Below are positions 1 to 64,000 of a stretch of 64,000 nucleotides of DNA, in pieces. Each line of letters starts with the position of its first letter. Position 1 is the stretch's first letter. The DNA is from Anaerolineales bacterium. GTDB lineage: Bacteria > Chloroflexota > Anaerolineae > Anaerolineales > RBG-16-64-43. The notes under the pieces are model-generated. The model saw only the letters and a list, made by a program, of their open reading frames with translations, searched no databases and was not told the origin of the DNA. The stretch lies in assembly GCA_049516595.1 (NCBI GenBank), contig JBEKSY010000006.1, forward strand, positions 66,621-130,620. Reading direction: 5' to 3'. Both the position numbers and the translations under genes were made by a program.

Positions 1-1
1 A

Positions 2-691
2 AGTTTCAACCAGCCGTGGGGCCTAGCCGTCGGGCCGGACGGATCGGTGTTTGTCGCGGACACCTGGAACTACCGCATACAGAAATTCACGGCCGATGGC
101 CAGTTTGTACGGATGTGGGGGAGTTCAGGGCAGGCGAGTGCCCCCGACGGATTCTATGGCCCTCGAGACGTGGCCGTCGACCCCAAGGGTCGGGTCTTTG
201 TGGCGGACACGGGAAACAAGCGAATTGCCGTGTTTGATGGGGACGGTAATTACCTGACCCAAGTCGGCTCAGGTGGATTTGGGCCCGGTCAATTCGACGA
301 GCCCGTGGGCATCGCCCTGGGACCGGAAGGTGAACTTTACGTGGCCGATACATGGAATCAGCGCGTCCAGGTGTTCCGCGAAACGAGCGCGGACACGTTC
401 ACCTACGATCGGGAGTGGACGATCGCTGGGTGGCAGGGACAGTCGCTGGACAACAAGCCCTACCTCGCCGTCGGGCAGGATGGGCGGGTGTGGGTCACGG
501 ATCCGGAAGCCTACCGAGTGATCGTGTTTGACTCTCAGGGCGGGTTCCTGTTCACCTGGGGAGACTATGGCGAAGGGATGAATGCCTTCCATCTGCCGGT
601 AGGGATCGCGGCGGATTCGCAGGGGGGCGTTTGGGTCACCGATGCGGGCAACGGCCGGGTAATGGAGTTTCAGCCTCCAGCTTCCCCGTAG
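2..691 (+). CDS. NHL-repeat beta-propeller protein, 5'-truncated by the window edge
   Basis: Frame 2 is open from base 2 (SFNQPWGLAVGPDGSVFVADTWNYRIQKF...). The NHL-type pattern (P.G[IV]A.D..G.[VL][FY]VAD..N.R[IV]Q.F) recurs several times. Stop at 689-691 is followed by a hairpin. Confidence 0.85.
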   Translation, partial: SFNQPWGLAVGPDGSVFVADTWNYRIQKFTADGQFVRMWGSSGQASAPDGFYGPRDVAVDPKGRVFVADTGNKRIAVFDGDGNYLTQVGSGGFGPGQFDEPVGIALGPEGELYVADTWNQRVQVFRETSADTFTYDREWTIAGWQGQSLDNKPYLAVGQDGRVWVTDPEAYRVIVFDSQGGFLFTWGDYGEGMNAFHLPVGIAADSQGGVWVTDAGNGRVMEFQPPASP

Positions 692-713
692 GCAGGGGAT
701 AGAGCTAGAACGA

Positions 714-748
714 GCAAGCCGGCGGGGCACCCCCGCCGGTTTGCTTTT
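714..748 (+). terminator. Rho-independent terminator after the NHL gene
   Basis: GCAAGCCGGCGGGG-CAC-CCCCGCCGGTTTGC stem-loop followed by TTTT, about 25 nt after the stop codon. Confidence 0.7.
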
Positions 749-1208
749 GCAGCATTGTTGCAGAAACGTAGCGCTCGTGTCCGGGCGGGATTCGGCAAGG
801 TCCCCTTTCCCTGTGCCCCCGGGAAACTTGGTCCGCGGGGGAATGCTTCCCAGTCTGTTTCTGCCACTCGCGAGGCCCCCTCAGGTGCCCATTCTGTCCA
901 GCCGGTCTCGCGCCCCAAGCCTCCGCCGCGGGCAGACACGCGAGGGGGGATAGCGCAGAAGAGGGGCGATGACGGGCAGGCGCGTTAGGGGGCCGCTTCC
1001 GCTGAACTTCGCCTGGAAGGCGGAGTCGGAAGGATTCCTCGGGGGAGGCCGAGAAGGATGGCAGGAGAAACAGCTCTGCAGAAGAGATTCCGGCCCTTTT
1101 CGGGAGGGCCCGGGGGACGACAGAGGAAGGCGAAATGTTGCGTGACCCGACAAGCTGCAGCGAGTCGCGGCGATCCATCTCAAGCCGCCATTTCGGTCCC
1201 TGCCGGGC

Positions 1209-2261
1209 TCAGGTACTCCGCGGCGGTGTCTGGTCCGAGGCGAGCTGTCCGCAACCCGCCTGGATCTCGATGCCTCGTCGCACGCGAACCGTCACCGGGA
1301 TGCCTTCGCGTTCCAAAGATTCGAGGAAGGCGCGCACGCTCTTACGGTTGGTCGGCATGCCGTGGTATTCTCGGGTCGGGTTCAAAGGAATGAGATTGAC
1401 GTGACAGAGGAGGCCTCGCAGGCGCTGCGCGAGCAAGGTAGCCTGGGCGACGTCGTCGTTGACCCCCTGGATCAGGGCCCACTCAAATGAGATTCTGCGA
1501 TGGGTTGCGTCCACGTACTCCCGGCAGGCTTGCAAGAGGAGGTCAAGCGGGTAGCGCCGGTTGACCGGCAGCAGACGAGAGCGAAGCTCGTCGCTGGCCG
1601 CGTGAAGAGACACAGCCAGGTTGATTTGCCTCCCCTCCTGAGCAAAGCGGCGAATGCCCGGCACGAGTCCTACGGTCGAAATGGTCATACGCCGGGCGCC
1701 AAAGTTCATCCCCTCGGAGTGGTTCAGCGTGTCCAAGGCCCCCAGGGTCGCCTCGTAGTTGTGGAAGGGCTCGCCCATCCCCATTACCACGATATTGGAG
1801 AGCCGTCTTTCCTCCAGCGATAGCCTGCGCGCCAAGTCGAGAACCTGCATAAGGATCTCGCCTCGCGTGAGGTTGCGACCGAAACCCATTTGTCCGGTGG
1901 CGCAAAAGACGCAGCCCATGCCGCAACCGGATTGCGTCGAGATGCAGGCGGTCTGTCTCTGATCATACGCCATCAACACAGTCTCCACGGTTGCGCCATC
2001 CCGCAGTTCAAATAGGATCTTGAGGGTTTTCCCATCGCGAGAGCGAGACTCGCGAAGCGGGCGGATCAGCTGGAAATCGAACGATTGCCCGAGCCGCTCG
2101 CGCAGAGAATCCGGGAGATCGGTCATCTCGGCGGGGGAGGAGGCCCATCGCGAGTAAAGATGGTGCCAGATCTGCCTGGCTCGATAGAGGGGCTGCCCCC
2201 ACTCGGCCAGAGTCAATTCGAGTTGTTCCAGAGTCAGGTCGTGGAGGGCGGCGTGCGGCAT
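1209..2261 (-). CDS. rlmN: 23S rRNA/tRNA adenine-C2 methyltransferase RlmN (radical SAM)
   Basis: 350 aa. Radical-SAM cluster motif CGMGCVFCATG. N-terminal LYRARQIWHHLY and C-terminal GIEIQAGCGQL are typical of RlmN/Cfr. Confidence 0.9.
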   Translation of the reverse strand: MPHAALHDLTLEQLELTLAEWGQPLYRARQIWHHLYSRWASSPAEMTDLPDSLRERLGQSFDFQLIRPLRESRSRDGKTLKILFELRDGATVETVLMAYDQRQTACISTQSGCGMGCVFCATGQMGFGRNLTRGEILMQVLDLARRLSLEERRLSNIVVMGMGEPFHNYEATLGALDTLNHSEGMNFGARRMTISTVGLVPGIRRFAQEGRQINLAVSLHAASDELRSRLLPVNRRYPLDLLLQACREYVDATHRRISFEWALIQGVNDDVAQATLLAQRLRGLLCHVNLIPLNPTREYHGMPTNRKSVRAFLESLEREGIPVTVRVRRGIEIQAGCGQLASDQTPPRST

Positions 2262-2289
2262 GAGGAGCTCAGGGCGGGGGAGCTGTGCC

Positions 2290-3129
2290 TCAATGGGAGG
2301 TGAGCTGCAAGTTCCATTCTCGGATCAATTCGGGAAGTCCCGCGAAAACCCACGTTGGCCGTGTCGCCCAAGCCCGCAGTTGGGCGGCGGTGGTTACCCC
2401 GCTGAGCACAAGGATGCTTGGGATCCCCGCCCTTTGGGCACCCAGGATGTCCGTCTCCAGGCGATCTCCCAGCGCCGCCGTCTGGCGCGCCGGTTCACCC
2501 AGCCGCTCGATCGCCAGCTGGTACATGAGCGGCTCGGGCTTCCCGATGATCGTGGGCCTCGAGCCCGAGGCCGTCTCAAGGGCCGCCAGAATTGCGCCGT
2601 TCCCCTGGATAATCCCACGCTCCGTGGGGAATGTGGCATCGTCGTTGGTGCCAATGAAACCGGCCCCGCGGCGCAAGTTGAGGGTTGCCCCGGAAAGCTT
2701 TTCCCAGCTCAGTTCGCGATCCATTCCGCACACGACAAAATCCGCATCCGTGTCCTCGAGACCGGCGATCCGGAATCCCTCGGCGGCCAGAGCGGCTCGG
2801 ATTCCCTCTTCGCCGACCACGAAGATCTTGGCACCGGAATGAGCGGTCTTGGCCAGATACTTCGCGGTCGCCTGAGCCGAGGTCAGGATTTCTTCGGCTT
2901 GCACCTGCGCCCCCAGGCCGATGAGCTTCTGCTGGTACGACCTGGGCGTCAGCGTCGGGTTATTTGTGGCCAGGACAAAGCGGATGCCCGCGCTTCGGAG
3001 GAATCCGAAGAACTCAATGAATCCGCGGTTGGCGGTGGAGCCGTGCCAGAGGACTCCGTCCATGTCGATGATCAAGGCCCGGATGTCGGCCAAGCCGAGG
3101 ACCGCCTCCGGGCCGGTCGTGGATTCCAT
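2290..3129 (-). CDS. HAD-superfamily hydrolase, subfamily IIA (NagD-like sugar phosphatase)
   Basis: Motif I IIDMDGVLW. FVLATNN, GKPEP and GDRLETDI are typical of HAD-IIA. The start is either GTG at 3141 (track) or ATG at 3129. Confidence 0.8.
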   Translation of the reverse strand: MESTTGPEAVLGLADIRALIIDMDGVLWHGSTANRGFIEFFGFLRSAGIRFVLATNNPTLTPRSYQQKLIGLGAQVQAEEILTSAQATAKYLAKTAHSGAKIFVVGEEGIRAALAAEGFRIAGLEDTDADFVVCGMDRELSWEKLSGATLNLRRGAGFIGTNDDATFPTERGIIQGNGAILAALETASGSRPTIIGKPEPLMYQLAIERLGEPARQTAALGDRLETDILGAQRAGIPSILVLSGVTTAAQLRAWATRPTWVFAGLPELIREWNLQLTSH

Positions 3130-3151
3130 GGGGAAAACCACCTGCCAGCGA

Positions 3152-3775
3152 CTACTTCACCTTGCTCGTTTGTTTCTCCCGTTCCTCCAGGACTCGATCC
3201 ACGATCCCATACTTCACGGCTCCCTCCGCGTCCATGTAGTAGTCGCGCTCGGTGTCGCGCTCAATCACCTCGAGGGTTTGGCCGGTGTGCTTGACCATAA
3301 TGGTATTGAGACGATCGCGAAGCCGTAGAATTTCCTTGGCCTGTATCTCGATGTCGGACGCTTGACCCTGGGCGCCGCCAAGGGGTTGGTGCAGGTGAAC
3401 CGTCGCATGCGGCAAGGCAAAGCGCGAGCCGTGGGTCCCGGCTGCCAGGAGAACCGTTCCAAAGGAGGCCGTCACCCCGACGGCATAGGTCTCAATGGGA
3501 TTGGAGATCTGCTGCATCGTGTCGTAGATGGCAAGCCCTGAGTAAATTCCACCCCCTGGGCAGTTGATCCACATCTGGATTTCTTTTTCGGAATCCTCAC
3601 GATTCAGGTACAGTAATTGGGCAACCACCAGGTTGGCGATTTGGTCGTTAATCGGCGTTCCGAGGAATATGATCCGTTCTCGGAGCAACAGCGAGTAGAT
3701 GTCATACGCGCGCTCGCCGCGACTAGTGGTCTCAATCACCATGGGGATAAGAGACGTCGGACTTGGGAGAGTCAT
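3152..3775 (-). CDS. clpP: ATP-dependent Clp protease proteolytic subunit
   Basis: 207 aa with [27 protein letters not shown]...[19 protein letters not shown] and catalytic-Ser context [14 protein letters not shown]. Its start overlaps the tig stop (ATGA). Confidence 0.95.
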
Positions 3776-5187
3776 TCTGTACCTCCGTTAGGCGGCATAG
3801 GCTCGGACGGGGGGGGTTCTGTGGCGGCTTGGGCCAGATCCTCACGGGCTTGGAGAGGAGGTGCCTCCCCCTTCCCGATAGCGATTATCCTTTCAACTAC
3901 CCTGTCATTGAGCAGGTCCTCGTAGATGATCTCGTGGAGAGCGGGATCCCGAAGCATCTGCTCCAACTGTTTTGGATCCGCCTTACTTTGCACCGAAGCG
4001 AGGGTGTTGCGCACTCGCTGGTCAACATCCTCCTCCGGGACCTCGAGCTGTTCCTTCTGGGCAAGGTCGGCTAGGTATAACCCACGGGTGAGACGCTCGC
4101 GCGCTCTGGGCTCTAGCTCTTTTTCCAGGCCCGGGCGGCCTTCCGGGCGACCTTTCAAATACGTATCCAAGGTGACGCCTTCCCGCTCCAGGGAGCGGGC
4201 AAGGGACTTGACCATCTTGTCGATCTCCTCCCGCAAGATGGCACTTGGGTAGCGGACGGATCCTCCCCGGATCATCTGATCGATAACCCGGCTTGCATAT
4301 TCCCCCTCCGCATCGCGTTTCACTTTCGCCTCGAGGCTGGTCCGCACCCCGGTCTGCAGCTCCTCGACTGTAGAGTACTCACTCACGGACTTGACGAGAT
4401 CCTCGCTCCACTCAGGGACGCGGCGGGCCTTGACGGCAAGGCAGGTGAGGGATAGGCGGGCATGAACCCCCTGCAAGGTCGAGACGGGGAAGGACTCTGG
4501 GTAGGTGAATTCAATCTCGCGGCTTTCGCCCTCGCGGACGCCGAAGATGGCCGCGCCAGCCCCAGGGAATCTCCCGCCCACGTCTTCCGAGAGTTCCACT
4601 TCCTCGCCTGATTGGTTGTCGGGGCCCGCCTTCATGGCGGCGGGCAGAGGGGAAAGCTTCCCCTCCGGGTCCAGCGCTTGAACTTGAATCTTGGCGACCA
4701 AGACGTCCCCCTCCTGGGCCGGGCGAGAGACCGGCTCCAGGATCGTTTGGGATTGCCGCAAGTTCTCCATCATTCGCTCAACATCCTCGGTGGGCACTGG
4801 CGCCATCGCGAAGGGGACGCGAACTTGGCGATAGTCGCCCAAAACCACTTCGGGCTGAAGAGGAACCGTAAATTTCAGCACCAGCGGTTCCCGAGAAACG
4901 ATATCCTCCAAAGTCCCCGCCCGGGCCGGACTCAATCCACTCTCGTCGAGGGCCTTGCGGTACACCTCTGGGCCGAGCAAGTCCACCGCCTTATCGAAGA
5001 CCGCTTCCTGGCCAAGGTGCGAGAGAACCACGGAGTAGGGGGCTTTCCCCTTTCGAAAGCCAGGGATGCTTGCCCGGTCGGCCAGCTTCCGCGCGGCCCG
5101 CTTCATGGCCCCCTCGAGGATCTCTGCTTCGGCCTCGACCGTGAGGGTAGCCTCGCACTCCCCCGTCTGTTCGACCTGGGTCTTCAT
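3772..5187 (-). CDS. tig: Trigger factor (ribosome-associated PPIase chaperone)
   Basis: [22 protein letters not shown]...[14 protein letters not shown] matches the trigger-factor N-terminal signature. The track ORF extends to 5277, but that extension runs up to the tRNA, so I prefer ATG 5187. Confidence 0.9.
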
Positions 5188-5284
5188 ACGGTCCTGCATT
5201 TTCCTTTCTGTGCGAGATAAGCCGGGCATGTTGCCGCGAGATCCGATCTCGGCTTGCCCGGCGAAGACGACCAGCACGATAGGC

Positions 5285-5369
5285 TGGTGGGGAAGGAGGG
5301 ACTTGAACCCTCACGCCTCGCGGCACATGATCCTAAGTCATGCCTGTCTGCCAGTTCCAGCACTTCCCC
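5285..5369 (-). tRNA. tRNA-Leu, anticodon UAG, class II (long variable arm), CCA encoded
   Basis: Reverse complement reads GGGGAAG-TG-CTGGAACTGGCAGAC-A-GGCATGA-CTTAGGA-TCATGTG-CCGCGAGGCGT-GAGGG-TTCAAGT-CCCTC-CTTCCCC-A-CCA. The acceptor stem (GGGGAAG/CTTCCCC) is perfect, the T-loop is GGTTCAAGTCC, and the anticodon loop is CT-TAG-GA. Confidence 0.93.
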
Positions 5370-5534
5370 GTAAAGCGGATTATAACCGGGGCCAAGGCCA
5401 AGGTAAAGGTAAAGAGGCTTGACCACCGCGGGAGCCGATCGGGTGTTTCGCGTCGAGAGAGTCCAAGACTTCCTGTCGGCCCACTCCCCCGGGGTACGCC
5501 AGGGCCGGGAGAATCCGGAAGAAAGAGGCGGAAG

Positions 5535-8141
5535 ATGGAGCTAGGCACAGTCCAAAGAGTCGACATCGACGAAGAAGTCCAGCAGGCCTATCTCGATTAT
5601 GCGATGAGCGTCATCGTGGCGCGTGCCTTGCCCGACGCGCGGGATGGCCTTAAGCCCGTGCAGCGCCGAATCCTGTACGCCATGCACGACCTGAATATCC
5701 ATCCAGGAGGGGGCTTCAAAAAGTCGGCGCGCATCGTAGGCGAGGTCCTCGGGAAATATCATCCCCATGGGGATATGGCGGTGTACGAAGCCATGGCGCG
5801 GATGGCTCAGGATTTCTCCCTGCGCTACCCCCTGGTCGAGGGCCAGGGCAACTTCGGGTCGGTGGATGGAGATGCCCCGGCCGCCATGCGTTACACCGAG
5901 GCCCGGCTGGCCCCACTTGCCGTTTCGATGCTGGCCGACCTCGACAGGGAAACGGTCCCCTTCGCCCCCAACTTCGACGCCACTCTGCAGGAGCCGCAAG
6001 TCCTGCCCTCCGCCGCTCCGAATCTGCTGATCAACGGGGCCACAGGGATTGCGGTGGGCATGGCGACCTCCATTCCGCCTCACAATCTGGGAGAGGTGTG
6101 CGAGGCCCTCGTTTTCATGCTCCGCTCGTGGACGCGGACCAAAGAGATATCCACGGATGAGTTGCTGAAGTTCGTGAAAGGGCCGGATTTCCCAACCGGC
6201 GGACTGATCCTCGATCGGCCCGGCCGGGAGGAGGGACTCTCGGCTGCCTATGGATCGGGACGGGGCAAAATCAAAGTGCGGGCCAAGGTCCACTGGGAGG
6301 ACCCCGGCAAAGGGCGGGCCCGTCTGCTGGTCACCGAGCTACCCTACCAGGTGAACAAGTCCGCTCTGCTAGAGAGGATTGCGGAACTCGTGCGCGCGGG
6401 CGGATTGGAGGGAATTGCCGATCTGAGAGATGAGTCTGATCGGCAGGGAATGCGCATCGTGATCGAGCTGACCCGCTCAGCGGATGCAGAAAGCGTGTTG
6501 CGGAATCTGTTCCAGCACACCCCGATGGAAACCACCTTCAGCATCATCCTCTTGGCCTTGGTTCAAGGCGAGCCCAGACTGCTCTCGCTCAAACAGGCCT
6601 TACGAGTGTTCCTCGACCATAGGCTGGGAGTAATCCAGAACCGGAGCCAGTTCGATCTGGCCCGGGCCCGCGAAAGGGCTCACATCCTCCAGGGTCTGCG
6701 CGTGGCCTTGAAGAATCTAGAGGAAGTCATCCGGCTGATTCGCAACGCGCGCACGGCCGAGGACGCGTGCGGGCGCCTGCAGAAACGCTATCGGCTCACC
6801 CAGGCCCAGGCCGAGGCGATTCTAGACATGCCTCTCCGAAGGCTGGCCTCGCTGGAGCGCGAGAAGATCGAGCAAGAATACAAAGAAAAGGTCGCGCTCA
6901 TGGCCTCCCTGGAGCGAGTCCTCGGCTCCCCGAAGCTGCAAAGAGAGGCCCTGATCGAGGAACTCAGGCAGCTGCAGCAGCGCTTCGGAGATGGTCGTCG
7001 GACGGCGATCCTGCGCGATGGGGACAAGCTGCGGAACCTGCCCATCGCCGCGCAGGCGGATCATCCCGAGGAGAGCGTCTGGCTGACCCTGACCGATACG
7101 GGCTTGCTCTCGCGCGGGGGCTCTTCCCGCCAGTCGCTCCAGCTTCCCCATGCCCCCCTCAAAGCTGTGCTTCGGGCGAGCACACGGGATACCCTTTACC
7201 TGCTCACCGAAAAGGGAAGGCTGGCCGGGATTCCAATCGAGGCGGTGCCCGAGCGAGAAGCTCATGAGCCCGGTGTGCACTTTTCGACCCTTTGCGGGCT
7301 GGAAGGGCCAAGCAAAGTTGAGTGTGCGGTGAGCGTGCCGCCTTCCTCGAAGGATCGGGAGGGCTACCTTACATTGGTCACGAGACGAGGGATGGTCAAG
7401 AAATCGCGCCTTCAGGATCTCCCCCGGCCCTCTCCGCAGGTTGTCTCAGCCATCAAGATCGCGCCCCAGGATGCGCTGGGTTGGGCAGCCGCAACGAGTG
7501 GAAAGGATGAGTTGCTCCTCCTGACCTCGGCGGGCATGAGCATCCGCTTCAGCGAGCAGGAGGTTCGGCCCTTGGGACTCTCTGCCGCCGGCGTTCTGGC
7601 GGTCCGGCTGGGTCGTGGTGGCGATCAGGTTGCCTGGGCAGGGGTGATTCAGCCCAGGTGCGATCTCCTCATGATAGGGGAGGATGGCTACGCGAGGAGA
7701 ACGTCTATCACAGAGTTTCCCCTGCAAGGGCGGCACGGGGTGGGGACGAGAGCCTGGAAGGCCAAACCCGGAGTCCGTCTGGTGGGTGCGGTCGCGGGCC
7801 GGGCGAACACGCGAATCCTCCTTTGCCTGCGCGATGGCTCCGCGCAAAGCGCACGGCTTGGAGATTTCTCCCGTCACAAGCGGACCTCGGAGGCCTCCAG
7901 CGCCGTGAAGCTCGGGAGAGGGCTGCGGATCGCTGCGGTGATCGCATTGGAGAGCCCGCCATTGGGCGCGGATGCGGCCCGGCGCCCTTCTTCCGGTGCC
8001 GGGCACAAACCCAGAGGGCACGGCCGGCCTCAATTGGGCCGGGGGAAACTTGCGGCGCACCCAGACAACATGGCACGGAAATCGAAGCGGGATGGGAAGG
8101 GAAAAGCCTCAGGCCCGACGAGGGGCGACCGAGGCCAATAA
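5535..8141 (+). CDS. Type IIA topoisomerase subunit A (GyrA/ParC family)
   Basis: [32 protein letters not shown]...GKYHPHGD...[10 protein letters not shown] (catalytic Tyr). ATG at 5535 is preceded by GAAAGAGGCGGAAG. The track ORF start at 5340 overlaps the tRNA. Confidence 0.9.
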
Positions 8142-8154
8142 GGACCCGGACCGG

Positions 8155-9258
8155 TTAGGAGGGCGAGATGGTGAAGTACGCGTAGTGATACTGAATCAGG
8201 TTGTCTCGCATGCCCAGGGTGTCGTTCCCGTCCAGTACTCGGCCAGCGATGCTGGTCGCGGTCCAGGTGAAATGCCGCGAATTCCCGTCTCCACTTCGAC
8301 CGGTGATCGCGAACTGGCCGCTGGGCAGCAAGTTGGTCAGAAGATCCTGATACCAGGCGGTTATCGGCGTCGAACCCACGACCGTGCGTGCGGCAGTGAC
8401 CTGAGCCGCATTGCTCTGATAGAGGGCGAGAATGGTCGGGACATCGTGTGAGTTCCAGGCCGCGACCAGACGGTCCACCATGTCGGTGGGGGCGGGTGCC
8501 TGGCCCCACTTGAAGTTCGCCACCGAATTCCACCAGTCGATGTAGGCGGGTTGGGTGGCCCAATCCCAGGCGAAGAAGTTTGCCCCGGTGAGCTTGAGCG
8601 CCACGGCCTCCTGGAGGAATTGGGTGAGCTCGGTTCCCTTCGGCTTCCAGCCGGAAGTCGTGTAGGCAGGTCCGGTCGGAACGACCGGGAGGGAGGGCTT
8701 CAAGGCCTTCAGCTCCTTGACCGACTCCTGCAACTGGTACTGCGGGTTGTGAGCCTGCTCCCAGTAAACCTGGGGCATGTTGAAGTCGCATTTCTCTAGG
8801 AACGCCGTCCAGGGGAAGAGTTGATGATAGTTCGGATAGCGAAAGGAGCTCAGCGCAATGGGAAGGTGGGGAAGACCGGAGCGTAGCTGCTTCATGTACG
8901 TGCGCGCCACCACATCTTTGCCCTTTTTCTCGAACTCCATCTCCGCATCGATCACGTAACCATCCAAACCGAGCTGGAGGGTGCGACTCGCCGCCAGCTT
9001 CGCCTCACCCACTGGATCGTTGCCGTAGATGTAGTGCCAGCCCCAGGGGCTGATGCCTCGGGCCCGGAGCTCGGAGACCACGGGGGGCAACAGGTCATGG
9101 CCCTTCGAGTCGATGTTGAAGGCCCAGGTTCCATCGCCGATCTTGAGGAGAACATGCGACAGCCCGGCTTGGGCGGCACGCGAAGCGATCTTGGCTGCGT
9201 CTCCCTTTTCACAGTTCGGGATCTGCCAGGTGAAGAAACCCTTTCCAACCAGCGCCAT
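8155..9258 (-). CDS. Hypothetical protein: TIM-barrel glycosidase-like N-domain fused to a SnoaL/NTF2-like C-domain
   Basis: The N-part has alternating beta/alpha character (GFFTWQIPN..., HVLLKIGDG, GYVIDAEMEFE, MPQVYWE). The C-part (MVDRLVAAWNSHDVPTILALY...) resembles NTF2-like folds. ATG 9258 is preceded by GCGGAGGAAGGC. The family assignment is pattern recognition only. Confidence 0.6.
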   Translation of the reverse strand: MALVGKGFFTWQIPNCEKGDAAKIASRAAQAGLSHVLLKIGDGTWAFNIDSKGHDLLPPVVSELRARGISPWGWHYIYGNDPVGEAKLAASRTLQLGLDGYVIDAEMEFEKKGKDVVARTYMKQLRSGLPHLPIALSSFRYPNYHQLFPWTAFLEKCDFNMPQVYWEQAHNPQYQLQESVKELKALKPSLPVVPTGPAYTTSGWKPKGTELTQFLQEAVALKLTGANFFAWDWATQPAYIDWWNSVANFKWGQAPAPTDMVDRLVAAWNSHDVPTILALYQSNAAQVTAARTVVGSTPITAWYQDLLTNLLPSGQFAITGRSGDGNSRHFTWTATSIAGRVLDGNDTLGMRDNLIQYHYAYFTISPS

Positions 9259-9359
9259 GCCTTCCTCCGCTGCTTGAGATGAACCCAAGAGGCCCGGGAT
9301 CGAGTTGCGTTGCGGTGCGACCTGCCGGTCTCACCCCCTTTAGGCTCTTGACATTCAAG

Positions 9360-9375
9360 TGCAAATTGCGTGCCA
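9360..9375 (-). promoter_or_regulatory. Sigma-54 (-24/-12) promoter, perfect consensus
   Basis: The minus strand reads TGGCACGCAATTTGCA (TGGCAC-N5-TTGCA). It is intergenic, about 100 nt upstream of ATG 9258, in the correct orientation. Confidence 0.7.
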
Positions 9376-9492
9376 GGTCCTGGTCGGGTTGGGCCTCTCC
9401 GGGGGAACCCAAGATCGAGCAAGCCGCGGGTGTGGAGCGGGGGATGATAGCGGTTTCCCGGCGGTATACTAAGCGTGTCGCCTGGGTCGTCA

Positions 9493-11652
9493 ATGAAACT
9501 GGAAACCCTTCTCGAATCCCTGCCAGATCTTCTTCTCTCGGAGAGGGAGATGATCGAGCGGGCCTACGCGATTGCAGAGCGGGCTCACGAGGGTCAGTAT
9601 CGCGCCTCGGGCGAACCCTATGTGCAGCATTGCCTGGCCGTGGCAAAGATCCTGGCGGATTTTGGGGTTCCAGCGACAACTATTGCTGCCGGTCTGCTGC
9701 ATGACACGGTTGAGGATGGGGGTGTGTCGTTGGGGCAGATCGAGCGCGAGTTTGGGCACGAGGTCGCCCAGCAGGTGGATGGGGTCACCAAGCTTACCAA
9801 TCTGCCCAGGGTTTCAAAGGGAGATGGCCGGCCGGCCGGGGTCGAAGATTCGGCGCGTCGGAAGGACATGGATGTTGAGAGCCTTCGCAAGATCTTCCTT
9901 GCCATGGGAGATGACGTGCGTGTCGTCATCATCAAGCTGGCAGATCGCCTTCATAACATGCGCACGCTCAGCCACCTCGAGCCGGAGCGCAGGCGGCGTA
10001 TTGCTCAGGAGACCCTAGAGATCTTCGCCCCTCTGGCCAACCGACTCGGCATGTGGCAAATGAAATGGGAGCTAGAGGATCTCGCCTTCCGCTACGTCAA
10101 CGCGCAGGTGTACAAGGAGATTGCCGGAAAGCTTGAAGAGCGGAGGACCGACCGCGAGGACAAAATGACGCAAATCGTCCAGCGTCTCAAAGAGGTGCTG
10201 AACGAAGCGGGCTTGTCGGCGGAGGTAAGTGGCCGCCCCAAGCACATTTACTCCATCTATCGCAAGATGCTTCGCAAAGGGGTGGCGTTTGAATCGGTCC
10301 ATGACGTGCGGGCAGTGCGCATCATCGTCAAGGACATCCCCAGTTGCTACGTGACCTTGGGCGTCATTCACAATCACTGGTCCCCCCTGCCTGGCGACTT
10401 CGACGACTACATTGCCTCGCCCAAGGACAACTTCTACCAGTCCTTGCATACTGCGGTGGTTTACGATGATGGAAAGACTATCGAGGTCCAAATCCGCACC
10501 CCGGAGATGCACCAGAACGCGGATCTCGGAATTGCCGCCCATTGGCGATACAAGGAGGGGGGGCGGCGAGACGAAGCCTTCGAGCGCAGAATCCTATGGC
10601 TTCGCAGCCTCATGGATTGGCGCCATGAGGTTCAGGATGCGAGTGAATTCGTCGATGCGCTCAAATCGGATGTCTTCCAGGATCGCGTGTACGCATTCAC
10701 ACCGAAGGGAGATGTGATCGATCTCCCCGCAGGCTCTACGGCCATCGACTTCGCTTACCACGTTCACACTGAAATCGGCCATCGCTGCCGGGGAACCCGG
10801 GTCAACGGCAAGCTCGTTTCCTTGGACTATCGCCTGAGGACGGGGGATCAGGTGGAGATTGTCACAACGCGCCGTGGGGGACCGAGCCGCGATTGGCTCA
10901 ACCCGGATTTGCGGCTCGTGCGCTCGCAACGGGCGATCAGCAAGATCCGACAGTGGTTCAAAAGAGAGGACCAGGACCAACGTATTTCCGAAGGCCGAGA
11001 GATCGTGGAACGCGAATTGCGCAGGCTGGGTGTGGAGGGTCTCACCCTCGAGAGCCTGGGGAAAGGGCTGGGGTATGGCAGCCTGAACGAGTTTCTTGCC
11101 GCGGTCGGCTCCGGCGACCTTACCGCGGCGAGGATCGTGGCGAAGATTCTCGAAACCGAGCCCGGAGCATTGGAAGAATTTCCGGCACTCACCCCTCCCT
11201 CCGAGACAACCACACCGGATGTGAACATTACCGGATTAAGGGGCATGCTGACCTCCATGGCCCGCTGCTGCAAGCCGGTCCCGGGAGACCCGATCGTCGG
11301 GTACGTAACCCGCGGGCGAGGGGCCACCATACACCGCACGGACTGCCCCAACATCCTGCGCGTGCGCGACAAGGAAAGGCTGGTGCACGTTTCCTGGGGG
11401 CGTCCGGCAAGGACCTACCCTGTGGCTGTTCGGGTTACCGCTTACGACCGGGAGGGATTGCTTCGAGATGTGTCCACCGTGGTGGGTGAAGAGCACATCA
11501 ATCTGAGCAATGTGGTCTCCAGCATCAAAGCCCACCTGGCCATGATTGATTTGGTGATGGAGGTCACGGACTTGGGCCAACTAAGCCGGGTACTCAATCG
11601 CGTCGAGGCTCTCCCCAACGTCATGGAAGCTCGGCGAGTGCGGGCTGGATGA
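9493..11652 (+). CDS. relA: Bifunctional (p)ppGpp synthetase/hydrolase RelA/SpoT homologue
   Basis: HD domain (HEGQYRASGEPYVQHCLAVA...LHDTVEDG), synthetase (RPKHIYSIYRKM...QIRT..MH), TGS and ACT regions. A TATACT -10-like hexamer lies at 9465-9470, so I prefer ATG 9493 over the track's GTG 9475. Confidence 0.92.
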   Translation: MKLETLLESLPDLLLSEREMIERAYAIAERAHEGQYRASGEPYVQHCLAVAKILADFGVPATTIAAGLLHDTVEDGGVSLGQIEREFGHEVAQQVDGVTKLTNLPRVSKGDGRPAGVEDSARRKDMDVESLRKIFLAMGDDVRVVIIKLADRLHNMRTLSHLEPERRRRIAQETLEIFAPLANRLGMWQMKWELEDLAFRYVNAQVYKEIAGKLEERRTDREDKMTQIVQRLKEVLNEAGLSAEVSGRPKHIYSIYRKMLRKGVAFESVHDVRAVRIIVKDIPSCYVTLGVIHNHWSPLPGDFDDYIASPKDNFYQSLHTAVVYDDGKTIEVQIRTPEMHQNADLGIAAHWRYKEGGRRDEAFERRILWLRSLMDWRHEVQDASEFVDALKSDVFQDRVYAFTPKGDVIDLPAGSTAIDFAYHVHTEIGHRCRGTRVNGKLVSLDYRLRTGDQVEIVTTRRGGPSRDWLNPDLRLVRSQRAISKIRQWFKREDQDQRISEGREIVERELRRLGVEGLTLESLGKGLGYGSLNEFLAAVGSGDLTAARIVAKILETEPGALEEFPALTPPSETTTPDVNITGLRGMLTSMARCCKPVPGDPIVGYVTRGRGATIHRTDCPNILRVRDKERLVHVSWGRPARTYPVAVRVTAYDREGLLRDVSTVVGEEHINLSNVVSSIKAHLAMIDLVMEVTDLGQLSRVLNRVEALPNVMEARRVRAG

Positions 11653-11719
11653 GAGCAGCAGGGAGCGCCCGGCGCTTTCGCCCTCCCGGGCTCCTGTCTT
11701 CCTTGGGTGAGGCACAGAA

Positions 11720-12958
11720 GTGACCGGCACATTGCTGAGCGTTGAACTGGCCCGTGACCTCTTGCTGAAGGAATTCACCAGCCTGCCCGGGGAAGAGGTG
11801 AGCCTGCGGGACGGCTTGGCACGGGTATTGGCAAGGGACCTAGTTGCCAACCAGGACTTGCCCCCTTTCTCCAACTCCTCGATGGACGGGTTTGCGCTGC
11901 GCGCCGAAGATGTTCGCGGTGCGTCCAGGCGGAACCCTGTCCGACTTCAGGTCGTGCTCGATGTGCCCGCCGGCTACTCGCCGCCTGCTTCCCTTCCCGC
12001 GGGGGTTGCCGCCCGGGTGATGACCGGGGCGCCCATTCCTCCGGGAGCCGACTGTGTCGTTCCCGTCGAGCAAACGGATTTGAGCGCCATGCAGCCAGCC
12101 CTTCCCGGGGAAATCGGGATCTTAGCCGAGATGCGGCCAGGCGAAAACATTCGGCCCGGGGGGTTCGACATCCAGGCGGGAGAGAGAATCCTAGCGCGGG
12201 GCACCCGCTTGCGTCCGCAGGAGATCGCCTTGCTTGCCAGTTTGGGCCAGGTCTCGGTCCAGGTCACTCAACGCCCCCGCATCGCCATCGTCTCCACGGG
12301 AAGTGAGCTGGTCCCTGTGGGCCGACCTCTGCGGGCGGGCGAGATTTTCGAGAGCAATTCCTTGATGCTGGAGGCTCTGGTCACCGAGTCGGGAGGTCAA
12401 CCGATTTCGCTGGGGATCGCACCCGATGATGCGGCGGAGATCGGTTTGAGATTCGACTCGGCCCTGGACCAGGGCGCCGATCTGATTCTTTCATCCGCGG
12501 GGGTTTCGGTCGGAGCCTACGACTACGTTCGCCAAGTCGTCGAAAAGAGGGGACGCCTGTCCTTCTGGAGGGTGAACCTTCGTCCCGGAAGACCTCTGGC
12601 CTTTGGTCGTTATCGGGGTGTCCCGGTCATGGGTCTGCCGGGAAACCCCGTTTCCTCATTTGTCACCTTTGAATTGTTTGCTCGGCCCGCGATCACCGTG
12701 TTGCTGGGGGGCGTCCCGCGGCCGAGGCCGAGGGTCACGGCGCGCTTAACCGAGGATCTCGAATCGGACGGGAGAGAAACCTACCTGCGAGGGCAGAGCC
12801 AGTGGGATCTTGGGCAATGGCGCGTGAGGCTCAGCGGAAACCAAGGGTCCTCGGCACTCTCCGCCTTGGTGCGCGCCAATTCCCTGATTCGACTGCCGGC
12901 TGGAACTACTCGTGTTCCCGCCGGATCGCCGGTGGAGGTGTGGCTGCTAGCCGACTAA
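11720..12958 (+). CDS. moeA: Molybdopterin molybdenumtransferase MoeA
   Basis: 412 aa with PPFSNSSMDGFALR, VMTGAPIP.GADCVVPVE, SGGVSVGAYDYV (as SSAGVSVGAYDYV) and GLPGNPVSSFVTFELF. Confidence 0.9.
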   Translation: MTGTLLSVELARDLLLKEFTSLPGEEVSLRDGLARVLARDLVANQDLPPFSNSSMDGFALRAEDVRGASRRNPVRLQVVLDVPAGYSPPASLPAGVAARVMTGAPIPPGADCVVPVEQTDLSAMQPALPGEIGILAEMRPGENIRPGGFDIQAGERILARGTRLRPQEIALLASLGQVSVQVTQRPRIAIVSTGSELVPVGRPLRAGEIFESNSLMLEALVTESGGQPISLGIAPDDAAEIGLRFDSALDQGADLILSSAGVSVGAYDYVRQVVEKRGRLSFWRVNLRPGRPLAFGRYRGVPVMGLPGNPVSSFVTFELFARPAITVLLGGVPRPRPRVTARLTEDLESDGRETYLRGQSQWDLGQWRVRLSGNQGSSALSALVRANSLIRLPAGTTRVPAGSPVEVWLLAD

Positions 12959-13108
12959 CCGAGGAGGGGACGGCCACGCTCAGGAGCAGGAGAAAAACGA
13001 TCCGATTCCCTCGGAGGGGTTGGCAGGCCTCCGCGATCCAAGGGAGTGGAGGACTCCGCAGCGCGGCTTTCATCTGGTCGTTGTACTCCTTGGGGCGAAA
13101 CTCGTGCC

Positions 13109-13136
13109 TTGACAAATCCTTCGAGCATGATATGTT
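13109..13136 (+). promoter_or_regulatory. Candidate sigma-70 type promoter
   Basis: TTGACA-N16-TATGTT about 55 nt upstream of ATG 13193, which has a GAGGAGGGG SD. Confidence 0.4.
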
Positions 13137-13192
13137 TTCATTTATGGGCCCAGCGTCGCGGCAGCCAAACCAATCCGGTCTGAGGAGGGGCA

Positions 13193-13435
13193 ATGCCTAG
13201 GATCCGTTGTCGCTACCTCGATTGTGTCTTCCTCGAGGAGGGATACTGCGGGGCGGCTGCCATCGAACTCGATCCGGACGCGGGTTGCCTGACCTACTCG
13301 CAAACTGAGGAAGCCGAAGCTCCGCCGGAATGGGAAGAACAAGAGGTTGAGGAGGAGTGGGAAGACGAAGAGGACGGTTTCGAGGTCGAGGAAGAGGAGG
13401 AAGAGGCCTGGGAGGACGACGAGGAGGAGACCTAG
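13193..13435 (+). CDS. Small Cys-containing protein (DUF1540-like N-part) with a poly-acidic tail
   Basis: 80 aa. IRCRYLDCVFLEEGYCGAAAIELDPDAGCLTY resembles the DUF1540 Cys pattern. The last ~45 residues are almost entirely E/D/W. It has a strong SD and a promoter-like element upstream. Confidence 0.6.
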   Translation: MPRIRCRYLDCVFLEEGYCGAAAIELDPDAGCLTYSQTEEAEAPPEWEEQEVEEEWEDEEDGFEVEEEEEEAWEDDEEET

Positions 13436-13495
13436 TCCAGAGCCCCGCCAGGCGGAGATTTGAAGTCGCAAGGGATCACGATCAGGGATCCAAAC

Positions 13496-13521
13496 CTCAG
13501 GCGAGCCCCGGCTCGCCTGAG
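13496..13521. terminator. Hairpin between convergent genes (probable bidirectional terminator)
   Basis: CTCAGGCGAGCC-CC-GGCTCGCCTGAG perfect 12-bp stem, flanked by CCAAAC / CTGTTT. Confidence 0.55.
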
Positions 13522-13553
13522 CTGTTTAGGGTGAGGGGGGTCCCGGCTCGTGC

Positions 13554-14285
13554 CTATGGCTTGCGAACCGAGGTCTCCAGCGTGCGCGAAATGATCTCCT
13601 CTTGCTCGCGTCTCTTGAGGTCTGCGTTGGTCTTTCTCGTTCGAGGGCCTGGGGCCGCCTGCCCCTGGCGGTCTGCCCCCACGCGAGCTTTCTCAAACGC
13701 TGCCTGCATGGCCGTTATCGGGGGTTCCTCGGGAGGTTCCGCAGGGCCCTCCTCGGCCTTGCTCTCCAGGGCCTTGAGGCTGAGCTGGATCTGCTTCTTT
13801 TTTCGAATGACCTCGAGAATGCGCACATCGATTTCGTCGCCGACGCGCACGATGTCGGCAGGATCCTTGACATAGTTGCCGGACAGCTCACTGACGTGGA
13901 CCAGGCCAGGGCGCTCTGCCCCCAGGTCAACAAAGACGCCGAACTTCTCCAGCCGCACGACGGTTCCGTGCACGGTCATGCCCTTCTTCAGCTCATTCCA
14001 ATCGTAGGCCAAGGGCTTGACCATCGTCAGTTCGAGCTTCCCGTTCCCCGGATCGACGGCTCGGACCCAGACGGTGACCGCTTGGCCGACTTGGACCGCT
14101 TCCCCGACCTTGTTGACTGTCCCATGACGGAGCCCCGAAAGGTGAACGAAGCCTTCCTTCTCCGCCCCCACATCCACAAAGGCGCCGTACAGGTCAACCC
14201 GGGTGATCCGGCCGCTGAGCTCCATCTTGGGTTTCAGCTGCAGAAGAGAAACTGGGTTTGCTCCCTGTGGAGATCCATCTCCCAT
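13554..14285 (-). CDS. S1 RNA-binding domain protein (two S1 domains, basic C-tail)
   Basis: GRITRVDLYGAFVDVGAEKEGFVHLSGL and GTVVRLEKFGVFVDLGAERPGLVHVSEL are canonical S1/OB motifs. ATG 14285 follows AAGGGAAGGTG. The upstream 101 codons of the track ORF look non-coding. Confidence 0.85.
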   Translation of the reverse strand: MGDGSPQGANPVSLLQLKPKMELSGRITRVDLYGAFVDVGAEKEGFVHLSGLRHGTVNKVGEAVQVGQAVTVWVRAVDPGNGKLELTMVKPLAYDWNELKKGMTVHGTVVRLEKFGVFVDLGAERPGLVHVSELSGNYVKDPADIVRVGDEIDVRILEVIRKKKQIQLSLKALESKAEEGPAEPPEEPPITAMQAAFEKARVGADRQGQAAPGPRTRKTNADLKRREQEEIISRTLETSVRKP

Positions 14286-14590
14286 GGGCACCTTCCCTTG
14301 CGCATGCGCGTTGTGAGTTGCGCTACAGCGGGGGGTCTGGTTGAGGACGCTCTTGGGCTGGAGGCCACGGAACCGACGACTGCAAGCCCAAATCGATCCA
14401 TCGTGGACCCTGCGGGTAGCACTTGCCCGGGCCCCGACACAGGAGGCGGGCGCTGTTGCACAGTCCCTTGCGTGGGCACGATACAGGGGCCGCATTCCTG
14501 ATCGCTCAGGCTGCCTGCCCCTCCTCGATTGAACCCCTCTCGGTTGCCGCATTCTACCGCAAGAGGGGCGGCCCGACAAGGGCCGCACGG

Positions 14591-14619
14591 TTGGTGGCTG
14601 TCTGCAAATCGTTTAGAAT
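14591..14619 (+). promoter_or_regulatory. Candidate sigma-70 type promoter
   Basis: TTGGTG-N17-TAGAAT, about 120 nt upstream of the dehydratase gene. Confidence 0.3.
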
Positions 14620-14738
14620 CGGAGAGGCGAGGGGAGAAACGGCGGGAGCAGCTCGCTTCGTGCGCCCATGGCGGCGAGGCGACTCGACTTTGGACATCGC
14701 CCTGTGGGTGACCAGGTTCTCAAATTGTGGAGCGAGAG

Positions 14739-15086
14739 ATGAGCGACCTAATGAAAATGAAGTGCGTTCCCTGTCGGGGAGGAGAGCCCCCCTTGACGGA
14801 TGAGCAGATTCAAGAGTTCCGGACTCAGGTGGCGGACTGGGAGGTCCTCGAAGGGGAGGGGATTAAGAGGCTGCAGCGGACCTTCAAGTTCAAGGACTTT
14901 CGGGAGGCGCTCGCTTTCACGGATCGCGTGGGGGGTCTGGCCGAAAGCGAGGGGCATCATCCGGCGATCTTGACGGAGTACGGCAAGGTGACGGTGACCT
15001 GGTGGACCCACAAGATCAGGGGACTCCATCAAAATGACTTCATCATGAGCGCCAAGACCGGGGAAATCTATGCCCACGGGGGCTGA
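14739..15086 (+). CDS. phhB: Pterin-4-alpha-carbinolamine dehydratase
   Basis: F.F.DF..A..F...V..LAE.EGHHP......Y..V...W.TH pattern (FKFKDFREALAFTDRVGGLAESEGHHPAILTEYGKVTVTWWTH). The start is ATG 14739 or GTG 14727. Confidence 0.88.
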   Translation: MSDLMKMKCVPCRGGEPPLTDEQIQEFRTQVADWEVLEGEGIKRLQRTFKFKDFREALAFTDRVGGLAESEGHHPAILTEYGKVTVTWWTHKIRGLHQNDFIMSAKTGEIYAHGG

Positions 15087-15223
15087 AAGGCGGTCGGGAG
15101 CGCCGGGGACCCTGGGCCTTGGGGCACAATTCTGTGCGCGATCCGGGGTATTGCGGGGGGACCCAGCCGTGGGAAGGCGAGATCGTGCGGCTCAACCAAG
15201 AGGCGAATTGTGCTGGGCAGACA

Positions 15224-16381
15224 ATGCCTGAAACTCGAGGACGCTTGAGGGCGGAGGGCAAGGGAGCCAGACCCGAGTTGCCTATCCAGGCGGCGGACTT
15301 TCTCAAGGCCGCGCTCAAGTCGGAAAGGACCCGGGAAAATTACCGCTGGGCACTCGTCGCGCTGGAGGATTTCGCGGCGCAGACAGGCTATGGGGGGGCA
15401 AGGCTTTCACGACCGCTAGCCCCTGCCGGCATACGCGACGATTTGCTCGTATCCTTTCTCGATTGGCTCCGATCCAATAGAAAGTATTCTCCGGCCACTC
15501 TCGCTTTGTACCTGGCGGCCGTCAAGCGCTACCTCGGATGGTTGTATGCGCGCGGGAAGTTGCCCCCCGCATTTCGGCTGGATAAGGCACGGGAGAAGCT
15601 CAAGGAGGAGACCCGCGGCGGAGCGCTCCGCTACCCTCCCCGTCACCCGGATCCGAGCTTGGCCTCGATCCTTGCTTTCTACGACGAGTCCCCCCTGCCG
15701 CCGGCCCGGAATCCCGCTTCGAAAAGGAAGCGATTGGTCATCCTTCGGAATCGGGCCGTGGTCCACGCGCTTTATTCCTCGGCCGGGCGGGCCAGCGAGG
15801 TCGCACAGCTCGATTGCGCCAGCGTGGACAAGGGCTATGCCACTACCGCCGAGGTGGTCGGGAAGGGCGGAAAGGCGCGGACGCTGATTCTCACCCAGGA
15901 AGCTCAACACGCTATTCGCGAGTACCTTGCCGAGCGAGAGCGCCAAGGCGAGGATTTGGGAGGCAGGCGGATGCGGATAGCTCGGCCCGCTTCCGCTCCC
16001 CTCTTTGTCAGTCATGGCAGAGGGAAGAGGGCCCGCATCTCGCGAACGACGCTCTGGCGGGTTGTCGCGCAGGCAGCCCGTGCCTTGGGACTCAAGCCCG
16101 GCAGCGGTCCCCACGCCTTCCGCCACTTTCGCGCTCAGTCATTGCGGGATGAGGGCATGGACTTGGGTTTGCTGCAAGCCTTGCTCGGTCATTCGAGCAT
16201 CGAGACCACTCGGCGCATTTATGCGCCTCACACCAGCGTGAGCCAGTTGGTCGACGCCCTCTCCACCTACGGGATCTCTGCGGGAGAGGCCGCCCGGAAA
16301 GCCCGAAAAGTCATTCCCGGCGAGCTGCCGGGGGCAGCGACACCTTCTTCCCCATTCAAGACGGGGCGAGGAACTCACTGA
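15224..16381 (+). CDS. Tyrosine site-specific recombinase (phage-integrase family, XerC/D-like with extensions)
   Basis: RNRAVVHALYSSAGRASEV (box I Arg), HAFRHF...LLGHSSIETTRRIY (H-x-x-R ... H ... Y catalytic set), and an N-terminal SAM-like core-binding region. Confidence 0.85.
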   Translation: MPETRGRLRAEGKGARPELPIQAADFLKAALKSERTRENYRWALVALEDFAAQTGYGGARLSRPLAPAGIRDDLLVSFLDWLRSNRKYSPATLALYLAAVKRYLGWLYARGKLPPAFRLDKAREKLKEETRGGALRYPPRHPDPSLASILAFYDESPLPPARNPASKRKRLVILRNRAVVHALYSSAGRASEVAQLDCASVDKGYATTAEVVGKGGKARTLILTQEAQHAIREYLAERERQGEDLGGRRMRIARPASAPLFVSHGRGKRARISRTTLWRVVAQAARALGLKPGSGPHAFRHFRAQSLRDEGMDLGLLQALLGHSSIETTRRIYAPHTSVSQLVDALSTYGISAGEAARKARKVIPGELPGAATPSSPFKTGRGTH

Positions 16382-16534
16382 GTCTGGATGGGCTCGTCGC
16401 AGGGAAGGGAGTCGGCGAGGGGGCGGGTAGCCTCCAGCTGCCCAGCAGGCGCTTTTCCCCTTTCTTGGTCCGACCGGATGCATGAGCGTGGACAGGCTGC
16501 CCCAAGATCGTTGAGCTTGAATATAATCGCTGGC

Positions 16535-17965
16535 ATGTCCCTCGCAGAAGAGATTCAACGAGACCTGCTCTCCGGGGGCGGGCTGCCTCCAGGCGCGAAG
16601 GTTGTCGTGGGGGTTTCCGGCGGACCCGATAGCCTGGCGCTGCTCAGCGTGCTGAAGGATCTGGGCCACCCGGTCGTGGTGGCTCATTTCGATCATGGAC
16701 TGCGCCCCGAGAGTGAGGCCGAGGCCGAGTTTGTCCGGAGGCTTGCCAGCGAATGGCAGTTGCCCTGCGTCATCGAGAGAGAAAGGGTTGATGACTGGGC
16801 CAAGGAGCATCGTCGTTCGGTCGAGGAGGCCGGTCGGATTCTTCGTTATCGTTTCCTATCCCGAGTCGCTCTTCAGGCAGAGGCGCGCTGGATCGCCGTG
16901 GGACACACCGCGGACGATCAGGCAGAGACCGTGCTGATGCACCTCCTGCGGGGAGCAGGCCCAGAGGGCTTGAGAGGGATGCCGATGATCCACGACCTGG
17001 GGGCGTGGGTTGAAGGCCTAGACCCGGGGCGGGTCTTTCTGGTCCGTCCCTTGCTCAAGGTAACGCGGGAGCAAACCGAGGCCTACTGCCGGGAGAGGGA
17101 CCTGGTTGCCCGGAGGGATCCTACCAATCTCGGTCCGGCCTATCTGCGGGGGAGGATGCGAGCCGATCTGCTCCCGTTCTTGAAAAAGTACAACCCAGAG
17201 CTGCGGTCCGCTCTCTGCCGCCTCGCCGATGTGATGGCCGGCGAGGTAGAAGTCCTGGAGGCCGCAGTGAATCGGGCTTGGCTCCTCGTTGGCGTGCAGG
17301 TGAGCCCGGACCAAGTCCGGATCCCTCGGCAGCAGTTTCTGGCCCAACCCAAGGGAATTCGCCGGGGAGTCGTTCGGCGAGCTTGTCGGAGGCTCTTGCC
17401 GGGAACCCGCGATCTCGCCTACCGTCATATCGAACAAGCTCTTGAGTTCGCCCTGCATCCCCCGCAGACGCGTCGAGCGGGGATTTGTCAAGGGCTCAGC
17501 CTTCATTTGTCGGACGGTGTACTGGTTCTGCAACGGCAAGCCGCAGGGGCTTGCAGCCCCCCCGATTGGGTTGGTGCGGGCGTTCCTCTTGAAGGCCATA
17601 TCAGGTTGGGGGAGCTGGACTGGGTGATCGACGGCCGGCAGGCCAGTCATTGGGACCTAGAAGAAGTGAAACGCGCTTCGGGCCGCTGGGAGGCCTGGCT
17701 GGACCGCGATCGGATCGAGGGGGATCTGAAGGTGCGCGTGCGGGCCAGAGGGGATCGATTTCGTCCGCTCGGCCTGAACCGGGAGGTTCGTCTCGGCGGC
17801 TTTTTCTCAGCCCATCACCTGCCTGTTGAGCTGCGCGACCGATGGCCTCTGATTTGTGACAGTTCAGGGATCCTCTGGATCCCGGGCCTCCAGATCGGTG
17901 ATCGCGTTAAGCTCCGGAGCATCAGCAGGCGAGTGCTGCACCTGCAAGTATGGCGGGGCCGATGA
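16535..17965 (+). CDS. tilS: tRNA(Ile)-lysidine synthase
   Basis: PP-loop VVVGVSGGPDSLALL, HFDHGLRPES, GHTADDQAETVLMHLLRG. I prefer ATG 16535 (MSLAEEIQ...). Confidence 0.9.
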   Translation: MSLAEEIQRDLLSGGGLPPGAKVVVGVSGGPDSLALLSVLKDLGHPVVVAHFDHGLRPESEAEAEFVRRLASEWQLPCVIERERVDDWAKEHRRSVEEAGRILRYRFLSRVALQAEARWIAVGHTADDQAETVLMHLLRGAGPEGLRGMPMIHDLGAWVEGLDPGRVFLVRPLLKVTREQTEAYCRERDLVARRDPTNLGPAYLRGRMRADLLPFLKKYNPELRSALCRLADVMAGEVEVLEAAVNRAWLLVGVQVSPDQVRIPRQQFLAQPKGIRRGVVRRACRRLLPGTRDLAYRHIEQALEFALHPPQTRRAGICQGLSLHLSDGVLVLQRQAAGACSPPDWVGAGVPLEGHIRLGELDWVIDGRQASHWDLEEVKRASGRWEAWLDRDRIEGDLKVRVRARGDRFRPLGLNREVRLGGFFSAHHLPVELRDRWPLICDSSGILWIPGLQIGDRVKLRSISRRVLHLQVWRGR

Positions 17966-18936
17966 GATCCAGCCGGATTTCCGTGGGGGGACAATCCAAG
18001 GGCGTTGCGATTGCGCTGGTGGGCACGTTCTGCTGGTCTACGACCTCCATTATCATGCGGACGCTTCTCTCCAATACGGCGATTGCCCCGCTGACGCTTG
18101 CGGTCTGGCGCGACGTCGTCGTGGCGCTTGCACTGGGCGCGGTCTTGAGCCTGGCCGGGCCCACGGTATTGCGAATCCGCGTGACCGATGTGCCCTTCCT
18201 TCTTCTTCATGGAGGCGTCGCCCTGGCGGCGATGAATGGGCTGTGGACCTTCTCCGTAGCCATGAATGGTGCCGCTCTCGCGACGGTCCTGGTTTACGTT
18301 GCCCCCGCCATTAATGTGCTGATCGGGTGGCTTTTCCTGCACGAAGGGATCAGTGGCTGGAAGGTCTGCGCCGTCGCGCTGGGCATCACCGGAGTGGCAC
18401 TGATCGCCACGCTCGGTCGCGGCCCGACGGTGGGCCTGGGCGGAAAGGGAATCCTGGTCGGAGTGGGGACAGGTGCTGCCTTCGCCCTGTTTGGACTGAC
18501 CGGGAAGATCGCCGCCAAGCGGTTTGCCAATACCTGGACGGCAACCTTCTACGGGTTTGTCTTCGCCGCAGCCGCTCTCTTCCTCCTGCAGAAGCTGACG
18601 CATTCTCCCGGGTATCCGCTCAGACCGCGCGAGCTGGCGGGCCTTGCGCTTCTGGCCCTGCCGACCTTGCTCGGCTACGGCCTCTTTTCGGCCTCTCTGC
18701 GGCACCTTTCCACGACGGTCGCCAGTCTGGTGGCTTCCCTCGAACCGGCCCTCACCGCGGCCATGGCGGTCACACTCCTGGGAGAACGCATGCTGCCGGG
18801 TCAGTGGATCGGTGGCGGACTTATACTGGGAGGGGTTTTCCTGACTCAAGTGGCCCCCCCCGAACAGGAACGGCCCCCGCTCCCCGAGGCTCCCGAGCCG
18901 CTCCTCCCCTTCCGCCGGGGGGACCCGCACTTGTGA
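17950..18936 (+). CDS. EamA/DMT-family transporter
   Basis: About 10 hydrophobic segments and duplicated EamA-like halves. It overlaps the tilS 3' end by 16 nt. Confidence 0.8.
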   Translation: MAGPMRSSRISVGGQSKGVAIALVGTFCWSTTSIIMRTLLSNTAIAPLTLAVWRDVVVALALGAVLSLAGPTVLRIRVTDVPFLLLHGGVALAAMNGLWTFSVAMNGAALATVLVYVAPAINVLIGWLFLHEGISGWKVCAVALGITGVALIATLGRGPTVGLGGKGILVGVGTGAAFALFGLTGKIAAKRFANTWTATFYGFVFAAAALFLLQKLTHSPGYPLRPRELAGLALLALPTLLGYGLFSASLRHLSTTVASLVASLEPALTAAMAVTLLGERMLPGQWIGGGLILGGVFLTQVAPPEQERPPLPEAPEPLLPFRRGDPHL

Positions 18937-18988
18937 GCATTCGGCTGGGGCCCCAGAAGAGGGCCAACCTTTTTGGAGGAGGAGTTCG

Positions 18989-19612
18989 ATGTCCATTCGC
19001 TTCTGGAGAAAACGCCGCAGCCGCTTCCTGGACCTGTTGGCCGAGCAGGCCAAGTACGCTGTCGCCGGATCGGAAGCATTAGTGGAGTACATGCGCGATC
19101 CGAGCGACGAGACGGCCCAGCAGGTAGCGCGGATCGAGGCCGCCGCGGACGAAACCCGGCGGATCTTGATCGACGAACTGAACCGCACGTTTGTCACTCC
19201 TTTCGATCGCGAGGATATTTATGCACTGTCTTTGACGATCGATGATGTGCTCGACTACGCCAACACGACGGTCGATGAGATGGTAATCCTGCGGGTCGAG
19301 CCAAACTCCTATCTGCAACGGATGGCCGGCCTCTTGGCAGATGCCGCGCGGGAAATCTTCATGGGAGTCACCGAGCTCATTGAGCATCCGCACGTGGCCT
19401 CGGACCATGCCGTGAGGGCGAAGGCGCTCGAGAACCGCATCGAGGGCGTCTACCGGGAAGCCTTGGGAGCCATGTTCAACCAGCCCGTGGACCTGGATCA
19501 CGTCGTCGCCATGTTAAAGTTGCGGGAGATCTACCGCCACTTGTCTAACGCGGCGGATCGAGGCGATCAGGCGGCTAACGTGATCAGCGATATCGTCGTC
19601 AAGCGAGTTTGA
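18989..19612 (+). CDS. DUF47/PhoU-like protein (phosphate-transport-regulator family)
   Basis: FVTPFDREDIYALSLTIDDVLDY and YREALGAMF...LKLREIYRHLSNAADRGDQAANVI match the TIGR00153/DUF47 pattern. Confidence 0.8.
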   Translation: MSIRFWRKRRSRFLDLLAEQAKYAVAGSEALVEYMRDPSDETAQQVARIEAAADETRRILIDELNRTFVTPFDREDIYALSLTIDDVLDYANTTVDEMVILRVEPNSYLQRMAGLLADAAREIFMGVTELIEHPHVASDHAVRAKALENRIEGVYREALGAMFNQPVDLDHVVAMLKLREIYRHLSNAADRGDQAANVISDIVVKRV

Positions 19613-19738
19613 GCTGAGGGCGAGGTCTCGGCTCCTGAAAAGCGAGAGGAGCAGCCCTGCCCGGCTGCTCCTCATCGTATTTGTGGCGGCGCCCAAGTGC
19701 TCATCACCGGCCTGGCAGATCCCCTCGCCCGGCCGGGG

Positions 19739-20365
19739 TCACTTTCTCCTCGACCTCTTGGCCGACTTGCGCCCTGACACTTTCTTTGCCGGGGCTCTCT
19801 TCTTTGCAGCTTTCTTTGCAGCCCTCTTGGCCGGGGCCTTGCGGGCGGCCTTCTTGGCTGGTCTCTTGGCGGCCTTTCTCGCCGGTCTCTTCGTGGTGAC
19901 GACGGGTGCCACGGCTGGCGCTTTTCGCTCAGGCACCATGGGTGTCATGACGGGCCCGGGAGGCGGGGGCGGAGTCCAAGGGGAGGGCGGAGTCATTGGA
20001 GAGGGCGGGGCCGCTGGAGGTTGAGGCGGAGAGGGCGGCCTTTGACCCTCGGGCCTAGCTGGCTGTCCCGGCTCGGGCTTCGGTCCTCCAACGGGGGGGA
20101 AGGGGGGTTTCTGGCTCATGGCAATCCTTTCCTCCTTAGTGGTGGCTATCGGGCGAAGATCCGGCGGAGTGGCCAGGACACCCGCTGGAACGTGGCGCCG
20201 GAGTTGATCGACAGGGATCTTGAGTGCCTTGCGGCATCGCGGGCAATGTTCGACATGATGCCTGGCGTCCGTCTCATCGGCAGCCGCGAGGGCAGACGCA
20301 ACTGCCTCTGAACTCATCTGGAAAGCCCAGCCGCAATACTGGCACCGCCACGAAAACGCAGACAT
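19739..20365 (-). CDS. Zn-ribbon / Pro-rich / Lys-Ala-rich (histone H1-like) protein
   Basis: CQYCGW...HCPRCRK (CxxC...CxxC), then PPSPPQPPAAPPSPMTPPSPWTPPPPPGP, then KRPARKAAKRPAKKAARKAPAKRAAKKAAKKRAPAKK. ATG 20365 is preceded by ACAGGAGGCAGGG. The track start at 20440 is less likely. Confidence 0.7.
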   Translation of the reverse strand: MSAFSWRCQYCGWAFQMSSEAVASALAAADETDARHHVEHCPRCRKALKIPVDQLRRHVPAGVLATPPDLRPIATTKEERIAMSQKPPFPPVGGPKPEPGQPARPEGQRPPSPPQPPAAPPSPMTPPSPWTPPPPPGPVMTPMVPERKAPAVAPVVTTKRPARKAAKRPAKKAARKAPAKRAAKKAAKKRAPAKKVSGRKSAKRSRRK

Positions 20366-20436
20366 CCCTGCCTCCTGTTCGTCTTCACTATACTCATTTT
20401 TCATGGATTTGCAACAGTCGGGCCGATGGTCCGGCG

Positions 20437-21432
20437 TCACACTGCTGCCATTTCATCGCTGCCTGCGTTGGCATGTGGACCCTCGGGTCGCAGGTTCCTC
20501 CACTCGGCGCGTAAGGCGATCAGGATACCCGTCAGGATCAGAGCCGCCCCGACGATCTTGACCGGGCCCGGAGTCTCGCCCAGGAAAAAGTATGCCAAGA
20601 GGGTAGAACCAATGGGTTCGCCCAGTACGGATACGGTTACAAAGGTGGCACTGAGGTAGCGTAGGGCCCAGTTGAAGGACGAGTGGCCCACCAGTTGCGG
20701 GATGATCGCCAACAGCACGATCCACCAGTAGGCCGACGGCAAGTACCCGGCGACCTTCAGCCCAGCCAAGGGCAGGCTAAGCAGCAAGAGGAGCGCCGCC
20801 ATTCCGTAGGAGAGAAACACGTAGACGCGAAGGGATAAGGTCGGCCGCAGGCGACGGCCGAGCAGGAAGTATCCGGCGGCCATGAAGGCGCCCACCAGAG
20901 CCAGGCCATCTCCAAGGATCGACTCGGAAAGGCGTCCCCCAGCCGCCTCGGTACAGGCCCAGCGCCCGGAAGAAAGACAGGTGTCGGCCAGGGCGACGCC
21001 GACACTTCCCAAGATGGCAAGGGTCATCCCGACGATCATGTCCCGGCTTGGCCGCTCGTGAAGCAGGACGGAAGAGGCGAGGGTCACCCACAGCGGTGAG
21101 GTGCTCACCAAGACGACCGAGGAGGCCACGCTGGTGTATTGCAGCGAAGTGATCCAGGTCGCGAAGTGGACCGCCAGGAAGGCGCCCGAGGCGAGCGCAA
21201 GCCACAATTCCTTGCGCTGCAGGGCCAGGAGTTCGGATCGGTCGCGTGCCACAACGATCGGGATGATCACCAGGACCGCAATGGCCAGGCGTCCGGCCGC
21301 GATCACCAAGGAAGGCGTCCCCAAAGCCTGGGCAAAGCGGATCATGAGGGAGGCGGTAGAGACGGCCACGATTCCCAGGCTGATGACGAACAGGGGGGTG
21401 GTTCGGCCGGGGGGGGACTCATGTGGCGTCAC
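20437..21432 (-). CDS. EamA/DMT-family transporter
   Basis: Multi-pass hydrophobic protein with duplicated EamA halves. GTG 21432 is preceded by CTGGAGG. The N-terminal 37 codons of the track ORF look non-coding. Confidence 0.8.
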   Translation of the reverse strand: MTPHESPPGRTTPLFVISLGIVAVSTASLMIRFAQALGTPSLVIAAGRLAIAVLVIIPIVVARDRSELLALQRKELWLALASGAFLAVHFATWITSLQYTSVASSVVLVSTSPLWVTLASSVLLHERPSRDMIVGMTLAILGSVGVALADTCLSSGRWACTEAAGGRLSESILGDGLALVGAFMAAGYFLLGRRLRPTLSLRVYVFLSYGMAALLLLLSLPLAGLKVAGYLPSAYWWIVLLAIIPQLVGHSSFNWALRYLSATFVTVSVLGEPIGSTLLAYFFLGETPGPVKIVGAALILTGILIALRAEWRNLRPEGPHANAGSDEMAAV

Positions 21433-21747
21433 GCGAATGCCTCCAGAAGAACGGCTGACGTGCCCTCTTGCGCATTGCCTCATGTATAAATGATTGTATG
21501 AAAGCGCTACCTCTGTCAAGATCCAAGCCAAACGAGAACCCAAGGGTTTGCCAGCATGGTTCGGGCCGGTCAGACCGGAAAAGAATGTCCCGCCTGGACC
21601 GCAAGGGACGGGTCCGCCCTCCGGGGGGCGTGAGCGTTTTCAGCAGGGGGATCCACATCAATCTGCGTGTCTCGAGAACAGATGTTACCGGCGCGCCCTG
21701 GCCCAGTCCGCTGGGACGGGCTTGCCCCTGCCTTGGGTGGGCCCGAC

Positions 21748-22610
21748 TTAGGTTCTTGGTAGGGGCTCCTGCTTCTTCAGGATCCAAGAAGTCGCCTCCG
21801 AGAGAGACCGGGCCACCGCACCAACTGCGACGGAAGGACCTTTCCTTTTTTGATTCGGTCGTAGAGTCGTGAGACGTGCTGGCGCTTCCAGCCTGCCTTG
21901 GCGCGATTGATAGCAATGATCTTGGCGGCTTCGGCACAGGCCCACTTCGGGTGGTGGTTGGCCCTCCCCGTCTGCCGCCGGGCAGGTTGGCGCACGGGAC
22001 CGTAAGGGATCTTTCCGCCGCCCTGGCCTAACCCTCGGGGCAGGGCGGCCTTCACTTTGGGAGTGATTCCGCCGTTGCCAGCGAGTTTTTCGGCCAACTG
22101 AAAGCGGTCGATCGACCCAACCTCTCGTTTGATGACGGTCGCCGAAATATCGCCCACGCCAGGGAGGGTCTTGAGCAGCGGCATGTTTGGACTGGTCTGG
22201 ATCTGCTGGCGCATGCGACTCTCAAGGGCCTGCATCTGGATGTTGAAGCCGTCCAGGAGTTCGAGCTCCTGCTTGACACAGTTGGACGGATCTGGCGGAA
22301 GGGCCTTGAGTGTGCCCTCGAGAGCCCAATGCGGCCCTTCTTGGAAATGAGATCGGTGACGCCTGTTGGCGAGTGGGCGTATTTGGCTAGGGTGGCATGG
22401 ATCCGGTCCTGGATGGCAGTCCGCATACCCGACAGACCACTCCGGGTCCGAGGTAGTTCTCGTTCGTCCCCCACTGAGCCTGGTGGCAGCCACCCAGCCT
22501 ACCCGCTGGGGCAGGACTTTCCTACAATCCTTCTCGGTGACGCAATTCGTTTGCTTGACAATGACGGTCGGAAAAGATATGATCACCCTCCGAGTTGGAT
22601 CCGCCCGCAG
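21748..22610 (-). pseudogene. IS110-family transposase relic (frameshifted, N-terminally truncated)
   Basis: IS110-type motifs are split over three frames: ERELPRTRSGLSGMRTAIQDRIHATLAKY (ORF 22052-22474), LLKTLPGVGDISATVIKREVGSIDRFQLAEKLAGNGGITPKV (ORF 21777-22694) and SVAVGAVARSLSEATSWILKKQEP (ORF 21748-21945). The DEDD N-domain is largely missing. Confidence 0.75.
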
Positions 22611-22692
22611 CGACCTGCGAGCGAAATGATGGTACAGGAATCCCTCTGAGCCGGTCAAGAGGGTCAAGTTATTTTCGCCAAGGAGACGAACC

Positions 22693-23301
22693 ATGGCACA
22701 CGAACTGCCCGCCCTGCCGTATGCCTATGAGGCGCTGGAGCCATACATCGACGCCCAAACCATGCGGATTCATCACGACATGCATCACAAGGCGTATGTG
22801 GACGGCCTCAACAAGGCCGAGACGATGCTCAAGGACGCCCGCGCCAAGGGCGACTTTGCGCTCGTCAAGCACTGGGAGCGCGAGCTTGCCTTTCACGGAT
22901 CGGGACACTTCCTCCATTCTGCTTTCTGGCAGGTGATGGCCGCAAGCGGGAAGGGGGGTGGCGGCAAGCCGGGGGGTGACCTGCTCAAGGAGGTGGAAGC
23001 GACCTTTGGTTCCTTCGAGGTGTTCAGCAAGCAGTTCAGCGCGGCCGCGGGCGCGGTGGAGGGATCGGGTTGGGCCCTGCTAGTCGTCCAGCCCTCTAAG
23101 AAACACCTGGAGATCTTGACCGCCGAGAAACACCAAAACCTGACCCAGTGGGGAGCGACCCCCATCCTGGTGTTGGACGTCTGGGAACACGCCTACTATC
23201 TCAAGTATCAGAACCGCCGAGGGGACTACGTTCAGGCCTGGTGGAATGTGGTCAACTGGCCCGAGGTGGCTAAGCGCTTCGCGGCGGAGTTCAGCAAGTA
23301 G
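22693..23301 (+). CDS. sodA: Fe/Mn superoxide dismutase
   Basis: LPALPYAYEALEPYIDAQTMRIHHDMHHKAYV ... LVLDVWEHAYYLKYQNRR. Confidence 0.95.
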   Translation: MAHELPALPYAYEALEPYIDAQTMRIHHDMHHKAYVDGLNKAETMLKDARAKGDFALVKHWERELAFHGSGHFLHSAFWQVMAASGKGGGGKPGGDLLKEVEATFGSFEVFSKQFSAAAGAVEGSGWALLVVQPSKKHLEILTAEKHQNLTQWGATPILVLDVWEHAYYLKYQNRRGDYVQAWWNVVNWPEVAKRFAAEFSK

Positions 23302-23401
23302 CCTGGGGTCACGCGCAGGTCGGGAGGCGGTTAGGATCGACGGCTCTCGGTGAGAGACTGAGGCATCAGGGCAACCCTTCCGATCTGGAGGAGATCCGAC
23401 C

Positions 23402-23797
23402 ATGACACACATCATCACTAGTCTCTGCTTGCGCGATGGCAGCTGTGTTGAGGTTTGCCCCGTCGAGTGCATTGTCCCGGGCAAGCCGGGGGACAAGTGG
23501 CCTTGGTTTTACATTGATCCCGACACCTGCATCGACTGCGGGGCCTGCATCCCCGAATGCCCGCTCGAGGCCATCTTCCCTGAAGATGAGGTGCCGGTCG
23601 GGTACAAAGCCAAGGGCGGGGAGCGACTCAGTCGCCCAGAGGGAGGCTCCGCGTTCGAGGGGACCAATCACAACGGAGAGTCGGTGCGCGTCGAACACAC
23701 GGTCGTGCTCAGCGCGGGGCAGGTGGTGGATCTGCGCGCCGACATTGAACCCAACTACAAGTTCTTCAAGGAGGGCCCAGGATACTCGGCCCGCTGA
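23402..23797 (+). CDS. 4Fe-4S ferredoxin-domain protein
   Basis: C..DGSCVEVCP and CIDCGACIPECP cluster motifs. Confidence 0.85.
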   Translation: MTHIITSLCLRDGSCVEVCPVECIVPGKPGDKWPWFYIDPDTCIDCGACIPECPLEAIFPEDEVPVGYKAKGGERLSRPEGGSAFEGTNHNGESVRVEHTVVLSAGQVVDLRADIEPNYKFFKEGPGYSAR

Positions 23798-23813
23798 GGG
23801 ACACGCTTACGAA

Positions 23814-23843
23814 GGCGGGAGCCGAGCTGGCTCCCGCCTTTTT
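23814..23843 (+). terminator. Rho-independent terminator after the ferredoxin gene
   Basis: GGCGGGAGCC-GAGCT-GGCTCCCGCC perfect 10-bp stem followed by TTTTT. Confidence 0.8.
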
Positions 23844-23879
23844 CATCTGGCCGGCTCCGGGGAGGAGAGGAGGGTGCCC

Positions 23880-25313
23880 ATGAATGGTTTTCGAGTGGAA
23901 CGTGACTCCTTGGGAGAGATCCGAGTTCCGGCCCAGGCTTTCTACGGCGCTCAAACGCAGCGGGCCGTGGAGAACTTCCCCATCTCTGGGCTGCGTCCCT
24001 GGCGGGCCTCGATTTGGTCGCTCGGGGTGATCAAGCGGGCTGCGGCGGAAGTGAACCGGGGTCTGGGCCTTCTGGAGCCAAGTAAGTCCGAGGCGATTGT
24101 GCAGGCCGCACAGGAGGTGATGGACGGCCAATGGGATCGCGAGTTTGTCGTCGACCCGTTCCAGGCCGGAGCCGGGACCAGCCATCATATGAATGCCAAT
24201 GAGGTTATCGCCAACCGCGCCACTCAGATCCTCGGCGGTCAGTTGGGCGAATACCGCGTGCACCCGAATGACGACGTCAACATGGCTCAATCCACCAACG
24301 ACGTGATTCCCACTGCCATCCGCCTGGGTTGCCTGTGGCGGCTGGATGAGTTGCTGGGAGGCCTGAAGGAGTTGCATGCCGCCCTCGCTCAAAAGGCTCT
24401 GGATTTTGATGACATCGTGAAGTCCGGACGAACGCACTTGCAAGACGCGGTTCCCGTGCGGTTGGGACAGGAATTCGGGGGATATGCGAGTGCGGTGAAG
24501 CGGGATGCCGAGCGGATCGAGCAGGCGGCGGAGGGCTTGCGAAGGCTTGGCATTGGAGGGACGGCCGTGGGAACTGGGTTGAACGCCCATCCCGATTACC
24601 GCACGCGCATGATTCACAAGCTGAAGGAGTGCAGCCGGCTGCACTTGGTGGCCGCCGATGACCTTTTCGAAGCCATGCAATCCCAGGCCGACGCGGCCCA
24701 CTTTTCGGGCTCGCTTCGCACCCTGGCCCTCACGCTCGTGCGGATTGCGAACGACCTGCGCCTGCTCGCCTCCGGGCCCGCCACGGGATTGGGGGAGATC
24801 GTCTTCCCGGCGGTGCAGCCCGGCTCCTCCATCATGCCGGGCAAGGTGAATCCGGTGATGGCCGAGATGCTCGATCAGGCCATGTACCACGTCTTGGGCT
24901 GCGACACCACGGTGGCGATCGCAAGTCAAGCCGGACAGCTCGAGCTCAACGTGATGATGCCGGTCATTGCCCACAACCTTTTTGAGATGATGCAGGTGAC
25001 GATCGGGGCGGTTGGCGCTTTCACCGAAAGAGGCGTCAAGGGACTGCGGGCCAATCGCGAGCGCGCTGAAGGTTGGCTGGCCCGCAACTCGATTGTCGCC
25101 ACCGCGCTCAACCCGCTGATTGGTTATCTGGCGGCGGCCGAGCTGGTCAAGGCGGCGGAGGCTCAGGGGCTCAGCATCTACGAAATCGCCGTAGCGCAGG
25201 CCGGACAGGGCAAGCTGCGAAACAGGGAGAGCGGGGAAAGCGTGACCGTGCAGGAAGTGGAGAGCGCGTTGGGGAACCTGCGCCGAATGACCGAGGGCGG
25301 CATCCAGGCTTGA
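23880..25313 (+). CDS. Class II fumarate hydratase / aspartate ammonia-lyase family enzyme (AspA-like)
   Basis: RVERDSLGEIRVPAQAFYGAQTQRAVENFPISG, QAGAGTSHHMNANEV, STNDVIPTA, signature GSSIMPGKVNP. The track ORF (23436) fuses it to an upstream out-of-context extension that overlaps the ferredoxin gene. Confidence 0.9.
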   Translation: MNGFRVERDSLGEIRVPAQAFYGAQTQRAVENFPISGLRPWRASIWSLGVIKRAAAEVNRGLGLLEPSKSEAIVQAAQEVMDGQWDREFVVDPFQAGAGTSHHMNANEVIANRATQILGGQLGEYRVHPNDDVNMAQSTNDVIPTAIRLGCLWRLDELLGGLKELHAALAQKALDFDDIVKSGRTHLQDAVPVRLGQEFGGYASAVKRDAERIEQAAEGLRRLGIGGTAVGTGLNAHPDYRTRMIHKLKECSRLHLVAADDLFEAMQSQADAAHFSGSLRTLALTLVRIANDLRLLASGPATGLGEIVFPAVQPGSSIMPGKVNPVMAEMLDQAMYHVLGCDTTVAIASQAGQLELNVMMPVIAHNLFEMMQVTIGAVGAFTERGVKGLRANRERAEGWLARNSIVATALNPLIGYLAAAELVKAAEAQGLSIYEIAVAQAGQGKLRNRESGESVTVQEVESALGNLRRMTEGGIQA

Positions 25314-25327
25314 GACGGCCGAAGACC

Positions 25328-25774
25328 ATGAGGGAAGGGTCCAGCCGACGGAAACTGCGCCTCCAGCTCCGGCATCTGGCCGAGATGCGGCGGGCGGTCA
25401 CGGCCGCGGCACCGGAGGAGGGATGTGGGCTCGTCTTAGGGATCGGCGAGAAAGGGCTCGAGGTCGTCCCTATTGAGAATGTCATCCACAGCCCCACGCG
25501 CTTTCGGCTGGAGGGAGCGGCCCAGGTGAAGGCCATGGTTGGGGCCGCGCAAAGGGGATGGGAGCTGGTCGCGATCTTTCATTCTCACCCCAGCGGACCG
25601 ACTTATCCCTCGCCAACCGACCTGGCGGAGGCGGCCTACCCGGACGCCCTCTATTTGATCTGGGCCCCGGGGCCCACGAAACGGTGGGAATGCCGCGCCT
25701 TCGAGCTGAGGGGAATCTCACTCATGGCGGGGGCGAGCAGCTTTGTACCTGTGGAGGTTGTGAGCGAGGAATAG
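25328..25774 (+). CDS. JAMM/MPN+ (Mov34) metalloprotease-domain protein
   Basis: EGCGLVLG ... AIFHSHPSGPTYPSPTD (JAMM motif H-x-H-x7-S-x2-D). Confidence 0.85.
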   Translation: MREGSSRRKLRLQLRHLAEMRRAVTAAAPEEGCGLVLGIGEKGLEVVPIENVIHSPTRFRLEGAAQVKAMVGAAQRGWELVAIFHSHPSGPTYPSPTDLAEAAYPDALYLIWAPGPTKRWECRAFELRGISLMAGASSFVPVEVVSEE

Positions 25775-25809
25775 GAGCCCGAGGGCTGGAGGGCGCCGTC
25801 GGCCCTTGC

Positions 25810-25971
25810 CTAGAGCCAACTCGCCAGAAGGCCCAGGGCGAATCCCGCGGCCAAAGCGATCCCGGCGGGTCGCAAGTACCTTCGGGCCGAATAGAGCCCC
25901 TTCAGAACCTGCTCCACTGCCATCAACAGGTAGAGCTGGGTCTTCAACCAGGTCAATTCAAAGTTCATCAT
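25810..25971 (-). CDS. Unlisted 53-aa ORF, predicted small membrane protein
   Basis: My own translation: MMNFELTWLKTQLYLLMAVEQVLKGLYSARRYLRPAGIALAAGFALGLLASWL. It is below the track's 60-aa cutoff. TAAGGAG (stop of the upstream ORF plus SD) lies 8 nt before ATGATG. Confidence 0.45.
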   Translation of the reverse strand: MMNFELTWLKTQLYLLMAVEQVLKGLYSARRYLRPAGIALAAGFALGLLASWL

Positions 25972-25983
25972 CTCTCGGGCTCC

Positions 25984-26220
25984 TTACTTGGAAGTGCTGA
26001 TCCTCAGGATCTGACCCCGCTCATCCGCCACAACCCGCACCAAGCGAGGCAGCAGCGCTCCACTATCCGTGCGAACCTTGCCCCGGTAGGTGAGCGCATA
26101 CTGCGTCCGCCCCCCGGCGCCGGACTGGGTGCTGAGGCTGGGATGGACCCCTCGCAGTTCTGGGTATTCCCGGTATACCCGGGCACTAATTCGTTCCACA
26201 AGCTGAGAAGACATGCCCAT
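25984..26220 (-). CDS. Hypothetical 78-aa protein immediately downstream of ftsZ
   Basis: It starts 5 nt after the ftsZ stop and I recognise no family. The protein-like ending (RLVRVVADERGQILRISTSK) suggests a small beta-rich domain. Confidence 0.5.
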   Translation of the reverse strand: MGMSSQLVERISARVYREYPELRGVHPSLSTQSGAGGRTQYALTYRGKVRTDSGALLPRLVRVVADERGQILRISTSK

Positions 26221-26225
26221 GAGAA

Positions 26226-27482
26226 CTAAGCCTTTCCCGTTCGCACCAGGCGGTTACTGCTGGTAGAGGCCAGGGCCTCCTCGAGCCCTCGCCGGCGCCG
26301 GCGGATGAAGGCGGGCACGTCCAGATCTTCTTCGGCCGAAGGGGGCTGGACGCGGTGGGCTGCATGCGCCGCAGAAGCCGGGGTCGTCTCCAGCGATAGC
26401 GCGCGCTCCTCTTCGGGTTTGACCGAGGTAGCTTGCAGGAGGATGTGGGAGGCGCCAGCCAGAACACTCCCCAGCGGCTGCCCACCCACGCCCGTGACCA
26501 CGACAATAGCCTGGACGCGCCCGCTCATGCCCGGATCGATGGCGGCTCCAAACACAACCTCCGCGTCCTTGGCGCCTGCGGCCTGGATCTCCTGCATCGC
26601 CTTGTGCACTTCCATCAGCTCCAGGTCTTCCCCTCCGGTGAAGTGGACCAGGATTCCTGCGGCATGATCCAAGGAGCCAATTTCCAGCATGGGATTGCGC
26701 AGGGCAGACCGGACCGCGGACACGGCTTTGTCCGGCCCGCTGCCCTGACCCACGGCGAAGTAGGCGCCGCCTGCGAGCTGCATTAGCGCTCGCACATGGG
26801 AGAAGTCGACGTTCACGAGTCCCGGGCGAGTGATCAACTCGGTGATGGCCTGCACCCCCTGCCGGAGAACATCGTCGGCCAGCCGCAAGGCGACGTCAAA
26901 GCTGGTCTGCCGCGGGGCCACCGCAAGCAGCCGGTCATTGGGGATCGTGATCAAGGTGTCGCAGTATTCGCGCAGGCGCTCCATGCCCGCTTCCGCAATC
27001 AGGGCCCGTTTGCGTCCCTCGAAGGAAAAGGGCAGGGTGACAATGGCCACAACGATCGCACCCTGCTTGCGCGCGATCTCAGCGGCCACTGGGATGGCGC
27101 CCGTTCCTGTCCCACCGCCCAACCCACAGGTCAGGAACACCATGTCGCCCGGCCCCAGCACCTCCGCCAGCTCCCGCTCGCTCTCGCGGGCGGCCGCCTC
27201 ACCCACATCCGGCATTCCTCCTGCACCCAGGCCCCGGGTCGTATGCGGCCCTAGGGCGACCTTGACTGGCGCCAGGCAGGTGGCCAGGGCCTGTTGGTCT
27301 GTGTTGCATGCAATGAACTCGACGCCACCCAATCCGAGCTCAATCATTCGGTTGACTGCGTTGGACCCTCCGCCGCCCAGGCCAACCACCTTAAGCACCG
27401 TGACCCCGGGCGCCAAAGCCTTCTCGGGCCGGGTTGGGCTCAAGCTGAAGTCCTGGGGTTTCCCCAAGAATGCGTTCGTCAC
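26226..27482 (-). CDS. ftsZ: Cell division GTPase FtsZ
   Basis: KVVGLGGGGSNAVNRM, tubulin signature GLGGGTGTGAIPV, NTDQQAL, C-terminal peptide DLDVPAFIRRR. The GTG at 27482 (V16 of the track ORF) is preceded by GAGAGGAG and overlaps the upstream stop codon (GTGA). Confidence 0.95.
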   Translation of the reverse strand: MTNAFLGKPQDFSLSPTRPEKALAPGVTVLKVVGLGGGGSNAVNRMIELGLGGVEFIACNTDQQALATCLAPVKVALGPHTTRGLGAGGMPDVGEAAARESERELAEVLGPGDMVFLTCGLGGGTGTGAIPVAAEIARKQGAIVVAIVTLPFSFEGRKRALIAEAGMERLREYCDTLITIPNDRLLAVAPRQTSFDVALRLADDVLRQGVQAITELITRPGLVNVDFSHVRALMQLAGGAYFAVGQGSGPDKAVSAVRSALRNPMLEIGSLDHAAGILVHFTGGEDLELMEVHKAMQEIQAAGAKDAEVVFGAAIDPGMSGRVQAIVVVTGVGGQPLGSVLAGASHILLQATSVKPEEERALSLETTPASAAHAAHRVQPPSAEEDLDVPAFIRRRRRGLEEALASTSSNRLVRTGKA

Positions 27483-28744
27483 AGAGCACTCCTCTCGCCC
27501 ACCGATCTCAGCGGCTCGACAAGGCATCCGGCTGTCTGGAGACGCTCAACGAGGTCCATCGGCGGTTCGTCGCCCAGGACCGTCACCCGCTCGGCCTGCA
27601 TGGCCTCCTCAACCGAATATCCGCAAGTCGGCCGGTAAGTGCGCAGGTAGTCTTGAATGGTCTGCCAGGCTCCCTGAGCTAGCTCCTCGGCCTCAGGGGG
27701 GATCAGGAAGTAATGTTCGAAGCGCTTGCCAGCCGGATCTGGCCCCGGAGGGGTCGTCTGGCTCTGCAGCCGCTTCAGTCCATCCACCACGGGCAAGCTG
27801 GTCCCATCCGACCGGTACCAGGCCTGGTCGGCGAAGGGGCTGGCCTCTTCCGTCGCGAGCAACCAGAAGGTCACATTCTGCAGCCAAAATGGAAGCCTCC
27901 CCATGCGGGCCTGCCGGGCGATCTGAAGATTGATCTCTGAGTGGCGCTCCGGATCGGCCGGAGGAAAGTTGGGGTCGATGCGGCTGTGGAGCACGGCTCC
28001 CCCGCGAACCATCACGATCGGTCGCGGCTCGCCCAGGTGGCTCTGGACGATTTCCTCGACCCACTGGAAACCAAAGAAGCCCCGATGGTCTTCGCTTCCC
28101 GGCGGGGTAAGGTAGGGGCGAGCCTCCGGCCAGCGTTCGCACCCGCCGCGACCCCAATCCCAAGGGCGGTTGTAGGCCCAGGCGTCGACCGCGAACTCCA
28201 TGCTCGAGAGCAGCTCGGCCTTCCCGCGGCGCTCGATGGAGGTCAGGGCCGCATCGAGGAACGACAGATCCCAGTAGTCTCCTCCCGGGTAGAGCGGAGG
28301 GAACAGAGGAATCAGCCCTTCCTCCTGTTCCATTTCCGCAATCGGAAGAAAGACATCGAGGAATTGCTCGACGGGAGAGGCCTGCGACCACTGGCCCGGT
28401 CGCCAGGATTCTTGCTGGTTGGGAGCCGAGAATAGGGCCAAGTAGCGTGCTCCCCAACCCGCGTAGCTGCGGAAGAGCAGCCGCAATTCGGGGCCCAGGG
28501 GGCGAATGGGGCTTTCAGGGAGGTGCAGGATGGGTTGGATCCCGGATTCTCGGAGGGCGCAGATGAAGCTTTCAGGAATGGCTCGCGCGAGACCGGAGCG
28601 AAGGGTCAGCCACCCGAGTTCGAGAGCCTGGAACTCGGGCAGCCAGCGTGCAAGATCCTTGGTTGTGTAATGCAGGTCGTCCGGGTAGTAATGAAGCCCC
28701 AGGCGTGTTCGCTCGGCGGTAATGGCAGCGTTCATCGGCGTCAC
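27479..28744 (-). CDS. Hypothetical 421-aa protein, translationally coupled to ftsZ
   Basis: I recognise no family. Trp/Pro-rich, possibly TIM-barrel-like, with no obvious signal peptide or TM segment. The start is GTG 28744 or ATG 28735. Confidence 0.7.
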   Translation of the reverse strand: MTPMNAAITAERTRLGLHYYPDDLHYTTKDLARWLPEFQALELGWLTLRSGLARAIPESFICALRESGIQPILHLPESPIRPLGPELRLLFRSYAGWGARYLALFSAPNQQESWRPGQWSQASPVEQFLDVFLPIAEMEQEEGLIPLFPPLYPGGDYWDLSFLDAALTSIERRGKAELLSSMEFAVDAWAYNRPWDWGRGGCERWPEARPYLTPPGSEDHRGFFGFQWVEEIVQSHLGEPRPIVMVRGGAVLHSRIDPNFPPADPERHSEINLQIARQARMGRLPFWLQNVTFWLLATEEASPFADQAWYRSDGTSLPVVDGLKRLQSQTTPPGPDPAGKRFEHYFLIPPEAEELAQGAWQTIQDYLRTYRPTCGYSVEEAMQAERVTVLGDEPPMDLVERLQTAGCLVEPLRSVGERSAL

Positions 28745-28759
28745 CCCGTGGATGAACGT

Positions 28760-28775
28760 TGCAAGGCCTGTGCCA
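28760..28775 (-). promoter_or_regulatory. Sigma-54 (-24/-12) promoter, perfect consensus
   Basis: The minus strand reads TGGCACAGGCCTTGCA inside the 41-nt gap between the 940-aa gene and the 421-aa/ftsZ pair. Confidence 0.7.
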
Positions 28776-28785
28776 ACCGCCTTGG

Positions 28786-31608
28786 CTATCGGGAGACTGC
28801 CAACTTGATCAGATGGCCTGCTGCGTCAAGGCTCAGCCTTGCGAATTGAGCGTGGCCCGGGCCGTGGCCTTCGATTCGCTTGTCGAGCAAGATAACCCAA
28901 GCCGGAAGACCGCCAGCCGAGCTGGCTACCGCAGGATCCTTGGGGATGGCTGGATCTCGGCGAGGCACGATCTGGGGTTCAAACACCCGTGCCCGGCTGC
29001 CTGTCATGCCCGGCAGGCTGGCCTTGAGGACTTCCTTGAGAGAGTTCTCCAGATCGGCCGGCAGGGTTGCCAAAGAAGTGTCGTCCAGCGCCTTGACCGC
29101 GAGTAGGTCCAGGTCGGCCGGACGCGATTCGCGACGCAAGGCGCTCTTGGTGCCCGTCCCCTGAGCGAATTCCCGAGGCACAAAGAACGGATCGCCAAGG
29201 TGGATGAAAGAGATCAGCGTCTTCTGGTCTTCCCCATCGAGGTATCCTTGACGCCGTCGCATTTCCTCGGCAAAGGTCAGCTTCGCTTGCCTGAGTGCCT
29301 CGCCGGAGGGAAGGCCTCGAGTCAGGCTCTGCCAGTAGTGGAGGGCCACAAGATCTGCTCCAATGAGCGGAGGAGCGGCCGCCCCATAGGCGATCTTGGT
29401 AGAACCCACCAGGGCCCGTGTCCCTGATTCCAAGAACTTCAAGGCGAGTGCGGAATCAATCGTCTTGCTCAACACGTTCGCGCCATAACAGGCCTCGCTG
29501 AAGACTACAGTCGGGGCCCGGCCTGAGTTGGTCACCTGCGCAGGTCGCAAAGCCGTTGGAAACTCGACCGCGGACGAAGCGGATCCGGGCGAACGTTGAC
29601 CGTACCACTCTGGCGCATCCTCCAAGCCGTGCAGATTGAAGTAGGAGTACCGAGGGAAGGCCAAGTCCGCCGCCGGAAGTGTGTCGGCATCCGTGGGAGG
29701 CGAGATCAACATCGAATTGGACTGGCCAATCGGTCGGTATGCCCCCAGGGAGGCAGAGTGCCAGATGCTGGCCGTATACCCCAGACTCTTCCGAAAGCGC
29801 TTCACCCTCGGATGAAGGAGCAGCCTGATCCACCCGTACAATCGAGCCAGTGGGGTCGGCGCTTTCGCGGGAGCCTCGTCAATGATTCTCTGGATGGCCT
29901 TCAGGAGAAACTGGGGGTCATTGCCGGTTGGGTTGGGGATACGGCTCACCGGCCATTCCGGCACGTAGTAATTCTCGTCCCGGGTTGCGTAGGGATTGTC
30001 AGAAGGAACATCGTGATCGTCGTCGTCGGCGGGATTCGGAAGCCGGTGAAATGGAATGATGTCATGCCCACCGATAATGAGCAAGGCACCAATCATCTCG
30101 CCGCGCCGCGCCAGGGCGGCGTCCAGTTGACAGACCAGGCGCTTCACGTCGGCAGCATTGGAAGCCGGCACGCTCTCCAGTTGGAAGGGGCTCAGGGTTT
30201 CCGCGTCATCGGCGTAGATGGCATAGGCCGACCAGCCCTTGCGGGCGTGCTGGGAGCGAACCAGGGAGGTGAGGGATTGACAAATCGCCGCGGTCGCGCT
30301 CAGCCCATATTGGCTCTGCAGGTTCGCGAGACTCGAGAGTACGACCAAGCTGGGCCGCCTTCGGTCTTCGTCCGCCGGCTTCTTGCGCATGTGCAGCCTT
30401 CGCGCCACCCGGTCCAATTCCGCCCGAACCCGCATGAGGTCCTCGTCCTCTTGTGGTTGACCTTGTGAATCGGCTGGTTGGGTGGAGCCCGAGGGGGCCG
30501 TCCCGTGGGTTGCCTGGGGCGCGCCTGGGTTGGGGGGCAGCGCTCCTGAAGGTCCTTGGAAGTGTTCCCCGGGCAATGGACGGATTTCGACGGGCGTCTC
30601 GTCCGAGACGGGAACAGGAATCGAGGCCTCTGCCGGCGCTGGGACCGGGGGTGAGGTCAGCCCCCCGGATGGACCGCGGAAGTGCTCCCCCGGCAGCGGA
30701 CGAATTTCTGCGCCCGCCTCGTCGACCAGGAGGCTCGTGGGTGGGCCCACGGCCTCCGACCCAGGGATAGGAGACGGGTCCAGGTTGGGCGTCTCTATGA
30801 ATTCGTCCGCGCCTCGCGCCGCCGGGGTTGCCCCAGACAACTTGTTCAATCCCGCGGCGAACGCTACCGCCGTGGGAATGGACAAACGAATGTCCGCTTT
30901 GAGGTCAGCTGGCCAAAGGGCAAGATAGGGGTTGAAGGCCCCCAGCATACGTGCGCCCACCTCATGGGCGGGGTCGGCAACGGCCGCCAGGTGGAGAAGT
31001 TCCACAGCCTGGGTGGTCTTCCCGGTGGCCAGGGAGGCTTGCGCCAAGGCCAGCAAGATCGCCGGGCAGCCCGGCCAACGCTGGCGAGAGGCTCCCCCCA
31101 GGCACAGGACCGCCTCGTAATCGCCAGCCAACCATGCAACCTTCAGCTGGGCCCAGGCGGGAAGCAAAGAGTCGGGCCTTGCCCGTTCGACCTCCTCCAA
31201 CATCCGTTGCGCCTCGGCGTAATTGTGAGCATGGATCTGTGCCAATCCCTGACGCAGCAGCTCGGCCCAGGCAGGCAGGGGGAGGGGTGACGAAATCGGG
31301 TCGGTTGAAAGTGAGGAAACGAACCCCAGCGAGTCGCGCGCGGCCTCTTCCTGACCCAGGGCGCTCTGGATATCGCTGGCGGTCCGGTAGAAGGCAACCT
31401 CCTCGGGATCCGCGACCTGGGCGATCTCAATGTGCCTGGACGCGGCTCCCAGGTCGTGCAATTGCTGGTAGGCCTGGGCCAGGAAATACCGTATGCGGAA
31501 GTCGCCTGGCCATTGTCCCAGCCAGCTCCGCGAGGCATCGCGCGCGAAGGCCGAGGCGCGCACGGTGAGGGCCGCATCCGCAAGGTTAAGCAGGGTCTTT
31601 CGATCCAC
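28786..31608 (-). CDS. TPR / Pro-rich repeat / gingipain-like (peptidase C25-like, clan CD) putative cysteine peptidase
   Basis: The N-terminal ~250 aa are TPR-like helices. The C-domain has LLIIGGHDIIPF...SDNPYA...VSRIP, His-Gly (FNLHGLED, H660) and Ala-Cys (VVFSEACYG, C707) 47 residues apart, as in clan CD. No signal peptide. GTG start is 3 nt after the upstream stop, with a GAGGTGA SD. Confidence 0.8.
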   Translation of the reverse strand: MDRKTLLNLADAALTVRASAFARDASRSWLGQWPGDFRIRYFLAQAYQQLHDLGAASRHIEIAQVADPEEVAFYRTASDIQSALGQEEAARDSLGFVSSLSTDPISSPLPLPAWAELLRQGLAQIHAHNYAEAQRMLEEVERARPDSLLPAWAQLKVAWLAGDYEAVLCLGGASRQRWPGCPAILLALAQASLATGKTTQAVELLHLAAVADPAHEVGARMLGAFNPYLALWPADLKADIRLSIPTAVAFAAGLNKLSGATPAARGADEFIETPNLDPSPIPGSEAVGPPTSLLVDEAGAEIRPLPGEHFRGPSGGLTSPPVPAPAEASIPVPVSDETPVEIRPLPGEHFQGPSGALPPNPGAPQATHGTAPSGSTQPADSQGQPQEDEDLMRVRAELDRVARRLHMRKKPADEDRRRPSLVVLSSLANLQSQYGLSATAAICQSLTSLVRSQHARKGWSAYAIYADDAETLSPFQLESVPASNAADVKRLVCQLDAALARRGEMIGALLIIGGHDIIPFHRLPNPADDDDHDVPSDNPYATRDENYYVPEWPVSRIPNPTGNDPQFLLKAIQRIIDEAPAKAPTPLARLYGWIRLLLHPRVKRFRKSLGYTASIWHSASLGAYRPIGQSNSMLISPPTDADTLPAADLAFPRYSYFNLHGLEDAPEWYGQRSPGSASSAVEFPTALRPAQVTNSGRAPTVVFSEACYGANVLSKTIDSALALKFLESGTRALVGSTKIAYGAAAPPLIGADLVALHYWQSLTRGLPSGEALRQAKLTFAEEMRRRQGYLDGEDQKTLISFIHLGDPFFVPREFAQGTGTKSALRRESRPADLDLLAVKALDDTSLATLPADLENSLKEVLKASLPGMTGSRARVFEPQIVPRRDPAIPKDPAVASSAGGLPAWVILLDKRIEGHGPGHAQFARLSLDAAGHLIKLAVSR

Positions 31609-31611
31609 ACA

Positions 31612-34600
31612 TCACCTCTTGTCCGGGGCGAGTTCGGGCAGGCCATACACGAGGCCAAGCGCCATCACGGCGGATAGCAATTTGTGAGCGGGCAGATTGC
31701 TCGGGTTCAACTGGACAGCCTTGCGCAGCGCATCGGTAGCCTCGGAGTAGGAGCGCAGATTCTTGAGGACCACTCCCATCCGGTACATCACCTCACTGTT
31801 GGTTGGGTTCAGCCGCGCGGCGGCCCGATAGGCCTCCAGCGCGAGATCCCAGCGCTGCTGACTCTCCAGCGCGAGTCCCAACTCCAGATCCGCTCGCCAG
31901 TCCTTCGGATCCAGCTCGCGGGCCCGCCGGACGGCGTCCAACGCTTGGTCGATCTGACCCAGCTTGCGAGCCACCCGGCCGATAAGCAGCCAGTGCTCCC
32001 CCCGTCGTGGGGCCGCTTCCGCTGCCGTTTGGGCGCGCCGGAGAGCCTCTTCCCCTTTTCCGAGTTTGAGCAGCGCTTCCGCCAGGGAATGGGAAAGGGC
32101 GTCGGAGTTCGGATGGGCGGGTTCGATCGCCAGAAGAGCCTCGACGGCGCGCTCGGGTTTCCCGGAAAGGATCCAAAGCTGGGCAAGGTGCAGAGTCTCA
32201 TTGAACGGATCTGGCAGGAGAGAAGCGGCCTGTCCCAACAACACGGCGGCTTGATCCAAATGCCCCTCGCTCTCCTCGATCTCGGCCAGGATGGAGAGCG
32301 ATTGTCCTTGATAGCGCGTGTCCGCCCCTACCTTTTCGACCAACCTGCGTGCTTCGGCTCGATGGCCCGTGGCAATCAGGGCACGCGCAAGGCAGAGACC
32401 CCACTCGACGGGCGCTCTTGGGGAGGACGTCTCGAGGGCCTTGCGGAGGTTCTCCGTGGCCTCTTGGGGATTCCCGGACTCCAGTGCAAGTTCACCGGCT
32501 TCGGCCAGGAGTTGCGGCGAGACCGCCTGGGAAAGGAAGAGGGCCTGGCGATAGTGGGTATGCGCGCCCTGCAGGTCGCCGTCGCGACGCAGCGCACGGG
32601 CCAGGCTGATTTGGTACTCTGGGTTCTCGGGGGATATCTCAGCCGCCCTTTGGTAATGCGCAATAGAGGCCTCGATTTCTCCCCTGGCTCCAAGCCATTG
32701 TCCAAGCAAATGCTCCCAGGTCGAGACGTGCGGCGCCAGAGCAACCGCCTTCTGGAGCGAGGGGATGGCCTTTTCCATATTTCCCGCGGCTGCGTGAATA
32801 AGTGCTCCGATGGCGTGCGGCAAGGCGAGGAAAGAGGCCAAATCGCTGGCCAAGCCGAGGCTCCGCAGCGCCTCGTCCGGTTTTCCCATCTTCCATTGGG
32901 CGAGGGCGAGCGCGAGGCAGGCGGTGGCATTGCGAGGATCGAGTTGTACCGCCTGCGCTGCCCATTGGTTCGCTTTGGATGGGTCGCCCGTCCTCAAATG
33001 CGCCTGAGCCAGGGAAATCAAGGCGGGGGTGGAGGGACTCTCCGCAACGAGGTGCTCAAGATCCTCCACCTCCCGAGGATCCGGATGGGCGAAGGCCAGG
33101 CAGATTCGCGCGCCCAGGGTCGCGATGATCTCATTGGGGGCCCCTAAGAAGGTGGCCTGCGCGAGGGCAGCGCGGGTGGCTTCCGCCGTGGCCGAGGATA
33201 ATGCCTCTGCCCACCCGGGGCTGTCCGCAGCGTGAGCGGCCTGCCAGCGGAAGAAGGCCTCCGCTCGGGCGGTCAAGGCTTCCGCCAAACGCAGTGGATA
33301 GTCCCCCGCATCAGGATAGGCCTGGCTGAGCCCCTCCAGCAATCGGATGGCGGAGGAGTAGTCTTCGACCAGAAGAGCGGATTCTGCGGTGGTTGACATC
33401 CCCTCGCGCGATGATCCGCAATGGGCCAGGGCATTCTGCAGCGCCAGAAGGGCAGGGTGCTGAAGGGCTGCGTCAGGAGCGGGAGCACCCAGGCACGCGT
33501 GGCTCTTCGCCAGCAAGGCCCAGGCAAAACTATCCTCGGGAGCCTCTCTAACCAGCTGGTCCGTGATCCGCAGGGCCTCGTCTGGCGCGCCGGAGTCGAG
33601 CGCAATCTGAGCTTCCAGTCTCCGGGCCTCAAAGCTGCCCGGGTCCCCCTCGATCGCCTGTCGGACCCAGGCAAGCGCCTTAGCATGGTCACCGCTTCTG
33701 AGCGCGGCCTGCGCGGCCGCTGCCAGGAGCTGAGGGTTGGAGGGATCCGTTTCGATGGCCTTCTCAAAGTAGTGTACGGCCTCGCCAAACCCTCCTGTAT
33801 TCAGAAGAGCATCGGCCAAGCGAGCCGTCAGGGCCTGGGCTTTCGGTCCGAGTCCGATCGCTTTCTTCCAGAGGGCAATCGCGGCTCCTCGGCGGCCATC
33901 CTCCCAGTAGGCCTCCGCCGCGTGCGCCAACAGATCCGGGTTAGCAGGCTCCAAATCGGTTGCCTTCGAGAAGGCCTCGATGGATTCCTCGAATTGGCCG
34001 GAGCGCAACATCGCTTGGCCAAAAGTGTCCAGCGCGCGCACATCCGAGGGGTTGTGCTCGAGGGTGTCGCGCAGAATCCGACCGGCCTCGGCATACTCCT
34101 TAAGGTCCATCAGAAACTGAGCGGCGCGAATGGGGATCTCCCGATCCTTTCCCGAGGCGATGGCAATGGCCTTGGCCATGGCCTGCCGCGCCATATCGAC
34201 CTGATTGTTCACCACAAGGGTTTCCGCGAGATCGGCCCAGCCGAGTGCCTGGTTGGGGCTCAGTTCCGTCGCCTGTTCGAGCAGCTGCACGGCCTGGTCG
34301 GTTTGCCCCACCCTCCGCAGAACCAGGGCCAAGCCGCGAAGGGCCTCGGCCTGGTCGGGAACCAGCGCGAGCAACCGCTGATAGGCCTCGCGGGCCTCCT
34401 CAAGGGAACCTGCCGCTGCAGATGCTCGAGCGAGCATCTGCAGGGAGGATGGATTGTCCGGGATGATCTGGAGGGCCAGACGCGCGTGGGCAATGGCCGA
34501 GGCGGAATCCTTCAGCAGGAGAAAGGCCTGAGCCGCTCCGAGATGGGCCTCGCAAGCAGAAGGAAGGGAGGACAAGCTCTCCAGCGGAATGGCGCGAGTG

Positions 34601-36864
34601 AATGAGGCGAGTGCTTCCCTCGGCTTCCCATCCAGGAGCAGAGCCTGCCCCAACAAATTGAAATAGGAAGGATCGGCCTGGTCGTCGCATTGTTGCTGGG
34701 CTGGTTGCAGCAGATCAATTGCCTGTCTGAGGAGAGGGGTTTCTTCGTCACCCCCTTTGTGGTAAAGGGAAATCAGGGCCTTGCCCAGTCGGAGGAGAAG
34801 CGCAGTCGATGCAGGGCGAACCTTCAAGCCACTCTCCAGGGCGGCGCGCGCTTCCACCAACCGTCCCTCTGCCTCCAGCAGATCGGCCAGAGCGAGGATC
34901 AGCTCAACCTGTGCCGGTGACACCTGCAGCGCAGTTCGAAGCGCCTGCTCCGCCTCGGCCGTCCGGCCCAAATGAATAAGCGCCTCGGACAACGGCTGCA
35001 GGAGCTTGGGATCTCTCGGTGAGAGGGCCACTGCGCGTTGAAGAGCGGCCGCGGCTTCGGTGGCTAGGCCTCTCTTGAGTGCCAGTTTGCCAAGGACCAG
35101 CAGGAGTTCTCCGGGTCGGCTTGCGGATTCGACCCCGGCCCGTAGGGCAGCGGCCGCACTCTCGAGGTCGCCGCCTTTTTCATGGAGTTCGGCAAGCGCT
35201 TTCCAGGCCAGGGCGGAGGAGGGAGAAATCTGAGTTGCCTGTTGCAGGGTGGCCTGGGCTCCGTTCAGGTCGCCTTCCGCGAGAAGAGCAGCCCCCAGGA
35301 TGGCATGGGCCTCGCCCGAGTCAGGTTGGATGGCCAAGAGTCTGCGGGCGGCATCCCTGGCTTGGCCGGAATCCCCGGCTTGGAGGCTTGTCTGGGCAAG
35401 GTGCAGGACCGCCTCGGAATCGGCCGGCCGGTCCTGCACGAGGCGACGCCAGCAGTCTTGGGCCTCCAGGAAATCTCCAGCCATTTCGTGTCCCTGGGCC
35501 ACAACCTGCAGAGCCGAGGTCCTGGTGGGATCTAGGGTCCAGGCGAGGAAGGCGGTGCTTCGGGCGGAATCCCAGTTCCCCGAGCCCGCCTGGTAGTTGG
35601 CGAGGTCGAGCAAGGCCTCAGGGTCGGAGGGCTTTCTGTCCACCACGGATCGTTGGATCTCAGACGCTTCTGGGTAAGCTCCTTGGGCGGCCATCGACCG
35701 AGCAGTCTCGACGAGGAGCCCGCAGGAGACTTGCTGTCGGTCGGCTTGAGCGCCGCGGAGCGCGAACTGGCGGGCCAGGGATCCATTCCCTTGCGCGGCA
35801 TGGATCTGCGCGAGGGCCAACAAATCTCCCGGATCCTCTGGGTTGGAGGGGATCAACTGCAACGCTTCCGCGAACCGATTCAGGCGCACGAAAGCTCGTG
35901 CCATTCCAGCCCTGGCCTCGGAGGAATCGGGCAGGAGGTCCTGCAGTTCCTGAAAGGCCGCCAGAGCCGTAACCGGATCATTGTGTTGGAGGGCGTCGTT
36001 GGCCAACTCGCTCGTCCAAGTCGCCGCCCGGCGCTTCGCGCTCTCCACCAGCCGCTCAAGATTCTCCCGGGAGGCTTCCGCGGATCCCATCGCCCGTCTC
36101 ACCCGCGCCGCAAGCAGAGTTTCTAGCTCGCCGGGTTTCGCCGTCTCCGTCTGGAGAGAGGGAGAGGCTGAGTTGGTGGGCGTGGCTGGCAGGCGATTGA
36201 AAACGGTAGCGATGTTGCGCTCGAGATCCAGTTCTCCCAGATCATGGGCCGCCTCGAGCAGGGCAATGATCTGATCAGGCTGGAGAAGGGGGACCCAGGA
36301 CCCGAGAAACTGGTCCAAGGATTCTCCCTCGAGATTGGCAAGGATCGCATGGATCACGGCGGCCGGCTCTGCGGGGAGTCTGGAGGCCAGGACCGAGCAG
36401 ACCGCTTGCCCGTCGCTCAGCATGCCGAGCAGATAGATCAACACTTGCGGGGCGGCCTCCCCCATCCGGGAAAGCTGCTCCGCCGGGCTTGGGCGCGTGG
36501 CGATCGAGAGCGCAGCGAGCGCAAATTCCGAGATGCTCCCGGGCATTCCCTTGGCAAGAGCCTCTTGCGCCGCCCGAGCCCGCGTCTGCAGCTCCCCCGA
36601 GAGCGACTTGTCTGCCCTCCTGTTCTCGGGCTCCAACGCGTAACGGACTGCTTCCGTTTCCCTGGCCTTGAGCAATCCCAGAACGGCAGGTCGATAACGG
36701 CCCAGATCTTTGCCCGCCATGCGAATCGAGGATTGCAAGAACTCCTCCTCATGCAGGGCCTGCCAAAGGCCCGGCTCCTGGCGCAGCCTTCGCGCGGCGG
36801 AGGTCAAGGAAGGAGAGGGAATGGCATCGCCGAGGCGCTGAAGCAGACCGAGTTCAGTGACCAT
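31612..36864 (-). CDS. Giant TPR-repeat protein (1750 aa)
   Basis: Dozens of 34-residue Ala/Leu-rich repeats (..A...LG.AL...G....A...Y..AL.L.P..). No Walker A motif, signal peptide or TM segment seen. The N-terminal ~240 aa are non-TPR helical. Confidence 0.85.
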   Translation of the reverse strand: MVTELGLLQRLGDAIPSPSLTSAARRLRQEPGLWQALHEEEFLQSSIRMAGKDLGRYRPAVLGLLKARETEAVRYALEPENRRADKSLSGELQTRARAAQEALAKGMPGSISEFALAALSIATRPSPAEQLSRMGEAAPQVLIYLLGMLSDGQAVCSVLASRLPAEPAAVIHAILANLEGESLDQFLGSWVPLLQPDQIIALLEAAHDLGELDLERNIATVFNRLPATPTNSASPSLQTETAKPGELETLLAARVRRAMGSAEASRENLERLVESAKRRAATWTSELANDALQHNDPVTALAAFQELQDLLPDSSEARAGMARAFVRLNRFAEALQLIPSNPEDPGDLLALAQIHAAQGNGSLARQFALRGAQADRQQVSCGLLVETARSMAAQGAYPEASEIQRSVVDRKPSDPEALLDLANYQAGSGNWDSARSTAFLAWTLDPTRTSALQVVAQGHEMAGDFLEAQDCWRRLVQDRPADSEAVLHLAQTSLQAGDSGQARDAARRLLAIQPDSGEAHAILGAALLAEGDLNGAQATLQQATQISPSSALAWKALAELHEKGGDLESAAAALRAGVESASRPGELLLVLGKLALKRGLATEAAAALQRAVALSPRDPKLLQPLSEALIHLGRTAEAEQALRTALQVSPAQVELILALADLLEAEGRLVEARAALESGLKVRPASTALLLRLGKALISLYHKGGDEETPLLRQAIDLLQPAQQQCDDQADPSYFNLLGQALLLDGKPREALASFTRAIPLESLSSLPSACEAHLGAAQAFLLLKDSASAIAHARLALQIIPDNPSSLQMLARASAAAGSLEEAREAYQRLLALVPDQAEALRGLALVLRRVGQTDQAVQLLEQATELSPNQALGWADLAETLVVNNQVDMARQAMAKAIAIASGKDREIPIRAAQFLMDLKEYAEAGRILRDTLEHNPSDVRALDTFGQAMLRSGQFEESIEAFSKATDLEPANPDLLAHAAEAYWEDGRRGAAIALWKKAIGLGPKAQALTARLADALLNTGGFGEAVHYFEKAIETDPSNPQLLAAAAQAALRSGDHAKALAWVRQAIEGDPGSFEARRLEAQIALDSGAPDEALRITDQLVREAPEDSFAWALLAKSHACLGAPAPDAALQHPALLALQNALAHCGSSREGMSTTAESALLVEDYSSAIRLLEGLSQAYPDAGDYPLRLAEALTARAEAFFRWQAAHAADSPGWAEALSSATAEATRAALAQATFLGAPNEIIATLGARICLAFAHPDPREVEDLEHLVAESPSTPALISLAQAHLRTGDPSKANQWAAQAVQLDPRNATACLALALAQWKMGKPDEALRSLGLASDLASFLALPHAIGALIHAAAGNMEKAIPSLQKAVALAPHVSTWEHLLGQWLGARGEIEASIAHYQRAAEISPENPEYQISLARALRRDGDLQGAHTHYRQALFLSQAVSPQLLAEAGELALESGNPQEATENLRKALETSSPRAPVEWGLCLARALIATGHRAEARRLVEKVGADTRYQGQSLSILAEIEESEGHLDQAAVLLGQAASLLPDPFNETLHLAQLWILSGKPERAVEALLAIEPAHPNSDALSHSLAEALLKLGKGEEALRRAQTAAEAAPRRGEHWLLIGRVARKLGQIDQALDAVRRARELDPKDWRADLELGLALESQQRWDLALEAYRAAARLNPTNSEVMYRMGVVLKNLRSYSEATDALRKAVQLNPSNLPAHKLLSAVMALGLVYGLPELAPDKR

Positions 36865-36914
36865 GTCACTCCTTGGGGAGAGGATGGGAGGCGGGCCCCG
36901 AGCCTAGGCTCTGG

Positions 36915-37253
36915 CTACACGACCCAGTGGATTTGCAGCACGATGAAGTAGGCGGCACCCATCATCGCGATCCCCATCGCCATCAAGAAAACGCCTATGC
37001 CGGTTGAGGTCTTGGTCAGCTGGTTGATCACCCCAAGAATGTCGGAAACGTCCGTCACCAGCCCAGTGACATCGTGAGTGACTGCCTTGGCTCCCAGCTT
37101 GGCAGACTGTGCGGCCAGGGTGTGCATGTCCCGTGAAAACCCGCTGCTGATAAGGACCAAAATGCCGGCAGCCAGGCTGCACAGGCCCGCACCCATTGCG
37201 GTCAGGGCGATGAGGATTTGAAGATCCTGCAAGTTCATCGATCCGGAAATCAT
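36915..37253 (-). CDS. Small two-TM membrane protein (112 aa)
   Basis: MISGSMNLQDLQILIALTAMGAGLCSLAAGILVLI ... GIGVFLMAMGIAMMGAAYFIVL. ATG 37253 is preceded by CGGGAGGCCAAC. It is the first gene after the sigma-54 promoter. Confidence 0.65.
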   Translation of the reverse strand: MISGSMNLQDLQILIALTAMGAGLCSLAAGILVLISSGFSRDMHTLAAQSAKLGAKAVTHDVTGLVTDVSDILGVINQLTKTSTGIGVFLMAMGIAMMGAAYFIVLQIHWVV

Positions 37254-37295
37254 GTTGGCCTCCCGAGGTTCTCGCGGTTTTCTCGAGGGGTTGGG

Positions 37296-37311
37296 TGCAA
37301 GGGGCGTGCCA
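37296..37311 (-). promoter_or_regulatory. Sigma-54 (-24/-12) promoter, perfect consensus
   Basis: The minus strand reads TGGCACGCCCCTTGCA, 43 nt upstream of ATG 37253 and just downstream of the activator gene's terminator. Confidence 0.75.
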
Positions 37312-37335
37312 AGGAACGGAGGCGATTGGGCGGAG

Positions 37336-37363
37336 AAAAAGGGAGCTGCGCGTGGCAGCTCCC
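37336..37363 (-). terminator. Rho-independent terminator after the activator gene
   Basis: Minus strand: GGGAGCTGC-CACG-CGCAGCTCCC followed by TTTTT, about 30 nt after the stop at 37394. Confidence 0.75.
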
Positions 37364-37393
37364 GCTTTCCCATGGAATCCGAGTCCGGGGGGG

Positions 37394-38614
37394 TCAGGCC
37401 TTCGCGCGGCGGGTGGATGGCTTGACCGCTGGAGGTTCTGAGAGCAAGGCGGCGAAATCTCCCGGAAGATCCCCCACGTCGATTTCGGCGCCGTCGCAGA
37501 GCATAGCGGCTCGCTCCACCACGTAGCGCAGCTCTCGAATGTTCCCTGGCCAGGGGTGGGCGGCCAGGCCCTGAAGTGCGCGTGGAGTGGCTCCGCCCAA
37601 AGAGGCTCCTGTGCGCTCGTTGTACTTGCGCAGGAAGAGGCCGACCAGGGCTGGGATGTCTTCCTTTCGCTCTCTCAGAGGAGGCAAGTGGAGGTCGGCA
37701 ACCTTTAGGCGATAGTAGAGGTCCTCGCGGAATTCCCCCTTTTGACTAATGTGCTCCAGGTCTCGATTGGTCGCAGCAATCACCTGGACGTCCGTGTGCA
37801 GTTCGGCGATCCCGCCCACCCTGCGGAAGGCGTGATCATCCAGAAAGCGCAGGAGCTTGGCCTGAAGGTCGAGGCGCAAGCCGGAGATTTCATCCAGAAA
37901 GAGGACGCCCTCATCCGCCGCCTCCACCAATCCGGGCTTTCGTTTTTGCGCGTCGGTGAAGGCCCCCGCCTCGTGTCCAAAGAGTTCCGACTCAATCACC
38001 TCGGCAGGCAGCGCCGCACAATTGACGGGGAAAAAGGGCTTGGCGGCCCGCGGGCCCATTAGATGGATCGCCCTGGCCAAGACCTCTTTGCCTGTCCCCG
38101 TTTCGCCGGTGATTAGGACGGGAGCCGAGGTGGCGGCCGCCCGCCGCGCCTCATGCAACACGCGCTGCATGGCCGGGCTTTCGCCGGGAATCCAGTCCAG
38201 CGCCTCCGCTCTGGCCGACCTTTGGTAGTAGTCCAGCTCGCGCTGCAGGCGTACGACCTCGGCCGTCCGCTGGATCACGCTTCGCAAATGGTCCGGGTCG
38301 AGCGGCTTTTCGAGCAGGTCAACTGCTCCCAGTCGAGTAGCCTCGACTGCGGTCGCGATGCTACCGTGACCGGTGACCACCACGGTCTGTGGGCGAGGCC
38401 GCATGTTGGAGATCCTCCGCAGGAGATCGAGCCCGTGGCCGTCCGGGAGATTGAAATCGCAAATTACGATATCTGGGAGCTGCGTGTCAATCGTCCGGCT
38501 TGCGTCCCCCAGGGTCGCCGCCTCCAGGATCTCAAATCCGTCGGCCTTAAGAATCCTTGCCATCGAGCCACGCGCCTTAGCTTCGTCCTCCACAATGAGG
38601 ATACTGTACGACAT
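37394..38614 (-). CDS. Sigma-54-dependent response regulator (REC + AAA+), no DNA-binding domain
   Basis: ILIVEDE...DIVICDFNLPDGHG (REC), Walker A GETGTGKE, GAFTDA (GAFTGA variant), VLFLDEI. The protein ends about 45 aa after the AAA+ lid with no Fis-type HTH. Its ATG overlaps the kinase stop codon (TGATG). Confidence 0.9.
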   Translation of the reverse strand: MSYSILIVEDEAKARGSMARILKADGFEILEAATLGDASRTIDTQLPDIVICDFNLPDGHGLDLLRRISNMRPRPQTVVVTGHGSIATAVEATRLGAVDLLEKPLDPDHLRSVIQRTAEVVRLQRELDYYQRSARAEALDWIPGESPAMQRVLHEARRAAATSAPVLITGETGTGKEVLARAIHLMGPRAAKPFFPVNCAALPAEVIESELFGHEAGAFTDAQKRKPGLVEAADEGVLFLDEISGLRLDLQAKLLRFLDDHAFRRVGGIAELHTDVQVIAATNRDLEHISQKGEFREDLYYRLKVADLHLPPLRERKEDIPALVGLFLRKYNERTGASLGGATPRALQGLAAHPWPGNIRELRYVVERAAMLCDGAEIDVGDLPGDFAALLSEPPAVKPSTRRAKA

Positions 38615-40563
38615 CAGGTCTCCTCCGTCGCCGCGGGGATGACAACCCGGAAGACCGTTCCGCTCCCCGCATAGCTTTCGGCCATGAGCGAGCCATGATG
38701 GGCATCGAGGATGTGTCTGGAGAGAGCCAAGCCCAGCCCGTGCCCTTCTGCTCGCGTGGTGACATAGGGTTGGAACAGATGCTCTTGAACCTGGGCCGGG
38801 AGGCCCTGGCCCGTATCCGCCACCCGGACTTCGACAGCCGGCCGACCGCTGGCCAGCGTGGTTCCCTGAAGGCTGATCGCCAGATGCCCCCCCTGGGGCA
38901 TTGCTTCGGCCGCGTTGTCGACCAGGTTTAGGATGACCTGTTCGATCGAAAGCGGATCGGCCAGCGCTGGCAGGACTCCCTCCGACACGGTGAGATGGGT
39001 CTGGATCGCCGATCGGTCGAGGGAGGGCCGCACGCGCTGCAGCACCCGATTCACCAGCTCGGGCATGGCGGTTGGAACCAGATGAAAGTCCTGGCCTCGG
39101 GCGAAATCGAGCATGCGCCGGGAGATCTCGCTCAGGCGCCGGCATTCCTCCTGGGCTTCCGTGACCAACGCTTGCAGCCCTGGCTCGAGCTCGTGCAGGG
39201 CGTTCATCTCACCCAATTGCAGCGAAAGGTTGTTGAGTGGGTTGCGGACCTCGTGTGCAAAGGAGGCGGCCAACCATCCCAAGACGGCCTGCCGCTGCAA
39301 GTGTTGAACTTCGGATTGGGCGGCCTGGCTGACAGCCAAGTCGCTGATGACCACCAGCACCTGCCTCTGCCCCCCCATATCCGTCGGCGCGATCGGTATG
39401 GCGCGCAGGAAGGCTGGAAATTCCTCGCCGTTCCGCCGGTAAAGGGTTAGCTCGCTGGCTTCCTGGATCCGGTCGCTCTCGCTCGCGGCTCGCAGGGCCA
39501 TGACGGCTTCGGGAGCGGTCAGCCAATCCTCGGCTTTCATTTCAGCCAATTCCTTGGAAAGGTAGCCGAACATCGCCTCGGCGCCAGGGTTAGCGCGCAC
39601 CACGCGGCTGCCTTTCTCGGCGACTAGGAGAACCGCCTGGGCGGTAGCCTCCATCAGGCTCTCGGCGATGGCGCGGAATTGCGAGAGCTGCGCTACGGCC
39701 TCCTTGAGCCCCTTCTCCAGACTTCGACCGCGCAGCTCGGCCAACAAGGCAATGGAGAGCAGAGCACTCAATGCCGCAGGGTCGGGCAGGGGATTTCTTT
39801 CTTTCCACCCAAGCAGCAGAAGGGCCCGTAAAGCCGCAGAGCGATCCAGATCGTGCACCACAATCTGTCGGGTTCCGGCGGAAAGGGCCCAGGCAGCCAG
39901 GGGAGTCTCCACCGGGTCGCCCAGGCGCCAGACGTACGATGCGCTTGACAGTTCTTTGAGCGTCAGCCCCGGGTTGGCGGGAAGCCCGGGGGGCAGCCCC
40001 GCCTCGGCGGCTAGGGCCGGGGGCCCGCCATCTCCTTCGGAGAGCAGCACGGCCGAGTAGTCCGCCTGGAGGAGCTGCGCGCCCCACGCCACCAACTCTT
40101 GGAGCGATCCCTCCTCCTTGATTCCTTGCACGAACGAGTGCAAGAACTGGATGCCTTCGTGGAGGCGCGGGTAGGTGGAGGACTCCGCCTCCGGCTGCTG
40201 GCGCAGGCTCACCAGGGCATCGGGCTCATCCTCGCCAGGAAGACGAATGGCTTGGATTTCCCAGAGATGAGGGAGGTCCTCAGACGGCAGGCTGAGCCGT
40301 TGCGTCCAGCGCACTGGCCGGCCCCGCGCCAGGCTGGAGAGCATGGGGCCGATCTCCGGAACCCCCAGCAATTCTGCCAGGGAGCGGCCGATCAGCTCCT
40401 CTCGACGGGTGCCCAGCCTGCGCCCAGCCAGCGGGTTGGCGTCCAGCACCGCCCCGCTCGAAGCGGCGACGGCGAAGAGGGCCTCGTGATGCATCTCTCC
40501 TAGTCCCAGGGCTTGGGACGAGAGACGATCTCGGGATTTTGAAGTGGGACGCAGCGCCCACAT
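38614..40563 (-). CDS. Cytoplasmic PAS/GAF sensor histidine kinase
   Basis: H-box FAHEVRNPLN, N-box NLVDNAAEAM, G1 DTGQGLP, G2 GHGLGLALS. Upstream are PAS- and GAF-like regions, with no TM segment. Confidence 0.9.
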   Translation of the reverse strand: MWALRPTSKSRDRLSSQALGLGEMHHEALFAVAASSGAVLDANPLAGRRLGTRREELIGRSLAELLGVPEIGPMLSSLARGRPVRWTQRLSLPSEDLPHLWEIQAIRLPGEDEPDALVSLRQQPEAESSTYPRLHEGIQFLHSFVQGIKEEGSLQELVAWGAQLLQADYSAVLLSEGDGGPPALAAEAGLPPGLPANPGLTLKELSSASYVWRLGDPVETPLAAWALSAGTRQIVVHDLDRSAALRALLLLGWKERNPLPDPAALSALLSIALLAELRGRSLEKGLKEAVAQLSQFRAIAESLMEATAQAVLLVAEKGSRVVRANPGAEAMFGYLSKELAEMKAEDWLTAPEAVMALRAASESDRIQEASELTLYRRNGEEFPAFLRAIPIAPTDMGGQRQVLVVISDLAVSQAAQSEVQHLQRQAVLGWLAASFAHEVRNPLNNLSLQLGEMNALHELEPGLQALVTEAQEECRRLSEISRRMLDFARGQDFHLVPTAMPELVNRVLQRVRPSLDRSAIQTHLTVSEGVLPALADPLSIEQVILNLVDNAAEAMPQGGHLAISLQGTTLASGRPAVEVRVADTGQGLPAQVQEHLFQPYVTTRAEGHGLGLALSRHILDAHHGSLMAESYAGSGTVFRVVIPAATEET

Positions 40564-40584
40564 CCGCTGATAACCTACTTTCGT

Positions 40585-41997
40585 CTAGGGGCTTGACACA
40601 ACAGCTTGGCGTTGCGACCGCTGTGCCTTCCTGAGTGCAGCCGGCAGAATCCCTTCCATTGCGCGGTATTTGGCAATCGTTCTGCGCGCCACCGGAATAC
40701 CCCGTTCTCGCAGCATCCCGGCGACCTTGGTGTCCGTGAGGGGCTCGGTCTCCCCGGCAATAATGGAGCGGACCTCATCGCGAACTGAGAGACTCCGATC
40801 GAAGAATCTTGAAAGGGGAATGATGCGGCCATTGGGAAGCGTAGCCCTCTTGCGGCTGACTGCGCGCGAAATCGTCGACTCATGAACCCCCAGGCGCTTG
40901 GCCACGAGGGCGCGGGTCAACGGCTTGAGATCCCGGTCCGTGCCCAGGATGAACTCCCGCTGCTCCTCAGCCAAGGCTCGGGCCAGCCTCAGGAGGGTGT
41001 TCTGGCTTTGCCTGAGACATTTCTCAACGAGGGCCGCCTCCTCGACCTTGGCCTCCCAGTTGTCCCGCTCATCGCCTGCCAAGCTGCGCAGGGCCTCACG
41101 AAATTCCGAGCTCACGTGCAGGCGCGCCGCCAGGGGGGCGAACACCTCAACGATCAGCGGGCCGTTAGCCTGATGGGGGGACAGGCGAAAGGTCATTTCG
41201 GCATCGGTGTAGCGGTCTGGTTCGGGTGCCGCTCGGGCGTGGTCGGATCCGAGAAAGGCCCGGCCGGGATAGGGCGTTAGATTGAGGTGAATGAATCTGG
41301 CTGCCTGCTCGACCAGGGCGCGCGAGATCCCAAGCTGGCGCGCAATCGTTCCGTATTCTCCTCGGGCGAGCTCCTCCAGGTGGTCTCGGATGATGGGGCC
41401 GACGCATTCGGGAACGGGCTTCGTCTCGCTGAGTTGATCGACCTGAATGAGCAGTGCCTCCACAGGCGAGGGGGCGCCAATGCCAGGGGGGTCACCTCGC
41501 TGGATCATGTGGAGTGTCCGCTCGATCAACGCCAGCGGCTTGTGCAGGTACTGGGCAGCCTCAGCCGGGCTCTCGGATAGAAGGCCATTTTCGTCGAGGC
41601 GAGCTAGAAGATAGACCGCAACGGGACGCTGCTCGTCGTCGAGTTCGGGGCCAATCTGCTTCATCAGTCGCTCGCGCAGCCCTTCTGGCTGGGCTGGTTC
41701 GGGGAGATCCTCCAGGCTCTGGCTGGAAGCCGAATGGACCGGAGGGGGGGAAAGGAAAACGATGGGCTGATCGCTGGGGGCGTGGCAGACCGGGCAGGGG
41801 CCGGGCAGGTAAAGGGGGCGGTGGCAGGTCGGACAGCGGGCTGGCTTGACGAGCTCCAGAGCTGGATTGGAGGCGAGCACGGAATTCAACCACTGGTTGA
41901 GCTCGGCTCGCGAGAGGCTCAGCAGGTTCATCGTCTGGGCCAGGTGGGCCGTTGCAGTCTGGCGCAGGCGAGGCAGATTACGTTGCGCAGTGTACAT
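40585..41997 (-). CDS. rpoN: RNA polymerase sigma-54 factor
   Basis: Region I (LRQTATAHLAQTMNLLSLSRAEL), HTH and RpoN box (ARRTIAKYRAMEGILPA). ATG 41997 is preceded by CTGGAGGAGACGCA. The track ORF start at 42159 is an extension. Confidence 0.92.
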   Translation of the reverse strand: MYTAQRNLPRLRQTATAHLAQTMNLLSLSRAELNQWLNSVLASNPALELVKPARCPTCHRPLYLPGPCPVCHAPSDQPIVFLSPPPVHSASSQSLEDLPEPAQPEGLRERLMKQIGPELDDEQRPVAVYLLARLDENGLLSESPAEAAQYLHKPLALIERTLHMIQRGDPPGIGAPSPVEALLIQVDQLSETKPVPECVGPIIRDHLEELARGEYGTIARQLGISRALVEQAARFIHLNLTPYPGRAFLGSDHARAAPEPDRYTDAEMTFRLSPHQANGPLIVEVFAPLAARLHVSSEFREALRSLAGDERDNWEAKVEEAALVEKCLRQSQNTLLRLARALAEEQREFILGTDRDLKPLTRALVAKRLGVHESTISRAVSRKRATLPNGRIIPLSRFFDRSLSVRDEVRSIIAGETEPLTDTKVAGMLRERGIPVARRTIAKYRAMEGILPAALRKAQRSQRQAVVSSP

Positions 41998-42219
41998 TGC
42001 GTCTCCTCCAGGGGGCCGCAATCCGCGCCTCGGCGTTGATGCTTTCTGGAATGCGCCCGAATTGGCGCCCGAGGGGCCGGAGTATAGGTCAAAACCCTTA
42101 AGGTGACAAGTTGCAAGTAGCATGCCTACGGGCACGCCGCTTGCACACGGCTCTGCCAAGGGGTTTGGAGGCTTGAGATTGGCTGTTCTTGTGCTTGGGG
42201 CGGTCTGGGCGGCCGGTAT

Positions 42220-44202
42220 CTAGGATCCGGCGTAAGCCAACTCCACGTACTCGCTGGGCGTGGCTTCGGCCTGGCCTGCCCCCAGGAGGGAGAGGATGTC
42301 AAGGATCATCTGTGCCTTGTTTTCGGCATCGCGGCGCGACCAGGTTCTGCTCTTGACCTCCAGAAAGTGGCCGTGCAGAGCAGGCTTGTCGACCCGATCC
42401 AGGTTGATGAAGAACTCGGTGTCGCGATAGCGCACAAGCCAGCGCCGCCGATCCTTCTGAACCTCGATCTCACGCCCAGGCTGGAAGTACTCCCGGTAGA
42501 ACCTGAGGCTGTGGGTTGCGGGAGCTAGGAATCGCGAGCGGGACAGCAGAACAGCATGCTGGAACTCCTGTTCTCGGGCCGGCCCGGTCAGGGTCAGGCG
42601 GTAGCGAACGTTGTACACTTCTCCGTTCTCGTCAATGAACTCATCCTCCCGGTAGCGCAGACGACCCTGCTCCGGATCGGCGAACACAAAGTAAGTGTCG
42701 TATTCCCGGTAATGGCGATGACGGATGGTAATCAACTCCGAGGATTCTAGTTTCGCCAGAACTGGCCCAGGGTCCTCAAGCCGGACCTTCACCTGAACCT
42801 CGAATGACTCCGCCTCGGTGGTCCCCCCGATGGCGACGAGCTTGGAGAGAACGGAGGTCTCGCGCTCAAGCAAGAAGGCGTCGATTCGGGAGGCGATATC
42901 CTGGGCGTTGCGTAGTAGTTCGTCTTGGTTGAGGGTCAGGAGTTGGCGATTCCGCATGAGCCACCGGCCATTGACCATCACGTCCGTCACGTCGGCCGCA
43001 TGTGCGGAGTAGACCAGACGTGAGTAAACCGCGTCCGGGCTGCGCTGGAACCCGGGCGAACTATGGACGTCACTCGGATCGATCAGGGTGATATCCGCAC
43101 GTTTCCCGACCTCCAACGAGCCGGTGATGTCCCCCAAGTGCAAAGCCCGCGCCCCCAGGCGCGTCGCCATGGCCAGAGCCAGGCGCGCGGGTAGCGCGGT
43201 GGGGATTCCCGAGATACCCTTGGCGAGAAAAGCTGCCAGGCGGGTTTCTTCAAACATGTCTAGGTCATTGTTGGAGGCGGCCCCGTCGGTGCCGATCCCG
43301 ACGTTCAACCCGGTCTCCAGCATCTTTACCACCGGGGCGACTCCCGAGGCCAGCTTGAGGTTGCTCGAGGGATTGTGGGCGATTCCCGCGCCGGCGTGCA
43401 GGAGGGTGCGCATTTCCCCTTCGTCAATGTGCACGCAATGGGCGGCCAGGACTTTCGCCTCTAGCAGCGTCTGCTTTTTTACATAGGGGATAACGGGCAT
43501 CCCATTTTCGCGGCGCGAGTTTTCAACCTCCAGGGCGGTCTCGGCCAAGTGCGTGTGCAGGGGGACATCCAGCTCGACGGCCAGTTCGGCGCAGGCCTTC
43601 AAGATCTCGGCCGTGCAGGTGTAGGGGGCGTGCGGACCCACGGAGGGGACGATGAGGGGGTGTCCCTTCCAACGGACGATGAATTCGCGACAGGCGGCCA
43701 GGGAATCTTCAAAGGAAGTCGCATCCGGGGTGGGGAACTTGACCACGGTTTGCGAGCAAAGGGCGCGCATTCCGACCTCCGCGGTGACCCGGGCTACTTC
43801 CTCTTCGAAGTAATACAGGTCGGCGAAAGTCGTCACCCCCGACCGGATCATCTCGGCGCAGGCCAGCTTGGTTCCCAGGCGAACGAAGTCGAGGTCGACG
43901 AACTTGCGTTCCACCGGGATCATGTAGCCCAGCAACCAAACGTCGAGGCGGAGATCGTCGGCCAGTCCCCGCAAAAGGGTCATGGGGGCGTGCGTGTGGG
44001 CGTTCACCAGACCCGGCATGACAATTCGTCCCCGGCAGGCGAACCGCGCCTGAGGCTCAAACTCCCGCTCCAGCTCGCCCTGTTCGCCGACTCCCACGAT
44101 GAGGCCCTGATCGATGGCGACGGCCCCCGGGTTGAACTGACGATAGCTGTCATCCATCGTGAGGACATGGCCATCCTCCAGGAGCAGATCAATGCGGGTC
44201 AA
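42220..44202 (-). CDS. Fusion protein: amidohydrolase (MTA/SAH deaminase MtaD-like) + CYTH domain
   Basis: N-part: VMPGLVNAHTHAPMTLLRG, HLAET, GTDGAASNN. C-part (last ~190 aa): FEVQVK (ExExK) and a beta-rich CYTH-like pattern up to LEVKSRTW. Likely TTG start at 44202 after TACGGAGGAATC. Confidence 0.85.
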   Translation of the reverse strand: MTRIDLLLEDGHVLTMDDSYRQFNPGAVAIDQGLIVGVGEQGELEREFEPQARFACRGRIVMPGLVNAHTHAPMTLLRGLADDLRLDVWLLGYMIPVERKFVDLDFVRLGTKLACAEMIRSGVTTFADLYYFEEEVARVTAEVGMRALCSQTVVKFPTPDATSFEDSLAACREFIVRWKGHPLIVPSVGPHAPYTCTAEILKACAELAVELDVPLHTHLAETALEVENSRRENGMPVIPYVKKQTLLEAKVLAAHCVHIDEGEMRTLLHAGAGIAHNPSSNLKLASGVAPVVKMLETGLNVGIGTDGAASNNDLDMFEETRLAAFLAKGISGIPTALPARLALAMATRLGARALHLGDITGSLEVGKRADITLIDPSDVHSSPGFQRSPDAVYSRLVYSAHAADVTDVMVNGRWLMRNRQLLTLNQDELLRNAQDIASRIDAFLLERETSVLSKLVAIGGTTEAESFEVQVKVRLEDPGPVLAKLESSELITIRHRHYREYDTYFVFADPEQGRLRYREDEFIDENGEVYNVRYRLTLTGPAREQEFQHAVLLSRSRFLAPATHSLRFYREYFQPGREIEVQKDRRRWLVRYRDTEFFINLDRVDKPALHGHFLEVKSRTWSRRDAENKAQMILDILSLLGAGQAEATPSEYVELAYAGS

Positions 44203-44359
44203 GATTCCTCCGTAGGACGGGCCGAGGCCATTCCATGACAGTCCCTCCGCAACGGTTGCCGGGCGCCGCCCGAAAGTGTCCTTCCCATCCCCGGGCCGCT
44301 GCCCACAGGGGTTCCGAGGAGAGCCAGACTCAGTAAGATGGAGTGCAGCATTTCGGTGC

Positions 44360-44388
44360 ATTATACTTACTTGAAAGGGTCCGAACAA
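44360..44388 (-). promoter_or_regulatory. Candidate sigma-70 type promoter for the mtaD-CYTH gene
   Basis: Minus strand: TTGTTC-N17-TATAAT in the divergent intergenic region. Confidence 0.4.
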
Positions 44389-44433
44389 CAAGCCAGGAAC
44401 GTCGCCGCCCCAAGCGAAGCCAGGGGGTGATCG

Positions 44434-45741
44434 ATGCGCGCTGTGGATATCATCGCACGCAAGAGAGATGGAGCCGACCTCAGCACCGAGGAGATTGAGT
44501 ACTTCGTGGCGGGTCTCACCTCCGGCGAGATTCCCGATTATCAGGTTTCCGCATGGGCCATGGCCGTGCTTTGGAGGGGGATGTCGCTGCGCGAGACGAC
44601 CGACCTGACCCTGGCCATGGCGCGCTCAGGGGAGATGCTGGACTTGAGCCGAGTTGTCCCTTTTGCGGTGGACAAACACTCTACGGGCGGGGTGGGCGAC
44701 AAGACGACCCTGGTCGTGGAACCCGTGGTCGCCGCGTGTGGGGTCCCCGTCGGGAAGATGTCGGGAAGGGGGCTGGGATATTCCGGAGGAACGCTCGACA
44801 AGATGGAGTCGATCGCTGGATTCCGCACGGACCTCTCCCGCGACCAGTTCCTGCAACAACTCCGAGAGGTGGGACTCGTCCTGTGCGGTCAGACGGCGGA
44901 ATTGGCACCCGCCGATGGTCGGCTGTACGCCCTGCGGGACGTCACCGCGACGGTGCCCTCTCTTCCGCTGATTGCCTCGAGCGTGATGTCGAAAAAGCTC
45001 GCGGGAGGAGCCCAGGGAATCGTACTGGATGTCAAGGCGGGTCATGGGGCCTTCATGCCGAATGTGCGCGAAGCCTCCCGACTCGGTCGGCTCATGGTTC
45101 AGATTGGCACCCGTCTCGGTCGCCAAGTGGTGGCGCTCATCGCTGATATGAATCAGCCGCTCGGCCGCGCGGTGGGCAACGCGCTGGAGGTGCGCGAGGC
45201 TGTGAACACCCTGAAGGGGGAGGGGCCTCGCGATTTTGAGGAGCATTGCCTGACAGTGGCTGCCCACATGCTAGTGATCGCCCGCCAAGCCTCCTCCCCG
45301 GCCACGGGACGTGGCCTGGCAAGAGCTGCGCTCGACGACGGGCGTGCGCTCGAGAAGTTCGAAGCCCTCGTCCGAGCCCAGGGCGGGGACCCCGCTTTCA
45401 TCCGCGATCCCGACCTCCTGCCCTCGGCTCCGATCCGAGGCTCCTTGGCCGCCTGGAGCAAGGGGTGGGTGTCGGAAGCCAATGCGAGGTTGATTGGTCA
45501 GGCCTCGATGCAGTTGGGTGCGGGTCGATCTAGAAGAGAGGATCCTATTGATCACGCCGTCGGGATTGTGTTGCGGCACAAGGTGGGGGATTCGGTCCAA
45601 TTCGGGGATGCGCTGTGCGATGTGCATGCCCGCACGCAAGAACACCTGGAGCAAGCACTGCAGGAGCTCCGGCCGGCGTTTCAGATTGCGCGGCGGCCGG
45701 TGGATTCCCTACCCCTCTTTTATCGCACGATCCGCGCCTAG
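44434..45741 (+). CDS. pdp: Pyrimidine-nucleoside (thymidine) phosphorylase
   Basis: IIARKRDG..LS.EEI..FV.G...G.IPDYQVSAWAMAV...GM and DKHSTGGVGDKTTL. Confidence 0.93.
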   Translation: MRAVDIIARKRDGADLSTEEIEYFVAGLTSGEIPDYQVSAWAMAVLWRGMSLRETTDLTLAMARSGEMLDLSRVVPFAVDKHSTGGVGDKTTLVVEPVVAACGVPVGKMSGRGLGYSGGTLDKMESIAGFRTDLSRDQFLQQLREVGLVLCGQTAELAPADGRLYALRDVTATVPSLPLIASSVMSKKLAGGAQGIVLDVKAGHGAFMPNVREASRLGRLMVQIGTRLGRQVVALIADMNQPLGRAVGNALEVREAVNTLKGEGPRDFEEHCLTVAAHMLVIARQASSPATGRGLARAALDDGRALEKFEALVRAQGGDPAFIRDPDLLPSAPIRGSLAAWSKGWVSEANARLIGQASMQLGAGRSRREDPIDHAVGIVLRHKVGDSVQFGDALCDVHARTQEHLEQALQELRPAFQIARRPVDSLPLFYRTIRA

Positions 45742-45773
45742 CCTGGGGGCGGGAACCGGCCGGAGGCGCAGGC

Positions 45774-46205
45774 TTAATCCTGGCCCCATAGCCACTCCCA
45801 CCAGATGCTCCAGTTCGCAGGAACCTGTGGTGGGGGGGTGGGCGTGGGCTGTGCCGCCGGAGCGCCAGCGGGAGTCACAGGCTGCACAAGCACCTCTCCT
45901 GGCCGGGCCATTTTCCCTTCACTGCGCGCCCACTCCGCAACGGCTTCGTCACTGTGAGCCCCAGCGATCGACGTGCCCAATTGACTGGATTGACTTGCAA
46001 GTGCCGTGACTTGAGCAGCCAGCCGATCCTGGAGGGCGCGAAGATCACTGGCCTGCCCGATCCGCCTCCAGAGTTCCCCGAGCAAAAGAAGAACCAGCAG
46101 GACCGCCAAGGCGACCAGCCAGGAGTTCGAGCGATGCGGAGTCCTTTTGGGGAAGGATTCCCTTGAGTCGTGGCTCATCTGCTGACCAATATACGCCGGA
46201 TCCAT
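45774..46205 (-). CDS. Septum formation initiator family protein (FtsB/DivIC-like)
   Basis: Single N-terminal TM (WLVALAVLLVLLLLG), a coiled-coil segment, then DEAVAEWARSEGKMARPGEVLV, which resembles the FtsB/DivIC C-motif. Confidence 0.65.
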   Translation of the reverse strand: MDPAYIGQQMSHDSRESFPKRTPHRSNSWLVALAVLLVLLLLGELWRRIGQASDLRALQDRLAAQVTALASQSSQLGTSIAGAHSDEAVAEWARSEGKMARPGEVLVQPVTPAGAPAAQPTPTPPPQVPANWSIWWEWLWGQD

Positions 46206-46254
46206 GGTCCCGGCAAGGACAGGACTCGCGGTAGGCGCCGCGGAAGGACCCTTT

Positions 46255-47481
46255 CTATTGAGGGATCTCCCCTCGGGCCACCTGCTCGATCATGCGGGCA
46301 ACGCACTGGCTGGCTTCGCCAATATGTGCGACATAGGCACGGGCCGCCTCTCGGACCTTCCACCCGAGATCGCGAACCGTGTTCACTTTCTCCAGGAAAG
46401 CCCGCAGGTTTTCAAGGCTAGTAACCTGGGTGGCAACTCCTCGTCCGACAAGATCCCAGTCGTCCAGAGGCTTGGAAAGTCCCAGAATCCCGACGGGAGT
46501 GCCCAGGAGGGCCGCCTCCAGGCCGGCCGTGGTACTGAACATCAGCGTGGCGTCCGAACCCGAAACCAAGGGGTACAGCTCTGCCTCCGCGACCTGAGCA
46601 AATCCCTGGGCCTCGCTCATCCGCAGAAAGTCGCGGAAGCGTTCCGCGCTCTCTCCTCGGTGGAGTTTGAAAACCACGCCCAATTCCTTCCAGCCCGGCT
46701 CGGAGCGCAGGGCTTGCACCCACTTAAGGAATCTGGACAAGGCCTCCTCCTTCTCCCGGGCCGACACCAGAAGCATCTTTTCGATCGGGCTGCTCAGGAA
46801 GGTCAGCAGGAATCCGTTCGGCGCGAATCCCAGTCCGGCACGCAGCGCCTGGTTGGACCGCTCCCCCCGCGCGGTGGCCAACTGATCGAAGCGGGGATTG
46901 CCAGTGATGCGGATTCGGTCCCGGGGTACCCCGACCTTGCGAAAGTACTCCACGGAGGTCTCTCCCCAGGCCGCATACCAATCGCACTTCCCCTGGCCGT
47001 ACTTGCGAAGGCCGCCCTCAATGCCGAAGAGGATTCTCCTCCTCCAGCGAAAGAGCAATTTGCGCAACGTGGGCTCTTGAAATAGGTCTTTGCGCAAGCT
47101 CTCCTGAACGAGAAGGGTTGGAATACCCAGCCTGCGCGCGCGGCGGATGTAGGTATTGGAAGGGAAATTGCGATCGTTGAGCACCACCACGGCCGAAGGG
47201 TGAAGCCGAGTTACTTCGGCTTCAATTCGGGCCCGGAGAGGCACGGCTTCTAGTTCCCAGTCAAGATCCGGGCCGGGCAGCGGGTGCTCCGCCAGTCGAA
47301 CAAAGGGGATGGAGGCTTCCTCCAGGGGCGAGACCCGGCTCTCCGTGCGAAGGATTTCGCAGTCTGAGAAGAGGACCAGTGGGGTTCCCCCCTCGCGGAG
47401 CATCTTCATGACGGGAAGCAATATCGCCAGGTGCGAGTCGCTGGCCGTGATTTCGAAAAGAACCGGAGCTTGGATGGACAT
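46255..47481 (-). CDS. GT-B fold glycosyltransferase/epimerase-like protein
   Basis: RIRITGNPRFDQL and LMFSTTAGLEAALLGTPVGILG resemble the MurG / 2-epimerase-type C-domain. I prefer ATG 47481 (MSIQAPVLFEI). The upstream 207 codons of the track ORF overlap valS and look non-coding. Confidence 0.7.
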   Translation of the reverse strand: MSIQAPVLFEITASDSHLAILLPVMKMLREGGTPLVLFSDCEILRTESRVSPLEEASIPFVRLAEHPLPGPDLDWELEAVPLRARIEAEVTRLHPSAVVVLNDRNFPSNTYIRRARRLGIPTLLVQESLRKDLFQEPTLRKLLFRWRRRILFGIEGGLRKYGQGKCDWYAAWGETSVEYFRKVGVPRDRIRITGNPRFDQLATARGERSNQALRAGLGFAPNGFLLTFLSSPIEKMLLVSAREKEEALSRFLKWVQALRSEPGWKELGVVFKLHRGESAERFRDFLRMSEAQGFAQVAEAELYPLVSGSDATLMFSTTAGLEAALLGTPVGILGLSKPLDDWDLVGRGVATQVTSLENLRAFLEKVNTVRDLGWKVREAARAYVAHIGEASQCVARMIEQVARGEIPQ

Positions 47482-47513
47482 GCGCGGGTATCCTCCGGCT
47501 GGCAGTCTTGGTC

Positions 47514-50306
47514 TTACGAGGGCACGCAAGGGGGGAGGGTGTCCACCTGTTGAAGAAGCCTCTCCCGCGCTTCCTGCAGGTTGACGAGCTTGGCCCGCTC
47601 CTTTTCCACCACCGCCTGGGGCGCCCGGTTGGCAAACTCGCCTGCCAGCAGCGCCTGCAGGCGATGGATTTGGGATTCCACCTGGCTCAGGTCTTTCTTG
47701 AGGCGAGCCAGCTCCACGGCCGGGTCCGTCGCTTCGCTCAGGGCGAGGTGGACCTCGACGGGACCCGCTGCCAGGACCACCCAGCCCTCGGCCTCGACGG
47801 GTCGATCCTTGAGAAACTCCACCTTGGTCAGGTCGAGATGTGCCAGGAACCCCAAGGCAGCCCCCATGGATCTCATTGTGGCGATATGTTTGTCGCTGAT
47901 AATCCGGGCTGGGATGCGAGAAGCCGCCGGGACTTTGCGTTGGGTGCGCAGATTCCGAATGGACCGAACCACTTCCATGAACAGCGTGAAGTCCTCTAAT
48001 GCCTCGCGGTCGCTGGAAACCAGCCCTGCGGGCCAAGGCGCGATCATCAGGGCCTCCGGCCATCCCGTGGGCGGGCCGAAGTCCGGGCCCAGTCCCTGGC
48101 ACGCGCGTTGGAGGTGCCCATAGAGTTCCTCGGTCACAAAGGGCGTGTAGGGGTGGAGCAGGCGCAGGCTGGTCTCCAGCACTTGAGAAAGCAAGAGCGC
48201 AGTCCCATAGGCTCGTTGGCCTCCTTCCGCCAACTGCAGTTTCGAGATCTCGACATACCAGTCGGCGAATTCAGTCCAGAAGAAATCGTACACTAGGCGG
48301 CCAGCCTCCCCGAATTGATAGCCGTCCAGGAGACCCGTGACCGTGGTGACGACTTGAGAGAGTCGGGACCGTATCCATCGGTCCGCCAGGGTCGGAGAGG
48401 CGTTGGGGCCCGAAAGGTCCCTCCCCGTCGGCACGCGCTCCAGACTGCCTATCACAAACCTGCCCGCGTTCCAGAGCTTGTTGGCGAAGTTTCGGTTCGC
48501 CTCGACCCGCTCGAGGCTGAGGTTCAAATCGTTGCCAGGGCTGCCGCTGGTCAGCAAGGTAAATCGGAGCGCATCCGTCCCCATGGCGGGCAAGCCTTGG
48601 GGGTATTTTTCAGCTAGCTCACCACTCGTGCCGGAGGCTCGAATCTGGTCCACGGAGGCCCCATCCATCACCCAGCGCGGGTCCACCACATTGCCTGTGC
48701 TTTTGGACATCTTGCGCCCTTGTCCGTCGCGCATGATGCCGTGAAGGTACACGGTGCCAAAGGGTGGTTGGCCGGTGAACTCGATCCCCATCATGATCAT
48801 GCGAGCCACCCAGAAGAAAAGGATGTCATAGCCTGTTTCCAGCACCGTCGTAGGGTAGAAGTATCTGAGGTCGGGGGTGGACTCGGGCCATCCCAGGGTT
48901 GAGAACGGCCACAGACCCGAGGAGAACCAGGTATCCAGAACGTCCTCATCCTGTCTCAGGTTATGACTCCCGCATGCCTTGCATTGGGCGGGCTCTTCGA
49001 GGGAGCAGGTCATGTGACCGTCCGGGCAGTACCAAACCGGGATGCGATGTCCCCACCATAGTTGGCGCGAGATGCACCAGTCCTGGATGCTTTCGAGCCA
49101 GTTGGTGTAGACCTTCTCGAAGCGCTCCGGCAGGATGCGAACGCGCCCGTCCCGCACTGCGGCCAGGGCGGGCTCAGCCAGAGGTTTCATGCGAACGAAC
49201 CATTGAGTGGAGAGCATGGGTTCGATGATTTCCCCCCCGCGTTGGGAGCGGGGGATGTGCAGGAGGTAGGGTTCCTCCTTGAGGACGAGGTCCTGTTCGC
49301 GCATATCGCGCCATATGCGCTGGCGGCACTCAAAGCGGTCCAGACCTTCGTACGGTCCCCCCGCCTGGTTGATCCGCGCCCGCTCATCGAGAATGGGAAT
49401 GATCGCCAATCCGTGGTCCTGTCCGATCTGATAGTCTGTGGGATCGTGTGCGGGGGTGATCTTCAAGGCTCCGGTACCGAATTCCCGATCGACGCGCGCA
49501 TCGGCGATGACCGGGATCTTCCGGCCCAGGATGGGGACGAGAACGGTCCGGCCCACATACTCCCGGAAGCGAGCGTCCTCGGGATGGACCGCCACGGCGG
49601 AGTCGCCCAGGATGGTCTCGGGTCGGGTGGTGGCCACCGGAATGTATTGGCCGGAATCTTGGAGCCGATACTTGAAGAAGTAGAGGGTTCCCGGCTCTTC
49701 GGAGTACTCCACTTCGAGATCGCTGACCGCGGTGCGGAGACCTGGAGACCAGTTGATCAGGCGGGGCCCACGATAGATCAGCCCCTTTTCATATAGGCTG
49801 ACGAAAGCGTGGCGCACGGCCTGGGTGAGGCCCTCATCGAGGGTAAAACAAGTGCGCTCCCAATCGCAACTTGCCCCCAGACGGCGGAGTTGGTCAAAGA
49901 TAATGCCGCCGTATTTTTCTTTCCACTGCCAAACTTTTTCGACAAAGGCTTCGCGGCCCAGATCCTCGCGGCGCTTTCCCTCGCGTTCCAACATTCTCTC
50001 CACCTGCAACTGGGTTGCGATTCCCGCGTGGTCCGATCCGGGGATCCAGAGAGTAGGGATTCCTCGCATGCGGTGGTATCGGATGAGTAGATCTTCGATG
50101 GAGACGGCCATTGCATGCCCCAGGTGGAGCTCGCCCGTCACGTTAGGAGGGGGGATAGCAATGACAAAAGGCGTCCGGGAGGGATCGAATCCTGGGCGGG
50201 TGGGGTCGTTGGCGGGGCGGAAATACCCGCTCCGTTCCCACCAACGGTAGAGCGGTTGTTCAATGGCCGCAAAGTCAAACGTCTTGGCTAATGGTTGCCT
50301 TTCCAA
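47514..50306 (-). CDS. valS: Valine--tRNA ligase
   Basis: PPPNVTGELHLGH (HIGH), KMSKS, CP1 editing domain and a C-terminal coiled coil. Probable TTG start at 50306 after GGGAGGCCGAA, directly downstream of a T-box leader. Confidence 0.95.
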   Translation of the reverse strand: MERQPLAKTFDFAAIEQPLYRWWERSGYFRPANDPTRPGFDPSRTPFVIAIPPPNVTGELHLGHAMAVSIEDLLIRYHRMRGIPTLWIPGSDHAGIATQLQVERMLEREGKRREDLGREAFVEKVWQWKEKYGGIIFDQLRRLGASCDWERTCFTLDEGLTQAVRHAFVSLYEKGLIYRGPRLINWSPGLRTAVSDLEVEYSEEPGTLYFFKYRLQDSGQYIPVATTRPETILGDSAVAVHPEDARFREYVGRTVLVPILGRKIPVIADARVDREFGTGALKITPAHDPTDYQIGQDHGLAIIPILDERARINQAGGPYEGLDRFECRQRIWRDMREQDLVLKEEPYLLHIPRSQRGGEIIEPMLSTQWFVRMKPLAEPALAAVRDGRVRILPERFEKVYTNWLESIQDWCISRQLWWGHRIPVWYCPDGHMTCSLEEPAQCKACGSHNLRQDEDVLDTWFSSGLWPFSTLGWPESTPDLRYFYPTTVLETGYDILFFWVARMIMMGIEFTGQPPFGTVYLHGIMRDGQGRKMSKSTGNVVDPRWVMDGASVDQIRASGTSGELAEKYPQGLPAMGTDALRFTLLTSGSPGNDLNLSLERVEANRNFANKLWNAGRFVIGSLERVPTGRDLSGPNASPTLADRWIRSRLSQVVTTVTGLLDGYQFGEAGRLVYDFFWTEFADWYVEISKLQLAEGGQRAYGTALLLSQVLETSLRLLHPYTPFVTEELYGHLQRACQGLGPDFGPPTGWPEALMIAPWPAGLVSSDREALEDFTLFMEVVRSIRNLRTQRKVPAASRIPARIISDKHIATMRSMGAALGFLAHLDLTKVEFLKDRPVEAEGWVVLAAGPVEVHLALSEATDPAVELARLKKDLSQVESQIHRLQALLAGEFANRAPQAVVEKERAKLVNLQEARERLLQQVDTLPPCVPS

Positions 50307-50339
50307 TTCGGCCTCCCGTCCAGGATCACATCCGCGCCA

Positions 50340-50600
50340 ATGGAAAACGCCCTTTCGTCCTCGAGGACGAAAGGGCGTTGGCCCCTCGCGGTACCACCTC
50401 GCTTCGCACCCCTCAAGACCCCGCGGGGTGCACACTCAACGGCTATAACGGGCCGCCCCGCGCTGATCTAATCCGGAGTCCGTTTCTGCAGCGGGCGATC
50501 GCGCGACCTTTGGCGGAACGCGCTGAGGGGGCTTCCAGCCTTTGGCCCGACCTTCTCTGGCAGCCGTTATCCGCCTACTCCTCACAATCGTTGCCTTTTC
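50340..50600 (-). promoter_or_regulatory. T-box riboswitch leader (Val specifier) with intrinsic terminator
   Basis: The minus strand has GAGGTGGTACCGCGAGG (T-box sequence, 50387-50398). This is followed by AACGCCCTTTCGTCC-TCGA-GGACGAAAGGGCGTT + TTTCC (50346-50379). Upstream are AGTA and AGAGA elements and a ...GCCAAAG-GUC-G triplet (50505-50507), which is consistent with a Val specifier. Confidence 0.85.
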
Positions 50601-50753
50601 AGATCCCCGTTTGAAACGCGATGTTAGCACCGGGGCGGGGCGGTGTCAACCTGGAGCCGCGGACAGTTCCCCTGGGCCCCCCGATCGTAGGCCCTGTGTT
50701 CCTTGTGGTCCTGATTGCGGACCAATACAATTCAGCAATATGTTTTGCGTTGC

Positions 50754-50783
50754 TTGACTTATCCAACTCAAATGTGCTATTGT
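50754..50783 (+). promoter_or_regulatory. Candidate sigma-70 type promoter (extended -10)
   Basis: TTGACT-N18-(TGc)TATTGT in an AT-richer patch about 120 nt upstream of the MBL gene. Confidence 0.35.
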
Positions 50784-50905
50784 CCCGGAGGCGCGACCAC
50801 GAATGGGACAGGCGGGCGGCCGGCGGAGGTGTTTTTTTCATAAGGCTGCCATGTCGGTCGGCTGACCGCTAGGCCGATGAGGAATGGTACCGGAGAGAGA
50901 GCCAG

Positions 50906-52018
50906 ATGATACGGGAGCGGATCGCTGAGGATGTCTACTATTTCTCCAGCGACATCTACGTCCAAGTAGTCGCTGGGGCCGTGGTCACACCAGAGGGCAC
51001 GGTGCTGATTGACACTCTCGCCCTGCCCGAGGAAACACGGGAGATCCGCTCCTTTCTTGAGACACGCCTTGAGTCGCGGGTACGTTACGTCGTCAACACG
51101 CATTTCCATGCAGATCATACCAGCGGATCGTGCCTTTTTCCGCAAGCGACGGTCGTGGCACATGAATTCTGCCGGTCTCTCCTGGACACCCGGGGTCGGG
51201 CCGCGCTGGCGGCGGCTAGGGCAGATAACGCCGCCTTGGGAGACCTGCAAGTGGTCCTGCCGGCCATCACTTTTCGCCAGGGAAGCGCCAGCCTCCAGCT
51301 TGGAAAGCGAAGCCTGCGCTTGATTCACCTCCCGGGCCATAGCCCGGATGGTATTGGAGTTCTGCTTGAGGAGGATCGAATTCTCTTCGCGGGCGACGTG
51401 GTCATGCCGATTCCCCATGTGCGCGACGGCGATATGGAACAGATGCGCCAGAGTCTGAAGACGATTTCCCGGATGGGCCTGGAGAATGTCGTCCAGGGCC
51501 ATGGTGAGGTCATCCTGCGAGGGGAAATCGATGAGATGATCACCTCGCATCTGACCTACCTCGACCGGATCGAAAAGGAAGTGCGGGGAGCCCTGCGCCG
51601 CGGCTGGACCAAGGACGATCTGCAGCAGATCAGCATCGAACAGTGCGGAATGAGCCGGATCTTGCTGAACGGATTGGCGAGCGAGCTGCATTTGCAAAAC
51701 CTGATTGCGCTCTACGACCGCTACCTGCGAGAGGGACCGGCAGTTCCTGGACCGGTGCCTCGGGCACTCACCGCCAAGCGAGGCCTTGCGGGTCGACGCG
51801 TCAACCCCCCCCGCCCGCCAAAAGCTGAGGCACGGAAGAAGGCCGTGGGCGGGTCGTGGCACTCTCGAGTAGCGGGGCGGGCAGGGGGACACCGTCCAGC
51901 CACCCGCAGAAAGGCCCGGTCAACGCACCTCGCCAGGAGGTTGGTGTCTTCTCGGGCGCACCTGAGCCCACGAGCGCCTGTCCATCGCAAGGTCGGGCTG
52001 AGGAAGAAGAAAAGCTAA
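50906..52018 (+). CDS. MBL-fold metallo-hydrolase with a basic C-terminal tail
   Basis: VVNTHFHADHTSG (HxHxDH) and GHSPDGIGV. The last ~100 aa are Arg/Lys/Pro-rich low complexity. Confidence 0.8.
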   Translation: MIRERIAEDVYYFSSDIYVQVVAGAVVTPEGTVLIDTLALPEETREIRSFLETRLESRVRYVVNTHFHADHTSGSCLFPQATVVAHEFCRSLLDTRGRAALAAARADNAALGDLQVVLPAITFRQGSASLQLGKRSLRLIHLPGHSPDGIGVLLEEDRILFAGDVVMPIPHVRDGDMEQMRQSLKTISRMGLENVVQGHGEVILRGEIDEMITSHLTYLDRIEKEVRGALRRGWTKDDLQQISIEQCGMSRILLNGLASELHLQNLIALYDRYLREGPAVPGPVPRALTAKRGLAGRRVNPPRPPKAEARKKAVGGSWHSRVAGRAGGHRPATRRKARSTHLARRLVSSRAHLSPRAPVHRKVGLRKKKS

Positions 52019-52235
52019 CCCTTCCTCCAACTCGCGCGAGACCTGGGCTGGCCTCGTGCGCCCCCCCGAATCGGCCAGGTAGGGGGCCTCCGGCGGAGAG
52101 GTCTCTCTGATTCCTCAGCTAGTTTGAATTGACTGCCCCTCAACCCGGGCTGCGATATACTCGCAGCCGACCCCAGCAACGGAGGAGTGCCCGCCGTGTT
52201 ATCACATCAGGCGCACGAGTGGGCCAGCTGCGTCG

Positions 52236-52859
52236 GTGAACCCCAGTTCGGATGAGCCGAAGCTGATCCGCCAAGCCAAGCGGAACCAGGAGGCGTTTGG
52301 TCTCCTCTACGAGCGCTACGTGCGGCGGATCTACACCTACGTCTACTACCGGACGGGAAACGAGCACGAAGCCGAAGACCTGACCGCCAGAGTTTTCCAG
52401 AGAGCGCTCACCCATCTGGACTCGTACCAGGATCAGGGGTTGCCCTTCTCGGCCTGGCTCTATCGGATCGCCCACAATCTTGTTGCGAACTGGCACCGCG
52501 ATCACAGCCGCCAACGGGTGGTCGGCCTGGACGAGGCCGCGGGGCACGTCGCCGGAGATCCTCCTGATCATCTAGCGGAGGAAGAGGAAGAGCAACGTCG
52601 GTTAATGGAGGCGATCCGGGGCCTCCCCGAGGAGAGACAACAACTGCTGATCCTTAAGTATTCCCAGGATCTGTCCAATGCTGAAATTGGCGGCATTATG
52701 GGAAGGACCGAGGGAGCGATCAAGAGCCTCTACCATCGGACGCTCCTCTCCCTGAGGGAGGAGTTGGGACACTTGGAGAGCGAACAAACTGGTGCCGGGC
52801 TCCGAGGTCAGGGGGGACCTCGGGCCAGAAATGGAAAACGACCCGGGGGGCGAGGCTGA
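52236..52859 (+). CDS. ECF-type RNA polymerase sigma factor (sigma-70 family, group 4)
   Basis: Region 2 (AFGLLYERYVRRIYTYVYYRTGNEHEAEDLTARVF...FSAWLYRIAHNLVANWHRD) and region 4 (LILKYSQDLSNAEIGGIMGRTEGAIKSLYHRTL). Confidence 0.9.
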   Translation: MNPSSDEPKLIRQAKRNQEAFGLLYERYVRRIYTYVYYRTGNEHEAEDLTARVFQRALTHLDSYQDQGLPFSAWLYRIAHNLVANWHRDHSRQRVVGLDEAAGHVAGDPPDHLAEEEEEQRRLMEAIRGLPEERQQLLILKYSQDLSNAEIGGIMGRTEGAIKSLYHRTLLSLREELGHLESEQTGAGLRGQGGPRARNGKRPGGRG

Positions 52860-52958
52860 AAACATGTTGTCGGGTTGCCGCCTGGTGCAACCTAGGCCGC
52901 AAGTTCTGCCCCCGGAAGGGCCCTGGGATCAAGCAGGGCTGGGGTTGGAGCAAGGGAC

Positions 52959-53279
52959 ATGGTGAATATGAGAAAGGCACTGACGACAAGGAAGCTCATC
53001 ACTTTGCTTCATGCCAGCTTGGGGCCTGTAAACCCAAGACAGGAATTCGTGAATGGCCTCCGAGAACGTTTGGCCAACTTACCCGGTATGCCCGTTTTGG
53101 TGGAACGCCCCCGGCATTGGGTTGAGTCGGCCGTGCTTGTCGGCGTGGGTATCATAGGGATTCTCGCCTCGGCTGCGGCGGTGGCGGCGATGGGAGTTCG
53201 CTTCGGGGGCCGCATCCTCGCATTGGACCAGAGCGGTTCGACGGTCACCTCTCGATCCAAGGAAGCGAAGACGGTCTAA
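52959..53279 (+). CDS. Hypothetical single-TM protein (possible anti-sigma partner)
   Basis: 106 aa with one TM (AVLVGVGIIGILASAAAVAAMGV). Its position downstream of the ECF sigma gene suggests an anti-sigma role, but I see no ZAS or other motif. Confidence 0.45.
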   Translation: MVNMRKALTTRKLITLLHASLGPVNPRQEFVNGLRERLANLPGMPVLVERPRHWVESAVLVGVGIIGILASAAAVAAMGVRFGGRILALDQSGSTVTSRSKEAKTV

Positions 53280-53310
53280 TCTGCCTCAGGGTTTCCGTCT
53301 GCACGATGGT

Positions 53311-53342
53311 ATCGCGGCTAGGTGAGCTCACCTAGCCGCGAT
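53311..53342. terminator. 32-nt perfect palindrome (probable terminator hairpin)
   Basis: ATCGCGGCTAGGTGAG/CTCACCTAGCCGCGAT, about 30 nt after the stop at 53279, followed by GATTTCTC. Confidence 0.5.
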
Positions 53343-55944
53343 GATTTCTCGGAATGGGGAATGCCCCGCCGGCCACTCCCCTTTGGGCCTTGGCCCACCT
53401 TGGGCAGCGGAGAACATTTCCTCGCGCCTGTCCATGGGGATGCCTAGTCCCAGAATGGCCTTGGCACGGACTCTGGGGCTCGCCTCATGGCCGGCAGCAC
53501 AAGATCACCAACGGAATCCATGGGCTCTGAAATCGGATATTCGTTTGAGGATTTCCCGCCTGCAGGATTCCATCCGCGGATTGTTTTCTCCATTTCTGTC
53601 GCTCGGGCATAGACCGCCGCCGCGGCTTTGCTAGCGAGAGGGAAGGGTTCCGCGGACGAGCTGGCCGAGGCGGTCGATGAACCCCCTCGGTCCCGGCAGG
53701 GGCAGGGGGCAGGATGGTCCTGACTCCCTGCAAGCGAATCCGCTCCACCCGTGTGGATGAGGTGAGAAGGAGGGGAAGTGGCGCCCAACGACGGCCTTCG
53801 GTTCTTCATCCATCCTTGCGACACTTCTTCGATGCCCCTCCTGCCCAGTAGCAAGCGAACGGGTCCTGGGATTCCCCAATCCGTCTGAGTTCCGATCTGG
53901 GGCAAGAGACTGCCACGGTGGCCATGATTCTCTGCTTGACCGGCCCTCCTCGAATCATCTCGATCAGGTAATCACGGGCTTAGGGGATAGAGGTGCGAAA
54001 CTCGGCAGGGCTTGTGAACCTTGACGGTTCCCGTCCCGCACTTGTTGGGGTGTCCCCGCAAGGTCGAGCTCGAGCCTAATTGTCCTTCCTCGCACCGGTT
54101 GCGCGTAGCCACCCCGCATTTCTCCTCTCTTTCCTCTCGAGTTCATGTTCCCTGGTCGAGCTGTGCAAGACTGTGCAGGCGGCATGGCGCCGGGCCGGCC
54201 GCTTTCGGTGGGGTTCGGAATGGCTGAGGGTTGGTGTTATGCAGAAAGAGAAATGTTGGGCCTGCTCCTGGCGGGCGGAACAGGGCGCTTATTGGGTTGC
54301 GAGGGGGTCTGCCCGCATGGGTAGGATGAGGCCGGACGTGGAAGATGGTTGCATTCGGGTTGCGCGGGCGGGGCGCACGACTTGCCGGCGTGGGCGGTGT
54401 CATTTGGGCCTTCTATTGGCGAGACAGCGGACGCGAGGGTTTCCCGGAGTGTGTGGGAAAGTTCCTGGAGCGGGCAAGGAGATCGAAGGATTCGGGCAGG
54501 AGCTTGAAAGCTGTGGGGCGCTCCTTCCCGGGACCGGTCTGGGGCAAGCGGGGGGCTCCTGGTTGGAGAGGGGAGAACGATAGCAGGGGGGGAGCCCGAG
54601 GGTTTTGCGGGTGCGTGGCGGGGCGGCCTCTCACGGTGCGTTGTGGCATAATGCAACTTTAGATACATTGTGTTGCATTATATCTCCCTGAGATTCGGGG
54701 ATTGGAACAGGTTGGGCCGCCCTCCGCTCGAATGGGTTCGCGGGCTTCTGGGGAGGGCCATTGCGTTTCGTTGGTCGCAGGTCAGGGAGGCGGGTGGAAG
54801 GTGAGACTTGTCAGCCGCGATGTGTTCTTAGGAGATGCCCCCTGCCCTCGAGGCACGCGTAGAATTCAGTGGGGTCCTCGTATTCTGCGGGGAGTGGTCA
54901 AGGACGGGGAAGATTGAAGTGGACCAGGGATGTGGAGACGTGAGTCGCTAAAAAGGCTCTGCCCACCCTTCACGTCTTCCTGTTGGAGGCGGAAGCCGTG
55001 CGTACGGCGCCTCTGGGCGCTATGGCGGCTTTTCTATGACTCTGTTTAGGTTGACTCTCTCCTTGACCGCGGTCTTCTTCGGCCAAGACAATGCAGGGCC
55101 GGCCCAATACTACGTGGAGGGAGCTGTAGACCTGCTCCGGGCGCTGTTGGGCGAACACAATCTGGATGGCGAATATGAGCACCCTGGCCTTCTGCGAGTC
55201 GCTACCCCTACGCTCTATGGTCTAGAGTGGTGAGGCCGCTTCGGCTTGCCTGCAACTTGGCGAGGCGATGGGGCCGCTTGGCATGGAGGCTGACAGCCAC
55301 TAGCCCTCGGTCGAGGCCTCTGCTCAATCCGCCGAGTTTGGTCCTTCTCGCACCAGGATCCTCTCCGATCGGACATCTCTTGGGGCCGGCTTGCAGGGCT
55401 CTGCATGCGAACGGAACAACCAATCTGTGGGGAATAGAACAAATGTTCTGATGTGGGCTAGAGATTTGTTCCCTGCCTGGAGTGGGCATCGAGCTCTTCG
55501 GGTCGCCGGGAGAATCCACCCAGGCAGGCGGTGAGGAGTCCAGAGGCTGTTTGCCCTCCGATTATGGAGGGACGGCTTCTTTCGGCCCCGCCAGCTCTCT
55601 GTCGATGGAGTCGCCAGGGTGACTTTCACCGACGGGATCAGGTCTGGGTGCTGAGTGGGGGTCCCTTGAGCCCATCTGCCAACTGCTTGGCGAAGTCTGT
55701 TGACCAATTCGTGTTGTAAGAACTGCCCTCAGGGGATGCGGCTAAGCTCTTGGCCCTGGCTACTGCGGGATGGTTCCGCTAGCGATGAGCCCATCCCAGC
55801 GGGGAGACAAGCTCGGAGCCTATGTTTATTGCTTCGGCCCGTCGTAGGACCACCGCAAGGGAGCGGAATGGCCTGCGCCCTCGCCCTACCTCGTAGGCGG
55901 TAGTAAAATGGCCTCCGCGAAGCTCCATTGTGTCGGCATTGCTT

Positions 55945-56110
55945 CTCGACTTGACGTGGCGAAGCCGGTGAAAGTCCGGCGCTGTCGCGCAACTGTGAGT
56001 CGGGACCTCATCCCCCTGCTCCATAGAGCCAGTTGGGCTGAGTTGCCCGATGAGCCAGGTCGCCCACCCCGGTCGAGCGCCATCCGCCTTCGCACGAAAG
56101 GTGATGCGCC
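55945..56110 (+). promoter_or_regulatory. Cobalamin (B12) riboswitch
   Basis: GGCGAAGCCGGTGAAAGTCCGGCGCTGTCGCGCAACTGTGAG (core, 55958-55999) and a B12-box-like GAGCCAGGTCGCCCAC (56052-56067), upstream of a btuC-like permease. The boundaries are approximate. Confidence 0.85.
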
Positions 56111-56176
56111 ATTCGCCCCCCGGATCTGGCAGCCCAACCTGATACTCGTCAGTCTCGGCCGCGCGTCGAGTCGCTC

Positions 56177-57259
56177 GTGGCTGGCGGGCATGCTGCCCGC
56201 ATCTACCTCCTGACCGCCGTGGCCCTCGCAGCTGCGCTGGTGATCAGCGTGGCTGTCGGGGCCGTGACGATCCCAATCCGCGAAGTCCTGGCCCTTCTCC
56301 TTCCGGGTCCGTTCCGGGGTGTCCTGACTCCAAATCTGGTCATTCCTGCCAGCATTCGCACCATTGTTCTGGAAATCCGCTTGCCTCGGACGGTGCTGGT
56401 GGCGCTGGTTGGGGCAGGGCTCGCTGGAAGTGGAGCTGCCTATCAGGGTCTCTTCCGCAACCCACTGGCGGACCCCTATCTCCTTGGCGTTGCCTCCGGC
56501 GCAGGGCTGGGGGCCGTCCTGGCCATGAGCTGGGAGGGTCCCGGAGGCGAACCCGTGTTTGCCAGACTCGGGGCGTCTGTCGGCCTGTATTTTGTTCCTG
56601 CGGTCGCCTTCGCAGGAGCGCTGGTCACTGTTTTCCTTGTGTACCGCATCGCCCGGACCCGTCAGGACCGAAGTGGGGTCCCCGACTCGCACCTCTCCTA
56701 CCTCATCCTGGCCGGCGTGGCCATAGGCGCCTTTGCCAGCGCGGCGACCTCCTTTCTCATCCTTCGCTTCCAAGGGGACCTGCAGAGGGCCATCGTGTGG
56801 ATGCTTGGCGGCTACGCGCTCGGTGGCTGGGAACCCGTTTGGGCATCGCTCCCATACATCGTTGTCGGCTTGATCGCCCTCAGCCTTCTAGGCCGGGCGC
56901 TCAATGTTCTCCAGTTTGGAGAAGAGCAAGCCCTGCAGTTGGGGCTGGATGTCCGTCGCGCCCGGCTGGCAATCATCGTCATTGCCTCTCTGACCACAGC
57001 CGCCGCAGTATCGTTTTCGGGGATCATTGGGTTCGTCGGGCTCGCGGTTCCGCACCTGGTGCGACTCCTGATCGGTTCGGACTATCGGCGCCTGGTGCCG
57101 ATGTCAATTCTCTCAGGAGCCATCCTCCTGCTTCTGGCCGATGTCCTCGCTCGGACTCTTGAGGCGCCCCAGGAGATCCCCGTGGGAGTCGTGACCGCCT
57201 TGCTTGGGGTGCCCTTCTTTCTGTATCTCTTGCGCACCTCGACTCGTCTGTCGGTCTAG
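56177..57259 (+). CDS. FecCD-family ABC permease (BtuC-like)
   Basis: About 9-10 TM segments, with LEIRLPRTVLVALVGAGLAGSGAAYQGLFRNPLADPYLLGV and GIIGFVGLAVPHLVRLL typical of FecCD/BtuC. Confidence 0.9.
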   Translation: MAGGHAARIYLLTAVALAAALVISVAVGAVTIPIREVLALLLPGPFRGVLTPNLVIPASIRTIVLEIRLPRTVLVALVGAGLAGSGAAYQGLFRNPLADPYLLGVASGAGLGAVLAMSWEGPGGEPVFARLGASVGLYFVPAVAFAGALVTVFLVYRIARTRQDRSGVPDSHLSYLILAGVAIGAFASAATSFLILRFQGDLQRAIVWMLGGYALGGWEPVWASLPYIVVGLIALSLLGRALNVLQFGEEQALQLGLDVRRARLAIIVIASLTTAAAVSFSGIIGFVGLAVPHLVRLLIGSDYRRLVPMSILSGAILLLLADVLARTLEAPQEIPVGVVTALLGVPFFLYLLRTSTRLSV

Positions 57260-57263
57260 GACG

Positions 57264-58193
57264 ATGAGCGATCTGGTCCTCGACAAGGTTACCGTTGAGT
57301 ACTCCGGTCCCGAGGGGCGCAGGCTGGCTCTGGAGGGGGTAAGCCTAACCCTATCCCAGGGAGAGGTCCTGGCGCTTCTGGGGCCGAACGGCTCGGGGAA
57401 GACGACCCTGATTCGGGCTGCCAGCGGGGTCCTCCCTCTGCGCGAGGGATGCGTTCGGATCGCGGGTGCCCAAAAGGCACTGCATGATTTGCCGCCAGCG
57501 GAGAGAGCACGCTGGGTGGCTGTGGTTCCCCAAGCCGCCCATCTGCCAGGCGGGTTCTCGGTTCTCGAGGCCGTGTTGCTTGGCAGAACCCCTTATTTGG
57601 GATGGACCGGCCGCGAGACGGAAAAGGACTTGGAGCAGGTGCGTTGGGCGATGGAGCGAACGAACCTGCTCGAGCTCGCTGGCCGATCGCTGGGCACACT
57701 ATCGGGAGGGGAGCAGCAGCGAGTGCTCATCGCCCGCGCCCTGGCACAGGGCTCGCCCATTCTGCTGTTTGACGAACCCACAGCTCACCTGGATTTGCGG
57801 AACCAAATCGAGATCCTGTTGCTGATCGCAGAAATGGCCCGCGAAGAGGGTAAATCCGTGCTGATTGCGCTGCACGATCTCAACCAGGCGGCGCGCATTG
57901 CGGATCGGGTGGCACTGCTTTCCCACGGACGCATGGTTTCCCTCGGTAGCCCTCGCGAGGTCCTCACTGCCGAAGTTCTCACGCGGCTGTACGAGATCCC
58001 CGTGCTCGTAATCCCGCACCCGGTCCGGGGCTCGCCGCTCATCGTTCCGGATGGGGCGGATAGCGACTCAAGGATGTCCGGCGATGCGGACCGGGAAGGG
58101 ACCGGAGCCCGAAGGGAGGACCCAGATGCCCAGGCTGACCAAACTTTACACCCGCAAGGGAGATCAGGGCACCACGCACCTGACCTCGGGTGA
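57264..58193 (+). CDS. ABC transporter ATP-binding protein (BtuD/FepC-like)
   Basis: Walker A GPNGSGKTT, signature LSGGEQQRV, Walker B ILLFDEPTAHLD. The C-terminal ~55 aa look non-globular and overlap the next gene by 68 nt. Confidence 0.88.
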   Translation: MSDLVLDKVTVEYSGPEGRRLALEGVSLTLSQGEVLALLGPNGSGKTTLIRAASGVLPLREGCVRIAGAQKALHDLPPAERARWVAVVPQAAHLPGGFSVLEAVLLGRTPYLGWTGRETEKDLEQVRWAMERTNLLELAGRSLGTLSGGEQQRVLIARALAQGSPILLFDEPTAHLDLRNQIEILLLIAEMAREEGKSVLIALHDLNQAARIADRVALLSHGRMVSLGSPREVLTAEVLTRLYEIPVLVIPHPVRGSPLIVPDGADSDSRMSGDADREGTGARREDPDAQADQTLHPQGRSGHHAPDLG

Positions 58194-58683
58194 GCAGGTA
58201 TCCAAGGATGAGTTGCGGGTGAGGGCCTACGGATCGGTCGACGAGCTCAATAGTGCCCTCGGGCTGACCCGGGCATCCAGTCCTGATTCAAAGGTGGATG
58301 AGCTGCTTGGACGCGTCCAGAACGAGCTGTTTCATCTCGGTGCGGAGCTTTCCGCTTCGGGGGGGACGAAGAAGGAAGGCCCGAGAATCGAGGCCCGGCA
58401 CGTCCGGATTTTGGAGACGGATATCGACGAGTTGATGGGCGCGGTCGGGCCGCTTGAGAATTTCGTCCTGCCCGCGGGTACCCCCGCCGCGGCGGCATTG
58501 CATCTGGCGCGCTCGATCTGCCGGAGAGCTGAGCGGGAGCTCGTCGCGCTTTCCCGGGAGGAGCAAGTCAGCCCGGCCGCCCTATCCTATCTCAACCGGC
58601 TTTCTGACACGCTCTTCGCCATGGCCTTATACGAGAACAAGCAGCGAGGGAAGTCGGAGGTGTACTGGAACAGCCGGGCCTAA
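58126..58683 (+). CDS. Cob(I)yrinic acid a,c-diamide adenosyltransferase, PduO type
   Basis: MPRLTKLYTRKGDQGTTHL...GSVDELNSALG...IQNELF-like HLGAEL...LENFVLPGG-like (FVLPAGTPAAAALHLARSICRRAER). Confidence 0.88.
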   Translation: MPRLTKLYTRKGDQGTTHLTSGEQVSKDELRVRAYGSVDELNSALGLTRASSPDSKVDELLGRVQNELFHLGAELSASGGTKKEGPRIEARHVRILETDIDELMGAVGPLENFVLPAGTPAAAALHLARSICRRAERELVALSREEQVSPAALSYLNRLSDTLFAMALYENKQRGKSEVYWNSRA

Positions 58684-58686
58684 CCG

Positions 58687-60282
58687 CTACTCAAAGGGCC
58701 CCAAGGGCCCCGCCGGCTTGGCTCGGCCGGGTCGCGTTTCGATAACGTCAAGAAAGGCTTCGACAACCTTGGGATCAAACTGGGTGCCTTTGCACCGTTC
58801 GATCTCTACAACCGCCTCCTGGTGCGATCGGGAGGACTTGTAGGGCCGTTCGTCCCGGATGGCGCCGTAGGAATCCACCACGGCCAGGATTCTCGAACCA
58901 AGGGGGATCCCCTCCCCCTGAAGCGCATCGGGGTACCCTTTGCCGTCGAATCGCTCCTGGTGATGGCGGATGAACTCAGCCGTGCGCCGGAGTCGGTGAA
59001 CCGCACTGACGATGCGCTCCCCTACCTCAGGATGCAGCCGGATCACGGACCATTCCTCCTCTGACAGCGGTCCGGGTTTGAGCAGAATCGGATCGGGGAC
59101 GGCGATTTTCCCGATGTCGTGAAGCAACGCCCCCCAGCGCACGTCGTCGACTTCATCCGAGGGACACCCAAGCCGCCGAGCGGTTTCCTCCGCCCATGGG
59201 GCAAGCCGCTTGCTGTGGTCCCCGGTATAGCCATCGCGGGCCTGAGCTGCGCCGGCCAAGGCTAGGACGGCCCCTGCGCGAACCTCTTCCAGCTGGGTCT
59301 CCAGGCTTAAGTGATGGAGTGCACTGGCCGCCAGGTCTGCAATCCCCTGGAGTACAGGGGTGCTGCCCATCGAGTGGTCCTCGTCTTTTCTTGAGACGGC
59401 GATAAGCGCGCCCAGCAGCCGTTCCCCAATCCTGAGCGGAGCCAGGAGAAGCCGTATGCCTGTGGGCGCCCCAATCGCCTTGTCTAAGGCGAGTGCGGCG
59501 ATAAGGGGACCGCGCTGGACCGGGTCGCAATCGAGTCGCTTAGCCTCCCATGCGCGCGAAAGAGTTCCCAGGGAGGGGTAACGGGCCCCAACTTGATCTT
59601 TGAAGGCACCGCTTGCCGGCACGATGTGGAAGGAGGATCGCTCGGATCGGCCGACGGCAACCATGGCACCCGCCCAGAAGGGAAGGGCAAGTCTGATTGG
59701 ATCAAGTGTCAACTCGCATATCTGGGCGGCCGGCTCTTTGGCGCGAGAGGAAAGCGTGAGGTCCCCCGGCAAACGGCGTTGCGAAATGAGCAATAGGGAC
59801 GAAGTCTGGCTCGGCGGATCGCCGAAGGCAAAGGAGTCGCGCGTGAGGACAGCCTGGATATGCTTCACCCGGTTTGGGTTGGGTGGGATGGAGTCATCAA
59901 AGTAGCAAACAACGATGCCAAAAAGACGGTTCTTATTGTGGATTGGCCAGAGGGTTGCGAAACGCCAGCCCCCTGCCCTGGCCTGATCCTTCGGCACTCG
60001 AAGACACGAATTGATGGATTCCCTGCTGAGAGTCCGGGGTCGGCCGGAAAGCATGTCTTCTGTGTAGCGCAGGTGCTCGATGAAGCTGCGCTCCCTCTCC
60101 AGCCCGCTGTGGGCGAATCCCTGAGACCAGACACACGTCAAAGGCGCTTGCTGGCGGAGAATCCAAAGCGCTGCCCGGTCGGCACTCGAGAGTCGGGCGG
60201 CCAGCTTGCCCCGGTTCAATGCCCCGTTGGTGGGGCCTGTGGCGACGACAGTACGTCTGGCAGTGTGGGCGTTGCCTGTCAA
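58687..60282 (-). CDS. GAF-domain / HD-GYP phosphodiesterase-domain protein
   Basis: HDIGKIAVPDPIL, HPEVGERI, HHERFDGKGYPD (HD...HHExxDGxGYP), with N-terminal GAF-like regions. TTG start at 60282 after GGGAGGGAG. Confidence 0.88.
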   Translation of the reverse strand: MTGNAHTARRTVVATGPTNGALNRGKLAARLSSADRAALWILRQQAPLTCVWSQGFAHSGLERERSFIEHLRYTEDMLSGRPRTLSRESINSCLRVPKDQARAGGWRFATLWPIHNKNRLFGIVVCYFDDSIPPNPNRVKHIQAVLTRDSFAFGDPPSQTSSLLLISQRRLPGDLTLSSRAKEPAAQICELTLDPIRLALPFWAGAMVAVGRSERSSFHIVPASGAFKDQVGARYPSLGTLSRAWEAKRLDCDPVQRGPLIAALALDKAIGAPTGIRLLLAPLRIGERLLGALIAVSRKDEDHSMGSTPVLQGIADLAASALHHLSLETQLEEVRAGAVLALAGAAQARDGYTGDHSKRLAPWAEETARRLGCPSDEVDDVRWGALLHDIGKIAVPDPILLKPGPLSEEEWSVIRLHPEVGERIVSAVHRLRRTAEFIRHHQERFDGKGYPDALQGEGIPLGSRILAVVDSYGAIRDERPYKSSRSHQEAVVEIERCKGTQFDPKVVEAFLDVIETRPGRAKPAGPLGPFE

Positions 60283-60309
60283 GGTAGGTTCTCCCTCCCG
60301 CGGTTGGGT

Positions 60310-60325
60310 TGCAAAGTCCTTGCCT
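60310..60325 (-). promoter_or_regulatory. Possible sigma-54 promoter (imperfect)
   Basis: The minus strand reads AGGCAAGGACTTTGCA (GG-N10-GC spacing is correct; two mismatches in the -24 box), 28 nt upstream of the HD-GYP start. The downstream CCCAACC resembles the sequence after the 37296-37311 promoter. Confidence 0.3.
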
Positions 60326-60643
60326 GGCTGCAGGCGCGCGCCGTGGCTTCACGGAGTTGGGTTGGCAAGGTTCAGCACTTGAGCCGGCCACGTCTTGCCT
60401 GTGCGCTGTTCCGCGGCGGGATTGCTCCCCCAGAGATGAGGTTTGGTTGCGTCATGCGCGTAGCCTGAATATGCGCTTTATGGGTTGGGTGGGTGTTTGT
60501 GATGGGGTTGGTGTAGTGGCTATGCGCATGTGGGCTGAAGGCGCATGCAATTACGTCCGAGCCCGCTGTGGAGCCTAATCCGTGCTAGATTGAGTGCGTT
60601 TCAGGACGTCAACTCTAAGGCCCCAGCCCACAAAGGAGGAGTG

Positions 60644-61129
60644 ATGGTGCAGGTCGAAGCCGTTGCGATTTCGAAACCGGAGGAGGTGAATGTAATCATT
60701 GGCCAGGCGCACTTCATCAAGACAGTGGAGGACCTGCACGAGGCGGTTGTGACGTCTGTCCCAGGCGCAAGATTCGGGATCGCGTTCTGTGAGTCGTCCG
60801 GGCCGGCGCTGGTGCGCCTTTCCGGAACCTCCGCCGCCATGATCGACTTGGCGCGCACAAACGCCCTAAGCGTCGGAGCCGGCCACTCCTTCTTCCTCTT
60901 CCTGGAGAACGCTTACCCAGTCAACATCCTGAATGCGATTAAGGCTGTGCCCGAGGTCTGCCAAGTCTTCTGCGCAAGCGCCAACGCTGTGTCCGTGGTT
61001 GTCGGCGAGGCCGGTGGCGGCCGTGGAATTCTGGGCGTGATTGATGGGGCCAAGCCCCGGGGTGTAGAGACTGATGCGGATGCCGCCGACCGCAAATCCC
61101 TGCTTCGCCGAATAGGCTACAAGCTCTGA
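60644..61129 (+). CDS. Adenosine-specific kinase family protein (PF04008-like)
   Basis: VNVIIGQAHFIKTVEDLHEA...FGIAFCESSGP.LVR..G...NAYPVNILNAIK..PEV..VFCA.AN match my memory of this family. AAAGGAGGAGTG SD before ATG 60644. Confidence 0.7.
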   Translation: MVQVEAVAISKPEEVNVIIGQAHFIKTVEDLHEAVVTSVPGARFGIAFCESSGPALVRLSGTSAAMIDLARTNALSVGAGHSFFLFLENAYPVNILNAIKAVPEVCQVFCASANAVSVVVGEAGGGRGILGVIDGAKPRGVETDADAADRKSLLRRIGYKL

Positions 61130-61456
61130 CAAACCCCATTCCCTTCGACCGCCGCCCCTACCCTCGCGCAAGGACCTGGAGGTCCGTGCCCCTTGGGCCG
61201 CGTCACGACGAAGCCCTTCCTCTCCCACCCTCGCCCGATAATCAGGCCGACGCCCACCCCCCTCGGAGCTCCCCCCAACCACGAAAGCCCACCCCAAGGC
61301 ACCCCATGTACAGCCAGCGCTGCAGCCCTCGGCTCACGTCTACTCTCAAACCGATGGCCAACATAGACCTTGGCAAGAAGGCTTTCACCGTTCTTCCGCA
61401 CCCCTAGCCCATCGCGCACCTCTGAGAGAGGCTTGCTCTTATGCTATACTCGCACC

Positions 61457-62461
61457 ATGACCGCTGCTTTCCATATCGCTGTCGACGTGGGTGGCACCCA
61501 CATCCGCGCCGGCCTGTTTCCTGACTGCGAGCCAAGAATCCTCCGCCGCGCCAGGAGTGATACACCCCATTCATCACGCTCTGACGATATTCTCGAGGCC
61601 ATCCTTCGGACCATACGCCAAGTCATGCCTGCCGAGGAGGATTCGCTCACTGGCGTCGCCATCGGAGCGCCGGGCCCCCTCGATCCCTTTGAGGGGGTCG
61701 TTATTTCCGCCCCCAACATACCCAGCTGGCGCAACGTGCCGCTGCGGCAATGGCTGGCCGACCGCCTTCCCTGCCCGGTTCAGATCGGCAACGACGCCAA
61801 TCTAGCTGCGCTCGGCGAGTGGCAATTCGGCGCGGGCCGGGGTGCCTCCGACCTGATTTACCTCACGATCAGCACAGGAATTGGGGGCGGCGTCATCGCC
61901 GACGGCCGCCTCCTTCTTGGTCGCCGGGGCTTGGCCGCCGAACTCGGCCATGTCACAGTCCTTCCCGACGGGCCTCAATGCAACTGCGGCCAACGTGGAC
62001 ACCTAGAAGCCCTGGCCTCTGGGCCCGCCATCGCCCGCGAGGCGCGGCGGTCTCTGTCCGAACGTTCTCGCCCCTCCCTCCTCCGTGATCTTTCCGGCGC
62101 GGACCCTGGCCAAATCACGGCCCAGATGATCGCCGAGGCTGCACTCGCCGGAGACGACCTCGCGCAACAGGTCCTCGCCACTGCTGGCCGCTACATTGGT
62201 CAAGCCCTCGCCAGCATGCTGTGCGTGTTCAACCCAAGCACTATCATCCTCGGTGGAGGGGTATCCCAAGCCGGCCCCCTCCTTTTCGACCCTGTTCGGG
62301 AGACCACCATCTCATTTGCCATGTCTCCCTCCTATCTAGAGGATCTGCGCATCGTCCCGGCCGCATTGGGCGACGATGTTGGCCTTTTCGGCGCCTATGC
62401 TCTCTCTCTGGGGCTGGCAAACCAGCCCCTTCCTACCTCGTCACCAAGCAGTCCTCCCTGA
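61457..62461 (+). CDS. ROK-family sugar kinase (glucokinase-like)
   Basis: VDVGGTHIRAG, IGNDANLAALGE, GIGGGVIADGRLLLG, ELGHVTVLPDGPQCNCGQRGHLEALASG (ROK Zn motif). Confidence 0.88.
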   Translation: MTAAFHIAVDVGGTHIRAGLFPDCEPRILRRARSDTPHSSRSDDILEAILRTIRQVMPAEEDSLTGVAIGAPGPLDPFEGVVISAPNIPSWRNVPLRQWLADRLPCPVQIGNDANLAALGEWQFGAGRGASDLIYLTISTGIGGGVIADGRLLLGRRGLAAELGHVTVLPDGPQCNCGQRGHLEALASGPAIAREARRSLSERSRPSLLRDLSGADPGQITAQMIAEAALAGDDLAQQVLATAGRYIGQALASMLCVFNPSTIILGGGVSQAGPLLFDPVRETTISFAMSPSYLEDLRIVPAALGDDVGLFGAYALSLGLANQPLPTSSPSSPP

Positions 62462-62477
62462 CCTCCAGGAGTCCCTC

Positions 62478-63806
62478 ATGCCAATCCCGACCTACAAAGT
62501 TCCCGGCCCCAAGGCCGCTGAGTACATTCGCCGCGACGCCACCTTCATCTCTCCCTCCTACGCCCGAGATGTGCCCTTCGTCATGCACCACGGACGGGGG
62601 TCGGAGGTGTGGGACGTAGATGGCAACCGCTATGTCGACTTCGCCGCCGGAGTAGCCGTTTGCTCGACCGGACACAGTCATCCCGACGTCGTCGCCGCCA
62701 TTCAACGTCAAGCGGCCGAATTCATCCACATCTCGTCCGACTATTACCACCCGAACTGGATCGCCCTCGGTGAGAAGCTTGACGAAATCGCCCCATTCAA
62801 AGAGGATGCCCTTTGCTTTATGACTAACTCGGGCGCCGAATCCGTCGAGGCGGCGATCAAGCTCGCTCGATACCAGACCGCGAGGCAACGATTCATCGGC
62901 TTTCACGGGGGCTTCCACGGCCGAACCATGGGGGCACTGGCCTTCACGGCCAGCCGGCCTATGTATCGGCACCGCTTCTTCCCGACCATGCCTGGGGTTA
63001 CCCACGTCCCCTTTCCCAATCCCTATCGTCCGGTCTTGCTCCCCACCCGCCCCGACTACGGTGAGACGGTCGTTGATTACATCGAGCAACAGGTATTTGG
63101 GCACGTCATGCCCGCCGAAGACTGTGCAGCCATTCTCGTCGAACCCATCCAGGGCGAGGGCGGGTACATTCTGCCGGCCGACGGGTTTTTCCCCGCCCTA
63201 CGCAAGCTGTGCGATCGCTACGGCATACTCCTAATCGTCGACGAGGTTCAAACGGGCATTGGACGCACCGGCAAGTGGTGGGCCATCCAACATTGGGGAA
63301 TCGAGCCCGACTTGGTTTGCGCCGCCAAAGGAATTGCCTCCGGTCTACCCTTGGGGGCACTCATTGCCCGCAAGAGCGTCATGACCTGGCCAAGCGGCGC
63401 GCACGGCAACACCTATGGCGGCAATCCTATCTCTTGCGCCGCAGCTCTGGAGACGCTTCGGTTAATCCAAACCCAATACATGTCCAACGCCGCAGCGATG
63501 GGCGACCTCGCGCTCGCCCGCCTTCGCGAGATGATGAGGATGCACCCCTCGATCGGTGAGGTTCGTGGCAAAGGGCTCATGATCGGCATTGAGTTCGTCA
63601 AGGACCGCACCACGAAAGAAGCCGCCCACCACCTGCGCAATCAAATCGTTCACCTAGCTTTCTCCCACGGCCTGCTCCTTCTCGGGTGCGCCGACAGCAC
63701 TATCCGAATCGCCCCGCCGCTCAGCACTCCAACCCAGAACATTGAGGAAGGGCTCGAGATCCTCGATTACTCAATAACCGAAGCCGAGCGCACCGAGGAG
63801 TGGTAA
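62478..63806 (+). CDS. Class III (omega) aminotransferase, GabT/ArgD-like
   Basis: VWDVDGNRYVDFAAGVAVCSTGHSHP, SGAESVEAAIKLAR, LIVDEVQTGIGRTGKWWA, and TYGGNP preceded by the AAKG context. Confidence 0.9.
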   Translation: MPIPTYKVPGPKAAEYIRRDATFISPSYARDVPFVMHHGRGSEVWDVDGNRYVDFAAGVAVCSTGHSHPDVVAAIQRQAAEFIHISSDYYHPNWIALGEKLDEIAPFKEDALCFMTNSGAESVEAAIKLARYQTARQRFIGFHGGFHGRTMGALAFTASRPMYRHRFFPTMPGVTHVPFPNPYRPVLLPTRPDYGETVVDYIEQQVFGHVMPAEDCAAILVEPIQGEGGYILPADGFFPALRKLCDRYGILLIVDEVQTGIGRTGKWWAIQHWGIEPDLVCAAKGIASGLPLGALIARKSVMTWPSGAHGNTYGGNPISCAAALETLRLIQTQYMSNAAAMGDLALARLREMMRMHPSIGEVRGKGLMIGIEFVKDRTTKEAAHHLRNQIVHLAFSHGLLLLGCADSTIRIAPPLSTPTQNIEEGLEILDYSITEAERTEEW

Positions 63807-63844
63807 CCGGCGCTTCCCCGGACCGCCACATTAGCCGAGGTCTT

Positions 63845-64000
63845 GTGCTCCCTGACATCCGCGTTCGTCAACGAGACATTCTGCTCGAGCTCGCCCGTTC
63901 GATCACCCAGGAGCTGGATCTGGCACGGGTCCTGGAGCAGATCCTTCGCTATTCCGTCGAAATGCTCGCAGGCAAGGCCGGGATTATTGCCCTGCATCAG
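63845..64000 (+). CDS. GAF-domain protein, N-terminus only (3'-truncated by window edge)
   Basis: My translation from GTG 63845: VLPDIRVRQRDILLELARSITQELDLARVLEQILRYSVEMLAGKAGIIALHQ. This is a typical start of a GAF domain. Not in the track because it is short and open-ended. Confidence 0.5.
   Translation, partial: MLPDIRVRQRDILLELARSITQELDLARVLEQILRYSVEMLAGKAGIIALHQ

Follow-up and report, generated by a model that had tools for sequence, protein, structure and literature searches.

A predicted sigma-54 regulon that may place ftsZ of the Anaerolineae under a soluble two-component pair

In a 64,000-nt stretch of DNA (the window) from an Anaerolineales bacterium (Chloroflexota, Anaerolineae; GCA_049516595.1, JBEKSY010000006.1, 66,621-130,620), genes for sigma-54, a histidine kinase and an AAA+ activator are accompanied by exact sigma-54 promoter boxes, one of them before an operon that contains ftsZ (Table 1). 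We consider it likely that these elements form a small, lineage-wide sigma-54 regulon in which a single cytoplasmic kinase gates ftsZ and its partners by way of an activator that needs no enhancer. By sequence comparison, the arrangement is common to the Anaerolineae, recurring in dozens of related species, and is not peculiar to the genome of the window. If this reading is correct, the synthesis of FtsZ and its co-transcribed partners would be gated by a single two-component signal, and septation of the filament would therefore be gated as well. What weighs against it is that a match to the consensus does not in itself prove a promoter, and that it would be unusual for an essential division gene to rely wholly on a sigma factor that needs an activator.

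Table 1. Predicted genes and regulatory elements (window coordinates)
Feature	Position	Strand	Remarks
Sigma-54-like box AGGCATGCTACTTGCA 5′ of rpoN	42112-42127	minus	2 mismatches; GG and GC retained
Predicted sigma-70-type promoter of the rpoN operon, TTGTCA-N17-TATACT	42081-42109	minus	10/12 positions matched
rpoN (sigma-54), 470 aa	40585-41997	minus	Pfam Sigma54_AID, CBD, DBD
Soluble sensor histidine kinase, 649 aa	38614-40563	minus	N-terminal sensor region, PAS, HisKA, HATPase_c
REC-AAA+ sigma-54 activator, 406 aa	37394-38614	minus	Response_reg, Sigma54_activat, AAA_lid_14
Intrinsic terminator, 3′ of the regulator operon	37336-37363	minus	9-pair stem (7 G-C), 5-nt loop, TTTTT
Predicted sigma-54 promoter TGGCACGCCCCTTGCA, 2-TM/TPR/peptidase operon	37296-37311	minus	exact match
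Small membrane protein, 112 aa, two TM segments	36915-37253	minus	TM 11-40 and 83-112; orthologues in 43 loci
TPR protein, 1750 aa	31612-36864	minus	many TPR families, e.g. TPR_19 329 bits
940-aa protein, TPR and C25-like peptidase	28786-31608	minus	TPR_19; Peptidase_C25 in orthologues
Predicted sigma-54 promoter TGGCACAGGCCTTGCA, 418-aa gene/ftsZ operon	28760-28775	minus	exact match
418-aa conserved protein (‘DUF’)	27479-28735	minus	751 homologues; always upstream of ftsZ
ftsZ, 418 aa	26226-27482	minus	TIGR00065; Pfam Tubulin, FtsZ_C
Conserved 78-aa protein, 3′ of ftsZ	25984-26220	minus	orthologues after ftsZ in 56 loci
Conserved 53-aa protein, C-terminal TM segment, last gene of the operon	25810-25971	minus	orthologues by tblastn
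Predicted third sigma-54 promoter TGGCACGCAATTTGCA	9360-9375	minus	exact match
367-aa protein, target of the third box	8155-9258	minus	SnoaL_2; 1574 homologues

The regulator cassette

An earlier note on this DNA had described a packed cassette of rpoN, a PAS kinase and a REC-AAA+ activator with a GAFTDA loop, followed by a hairpin and T5 terminator, and Pfam searches and coordinates bear out both the genes and the terminator. The rpoN product exceeds the Pfam cut-off for each of its three domains and carries the RpoN box ARRTIAKYR, while scoring 229.9 against TIGR02395, under the cut-off of 277; a CxxC-N11-CxxC insertion follows region I, and 18 of 19 orthologues have this cysteine motif. The kinase gene starts 21 nt past the end of rpoN. 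A scan of the 649-aa kinase found no hydrophobic or transmembrane segment, and the protein is by prediction cytoplasmic.

The activator gene shares 1 nt with the kinase stop codon, and its product matches Response_reg (89 bits), Sigma54_activat (221 bits) and AAA_lid_14, with D53 as the probable phospho-acceptor of the REC domain. A Pfam search of the 406-aa protein found no HTH or other DNA-binding domain; it covers only positions 1-383 of the 463 in the NtrC model, and its orthologues are mostly 387-400 aa long. Since the activator lacks a DNA-binding domain, it would act from solution, independently of enhancers. The three genes adjoin one another in all 23 rpoN-containing loci.

Sigma-54 boxes in the window and in related genomes

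The consensus TGGCAC-N5-TTGCW has exactly three matches in the window, all on the minus strand, against 0.02 ± 0.14 expected in the shuffled window, and none of 100 shuffles reached three. As the earlier note had claimed, all three are intergenic and correctly oriented, each toward a minus-strand gene; a Shine-Dalgarno-like sequence and a start codon lie downstream of each.

We extended the box census to the window and 81 related, non-redundant loci (1.4 Mb in total). Exact boxes numbered 76 where 0.6 would be expected, and boxes with one mismatch 110 where 21 would be. Of these 186 boxes, 162 stand directly upstream of homologues of cassette or ftsZ-locus genes: the 418-aa gene (65), ftsZ (39), the 2-TM gene (20), rpoN (18), the peptidase gene (14), the 78-aa gene (3), the TPR gene (2) and the kinase gene (1). 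Six families are the main ones represented, namely rpoN, the 2-TM gene, the peptidase, the 418-aa gene, ftsZ and a small gene; the kinase and TPR genes, which serve as internal negative controls, have almost no boxes (0-1 and 2 of 186). Base conservation is restricted to TGGCAc and TTGCA, and adjacent intergenic bases vary. Selectivity of strong matches in related sequence and conservation of the -24/-12 boxes in orthologous intergenic regions had been named in advance as tests of the idea, and it came through both: the boxes are kept in species-level relatives whose proteins are 38-97% identical, and the exact spacing of GG and GC, their strand and their position relative to start codons are maintained. 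It is thus scarcely credible that the boxes are chance matches or sites of another DNA-binding protein, with sigma-54 irrelevant. Two-mismatch boxes do occur at background frequency (216 versus 225 expected), as chance matches would, but exact matches are enriched more than 100-fold, their geometry survives across this range of protein divergence, and the boxes are genetically linked to rpoN.

The ftsZ operon

The gene 5′ of ftsZ had been put at 421 aa and of unknown family. Our Pfam search of its product likewise gave no match; a start at the ATG at 28735, giving 418 aa, is more likely, as this is the length of close orthologues. Homologues were found in 434 species genomes. The AlphaFold model (pLDDT 86) predicts a glycoside-hydrolase-like TIM barrel with a small alpha/beta domain, for which the best Foldseek match is PslG (E 6.5e-9, TM 0.49). 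The box before this gene sits in a 50-nt gap and is followed by GGGGTGA and then the ATG.

The ftsZ product scores 370 bits against TIGR00065 (cut-off 295), contains GGGTGTG and has the C-terminal sequence DLDVPAFIRRRRR. Translation most likely starts at the GTG at 27482, where start codon and upstream stop codon overlap in the sequence GTGA; an 80% orthologue has the same start/stop overlap, and the 418-aa gene is translationally coupled to ftsZ. Beyond what the earlier note listed, the operon ends with two conserved small genes. The 78-aa product has no Pfam match, and orthologues of the 53-aa product were detected by tblastn in closer relatives only.

Among 77 Anaerolineae species loci with the 418-aa gene and ftsZ, the two genes are adjacent in all 77, and in 69 a box with no more than one mismatch lies between position -260 of the 418-aa gene and the ftsZ start (about 1 by chance). 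Such a box lies upstream of 51 of the 82 orthologous 418-aa genes. The cassette and ftsZ stay linked in either of two gene orders, and in loci without the cassette within 10 kb exact boxes still precede the 418-aa gene and ftsZ.

The sigma-54 promoters could be real and yet auxiliary, with constitutive sigma-70 promoters serving ftsZ and its partners and the cassette boosting or retiming expression under a particular condition. Although we think this rather unlikely, ftsZ is normally essential and usually has several promoters, and multi-promoter control does exist here, since in many relatives a sigma-54 box stands before the 418-aa gene and another before ftsZ. Comparable cases are the ftsAZ promoter that Bacillus subtilis uses with sigma-H as it enters sporulation and the developmental ftsZ promoter of Streptomyces. 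A stringent sigma-70 scan of 25500-42400 (at least 9/12 matches to the E. coli consensus) returned a single match, that at rpoN, and none before the target genes; a scan of this stringency would miss weaker or internal promoters, so constitutive ftsZ promoters may lie inside the upstream genes. Against an auxiliary role, the target boxes have no conserved -10-like element beside them, whereas rpoN has an obvious one; moreover, the gap before the 418-aa gene is only 50 nt in the window, and the start codon of ftsZ shares bases with the stop codon before it.

The TPR and peptidase operon

The targets proposed past the terminator, a 2-TM gene, a 1750-aa TPR gene and a 940-aa TPR/clan-CD peptidase-like gene, are as the earlier note described them. 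The box does lie close before the 2-TM gene, followed by GGGAGG and the ATG at 37253, although the distance to this ATG is 42 nt and not 43. Of 43 loci, 20 have a box with at most one mismatch before the 2-TM gene, all close relatives among them; the 112-aa product has no Pfam or PADLOC match. Orthologues of the TPR protein are syntenic and 1724-1877 aa long. The 940-aa protein consists of N-terminal TPRs, a low-complexity linker and a C-terminal C25-like (clan CD) cysteine peptidase domain. Peptidase_C25 is matched by 8 of 12 orthologues (best E 3.6e-15) and not by the window's own copy. All 30 sequences compared keep His660 and Cys707, and the peptidase is therefore probably active. Only 12 of 46 peptidase genes have a strong box of their own, and this, like the 20 of 43 for the 2-TM gene, counts against the proposed regulon.

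The combination of a TPR scaffold and a caspase-like peptidase is a typical feature of conflict systems known from multicellular bacteria, Chloroflexi among them (PMC7159879), and the putatively active His/Cys dyad would suit such a role. The operon might then serve cell death or conflict in a multicellular filament and merely have its regulator in common with ftsZ. We hold this to be improbable: PADLOC defence families gave no matches beyond generic TPR, Pfam found no NTPase sensor domain, and the three genes, single-copy and syntenic, occur in 31 of the 39 loci with full flanks, which is the behaviour of core genes and unlike that of variable islands.

The third predicted promoter

The 367-aa target of the third box is modelled (pLDDT 90.7) as a glycoside-hydrolase-like TIM barrel with an NTF2/SnoaL domain, and Foldseek matched SnoaL (7e85_A, E 8e-10) and chitinase-like barrels (TM about 0.5). 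A one-mismatch counterpart of the box lies at the same distance (-97 to -107) in 3 of 5 orthologous loci (59-69% protein identity), all three adjoining relA; the box is missing from the other two, which are more distant and have another gene context.

The rpoN upstream region

A fourth, weaker box, AGGCATGCTACTTGCA, stands in the window 5′ of rpoN and, with 2 mismatches, is at background level if taken alone. At its position, AGGCACACTACTTGCA is found in a 97% relative, CGGCACGTTACTTGCA in a 91% relative and TGGCAY-N5-TTGCA in more distant loci, and a box with at most one mismatch precedes rpoN in 18 of 23 genome loci. In the window the box abuts the predicted sigma-70-type promoter. Orthologous rpoN upstream regions keep TATACT or TATAAT, with the -35 hexamer usually coming from the sigma-54 box. 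Of 33 distinct regions, 16 have the TTGCAn of the -12 box placed 16-17 nt ahead of TATAcT, where it would double as -35 hexamer, and another seven have the TTGGCA of the -24 box 16 nt ahead of TATAAT.

This fusion of a sigma-54 box to a conserved sigma-70 promoter suggests autoregulation of rpoN, which may be positive or negative. One tentative but quite plausible possibility is that the box serves as an operator, the closed complex of sigma-54 holoenzyme blocking the overlapping sigma-70 promoter and so holding down the sigma-54 level. The doubled hexamers speak for this, as do the negatively autoregulated rpoN genes of the rhizobial literature. However, the same box could fire once the activator is active, so that both modes may operate according to activator state, and in the window the two elements abut and share no hexamer.

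Proposed mechanism

In the regulon that we favour, a sigma-70-type promoter would transcribe the rpoN-kinase-activator operon and, because a sigma-54 box is fused to this promoter, sigma-54 holoenzyme would feed back on its own synthesis. A cytoplasmic cue sensed by the soluble PAS-type kinase would lead to phosphorylation of the activator REC domain, and the activator would then work from solution, without enhancers, on every sigma-54 closed complex in the cell. Three units would come on at once: the operon of the 2-TM, TPR and C25-like peptidase genes; that of the 418-aa TIM-barrel gene, ftsZ and two small genes; and the third gene, 16 kb away. The terminator 3′ of the activator gene would block read-through from the regulator operon into the target operon. 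The genes and the boxes, with their selectivity and conservation, are observed; from them we infer that the boxes fire, that kinase and activator are partners and that cell division is the read-out; a division-control, differentiation or stress programme had been the earlier guess at function.

Comparison with known systems

Our literature search found no published account of such sigma-54 wiring for a core division gene. In a survey of sigma-54 regulons, cell division was not an enriched theme (COG category D, ‘- - -’; PMC3162934), and ftsZ is not among the sigma-54 targets in a second study, whose coverage does not extend to Chloroflexi (PMC12316311).

The Chlamydia trachomatis CtcB-CtcC-sigma-54 system is similar in pairing a two-component kinase with an activator that lacks a DNA-binding domain and in that its sigma-54 regulon is small and linked to a transition in development or the cell cycle (PMC7482065, PMC3162934). 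Unlike here, it controls late membrane and type III secretion genes. To our knowledge, Chlamydia lacks ftsZ, its rpoN is not clustered with ctcBC, and we know of no composite sigma-54/sigma-70 promoter at its rpoN.

Transcription of ftsZ is a control point of division in B. subtilis (sigma-H, ftsAZ P2), Streptomyces (ftsZ2p) and Caulobacter (CtrA/DnaA), but neither sigma-54 nor an AAA+ activator is known to be used there. Negatively autoregulated rpoN genes of proteobacteria also have a sigma-54 recognition box overlapping their own promoter; here the box overlaps a clear TTGnnn-N16/17-TATAcT promoter and, unlike in the proteobacterial cases, the rpoN operon also encodes the activator, so that positive feedback is equally possible.

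A close likeness is to Helicobacter pylori FlgS-FlgR-sigma-54, in which a soluble cytoplasmic kinase is likewise combined with a REC-AAA+ activator with no DNA-binding domain at its C-terminus. FlgR is a type Ic activator (PMC3162934); lacking that domain, an activator of this type would be enhancer-independent and would therefore reach all sigma-54 promoters. The targets in H. pylori are flagellar (class 2), whereas here they are ftsZ and the TPR, peptidase and TIM-barrel genes. In addition, rpoN here belongs to the kinase-activator operon and has its own sigma-54 box, and the host is of another phylum, the Chloroflexota, with non-flagellated filaments.

Gene content and synteny of the cassette and its neighbours

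The earlier note had placed rpoN, a histidine kinase gene and an activator gene in one tight minus-strand array upstream of ftsZ, and this packing is confirmed: the kinase gene begins 21 nt past rpoN and the activator gene shares 1 nt with the stop codon of the kinase gene. The terminator reported to follow them is present as a nine-pair hairpin followed by TTTTT, as are the downstream genes, all on the minus strand, namely a 2-TM gene, a 1750-aa TPR gene, a 940-aa TPR gene (here the peptidase gene), a gene whose product matches no family, and ftsZ. Two small minus-strand genes (78 and 53 aa) follow ftsZ. The gene preceding ftsZ is where it had been placed, but its product is most likely 418 aa long rather than 421, starting at ATG 28735, since close orthologues are 418 aa long; an exact database look-up of the 421-aa product was empty, the likelier ATG lying 9 nt further downstream. 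For ftsZ the likeliest start is GTG 27482, whose overlap with the stop codon before it reads GTGA, so that translation of the 418-aa gene and ftsZ is probably coupled.

The rest of the window carries ordinary core genes, including clpP, tig, gyrA, relA, moeA, tilS and valS; the window is chromosome and not a mobile island. It also has genes for an ECF-type sigma factor and for a GAF-HD (HD_5) protein, and no link of either to the cluster was seen. The cluster was considered as an anti-phage defence system and rejected, PADLOC yielding generic TPR matches only.

Features of the window and their coordinates
Feature	Position	Strand	Description
Third target gene	8155-9258	-	367 aa
Third sigma-54 box	9360-9375	-	exact match to TGGCAC-N5-TTGCW
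ftsZ	26226-27482	-
418-aa gene	27479-28735	-	modelled TIM barrel
Sigma-54 box	28760-28775	-	exact match to TGGCAC-N5-TTGCW
Peptidase gene	28786-31608	-	940 aa
Linker within peptidase gene	~30544-30708	-	residues 301-355
TPR gene	31612-36864	-	1750 aa
2-TM gene	36915-37253	-	112 aa; two transmembrane segments
Sigma-54 box	37296-37311	-	exact match to TGGCAC-N5-TTGCW
Terminator	37363-37336	-	hairpin and T-tract
Activator	37394-38614	-	receiver and sigma-54 interaction domain, GAFTDA
Histidine kinase	38614-40563	-	PAS, HisKA and HATPase_c domains
rpoN	40585-41997	-	three Pfam sigma-54 domains; RpoN box ARRTIAKYR
CxxC-N11-CxxC insertion in rpoN	41785-41835	-	residues 55-71
Sigma-70-type promoter	42109-42081	-	TTGTCA-N17-TATACT, directly after the rpoN box
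Sigma-54 box before rpoN	42127-42112	-	AGGCATGCTACTTGCA
Near-consensus box	42130-42145	+	GGGCACGCCGCTTGCA
Amidohydrolase gene	42220-44391
ECF-type sigma factor	52236-52859	+
GAF-HD (HD_5) protein	58687-60282	-

Detectable homologues of the 418-aa protein number 751, almost all of them encoded by metagenome-assembled genomes of Anaerolineales or Chloroflexota, and a scan of one genome per species found the protein in 434 genomes. The best 80 of these 434 loci were fetched, and ten window proteins were mapped onto them by tblastn. Among them is an Anaerolineales genome, 97% identical, that stems from the SPRUCE peat experiment; the relatives at this level of identity that derive from SPRUCE samples are L006 and L086-L089. 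Synteny, proposed earlier as a check, held up: the 418-aa gene adjoins ftsZ in every one of the 77 non-redundant loci whose contig reaches far enough, and the three regulatory genes are adjacent in every locus containing rpoN (23/23). Some relatives share the window order, from the regulators through the 2-TM, TPR and peptidase genes to the 418-aa gene, ftsZ and the small genes. In a second layout the regulators are followed, after a gap of about 1.7 kb, by the 418-aa gene, ftsZ and a small gene and only then by the 2-TM, TPR and peptidase genes, and in a third the ftsZ unit stands alone inside 21 kb. Among the 39 loci with at least 9 kb on both sides, the 2-TM/TPR/peptidase genes occur in 31, the activator in 24 and rpoN in 18, with all of these absent in 8. 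The linkage between cassette and ftsZ thus outlives rearrangement, which argues for a functional tie.

Conservation and selectivity of the sigma-54 boxes

The pattern TGGCAC-N5-TTGCW matches the window exactly three times, at the three boxes that had been claimed. The GG-GC spacing is exactly 10 nt in each, and each lies upstream of a gene and is co-oriented with it. The chance level is 0.02 matches, and none of 100 dinucleotide-preserving shuffles of the window reached three.

Related loci amounting to 1.4 Mb were then scanned on both strands for boxes close to TGGCAC-N5-TTGCA; GG and GC had to be present, and a small number of mismatches was tolerated elsewhere. Exact boxes numbered 76, against 0.6 expected from Markov shuffles, and one-mismatch boxes 110 against 21. 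Boxes with two mismatches occurred at chance frequency (216 versus 225 expected) and were dropped as general evidence, leaving exact and one-mismatch boxes, together with orthologous position, as our evidence. For 162 of these 186 boxes the gene immediately downstream is a homologue of one of eight cluster genes; most of the other 24 occupy the same positions, but the ORFs to which they were allotted are spurious. In 69 of 77 loci one or more of the 186 lie between position -260 of the 418-aa gene and the ftsZ start, where chance would give about one locus, and exact boxes before the 418-aa gene and ftsZ persist in loci without the cassette nearby. A position-by-position profile of 155 distinct candidate promoters shows TGGCAc and TTGCA alone to be conserved, the flanks being unconserved except in cases in which the ftsZ box falls within the last part of the coding region before it.

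Boxes with at most one mismatch, by gene, in the related loci
Gene	Boxes directly upstream (of 162 assigned)	Loci with a box from -260 to +40 of the start
418-aa gene	65	51/82
ftsZ	39	39/77
2-TM gene	20	20/43
rpoN	18	18/23
Peptidase gene	14	12/46
78-aa gene	3
TPR gene	2	0/47
Kinase	1	0/23
Activator		0/30

Orthologous conservation of the boxes had been set beforehand as one test that could refute the proposal, and selectivity of strong matches as another; on the results from the related loci, both computable tests fail to refute it. The enrichment and conservation likewise essentially exclude the alternative that the boxes are chance occurrences or binding sites of an unrelated factor. We infer that they are active promoters.

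The third box recurs at -97 to -107 in three orthologous loci (59-69% protein identity), each adjoining relA, and is absent from two more distant orthologous loci, where the gene context differs. These loci were obtained by look-ups apart from the fetched set, in which the third target has no tblastn match. The 78-aa gene behind ftsZ is itself preceded, in a small number of species, by a box with one mismatch or none (L004 12510-12525, L014 at about 5080 and L040 at about 12831), suggesting that this gene can have a promoter of its own.

A divergent sigma-54 and its putative composite promoter

Region I, the core-binding domain and the DNA-binding domain with its RpoN box are all present in the window sigma-54 (PF00309 29.0 against a cut-off of 23.8, PF04963 105.4, PF04552 98.6). 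The protein scores below the NCBI equivalog cut-off (TIGR02395, 229.9 versus 277.35 bits), and several NCBI records call its orthologue a 'hypothetical protein'; annotations of Anaerolineae genomes thus probably miss some sigma-54 genes, and surveys would undercount them too. It belongs to a divergent branch that carries a CxxC-N11-CxxC insertion after region I, kept in 18 of 19 orthologues. The insertion (CPTCHRPLYLPGPCPVC) is zinc-ribbon-like and directly follows the activator-interacting region; we know of no such feature in characterised sigma-54 proteins.

The sigma-54 box before rpoN is directly followed by TTGTCA-N17-TATACT, which agrees with the sigma-70 consensus at 10 of 12 positions and is the sole sigma-70-type site found by a consensus scan of the 17-kb region. 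When 13 extra rpoN loci from a metagenome scan are added to the genome loci, all but one have a sigma-54 box. In 16 of 33 distinct rpoN upstream sequences the -12 box TTGCAn stands 16-17 nt before TATAcT and doubles as the -35 hexamer, and another seven have TTGGCA, from the -24 box, 16 nt before TATAAT. Overlap of this kind points to a composite promoter at which the two holoenzymes must compete, and hence implies autoregulation, as far as can be read from sequence. As to the sign of this feedback, the closed sigma-54 complex would presumably occlude the sigma-70 promoter and the activated complex would add transcription; alternatively, the box may be mainly an operator, giving negative autoregulation.

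The rpoN box is backed, on the opposite strand, by the near-consensus box GGGCACGCCGCTTGCA. The two form an inverted arrangement, TGCAAG-N22-CTTGCA, that is kept in the 97% and 91% identical relatives (L086 and L090). As no plus-strand gene follows GGGCACGCCGCTTGCA, transcription from it would be antisense to the amidohydrolase gene.

An activator without a DNA-binding domain

The activator has a receiver domain (PF00072, 89 bits) with an E9-D10 acidic pocket and a putative phospho-acceptor, D53, in VICDFNLPD, and a sigma-54 interaction domain (PF00158, 221 bits) with the Walker A motif GETGTGKE and the GAFTDA loop. It aligns to positions 1-383 of the 463 of the NtrC model, and most orthologues are 387-400 aa long. 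It matches no HTH family and ends 17 residues past the AAA lid, which places it among the activators that lack a DNA-binding domain (type Ic in PMC3162934), a minority subtype to which Helicobacter FlgR and Chlamydia CtcC belong (PMC3162934). By analogy with these two proteins, it would act independently of enhancers. The kinase, its presumed partner, has no hydrophobic segment and is thus a cytoplasmic sensor.

Products of the putative target genes

FtsZ is assigned with confidence (TIGR00065 370.2 versus a cut-off of 295.2, with matches to PF00091 and PF12327), and both GGGTGTG and the C-terminal peptide DLDVPAFIRRRRR can be read. The gene before it occupies the usual place of FtsA, usually has ftsZ within about 200 nt, and overlaps it by 4 nt in the window and closest relatives. 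The structural model of the 418-aa protein (pLDDT 86) has eight strand-helix units forming a TIM barrel, the (beta/alpha)8 fold of clan GH-A, plus a small alpha/beta domain. Foldseek returned PslG (E 6.5e-9, TM 0.49) and members of GH1, GH2 and GH10, so that as modelled the protein resembles clan GH-A glycosidases only loosely. Their two catalytic Glu are not conserved: E55 is the sole invariant Glu in 18 sequences, and there is no conserved Glu after strand 4 (PN106-x) or strand 7 (G246). It was accordingly not filed as a glycosidase. Nor is it a divergent FtsA, given its fold and the lack of an FtsA/actin-like Pfam match. We consider it a candidate lineage-specific FtsZ-associated protein. 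In two related loci (L044 16056-17144 and L057 14306-15361) a second, more divergent copy of the gene lies downstream of ftsZ, with an opposite-strand activator and a second rpoN-like match near the copy in L044.

The third target is modelled as a glycoside-hydrolase-like barrel fused to an NTF2/SnoaL domain. Both it and the 418-aa protein thus model as glycoside-hydrolase-like barrels; as paralogues they were rejected, being not detectably related (hhalign probability 0.3%). Signal peptides and transmembrane segments are absent from the cluster and third-target proteins except the 2-TM protein and the 53-aa protein, which has a TM tail anchor.

The 940-aa product had been described as TPR/clan-CD peptidase-like. 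PF01364 (Peptidase_C25) matches 8 of 12 orthologues (best E 3.6e-15; precomputed matches are weak or faint), but the window copy itself has no match at E ≤ 0.1. Across 30 of 30 sequences H660 (within FNLHG) and C707 (within EACYG) do not vary; by analogy, they are predicted to form the clan CD His-Gly...Ala-Cys catalytic dyad. PDB sequence searches with profiles of the 418-aa family and the peptidase domain gave nothing useful, and no relative of the peptidase domain. The linker between TPR and peptidase parts, the least conserved part of the protein, is of low complexity and contains two copies of EIRPLPGEHF(R/Q)GPSG. Alternatively, the TPR/peptidase operon may serve cell death or conflict in a multicellular filament, a possibility weakened by the lack of any defence-family match and by the operon being a syntenic core gene set.

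A proposed circuit and its possible role in division

Sigma-54 transcription is all-or-none and strictly activator-dependent. In the circuit that we propose, basal sigma-70 transcription would supply sigma-54, kinase and activator, and a cytoplasmic cue would lead to phosphotransfer to D53. The activator, lacking an enhancer-binding domain, would then work from solution on every sigma-54 closed complex and co-activate the 2-TM/TPR/peptidase operon, the operon of the 418-aa gene, ftsZ and the small genes, and the third gene; the terminator after the activator gene would separate targets from regulators.

The consensus scan found no sigma-70-type site upstream of the target genes in the window, and the ftsZ unit begins 50 nt behind the peptidase gene; ftsZ transcription therefore appears, from the sequence, to come from two sigma-54 promoters. 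Because ftsZ is normally essential, it is also plausible that these promoters merely supplement constitutive promoters that escaped recognition.

We infer that the output of the cassette is cell division. Anaerolineae are filamentous, hard to culture, and abundant in peat, sludge, sediments and digesters. Tentatively, and with rather less than even confidence, we suggest that their sigma-54 has been recruited to be a sigma factor dedicated to cell division. One cytoplasmic kinase and one activator devoid of a DNA-binding domain would make up a self-regulating single-input module, whose main output would be ftsZ along with its partners. These would comprise a catalytically altered TIM-barrel protein, coupled in translation to FtsZ, as well as the two small proteins, the giant TPR protein as a scaffold and the peptidase, taken as caspase-like. 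The ATP-dependent sigma-54 switch, and not sigma-70 promoters, would then license septation of the multicellular filament.

Such a switch over a core division gene would be an unusual form of division control. The cluster nominates as candidate Chloroflexota division proteins the 418-aa TIM-barrel protein (434 species genomes), the 78-aa, 53-aa and 2-TM proteins, the TPR giant and the C25-like peptidase, and with four promoters, one kinase and one activator the circuit is compact and testable.

Comparison with known sigma-54 systems

A comparative study from 2011 found sigma-54 'only in some Chloroflexi' and recorded no enrichment of cell-cycle genes in the vicinity of sigma-54, of its activators or of its promoters (PMC3162934), and a cross-phylum regulon survey from 2025 neither mentions Chloroflexi nor names ftsZ as a target (PMC12316311); sigma-54 control of ftsZ goes unmentioned in both. 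Literature searches that paired sigma-54 or rpoN with ftsZ, Chloroflexi or Anaerolineae yielded no relevant paper; the earlier note, too, knew of no described system with this architecture. The literature searched held no paper on the control of division genes in Anaerolineae. A cultured, named Anaerolineae member with the cassette was sought and not found, the named matches all being metagenome-assembled genomes. All parts of the circuit are of known kinds; its wiring and its target are new. The closest known systems are FlgS-FlgR-sigma-54 of Helicobacter pylori and CtcB-CtcC-sigma-54 of Chlamydia trachomatis. Unlike in these, rpoN here shares an operon with the kinase-activator pair and has a putative composite promoter, and the apparent targets include ftsZ.

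Follow-up and report, generated by a model that had tools for sequence, protein, structure and literature searches.

The locus raises two linked questions: which gene stands in front of ftsZ in this Anaerolineales bacterium, in the place of ftsA and ftsQ, and what drives the expression of the pair? We analysed a 64-kb stretch of one contig (the window) and compared it mainly with 80 loci from related species carrying a homologue of the upstream gene, named x421 here; all of the related organisms compared are MAGs. Our data make it likely that a row of about 16 kb on a single strand, with x421 and ftsZ at its 3' end, constitutes a sigma-54-dependent cell-division module (Table 1). The row runs from rpoN through a PAS kinase, an activator without a DNA-binding domain, a sigma-54-type promoter, a small TM protein and two TPR proteins of 1750 and 940 aa to the promoter P1, x421, ftsZ and a 78-aa gene. 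As judged from the comparative sequence data, the regulatory and genomic arrangement is real and conserved across the class, and a limited literature search found no published description of an x421-ftsZ arrangement under sigma-54.

Table 1. Features of the gene row in the window, listed from 5' to 3' along the minus strand
Feature	Position	Strand	Basis
rpoN (sigma-54), 524 aa	40585..42159	-	Pfam Sigma54_AID, Sigma54_CBD, Sigma54_DBD, all above cut-offs
PAS sensor histidine kinase, 649 aa	38614..40563	-	Pfam PAS_9, HisKA, HATPase_c
Sigma-54 activator (bEBP), 406 aa	37394..38614	-	Response_reg, Sigma54_activat, AAA_lid_14
Predicted sigma-54 promoter, TGGCACGCCCCTTGCA	37296..37311	-	Perfect consensus; heads the small-TM/TPR1750/TPR940 row
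Small two-TM protein, 112 aa	36915..37253	-	Sequence similarity to 108/113-aa proteins of relatives
Giant TPR protein, 1750 aa	31612..36864	-	Multiple TPR Pfam families
940-aa protein	28786..31608	-	N-terminal TPR_19 at residues 160-215; conserved C-terminal half
Predicted sigma-54 promoter P1, TGGCACAGGCCTTGCA	28760..28775	-	Perfect consensus; predicted TSS near 28749
x421, 418 aa	27479..28735	-	No family match; predicted GH-A-like TIM barrel plus small alpha/beta C-terminal domain
Coupling junction: SD GAGAGGAG, 6-nt spacer, GTGA	27479..27496	-	Read from sequence
ftsZ, 418 aa from GTG 27482	26226..27482	-	Pfam Tubulin (PF00091), FtsZ_C (PF12327), TIGR00065
78-aa conserved protein directly 3' of ftsZ	25984..26220	-	ORF; homologues in relatives

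ftsZ, its junction with x421 and their linkage

The assignment of ftsZ made in an earlier, sequence-only reading of this DNA was borne out by the domain searches, with a score of 370.2 bits on TIGR00065 (cut-off 295.2). The GTP-binding motif GGGTGTG, the T7 motif and the C-terminal peptide DLDVPAFIRRR can all be read in the protein, and the last of these motifs recurs in FtsZ of the loci L085 and L087. Identity of the window FtsZ to the product of the downstream gene in relatives reaches 96% and 87%, with a median of 53%. The statement that ftsA and the other dcw genes are missing here also stood: the ORFs of the window that were scanned yielded neither ftsA nor ftsQ nor any mur gene, and E. 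coli FtsA and FtsQ gave no tblastn match at E<=1e-3 in the window and 85 related loci, the same loci search with E. coli FtsZ matching 78. Thus the window has no dcw-type arrangement with ftsA and/or ftsQ directly upstream of ftsZ.

The stop codon of x421 (TGA, 27481-27479) overlaps a GTG in the ftsZ frame (27482-27480), and GAGAGGAG lies 6 nt upstream of that GTG within x421, precisely as had been read beforehand. Four relatives with x421 identities of 52-96%, among them L001, L002 (as ATGA) and L081, keep the RTGA overlap together with the GGAG Shine-Dalgarno (SD) sequence. The distance between the two genes is -8 to +2 nt in all loci that, like the window, carry only P1, which indicates translational coupling; loci bearing a second motif just 5' of ftsZ (P2) mostly have an intergenic gap. 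The upstream gene had been listed as an ORF of 421 aa, a length that holds for the ORF as listed and not for the protein. We rejected GTG 28744 as its start in favour of ATG 28735, giving 418 aa: L002 has lost the GTG and keeps the ATG with its SD, M4 of the listed ORF is nearly invariant, and 418 aa is also the length of the closest homologues.

Co-occurrence with ftsZ, proposed earlier as a check, proved extensive. ftsZ lies downstream of x421 in 74 of the 80 loci and directly adjacent to it in 72, and in five of the six loci where it is missing the contig breaks off shortly past x421. Some distant homologues are found away from ftsZ (L083, L088, L037), and in L087 a coiled-coil gene, mraZ and an amidase gene separate the two. 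Genes encoding Amidase_2, LysM, SpoIID-fusion and LytR_cpsA_psr proteins surround ftsZ in L085 and L087. Downstream of ftsZ, homologous genes of 73-84 aa follow in 23 clustered loci and in L081, L085 and L087; the 78-aa protein of the window has no Pfam match.

Sigma-54-type promoters and the genes upstream

Between the stop codon of the 940-aa ORF (TAG, 28786-28788) and GTG 28744 of the listed 421-aa ORF lies a gap of 41 nt, in which the perfect sigma-54 promoter claimed from the sequence was found again: TGGCACAGGCCTTGCA, at 28775-28760 on the minus strand, matches TGGCAC-N5-TTGCW without a mismatch and has the GG-N10-GC spacing. The leader is as short as had been noted: counted from the final base of TTGCA, the GTG follows at 16 nt and ATG 28735 at 25 nt (24 nt between), and GGGGTGA precedes this ATG. 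Sigma-54 promoters initiate about 11-12 nt 3' of the GC of the -12 box, in dependence on RpoN and an activator. Box spacing, orientation and the short distance to the gene start at P1 are those of such a promoter, and the organism encodes sigma-54 (rpoN, 40585-42159) as well as a REC-AAA+ activator ATPase (37394-38614); we infer promoter activity on this basis.

Perfect matches to the motif number three in the 64-kb window where 0.02 are expected, a count reached by none of 100 shuffles. The 80 related loci contain 155 matches against 12-17 in Markov controls, an excess of about 10-fold, and 145 of these are on the same strand as the genes, concentrated at three places that are all upstream of ftsZ: P1 (55 loci, in most of them 23-48 nt from the ATG of x421), P2 (48 loci) and a site inside x421 (13 loci). 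At least one such motif is present upstream of x421 and/or ftsZ at orthologous positions in 75 of the 80 loci, the five without it being L010, L014, L029, L037 and L043. At P1 the GG and TTGCA boxes are kept among the window, L001 and L002 while the spacer varies. P2 overlaps the last codons of x421, which encode D-G-T-x-I/L-A, and the codons are fixed: Ala is GCA in 47 of 49 loci (background 18%), Gly is GGC in 44 of 49 and NTT is found in 48 of 49. This pattern shows a constraint at the DNA level on synonymous sites where the promoter motif overlaps coding sequence; together with the excess of matches it amounts to conservation beyond coding needs or chance. The position of the promoter is fluid, since L081, the closest relative at the 52% identity level, has no P1 and only a far-upstream motif, and the subclade L003-L020 has its motif inside x421 instead.

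The rpoN, kinase and activator genes lie 8.6-13 kb upstream of P1 on the same strand, and the start codon of the activator shares one base with the stop codon of the kinase. The same neighbourhood recurs in L081 and L082 and, within a 6-kb flank, in 23-27 of the 80 loci: an rpoN homologue lies at most 6 kb upstream of x421 in 23 loci and in L082, an orthologous PAS kinase in 27 and in L082, and activator orthologues in 27 as well as L081 and L082. The activator matches Sigma54_activat (PF00158) at residues 144-308 with E 3.6e-66. It ends about 15 residues past AAA_lid_14 and has no match to HTH_8 or another HTH family in Pfam, which places it in the subclass without a DNA-binding domain, with FlgR and CtcC. 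Its GAFTGA loop reads GAFTDA (GAFTSA in the relative L016); this departs from the consensus at the fifth residue and retains F and T, which PMC3162934 states to be the critical ones. The suggestion that at least part of ftsZ expression may depend on sigma-54 and an activator is thus strongly supported and was, if anything, understated, given the motif in 75 of 80 loci and the presence of rpoN, kinase and activator in cis.

A further perfect match, TGGCACGCCCCTTGCA, lies 42 nt upstream of ATG 37253, and motifs at the same position were found in L081 (position 1555, before a 113-aa gene) and L087 (position 361). The ORF of 152 aa listed for the small two-TM protein over-extends upstream across this motif; the 112-aa protein has no Pfam match and resembles the 108-aa proteins of cluster 6 (25 loci) and the products of the 108/113-aa genes of L087/L081. 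The giant TPR protein has an orthologue of 1748 aa in L081. In 55 of the 80 loci, the region upstream of x421 encodes a conserved counterpart of the C-terminal half of the 940-aa protein (about residues 385-940), and the motifs FNLHG and SEACYG read in this half tentatively resemble the His-Gly and Ala-Cys motifs of clan CD peptidases. Weak or faint precomputed matches to Peptidase_C25 exist for the homologues in L081, L082 and L087; hmmscan of the window protein did not reproduce them.

Fold and candidate role of x421

The earlier description of x421 as a Trp/Pro-rich protein of no recognised family, with neither a TM segment nor a signal peptide, agrees with our results. It has no match in Pfam or NCBIfam even at E<=5 and no sequence match in the PDB, contains 9.6% Pro and 3.6% Trp, and its highest 19-residue hydropathy is 0.95; no signal peptide was found and the protein is probably cytoplasmic. 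The family comprises 1417 representatives at E<=1e-3. The structure prediction that had been proposed gave an AF2 model with a pLDDT of 90, in which residues form a (beta/alpha)8 barrel of the clan GH-A type, followed by an alpha/beta domain of 80 aa. The best Foldseek match of the model is PslG (GH39; PDB 5bx9, 4zn2; E 6e-9, TM 0.50), with GH2, GH10 and GH1 also matched; no informative structural neighbour was found for the C-terminal domain.

Clan GH-A is otherwise approached only in part, as x421 belongs by sequence to no curated GH family. Asn109, after strand 4, is invariant and is the counterpart of the Asn in the 'NEP' motif of clan GH-A, but the next position is L, T, S, Q or C, so the acid/base Glu is absent. 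The strand 243-249 ends in a near-invariant G249, and position 247 is Glu in just 5 of the 46 sequences; without a Glu after strand 7 there is no nucleophile either. By these assignments x421 is without both canonical catalytic glutamates and, in contrast to PslG, it also has no signal peptide and carries the additional C-terminal domain. Conserved Trp, Tyr and Asp positions fall, by predicted secondary structure, at strand ends and in the loops that follow, which would give the barrel a conserved face rich in aromatic residues on the side of the C-terminal strand ends. Homologues consisting of the barrel only are fused to SpoIID, a peptidoglycan-cleaving domain (P0155, P0192). From the predicted fold, it is most likely that x421 binds or processes a cell-wall-related glycan or, alternatively, that it takes a non-catalytic part in division together with FtsZ.

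A wall factor that is active on, or binds, peptidoglycan precursors, turnover products or another glycan, and is co-regulated with ftsZ without touching it, is a real possibility, if somewhat short of an even one. A glycosidase-type TIM barrel leaves room for such an enzymatic or glycan-binding role, the conserved aromatic and acidic strand ends and the SpoIID fusions point to a glycan, and wall-related genes lie near ftsZ in L085 and L087. Against this, neither catalytic Glu position is conserved, sequence similarity to entries of Pfam, NCBIfam and the PDB is absent, and the family has no signal peptide while the neighbouring LysM and amidase proteins carry clear ones, which makes a classical extracellular wall hydrolase unlikely. 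The sequence-only reading had instead proposed a lineage-specific FtsZ partner, such as an anchor or modulator. We regard a direct structural partner in the place of FtsA/FtsQ (a tether adaptor, bundler or modulator; a pseudo-enzyme binding the FtsZ core or DLDVPAFIRRR) as unlikely, although a good deal is consistent with it: x421 stays next to ftsZ in 72-74 of the 80 loci, even where identity has fallen to about 38%, coupling implies a linked stoichiometry, the missing glutamates are pseudo-enzyme-like, the absence of a signal peptide places x421 in the compartment of FtsZ, no locus has ftsA or ftsQ within 6-10 kb of ftsZ, and the canonical C-terminal peptide of FtsZ must have some partner. 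Yet the conserved strand-end positions would look like a ligand site rather than a protein interface, the SpoIID fusions suggest a glycan ligand, three genes intervene in L087 and the C-terminal domain offers no structural clue. What stands of the earlier proposal is the conserved linkage; an anchor on its own is contradicted by the lack of a membrane segment. Caulobacter FzlA, a glutathione-S-transferase-fold pseudo-enzyme with demonstrated FtsZ binding, would be a functional analogue for the partner reading, as x421 too appears to be an enzyme fold without catalytic residues associated with FtsZ in one lineage, but the folds are unrelated and the association here is one of gene linkage.

The regulatory side invites doubts of another kind. 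That the TGGCAC-N5-TTGCA match is accidental or a non-promoter element is hardly conceivable: only one motif of 16 nt is concerned, in a genome of 63% GC, but the three matches against 0.02 expected, the strand- and position-specific excess in relatives, the frozen synonymous sites at P2 and the rpoN and activator genes alongside already contradict this on comparative grounds. It is less improbable, though we still lean against it, that the sigma-54 promoters are real but modulatory, with basal ftsZ expression from an unrecognised housekeeping promoter within x421 or further upstream; activator-dependent silence would be unusual for an essential gene, and promoter position shifts among subclades (P1, P2, inside x421, far upstream). 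A second, sigma-70 promoter inside x421, which the sequence-only reading had wished to see mapped, did not turn up in 25800-29200 in a crude consensus scan that an internal constitutive promoter could escape, and at least one sigma-54 motif is retained upstream of ftsZ in nearly all loci, those without P2 compensating by gene overlap and not by a promoter-sized intergenic region. Finally, this ftsZ might be an accessory paralogue, its module serving a specialised process, and the main division ftsZ might lie in an ordinary dcw cluster at another site of the genome. The unusual partners in the row, a giant TPR protein and a TPR/clan-CD-like protein, would fit, but we consider this very unlikely in view of the score on the FtsZ equivalog model (370 bits, cut-off 295), the canonical GTP-binding and T7 motifs and C-terminal peptide, the slower evolution of ftsZ than of x421 (L002, 87% vs 80%; medians, 53% vs about 40%) and the occurrence in the same row of L087 of mraZ, the first gene of dcw clusters.

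A proposed signal-dependent division module and its known counterparts

Returning to a sigma-54-dependent module, we propose that sigma-54 RNA polymerase would bind the -24/-12 element at 28775-28760 and remain in a closed complex until the kinase, answering a signal, phosphorylates the activator on its REC domain. Having no DNA-binding domain, the activator would act from solution, as FlgR and CtcC do, and use ATP to open the complex. Transcription is predicted to start near 28749, leaving a leader of about 14 nt in which GGGGTGA would serve ATG 28735. Ribosomes ending x421 at TGA 27481-27479 could then re-initiate at GTG 27482, aided by GAGAGGAG, so that a single mRNA would yield x421 and FtsZ in a coupled ratio, and read-through from the upstream promoter at 37311-37296 probably adds to the expression of both. 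With sigma-54 promoters, rpoN and a kinase/activator pair beside ftsZ, division in these Anaerolineae is probably switched on by a signal and not expressed constitutively. A bolder and rather doubtful extension is that septation in Anaerolineae, perhaps also in neighbouring Chloroflexota classes, is gated by a dedicated sigma-54/two-component checkpoint whose genes lie next to those it controls, and that the FtsA/FtsQ-type partners are replaced by a lineage-specific set binding or processing FtsZ; in that extension the set would comprise x421, the 78-aa protein, the TPR/clan-CD-peptidase-like protein and the giant TPR scaffold. If true, filamentous, multicellular Chloroflexota would have a signal-triggered division programme of a kind undescribed in any model bacterium.

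The canonical reference for ftsQ-ftsA-ftsZ is E. coli (our locus L086), in which several housekeeping or stationary-phase promoters of ftsZ lie inside ftsQ and ftsA. As there, ftsZ is distal in a co-directional row and presumably co-transcribed with the preceding gene; in contrast, the promoters here are of the sigma-54 type, a gene of predicted GH-A fold precedes ftsZ instead of ftsA/ftsQ, and ftsA, ftsQ and mur genes are absent within 6-10 kb. An ftsA-ftsZ arrangement has been documented in Dehalococcoidia and Chloroflexus (PMC10608941).

Activators without a DNA-binding domain drive the Helicobacter pylori FlgS/FlgR-RpoN and Chlamydia CtcB/CtcC-sigma-54 regulons (cited in PMC3162934). The present system resembles them in combining a kinase with a REC-AAA+ activator without HTH_8 and -24/-12 promoters (TGGCAC-N5-TTGC), and here too the activator would presumably reach all sigma-54 promoters from solution. 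The FlgR and CtcC targets are flagellar or late-developmental genes, whereas here the predicted targets are ftsZ and its conserved neighbours; rpoN, kinase and activator share the gene row with these targets, and the P2 promoter of relatives lies within coding sequence.

Gene order and the junction between x421 and ftsZ

The stretch belongs to a metagenome-assembled genome of Anaerolineales (Chloroflexota) whose closest record is JBEKHT010000088 (96%), and x421, the uncharacterised gene directly before ftsZ, lies with ftsZ at the distal end of a long series of minus-strand genes that run in the same direction (see table). A sequence-only reading had placed ftsZ behind a perfect sigma-54 promoter and in translational coupling with x421. 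Its statements on the gap motif, the candidate starts, the stop/start overlap and the Shine-Dalgarno sequence were all correct on reading the minus strand, as judged from the re-read coordinates and motifs, identification of FtsZ by profiles and a motif count. TPR940, the 940-aa gene upstream of x421, ends in TAG at 28788-28786, after which comes the sigma-54 motif P1, TGGCACAGGCCTTGCA. The x421 stop (TGA, 27481-27479) overlaps the ftsZ GTG at 27482, with GAGAGGAG 6 nt upstream of that GTG. Across the 64-kb window TGGCAC-N5-TTGCW has three perfect matches against 0.02 expected, all on the minus strand. The 421-aa ORF first listed is present, although its GTG start at 28744 is replaced: the translation start is ATG 28735, which is preceded by GGGGTGA and gives 418 aa. 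In L002, an 80%-identical relative, the ATG and its Shine-Dalgarno sequence are retained but the GTG is not; M4 is nearly invariant among homologues, and the closest of these are 418 aa long.

Coordinates of features in the window and in loci with x421 relatives (L numbers)
Feature	Position	Strand
rpoN, all three sigma-54 domains	40585-42159	minus
PAS histidine kinase	38614-40563	minus
Response-regulator-type sigma-54 activator (REC, PF00158 and lid; no HTH domain; GAFTDA loop)	37394-38614	minus
Perfect sigma-54 motif	37311-37296	minus
112-aa two-TM protein	37253-36915	minus
1750-aa TPR protein	31612-36864	minus
940-aa TPR protein (TPR940)	28786-31608	minus
TPR940, conserved C-terminal half	28786-30450	minus
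P1 sigma-54 motif	28775-28760	minus
x421	27479-28735	minus
ftsZ	26226-27482	minus
Conserved 78-aa ORF	25984-26220	minus
Shared C-terminal motif, window sites	25984-26220; 28786-28850	minus
Shared C-terminal motif, sites in relatives	L087 15954-16187, 7715-9994; L085 3530-3766
TPR940 homologues	L081 8573-9946; L087 7715-9994
P0155, barrel + SpoIID; no C-terminal domain or signal peptide	L085 8001-11123
P0192, barrel + SpoIID + CarboxypepD_reg; no C-terminal domain or signal peptide	L084 89-2707
Barrel/SpoIID fusion; no C-terminal domain or signal peptide	L087 16651-19827
143-aa DivIC/FtsB-like ORF	45774-46205	minus
Prok-JAB (MPN-type) ORF and listed fumarase ORF	25073-25774; 23436-25313	plus
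IS110-family transposase fragment	21777-22694	minus
Tyrosine recombinase	15119-16381	plus
Third perfect sigma-54 motif	9360-9375	minus
377-aa gene	8155-9288	minus
relA/spoT, divergent	9475-11652

The gene after x421 encodes FtsZ, with Pfam Tubulin and FtsZ_C domains, a TIGR00065 score of 370 bits (cut-off 295), the GGGTGTG motif and a C-terminal DLDVPAFIRRR peptide. It is more conserved than x421 (87% versus 80% in L002; median 53% versus about 40%), and this slower divergence fits a bona fide division FtsZ. Linkage between the two genes, raised as a check in the sequence-only reading, holds in relatives: of the 80 best loci, 74 have ftsZ downstream of x421 on the same strand, and in 72 the two genes are immediate neighbours. 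Of the six loci lacking a downstream ftsZ, five are on contigs that stop just after x421. L037 is a genuine exception; L029 has ftsZ 3.1 kb away. Two distant homologues, P0048 and P0050 (the latter beside che genes), have no ftsZ linkage. The sequence-only reading saw neither ftsA nor dcw genes in the window, and the lineage has neither ftsA nor ftsQ beside ftsZ: E. coli FtsA and FtsQ queries found no match in the window or in 85 loci, and E. coli FtsZ matched 78. Pfam detected no SepF, ZapA or FtsA among the remaining small window ORFs. Just one further division-type gene was seen in the window, a 143-aa ORF whose match to the Pfam DivIC/FtsB 'septum formation initiator' family is sub-threshold (E 2.5e-5; 24.4 bits, cut-off 28.9).

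Sigma-54 and an activator, postulated before any database search, are both encoded 8.6-13 kb upstream on the same strand. Of the 80 loci, 23-27 have the rpoN-kinase-activator cassette inside the 6-kb flank, and it is also found in L081 and L082. A sigma-54 motif (position 3741) lies directly upstream of rpoN in L082, and in L056, L059 and L070 one precedes genes that cluster with rpoN, at ~5 kb before x421; these motifs suggest positive autoregulation of rpoN in some lineages. In the window no sigma-54 motif precedes rpoN.

Predicted sigma-54 promoters upstream of ftsZ in relatives

Scanning one genome per GTDB species for x421 relatives yielded 459 genomes, from which the best 80 loci, 96-37% identical to x421, were compared. 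All of the evidence comes from comparing MAG sequences. A relaxed motif, [TC]GG[CT]A[CT]-N5-[TC]TGC[AT], occurs 155 times in these loci against 12-17 in first-order Markov randomisations, and the gene strand holds 145 of them; the 10 on the opposite strand precede no gene and are at chance level. P1, just upstream of x421, is present in 55 loci, and P2, mostly 21-45 nt before the x421 stop and hence just upstream of ftsZ, in 48 (within L016-L080), while 13 loci of one subclade carry a site within x421, always at the same position. In 75 of the 80 loci ftsZ has one or more of these sites upstream. Other gene-strand motifs include 10 before the TPR/C25-like gene (TPR940 and its homologues) and three before rpoN. 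TTGCA typically lies 23-48 nt before the start codon at P1 (24 nt in the window) and 24-92 nt before it at P2.

The stretch of x421 that encodes D-G-T/M-x-I/L-A, near the C-terminus, overlaps P2. When loci were chosen by this peptide alone and the codons counted afterwards (n=49), the Ala codon was GCA in 47 (background 18%), the Gly codon GGC in 44 (background 43%) and the Ile/Leu/Val codon NTT in 48. With codons so nearly fixed in loci picked by peptide, selection at P2 acts on the DNA and not on the protein alone. P2 is thereby a clean natural example of a promoter kept within coding sequence through synonymous-site selection. The peptide is also absent from lineages without P2, the window included.

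Loci with P2 mostly have a gap of +3 to +110 nt between x421 and ftsZ, whereas in P1-only loci (the window, L001, L002, L039, L045, L055, L057, L066, L067, L073 and L075) the gap is -8, -4, +1 or +2 nt; thus ftsZ appears to have either its own sigma-54 promoter or tight coupling to x421 behind P1. An RTGA overlap with a GGAG Shine-Dalgarno sequence is common to the window, L001, L002 (ATGA) and the 52%-identical L081. Promoter position varies among subclades, and L081 has a far-upstream motif only. The subclade of L003-L015, L019 and L020 has neither P1 nor P2; there CGGCAC-N5-TTGCA lies inside x421, +759 to +813 from the homology start, covering codons for I-A-R-H-A-S-C, and most members have a second motif upstream of the TPR/C25-like gene. 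L026, labelled Candidatus Aquidulcis (class Ca. Limnocylindria per NCBI), has the full P1-x421-P2-ftsZ arrangement; going by this class label the arrangement may extend beyond Anaerolineae, and MAG labels can be imprecise. A sigma-70 promoter inside the 421-aa gene had been proposed as something to look for; a simple consensus scan of 25800-29200, which is weak evidence, found none, and terminators in the same interval were at chance level only.

Textbook ftsZ is a division gene with constitutive transcription and post-translational control, and sigma-54 promoters are silent without an ATP-driven activator. In the mechanism that we propose, sigma-54 holoenzyme would be closed on P1, the PAS kinase would phosphorylate the activator, and the activator, acting from solution because it has no DNA-binding domain, would open the complex. 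The transcript would start near 28749 with a leader of ~14 nt, and translation of x421 and FtsZ would be coupled. Read-through from the perfect motif before the 112-aa gene is likely, since there is no terminator in the 41-nt gap upstream of x421. The class-wide arrangement places ftsZ after predicted sigma-54 promoters and encodes rpoN, a sensor kinase and an activator without a DNA-binding domain nearby. For this large group of filamentous bacteria, environmentally dominant and for the most part uncultured, it would make the supply of Z-rings, and with it septation, a decision that depends on a signal, and RpoN may be essential in organisms so organised. The case combines a sigma-54 regulon and an ftsZ operon, both known kinds of system, with an uncharacterised protein family. 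Activators without a DNA-binding domain and with small regulons are known, namely FlgR and CtcC (PMC3162934). The same survey recorded sigma-54 in some Chloroflexi only and reports that cell-division genes are not enriched around sigma-54, its activators and promoters (PMC3162934), so the known scope of sigma-54 would be extended. In an incomplete literature collection, where absence is absence of evidence only, we found no paper that connects sigma-54 with an ftsZ promoter, no description of the ftsZ neighbourhood of Anaerolineae and nothing specific on the dcw cluster, FtsA or SepF in Chloroflexi.

The x421 protein family

The family comprises 1417 representatives at 50% identity (E<=1e-3; 414 at 1e-30) and is unannotated, 'hypothetical' in every source. 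The initial impression of a protein in no recognised family, without TM segment or signal peptide, held: profile searches of Pfam and NCBIfam (both also at E<=5) and of PDB sequences gave no match for x421, and re-analysis found neither feature. N-terminal extensions of some homologues, considered as signal peptides, look like mis-called starts instead.

The AF2 model (pLDDT 90) consists of a (beta/alpha)8 barrel (residues ~15-330) and an 80-residue alpha/beta domain. By Foldseek the barrel is nearest to clan GH-A enzymes, PslG/GH39 being the best match (E 6e-9, TM 0.50), followed by GH2, GH10 and GH1. Asn109, which follows strand 4, is invariant. The position after it, occupied in GH-A enzymes by the acid/base Glu, is variable, and there is no Glu after strand 7. 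The conserved positions (D22, H74, N109, W114, D156-Y-W-D159, W197, W205, D219, W228 and W294) map, in the predicted secondary structure, to strand ends and the loops that follow, the usual ligand face of a TIM barrel. For the C-terminal domain alone (AF2 pLDDT 83) Foldseek returned only generic flavodoxin-, TIR- and BRCT-like matches (E>0.01), which are uninformative.

In two homologues, P0155 and P0192, the barrel occurs without the C-terminal domain and in fusion with SpoIID. P0155 lies in L085, where the gene order is Amidase_2, ftsZ, the 78-aa gene, three LysM genes, the barrel/SpoIID fusion and LytR_cpsA_psr. L087, whose x421 is 33% identical, has in order a sigma-54 motif, REC, a small TM gene, a 2182-aa gene, the TPR/C25-like gene and x421, and continues with a coiled-coil gene, mraZ, Amidase_2, ftsZ, a 77-aa gene and the barrel/SpoIID fusion. 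The L085 and L087 fusions sit in ftsZ neighbourhoods rich in Amidase_2, LysM and LytR_cpsA_psr genes. Judged by gene context, these neighbourhoods and the SpoIID fusions tie the barrel to putative peptidoglycan-related functions. The LysM and amidase neighbours, however, have clear signal peptides, and the x421 family has none. The sequence-only reading had suggested a lineage-specific FtsZ partner; x421 may work with FtsZ as a non-catalytic partner, or else bind or process a glycan in the cytoplasm. The tail of the homologue P0193 resembles a GH25 muramidase by eye, without Pfam support, and this assignment was rejected.

Other genes of the row and its surroundings

Alongside x421, the 78-aa protein and the TPR/peptidase-like protein are candidate Chloroflexota divisome components. 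TPR940 homologues have weak or faint precomputed Pfam matches to Peptidase_C25, and hmmscan of the window TPR940 for this family was negative; we tentatively regard the C-terminal half as Peptidase_C25-like. If that reading is true, a cytoplasmic TPR-protease would be encoded directly upstream of x421-ftsZ. Read by eye, FNLHG and SEACYG in the conserved half recall clan-CD peptidases of the gingipain/caspase type, with their His/Cys dyad. Where x421 is not next to ftsZ, the 78-aa gene still comes after ftsZ. Inspection by eye also showed a C-terminal motif of ~20 residues, R-x-V-R-V-x-x-D-x-x-G-x-I-L-K-x-x-x-S-[KR]-stop, in the 78-aa and TPR/C25-like proteins of three divergent lineages; BLASTP between the 78-aa protein and the tail of TPR940 was negative, and a motif common to the 78-aa and 940-aa proteins is weakly indicated.

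A 377-aa gene and a divergent relA/spoT gene share an intergenic region that holds the third perfect sigma-54 motif, TGGCACGCAATTTGCA, 71 nt upstream of the 377-aa gene. The 377-aa protein has a C-terminal SnoaL-like domain and no signal peptide, and hhalign shows no relation to x421. At its end the ftsZ row meets a convergent Prok-JAB (MPN-type) ORF, and the JAB-fumarase neighbours recur in L081; the listed fumarase ORF seems to have been called too long, given its Arg/Ser/Pro-rich N-terminal extension of ~150 aa. A few kb beyond the row lie an IS110-family transposase fragment (Transposase_20, weak) and a tyrosine recombinase with Phage_integrase and SAM-like N-terminal domains, the latter syntenic in L081.

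Follow-up and report, generated by a model that had tools for sequence, protein, structure and literature searches.

Organization of the Locus

The window, the whole stretch of 64,000 nucleotides from an Anaerolineales bacterium that was analysed, contains a trio of genes encoding a small membrane protein, a giant TPR protein and a protease, located downstream of a predicted sigma-54 promoter and upstream of the operon that harbours ftsZ. The features of the trio are as follows:

37296..37311, minus strand: P1, predicted sigma-54 promoter, TGGCACGCCCCTTGCA, perfect -24/-12 consensus
36915..37253, minus strand: TM112, small two-TM membrane protein of 112 aa (hydrophobic segments at residues 11-40 and 83-108)
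31612..36864, minus strand: TPR1750, cytoplasmic TPR scaffold of 1750 aa (TPR_19 at 2e-100, 21 stretches)
28786..31608, minus strand: protease gene, 940 aa (ORF, independent gene call)
30859..31608, minus strand: N-terminal TPR domain of the protease, residues 1-250 (TPR_19 at 1e-8)
30352..30858, minus strand: Pro-rich variable linker of the protease, residues 251-419 (17.5% Pro over residues 255-420)
29179..30351, minus strand: predicted catalytic domain, two-lobed, C25-like clan CD (AF2, Foldseek, PF01364 in homologues)
28789..29064, minus strand: C-terminal alpha+beta domain of the protease, residues ~849-940 (hhalign to the p78 family)

The trio is closely packed, with intergenic gaps of 50 nt between TM112 and TPR1750 and of 3 nt between TPR1750 and the protease, the latter junction reading AAGAGGTGA-TGT-GTG, and the ATG of the first gene at position 37253 occurs 42 nt after P1. 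The co-directional arrangement of the three genes, the sigma-54 promoter and the 3-nt gap with its Shine-Dalgarno sequence had all been proposed in an earlier, sequence-only reading of this DNA, and are confirmed. On a JGI contig nearly identical to this DNA, independent gene calling delineates the 1750-aa and 940-aa genes together with downstream genes of 418, 78 and 53 aa; the 112-aa gene falls outside the locus of this contig used for the calls.

TM112 belongs to no Pfam family. The first ~250 residues of TPR1750 cannot be assigned to any known family, and the chain is devoid of any TM or signal-like segment except for one marginal internal segment. A Walker A motif was sought in the window protein and none was found, which bears out the earlier statement that the giant TPR protein lacks an NTPase motif. 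The length of TPR1750 is kept in relatives (1736-1755 aa), and a distant orthologue at locus L084 comprises 2182 aa with an N-terminal STAND-like P-loop, GRPGAGKT, matched by nSTAND_NTPase5 at 6e-5 and by NACHT at 1.5e-3, both under the curated cut-offs.

The C25-Like Protease

The TPR N-domain, the Pro-rich linker and the C-domain motifs announced for the 940-aa protein were all recovered. The TPR_19 match covers residues 160-215, and the N-terminal TPR domain is kept in homologues. The linker contains two copies of a short motif, P-x-P-[GW]-E-x-[FY]-x-G-P (30670-30699 and 30550-30579), which is kept in about 39 of 41 homologues amid otherwise unalignable sequence and has no further match in a six-frame translation of the window. 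Three additional motifs, LLIIGGHDIIPF, SDNPYA and VSRIP, occur at residues 509, 536 and 554, respectively. The putative catalytic residues also stand where they had been placed: H660 (CAC, 29629-29631), followed by Gly, and C707 (TGT, 29488-29490), preceded by Ala, are 47 residues apart.

An H-G ... A/S-C dyad on a caspase-hemoglobinase fold defines clan CD, which includes the caspases, the gingipains (C25) and CHAT. Modelled by AF2 with medium confidence (pLDDT 73, pTM 0.78), the C-domain retrieves gingipain K (Kgp, 4rbm) as the top PDB match in Foldseek (E 7e-10), followed by SAVED-CHAT (3e-5), separase (3e-5 to 7e-4) and the TPR-CHAT of Craspase, which upholds a fold of this type. In the model, the His and Cys residues are located just after the adjacent strands 235-239 and 282-285 (C-domain numbering). 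The superposition with Kgp gives a TM-score of about 0.45-0.5 with a high rmsd and about 13% identity; "gingipain-like" thus applies, on the strength of a predicted structure, to a distant resemblance at the fold level only. With respect to family profiles, the window protease has no Pfam C25 or CHAT match, and a profile of its family run against PDB sequences found no gingipain, whereas 23 of 41 homologues match PF01364 at E<=1e-3 (best 7e-13), over the C-terminal third of the Pfam model. H660, G661, C707, Y708 and G709 do not vary among 41 sequences and are likewise kept in 29 of 29 and in 59 of 60 sequences in further comparisons, and homologues bearing the dyad share only 36-50% identity. 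As modelled, the 940-aa protein adopts the fold of a cysteine peptidase of clan CD, with its His-Cys dyad intact.

A catalytically dead scaffold, the C25-like domain of which would only bind partners, is a distinctly unlikely reading. The similarity of the sequence to active C25 enzymes is weak, and the N-terminal lobe of the model resembles the pseudo-protease lobe of separase and the N-terminal subdomain of gingipains, but both dyad residues occupy canonical positions in the model and His-Gly and Ala-Cys remain invariant, or nearly so, across such divergent sequences.

The protease is also devoid of any hydrophobic N-terminal, TM or signal-like segment and is, therefore, presumably cytoplasmic. 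The absence of signal peptides had previously been claimed for all three proteins of the trio; no signal-like segment occurs in the protease or TPR1750, and TM112 has its two TM segments. A secreted or surface gingipain-like protease, devoted to feeding or surface processing, would agree with the secreted nature of Kgp, the best structural match, and with the name "C25 family cysteine peptidase" given by NCBI to some homologues; it is nevertheless extremely improbable for a protein which lacks a secretion domain as well as export and TM segments, exhibits a TPR domain instead of a pro-domain at its N-terminus, has partners that are either cytoplasmic or small two-TM membrane proteins, and shares its sigma-54 control with ftsZ.

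The ftsZ Operon

The second operon begins immediately downstream of the protease gene and comprises the following features:

28760..28775, minus strand: P2, predicted sigma-54 promoter, TGGCACAGGCCTTGCA, perfect consensus
27479..28735, minus strand: p421, cytoplasmic, GH-A-like TIM barrel plus C-terminal alpha/beta domain (AF2, Foldseek)
26226..27482, minus strand: ftsZ, 418 aa from GTG 27482 (TIGR00065 equivalog, 370 bits for a cut-off of 295; Tubulin and FtsZ_C)
25984..26220, minus strand: p78, small protein (ORF and JGI gene call)
25810..25971, minus strand: p53, small hydrophobic (TM) protein, last in the operon (ORF, JGI gene call)

P2 is located 10 nt after the stop codon of the protease gene. 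The p421 protein, 418 aa long from the ATG at 28735 according to both the ORF and the independent gene call, has no Pfam or NCBIfam match and no TM or signal-like segment. Its AF2 model (pLDDT 90) resembles PslG (GH39, 6e-9) and then GH2, GH10 and GH1 enzymes in Foldseek; the residues invariant in the family are G16, G98, N109, L151, G155, D159 and W228, and no invariant Glu occurs in the family alignment. The start of ftsZ overlaps the stop of p421 (GTGA), and FtsZ carries the GGGTGTG motif and the C-terminal DLDVPAFIRRRR.

The p78 gene starts 5 nt after the ftsZ stop. Over 75 columns, its product aligns with the last 110 residues of the protease (hhalign probability 92%, E 5.7e-7), and on this alignment p78 is a stand-alone paralogue of the C-terminal domain of the protease. 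The p78 gene adjoins ftsZ in each of the 64 genome loci with a p78 match, and in 69 loci overall; the 920 protein-database clusters of p78 are, without exception, named "hypothetical". A further 12 nt, with an AAGGAG Shine-Dalgarno sequence, separate p78 from p53, and L083 and L084 also have a p53 counterpart, of 47-53 aa, after p78.

Regulators and Promoters

Three regulatory genes and a terminator are found upstream of the trio:

40585..42159, minus strand: rpoN (sigma-54), maximal ORF (Pfam Sigma54_AID, CBD and DBD; TIGR02395, 230 bits)
38614..40563, minus strand: soluble PAS histidine kinase (PAS_9, HisKA, HATPase_c)
37394..38614, minus strand: sigma-54 activator (EBP), REC + AAA+, 406 aa (Response_reg, Sigma54_activat, AAA_lid_14)
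37341..37363, minus strand: intrinsic terminator 3' of the activator gene (9-bp GC-rich stem, then TTTTTCT)

The true start of rpoN probably lies ~50 codons downstream of the maximal-ORF start. The kinase gene starts 21 nt after the rpoN stop, and its translation, read by eye, displays no evident TM segment; the stop of the kinase gene and the activator ATG (38614) overlap as TGATG. The terminator (37363-37341) stands between the activator gene and P1. The activator matches no HTH family of Pfam, and the NtrC model covers it only as far as model position 383 of 463. The activators of 47 related loci extend for 147-213 residues (median 182) beyond the GAFTGA loop, a length which we judge insufficient to accommodate a DNA-binding domain. 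Sigma-54 activators without such a domain are exemplified by FlgR from H. pylori and CtcC from Chlamydia, and activators of this type should reach the holoenzyme from solution and serve a small dedicated regulon. The activator of the window resembles them in its REC + AAA+ architecture ending directly after the AAA+ lid, but their targets are flagellar or late developmental genes, whereas the predicted targets here include ftsZ.

Perfect matches to TGGCAC-N5-TTGCA number three in the window, against 0.04 expected. The third, 19 kb away, precedes a gene for an unrelated SnoaL-domain protein of 367 aa and, therefore, the regulon is not restricted to division genes. A simple scan across 17 kb yielded one sigma-70-like site, upstream of rpoN, and further ftsZ promoters invisible to such a scan may exist.

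Conservation and Linkage of the Two Operons

The protease is encoded in the genomes of at least 597 species, nearly all of them from Anaerolineales, an order of filamentous bacteria, and its family consists of 1474 clusters at 50% identity. The TM112 and giant TPR genes occur 5' of the protease gene in all 52 loci with enough upstream flank, so that the trio proposed from the window alone is syntenic in other genomes; TM112 is also present in the rearranged loci L082 and L086. Each of 54 loci has a site matching P1, 29-54 nt 5' of the orthologous gene, and 67 of 71 loci have a P2-type site beside their p421 orthologue, which travels with p421 where an insertion of 1.2-2.6 kb is observed. The rpoN gene is found 5' of the cluster in most related loci, and rpoN, kinase and activator genes are adjacent in 43 of 47. 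The signal-dependent expression formerly suggested for the trio is supported by the constancy of P1 and by these adjoining regulators.

Downstream of the protease, p421 and ftsZ are found in 62 of 65 loci; L029, L039 and L056 possess the protease without p421-ftsZ within reach, and L085 has a p421 homologue without ftsZ. The order is permuted but the genes are still linked in L082 and L086 (p421-ftsZ-p78-...-TM112-TPR-protease), and L086 displays a perfect sigma-54 site directly 5' of ftsZ. In L084, a sigma-54 promoter precedes a small TM protein, the giant TPR protein, the protease and p421, followed by genes for a weakly DivIVA-like protein (under the Pfam cut-off), MraZ, a peptidoglycan amidase, FtsZ, p78, a p421-SpoIID fusion and LCP. 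Both promoters, the trio and the ftsZ link are conserved. The functional connection to ftsZ, offered as speculation in the sequence-only reading, is now backed by comparative data, and the adjacency is not incidental. The best explanation is that the trio forms the first of two tandem sigma-54-dependent operons which, with their regulators, constitute a division-associated cluster across the order Anaerolineales.

Co-regulation could nonetheless occur without a shared function, the trio being devoted to stress or developmental proteolysis, or to protein quality control, and located here only as the small number of sigma-54 targets in these organisms cluster near rpoN. The adjoining regulators, the promoter of the SnoaL-domain gene and the three loci devoid of p421-ftsZ all fit such an arrangement. 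However, a subclade of the L007 type keeps both operons together with the regulators elsewhere, L082 and L086 remain linked in spite of their permutation, the module of L084 is set among genes for MraZ, amidase, FtsZ, SpoIID and LCP, and the ftsZ operon itself carries a paralogue of the C-terminal domain of the protease. We consider this explanation rather unlikely.

Pairings of TPR and caspase-like proteins are typical of conflict and regulated-proteolysis systems. A conflict or abortive-infection module of STAND/TPR plus caspase-like type, the protease of which would kill the cell or halt its growth on threat, accordingly finds arguments in this pairing, in the resemblance of the modelled structure to SAVED-CHAT and Craspase TPR-CHAT, both defence proteases, and in the P-loop of the L084 orthologue. 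It is very unlikely for a single gene retained at the same housekeeping locus in so many species, tightly coupled to a canonical ftsZ and free from mobile-element surroundings, with no PADLOC match for the protease, TM112 or p421 and no NTPase motif in the window TPR1750. Moreover, the closest proteins come from the same sample type as the window, and those of more distant MAGs are less identical, a pattern that we read as vertical inheritance.

Proposed Function

We hold it to be slightly more probable than not that the cluster encodes a proteolysis module which is gated by sigma-54 and associated with division, and for which HetF and separase offer analogues. The sequence-only reading had suggested that the protease may be TPR-gated, with division proteins as a candidate target. 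In the mechanism that we infer, the kinase would sense a cytoplasmic signal and activate the enhancer-independent activator, which would fire both promoters; FtsZ would therefore be made alongside the protease machinery. TM112 would anchor the giant TPR scaffold to the membrane, and the scaffold, with the TPR domain of the protease itself, would provide docking sites for protease and substrate. A protein connected with division, be it an inhibitor, a tether or even FtsZ, might then be cut by the protease once and site-specifically, and this limited cut would license or remodel septation in the filament, as HetF does on PatU3 and separase on cohesin. The p78 protein and the linker motif are candidate regulators, acting as competitor or pseudo-substrate. 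A conserved protease-scaffold-membrane trio beside ftsZ, both gene sets being preceded by predicted promoters of one activator-dependent type, points to a protease-assisted control of division that would be as yet undescribed.

Comparison with Known Systems

STAND NTPase-TPR proteins pair with caspase-like effectors in multicellular bacteria. The giant TPR protein beside a caspase-like protease and the STAND-like P-loop of L084 recall these pairings, but TPR1750 from the window and its close relatives are devoid of NTPase and their surroundings are division genes instead of conflict genes. TPR-CHAT (Csx29, from the type III-E CRISPR "Craspase") and SAVED-CHAT similarly consist of a TPR region fused N-terminally to a caspase-like protease that stays inactive until a partner shifts its conformation. 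These are, however, defence effectors tied to sensors of CRISPR or cyclic-nucleotide type, of which none occurs here, whereas the window protease family is inherited order-wide at one chromosomal locus.

Kgp and RgpB from Porphyromonas gingivalis (MEROPS C25, PF01364) share with the window protease, as we read the model, a two-lobed alpha/beta catalytic domain with a small C-terminal domain, and a His preceding the Cys, each just after a strand. In contrast to them, the window protease lacks a signal peptide, a pro-domain and a type IX secretion domain, possesses an N-terminal TPR domain and a linker, and is a presumably cytoplasmic, sigma-54-controlled protein without a Pfam match.

Separase (MEROPS C50) likewise combines a large helical-repeat region, a pseudo-protease lobe and an active clan CD lobe, and performs a cell-cycle-gated cleavage at a single site. 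It is a eukaryotic protein made of a single polypeptide, whereas the huge repeat array is a separate protein here; no securin or cohesin counterparts occur, and the relatedness is at the clan level only.

In Anabaena, the divisome includes HetF, a protease of clan CD (CHAT) (PMC8406250), which removes the division inhibitor PatU3 by a single cut after Arg117 (PMC9457339). HetF belongs to the CHAT family, is a membrane protein in its own right and is encoded away from ftsZ. The window protease, in contrast, is C25-like and soluble, and its operon supplies a two-TM protein and a TPR partner of 1750 aa as separate chains; a counterpart of PatU3 was not identified, and the link of the window protease to division is genomic only. 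As a clan CD protease of a filamentous multicellular bacterium with a tie to the FtsZ divisome, HetF from Anabaena PCC 7120 nevertheless represents the closest functional analogue.

Organization of the protease operon

The sequence-only reading of this DNA had claimed three co-directional genes behind a sigma-54 promoter at 37296-37311, and both the genes and the promoter were recovered. Minus-strand open reading frames of 112, 1750 and 940 amino acids, referred to here as TM112, TPR1750 and the protease, follow the promoter P1, which consists of a perfect -24/-12 element, TGGCACGCCCCTTGCA, read from 37311 to 37296. The elements of this operon are distributed as follows:

37363-37341, minus strand: GC-rich hairpin with a T-run, just upstream of P1
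37296-37311, minus strand: sigma-54 promoter P1, perfect consensus
36915-37253, minus strand: TM112, 112 aa, with two hydrophobic segments
31612-36864, minus strand: TPR1750, 1750 aa, nearly all TPR repeats, without a Walker A motif
28786-31608, minus strand: protease, 940 aa, with a TPR match and a C25-like C-domain

The hairpin closes the transcription unit that precedes P1, and 42 nt separate P1 from the ATG at 37253. The window contains three perfect matches to TGGCAC-N5-TTGCA, versus 0.04 expected from shuffled sequences. Within the operon, TM112 and TPR1750 are separated by 50 nt, and the gap of 3 nt claimed in front of the protease gene is found in the junction AAGAGGTGA-TGT-GTG. A near-identical JGI metagenome contig contains the same 1750-aa and 940-aa gene calls together with the downstream genes, its stored stretch ending before the 112-aa gene. 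The giant, non-enzymatic TPR protein is devoid of the motif [AG]xxxxGK[ST] and of any Pfam NTPase family, as had been stated; a degenerate NTPase in its N-terminus was considered as well and discarded for want of a Walker A motif. An Rfam search over 25-43 kb of the window returned nothing.

A pattern scan using one genome per GTDB species identified at least 597 genomes with the protease gene, from which the best 80 loci were kept and compared by tblastn with the neighbouring window proteins. The gene trio is syntenic, the small membrane protein and the giant TPR protein being encoded upstream of the protease in 52/52 loci with enough flank, and a sigma-54 site precedes the gene of the small membrane protein by 29-54 nt in 54/54 loci. 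One contig carrying the whole cluster in the same gene order, at 48% identity (L035, JAIWHF010000034.1), belongs to a MAG filed as 'Methanosarcinales archaeon', an archaeal label which is probably a binning error.

The sigma-54 machinery upstream of P1

The sigma-54 machinery itself, consisting of rpoN and an AAA+ activator with a GAFTGA-type loop, is encoded next to the operon:

40585-42159, minus strand: rpoN, maximal ORF
38614-40563, minus strand: PAS/HisKA/HATPase kinase, with no TM segment seen on reading the translation
37394-38614, minus strand: REC-AAA+ activator, real start ATG at 38614, overlapping the kinase stop

A histidine kinase and a sigma-54 activator occur further upstream in 43 of the 47 loci with enough flank, and rpoN is present wherever the flank extends far enough. 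The activator ends directly behind the AAA+ lid, the positions of the NtrC model (463 in all) beyond 383 being left unmatched, and a search for HTH families in it found none; it is therefore assigned to the enhancer-independent class of sigma-54 activators, to which FlgR and CtcC belong. The same truncated end is shared by 47 related loci, with a median of 182 residues after the GAFTGA loop, and all 47 activators are devoid of a DNA-binding domain. The loop that contacts sigma-54 reads GAFTDA in the window, a variant shared by 4/47 related loci, the form GAFTGA being found in 39/47. The sole sigma-70-like promoter match in 17 kb, TTGTCA-17-TATACT at 42081-42109 on the minus strand, falls inside the maximal ORF of rpoN, some 66 nt ahead of the probable true start, and may drive the rpoN-kinase-activator operon.

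In the subclade formed by loci L007, L010, L012, L047 and L083, the place upstream of the operon is taken by an ABC-F ATPase in lieu of kinase and activator, and 1.2-2.6 kb are inserted between the protease gene and p421, the first gene of the downstream ftsZ operon. The insert of L083 comprises three opposite-strand genes. Both sigma-54 sites are kept in this subclade.

Structural scaffold and catalytic dyad of the protease

The protease displays the TPR match, the Pro-rich linker (17.5% proline) and the three motifs formerly quoted from its sequence, and the codons of the proposed dyad, CAC at 29629-29631 for H660 and TGT at 29488-29490 for C707, are where they had been placed. An AF2 model of the C-domain (residues 420-940), built on 60 sequences with medium confidence (pLDDT 73, pTM 0.78), reveals the alpha/beta/alpha sandwich common to caspases, gingipains, separase and CHAT proteins, in agreement with the caspase-hemoglobinase fold that had been proposed. 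The best Foldseek match in the PDB consists of the catalytic and Ig-like domains of gingipain K (Kgp; E 7e-10), followed by SAVED-CHAT (3e-5), human and yeast separase (3e-5) and the Craspase TPR-CHAT of type III-E CRISPR (1e-3), all at a probability of about 1.0. In this model, histidine precedes cysteine as in clan CD, H660-G661 following the strand 235-239 and A706-C707 the strand 282-285 (C-domain numbering). The dyad motifs are invariant in 41/41, 29/29 and 59/60 sequences, whose mutual identity amounts to only 36-57%. The possibility of a dead scaffold, i.e., a non-catalytic C25-like domain, appears very unlikely in view of this invariant His-Cys dyad.

Neither the whole window protein nor its C-domain alone matched Peptidase_C25 (PF01364), even at E<=10, and no CHAT match was found, whereas 23 of 41 homologues match PF01364 at E<=1e-3, for which reason the family as a whole is considered a distant C25 relative. 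These matches (best 7e-13) cover the C-terminal third of the profile, and two homologues scanned singly reached about 40.6 bits, over profile positions ~261-372 of 374, the gathering threshold being 23 bits. For CHAT (PF12770, threshold 24 bits), two of the 41 homologues match weakly at E<=1e-3, the best scores of 15.9 and 18.2 bits lying under the threshold. Pfam and NCBIfam recognized TPR families alone in the window protease. No clan CD structure was retrieved among PDB chains with the single C-domain sequence, with the C-domain-only profile (A4) or with the full-length profile (A2), the last being swamped by TPR matches. By curated thresholds the protease is no bona fide member of C25 or CHAT, and its relation to clan CD is visible only through the fold and the partial Pfam match in homologues.

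Gingipain-type secretion features were also looked for. The protein possesses no signal peptide, as previously stated, and no N-terminal hydrophobic or TM segment, and begins with the TPR domain; its C-terminal ~90 residues constitute an alpha+beta domain of their own, related to p78, the protein encoded next to ftsZ, and not a gingipain-type C-terminal secretion domain. A secreted gingipain-like protease has accordingly hardly any likelihood, given that no export signal occurs. Sequence and model taken together, the 940-aa protein is presumably cytoplasmic and probably an active clan CD cysteine peptidase, distantly related to gingipains.

Homologues are numerous, with 1912 matches among the scored candidates in 90% clusters and 1474 clusters at 50% identity (E<=1e-3). 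Nearly all share the same architecture over ~850-1000 aa, where an organism is named the source is an Anaerolineales or Anaerolineae MAG, and their database labels read 'hypothetical', 'TPR repeat protein' and occasionally 'C25 family' or 'CHAT'. The family represents a new, large and uncharacterised clan CD branch near C25. A linker motif, P-x-P-[GW]-E-x-[FY]-x-G-P, stands out from otherwise unalignable sequence in about 39/41 homologues and is doubled in the window protease (EIRPLPGEHF[RQ]GPSG, at 30550-30579 and 30670-30699); no other copy, for instance as a cleavage site in FtsZ or p421, was found in the six-frame translation of the window. Most family members additionally contain, in an alignment of the last 110 residues (A6), a Cys/His-rich insert, C-x-I-H-x-Q-H-x2-C-x3-D-H-x-C-P-x-H-Q, possibly a metal site; it is missing in the window protease and its closest relatives (L001, L002, L007).

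The ftsZ operon and its link to the protease

The adjacency of the protease and ftsZ operons, noticed in the window, extends to the related genomes, p421 and ftsZ occurring downstream of the protease in 62/65 loci. The remaining elements of the second operon are:

28760-28775, minus strand: sigma-54 promoter P2, perfect TGGCACAGGCCTTGCA, 10 nt after the protease stop and just before p421
25984-26220, minus strand: p78, 78 aa, 5 nt after ftsZ
25810-25971, minus strand: p53, 53 aa, hydrophobic, 12 nt after p78

The GTG start of ftsZ overlaps the p421 stop (GTGA, 27482-27479), with GAGAGGAG as Shine-Dalgarno sequence. FtsZ is canonical, with 370 bits against a cut-off of 295 for the equivalog TIGR00065, the tubulin signature GGGTGTG and, at the C-terminus, the anchor-binding peptide DLDVPAFIRRRR; on the JGI contig FtsZ is called at 373 aa, a gene call which begins too late and loses the GLGGGGSNAVNRM nucleotide-binding strand. 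As sigma-54 promoters we accepted sites upstream of a gene with GG at -24 and GC at -12 in TGGCAC-N5-TTGCW, kept at orthologous positions. Both P1 and P2 are perfect sites and thus predicted promoters, conserved in 54/54 and 67/71 loci, respectively, the latter adjoining the p421 orthologue even in the subclade with the 1.2-2.6 kb insert. A simple scan found no sigma-70-like site before p421 or ftsZ. As the stretch between the two operons showed no terminator, transcription from P1 may continue into ftsZ as well. Exceptions to the linkage consist of loci L029, L039 and L056, in which the protease is present and p421-ftsZ is not within reach, and of L085, whose p421 homologue is not accompanied by ftsZ. 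The region of housekeeping genes (tilS, EamA transporters; 15119-22694) situated a few kb downstream also contains a phage-type integrase (15119-16381) and a fragment of an IS110-family transposase (21777-22694), neither of which has an evident tie to the cluster.

The p78 protein adjoins ftsZ across the order, in 64/64 genome loci where it was found, and comprises 920 database clusters, all labelled 'hypothetical'. Comparison of its family with the protease C-terminus by hhalign yielded a probability of 92% and an E-value of 5.7e-7 over 75 columns, which represent all of p78, and both families end with G-x-[IV]-[LIM]-[KR]-[LMIV]-[AST]-[VIT]-S-[RK]. On the strength of this profile comparison, p78 is a stand-alone paralogue of the protease C-terminal domain. 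The kinship is seen only by profile-profile comparison, BLASTP of p78 against the protease C-terminus giving nothing; p78 matches no family in Pfam or the PDB, and a PepSY-like nature of the two domains is supported by neither.

The p421 protein (418 aa, despite its name) adopts in its AF2 model (pLDDT 90) a GH-A type (beta/alpha)8 barrel followed by a C-terminal alpha/beta domain, and Foldseek relates it to PslG/GH39 (6e-9), then to GH2, GH10 and GH1. Clan GH-A enzymes use an acid/base Glu after strand 4 and a nucleophile Glu after strand 7. Among the 46 sequences of the p421 family no Glu is invariant or nearly so, and the invariant N109 is not followed by Glu, so that p421 is probably no canonical retaining hydrolase. 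No export signal was found in it. Regulation of FtsZ by enzyme-like proteins is a familiar theme, with UgtP, OpgH, KidO and GdhZ as examples.

A third perfect sigma-54 site, TGGCACGCAATTTGCA, is located at 9360-9375 on the minus strand of the window, about 100 nt upstream of a gene for a 367-aa protein (8155-9258, minus strand), which may likewise belong to this regulon. The protein resembles SnoaL at its C-terminus and has no match over its N-terminal ~250 residues; a relationship to p421 was ruled out by comparison.

Rearranged loci

In the divergent, permuted loci L082 and L086, the order becomes p421-ftsZ-p78-...-small membrane protein-giant TPR-protease and the set remains contiguous, a perfect sigma-54 site preceding p421 in L082 and immediately preceding ftsZ in L086. 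In L084, a locus more distant again, a perfect sigma-54 site is followed by the genes for a REC protein and a small two-TM protein, a giant TPR protein of 2182 aa, a TPR/C25 protease of 759 aa and a p421 homologue. Further downstream come a protein with a weak, sub-threshold DivIVA match, MraZ, an Amidase_2 peptidoglycan amidase (842 aa), FtsZ, p78 and a small TM protein, and then a protein fusing a p421-like domain to SpoIID (1058 aa) and an LCP protein. By its gene content, the stretch L084:11337-21334 is a predicted wall-remodelling and division neighbourhood, and the p421-SpoIID fusion suggests a tie of p421 to wall glycan. The conservation of the link in the rearranged L082 and L086, the division context of L084 and the relatedness of p78 argue that the ftsZ link is functional and not mere gene order. 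Pure co-regulation of the two operons, devoid of any shared function, has in its favour the third sigma-54 site preceding an unrelated gene; it is held to be unlikely, though deserving attention, because the subclade without adjacent regulators and the rearranged loci keep the protease-ftsZ link and because the ftsZ operon contains a paralogue of the protease C-terminal domain.

The giant TPR orthologue of L084 (L084:1170-7718, 2182 aa) exhibits an N-terminal STAND-like P-loop, GRPGAGKT, with nSTAND_NTPase5 and NACHT matches that are both sub-threshold, and its post-NTPase helical region aligns weakly with the N-terminus of TPR1750 (E 0.006). The P-loop suggests that the TPR1750 scaffold descends from a STAND NTPase-TPR protein which lost its NTPase in the window lineage. 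A conflict system of the STAND/TPR plus caspase type, to which this P-loop and the structural matches to SAVED-CHAT and TPR-CHAT would conform, is nevertheless highly improbable for the cluster, which is inherited order-wide at a housekeeping locus, encodes no NTPase in the window TPR1750 and gave no specific match when its proteins were compared with the PADLOC defence-system models.

Proposed function and comparison with known systems

The evidence, all of it comparative, favours, with somewhat more confidence than doubt, a sigma-54-gated and division-associated clan CD proteolysis module. Confidence is higher for the fold and the intact dyad of the protease, and much lower for any specific substrate. 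In such a module, the soluble PAS kinase would sense an intracellular cue and phosphorylate the activator, which would open both promoters without an enhancer, with P1 possibly reading through to ftsZ. TM112 would anchor the TPR platform at the membrane, and the platform, together with the protease's own TPR domain, would recruit both protease and substrate; septation would then be licensed or remodelled by limited cleavage of a division regulator, a tether or FtsZ, p78 and the linker motif being candidate competitor or pseudo-substrate regulators. A more far-reaching reading, rather doubtful at present, places the ftsZ of Anaerolineales under an activator-dependent sigma-54 switch coupled to a domesticated STAND/TPR-caspase-like 'death module'. 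The membrane-anchored 1750-aa TPR platform would keep the machinery membrane-bound, septation in multicellular filaments would be licensed by a separase/HetF-like protease through cleavage of a divisome inhibitor, a tether or FtsZ, and p78, the free copy of the protease C-terminal domain encoded right after ftsZ, would regulate the protease.

To our knowledge, the division machinery of Chloroflexota has hardly been studied, and we know of no case of obligately activator-dependent (sigma-54) ftsZ transcription; literature searches on sigma-54 and ftsZ, and on this cluster in Chloroflexota, found nothing relevant. Should ftsZ throughout an order be governed by a two-component sigma-54 switch, division there would be a signal-gated decision as opposed to a constitutive cycle. 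The finding would surprise division researchers and names concrete, testable parts in organisms that are hard to grow: TM112, TPR1750, p421, p78 and p53 represent five uncharacterised, widely conserved candidate division factors in Chloroflexota, and thousands of database entries at present called 'hypothetical' or 'TPR protein' would acquire a role open to testing. There is also a hint that conflict systems made of a STAND-TPR/caspase pair can become domesticated for housekeeping.

Proteases of the TPR-plus-caspase-like type have precedents, as has a clan CD protease linked to division. According to the literature searches, the new elements consist of the split architecture (two-TM protein, 1750-aa TPR protein and soluble protease), its coupling to ftsZ throughout the order, the conservation of sigma-54 promoters ahead of ftsZ and the p78 paralogue of the protease C-terminal domain. 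HetF from Anabaena is a clan CD protease acting at the divisome (PMC8406250), and eliminates the inhibitor PatU3 through a single cleavage after Arg117 (PMC9457339). It constitutes the nearest functional precedent, except that here the link to ftsZ is a genomic one, found in 62/65 loci, kept after rearrangement and accompanied by the p78 paralogue. If the proposed role is true, the module would join HetF as a second and independent example of division in multicellular filaments that involves a caspase-like protease, and would parallel the logic of separase, its eukaryotic analogue.
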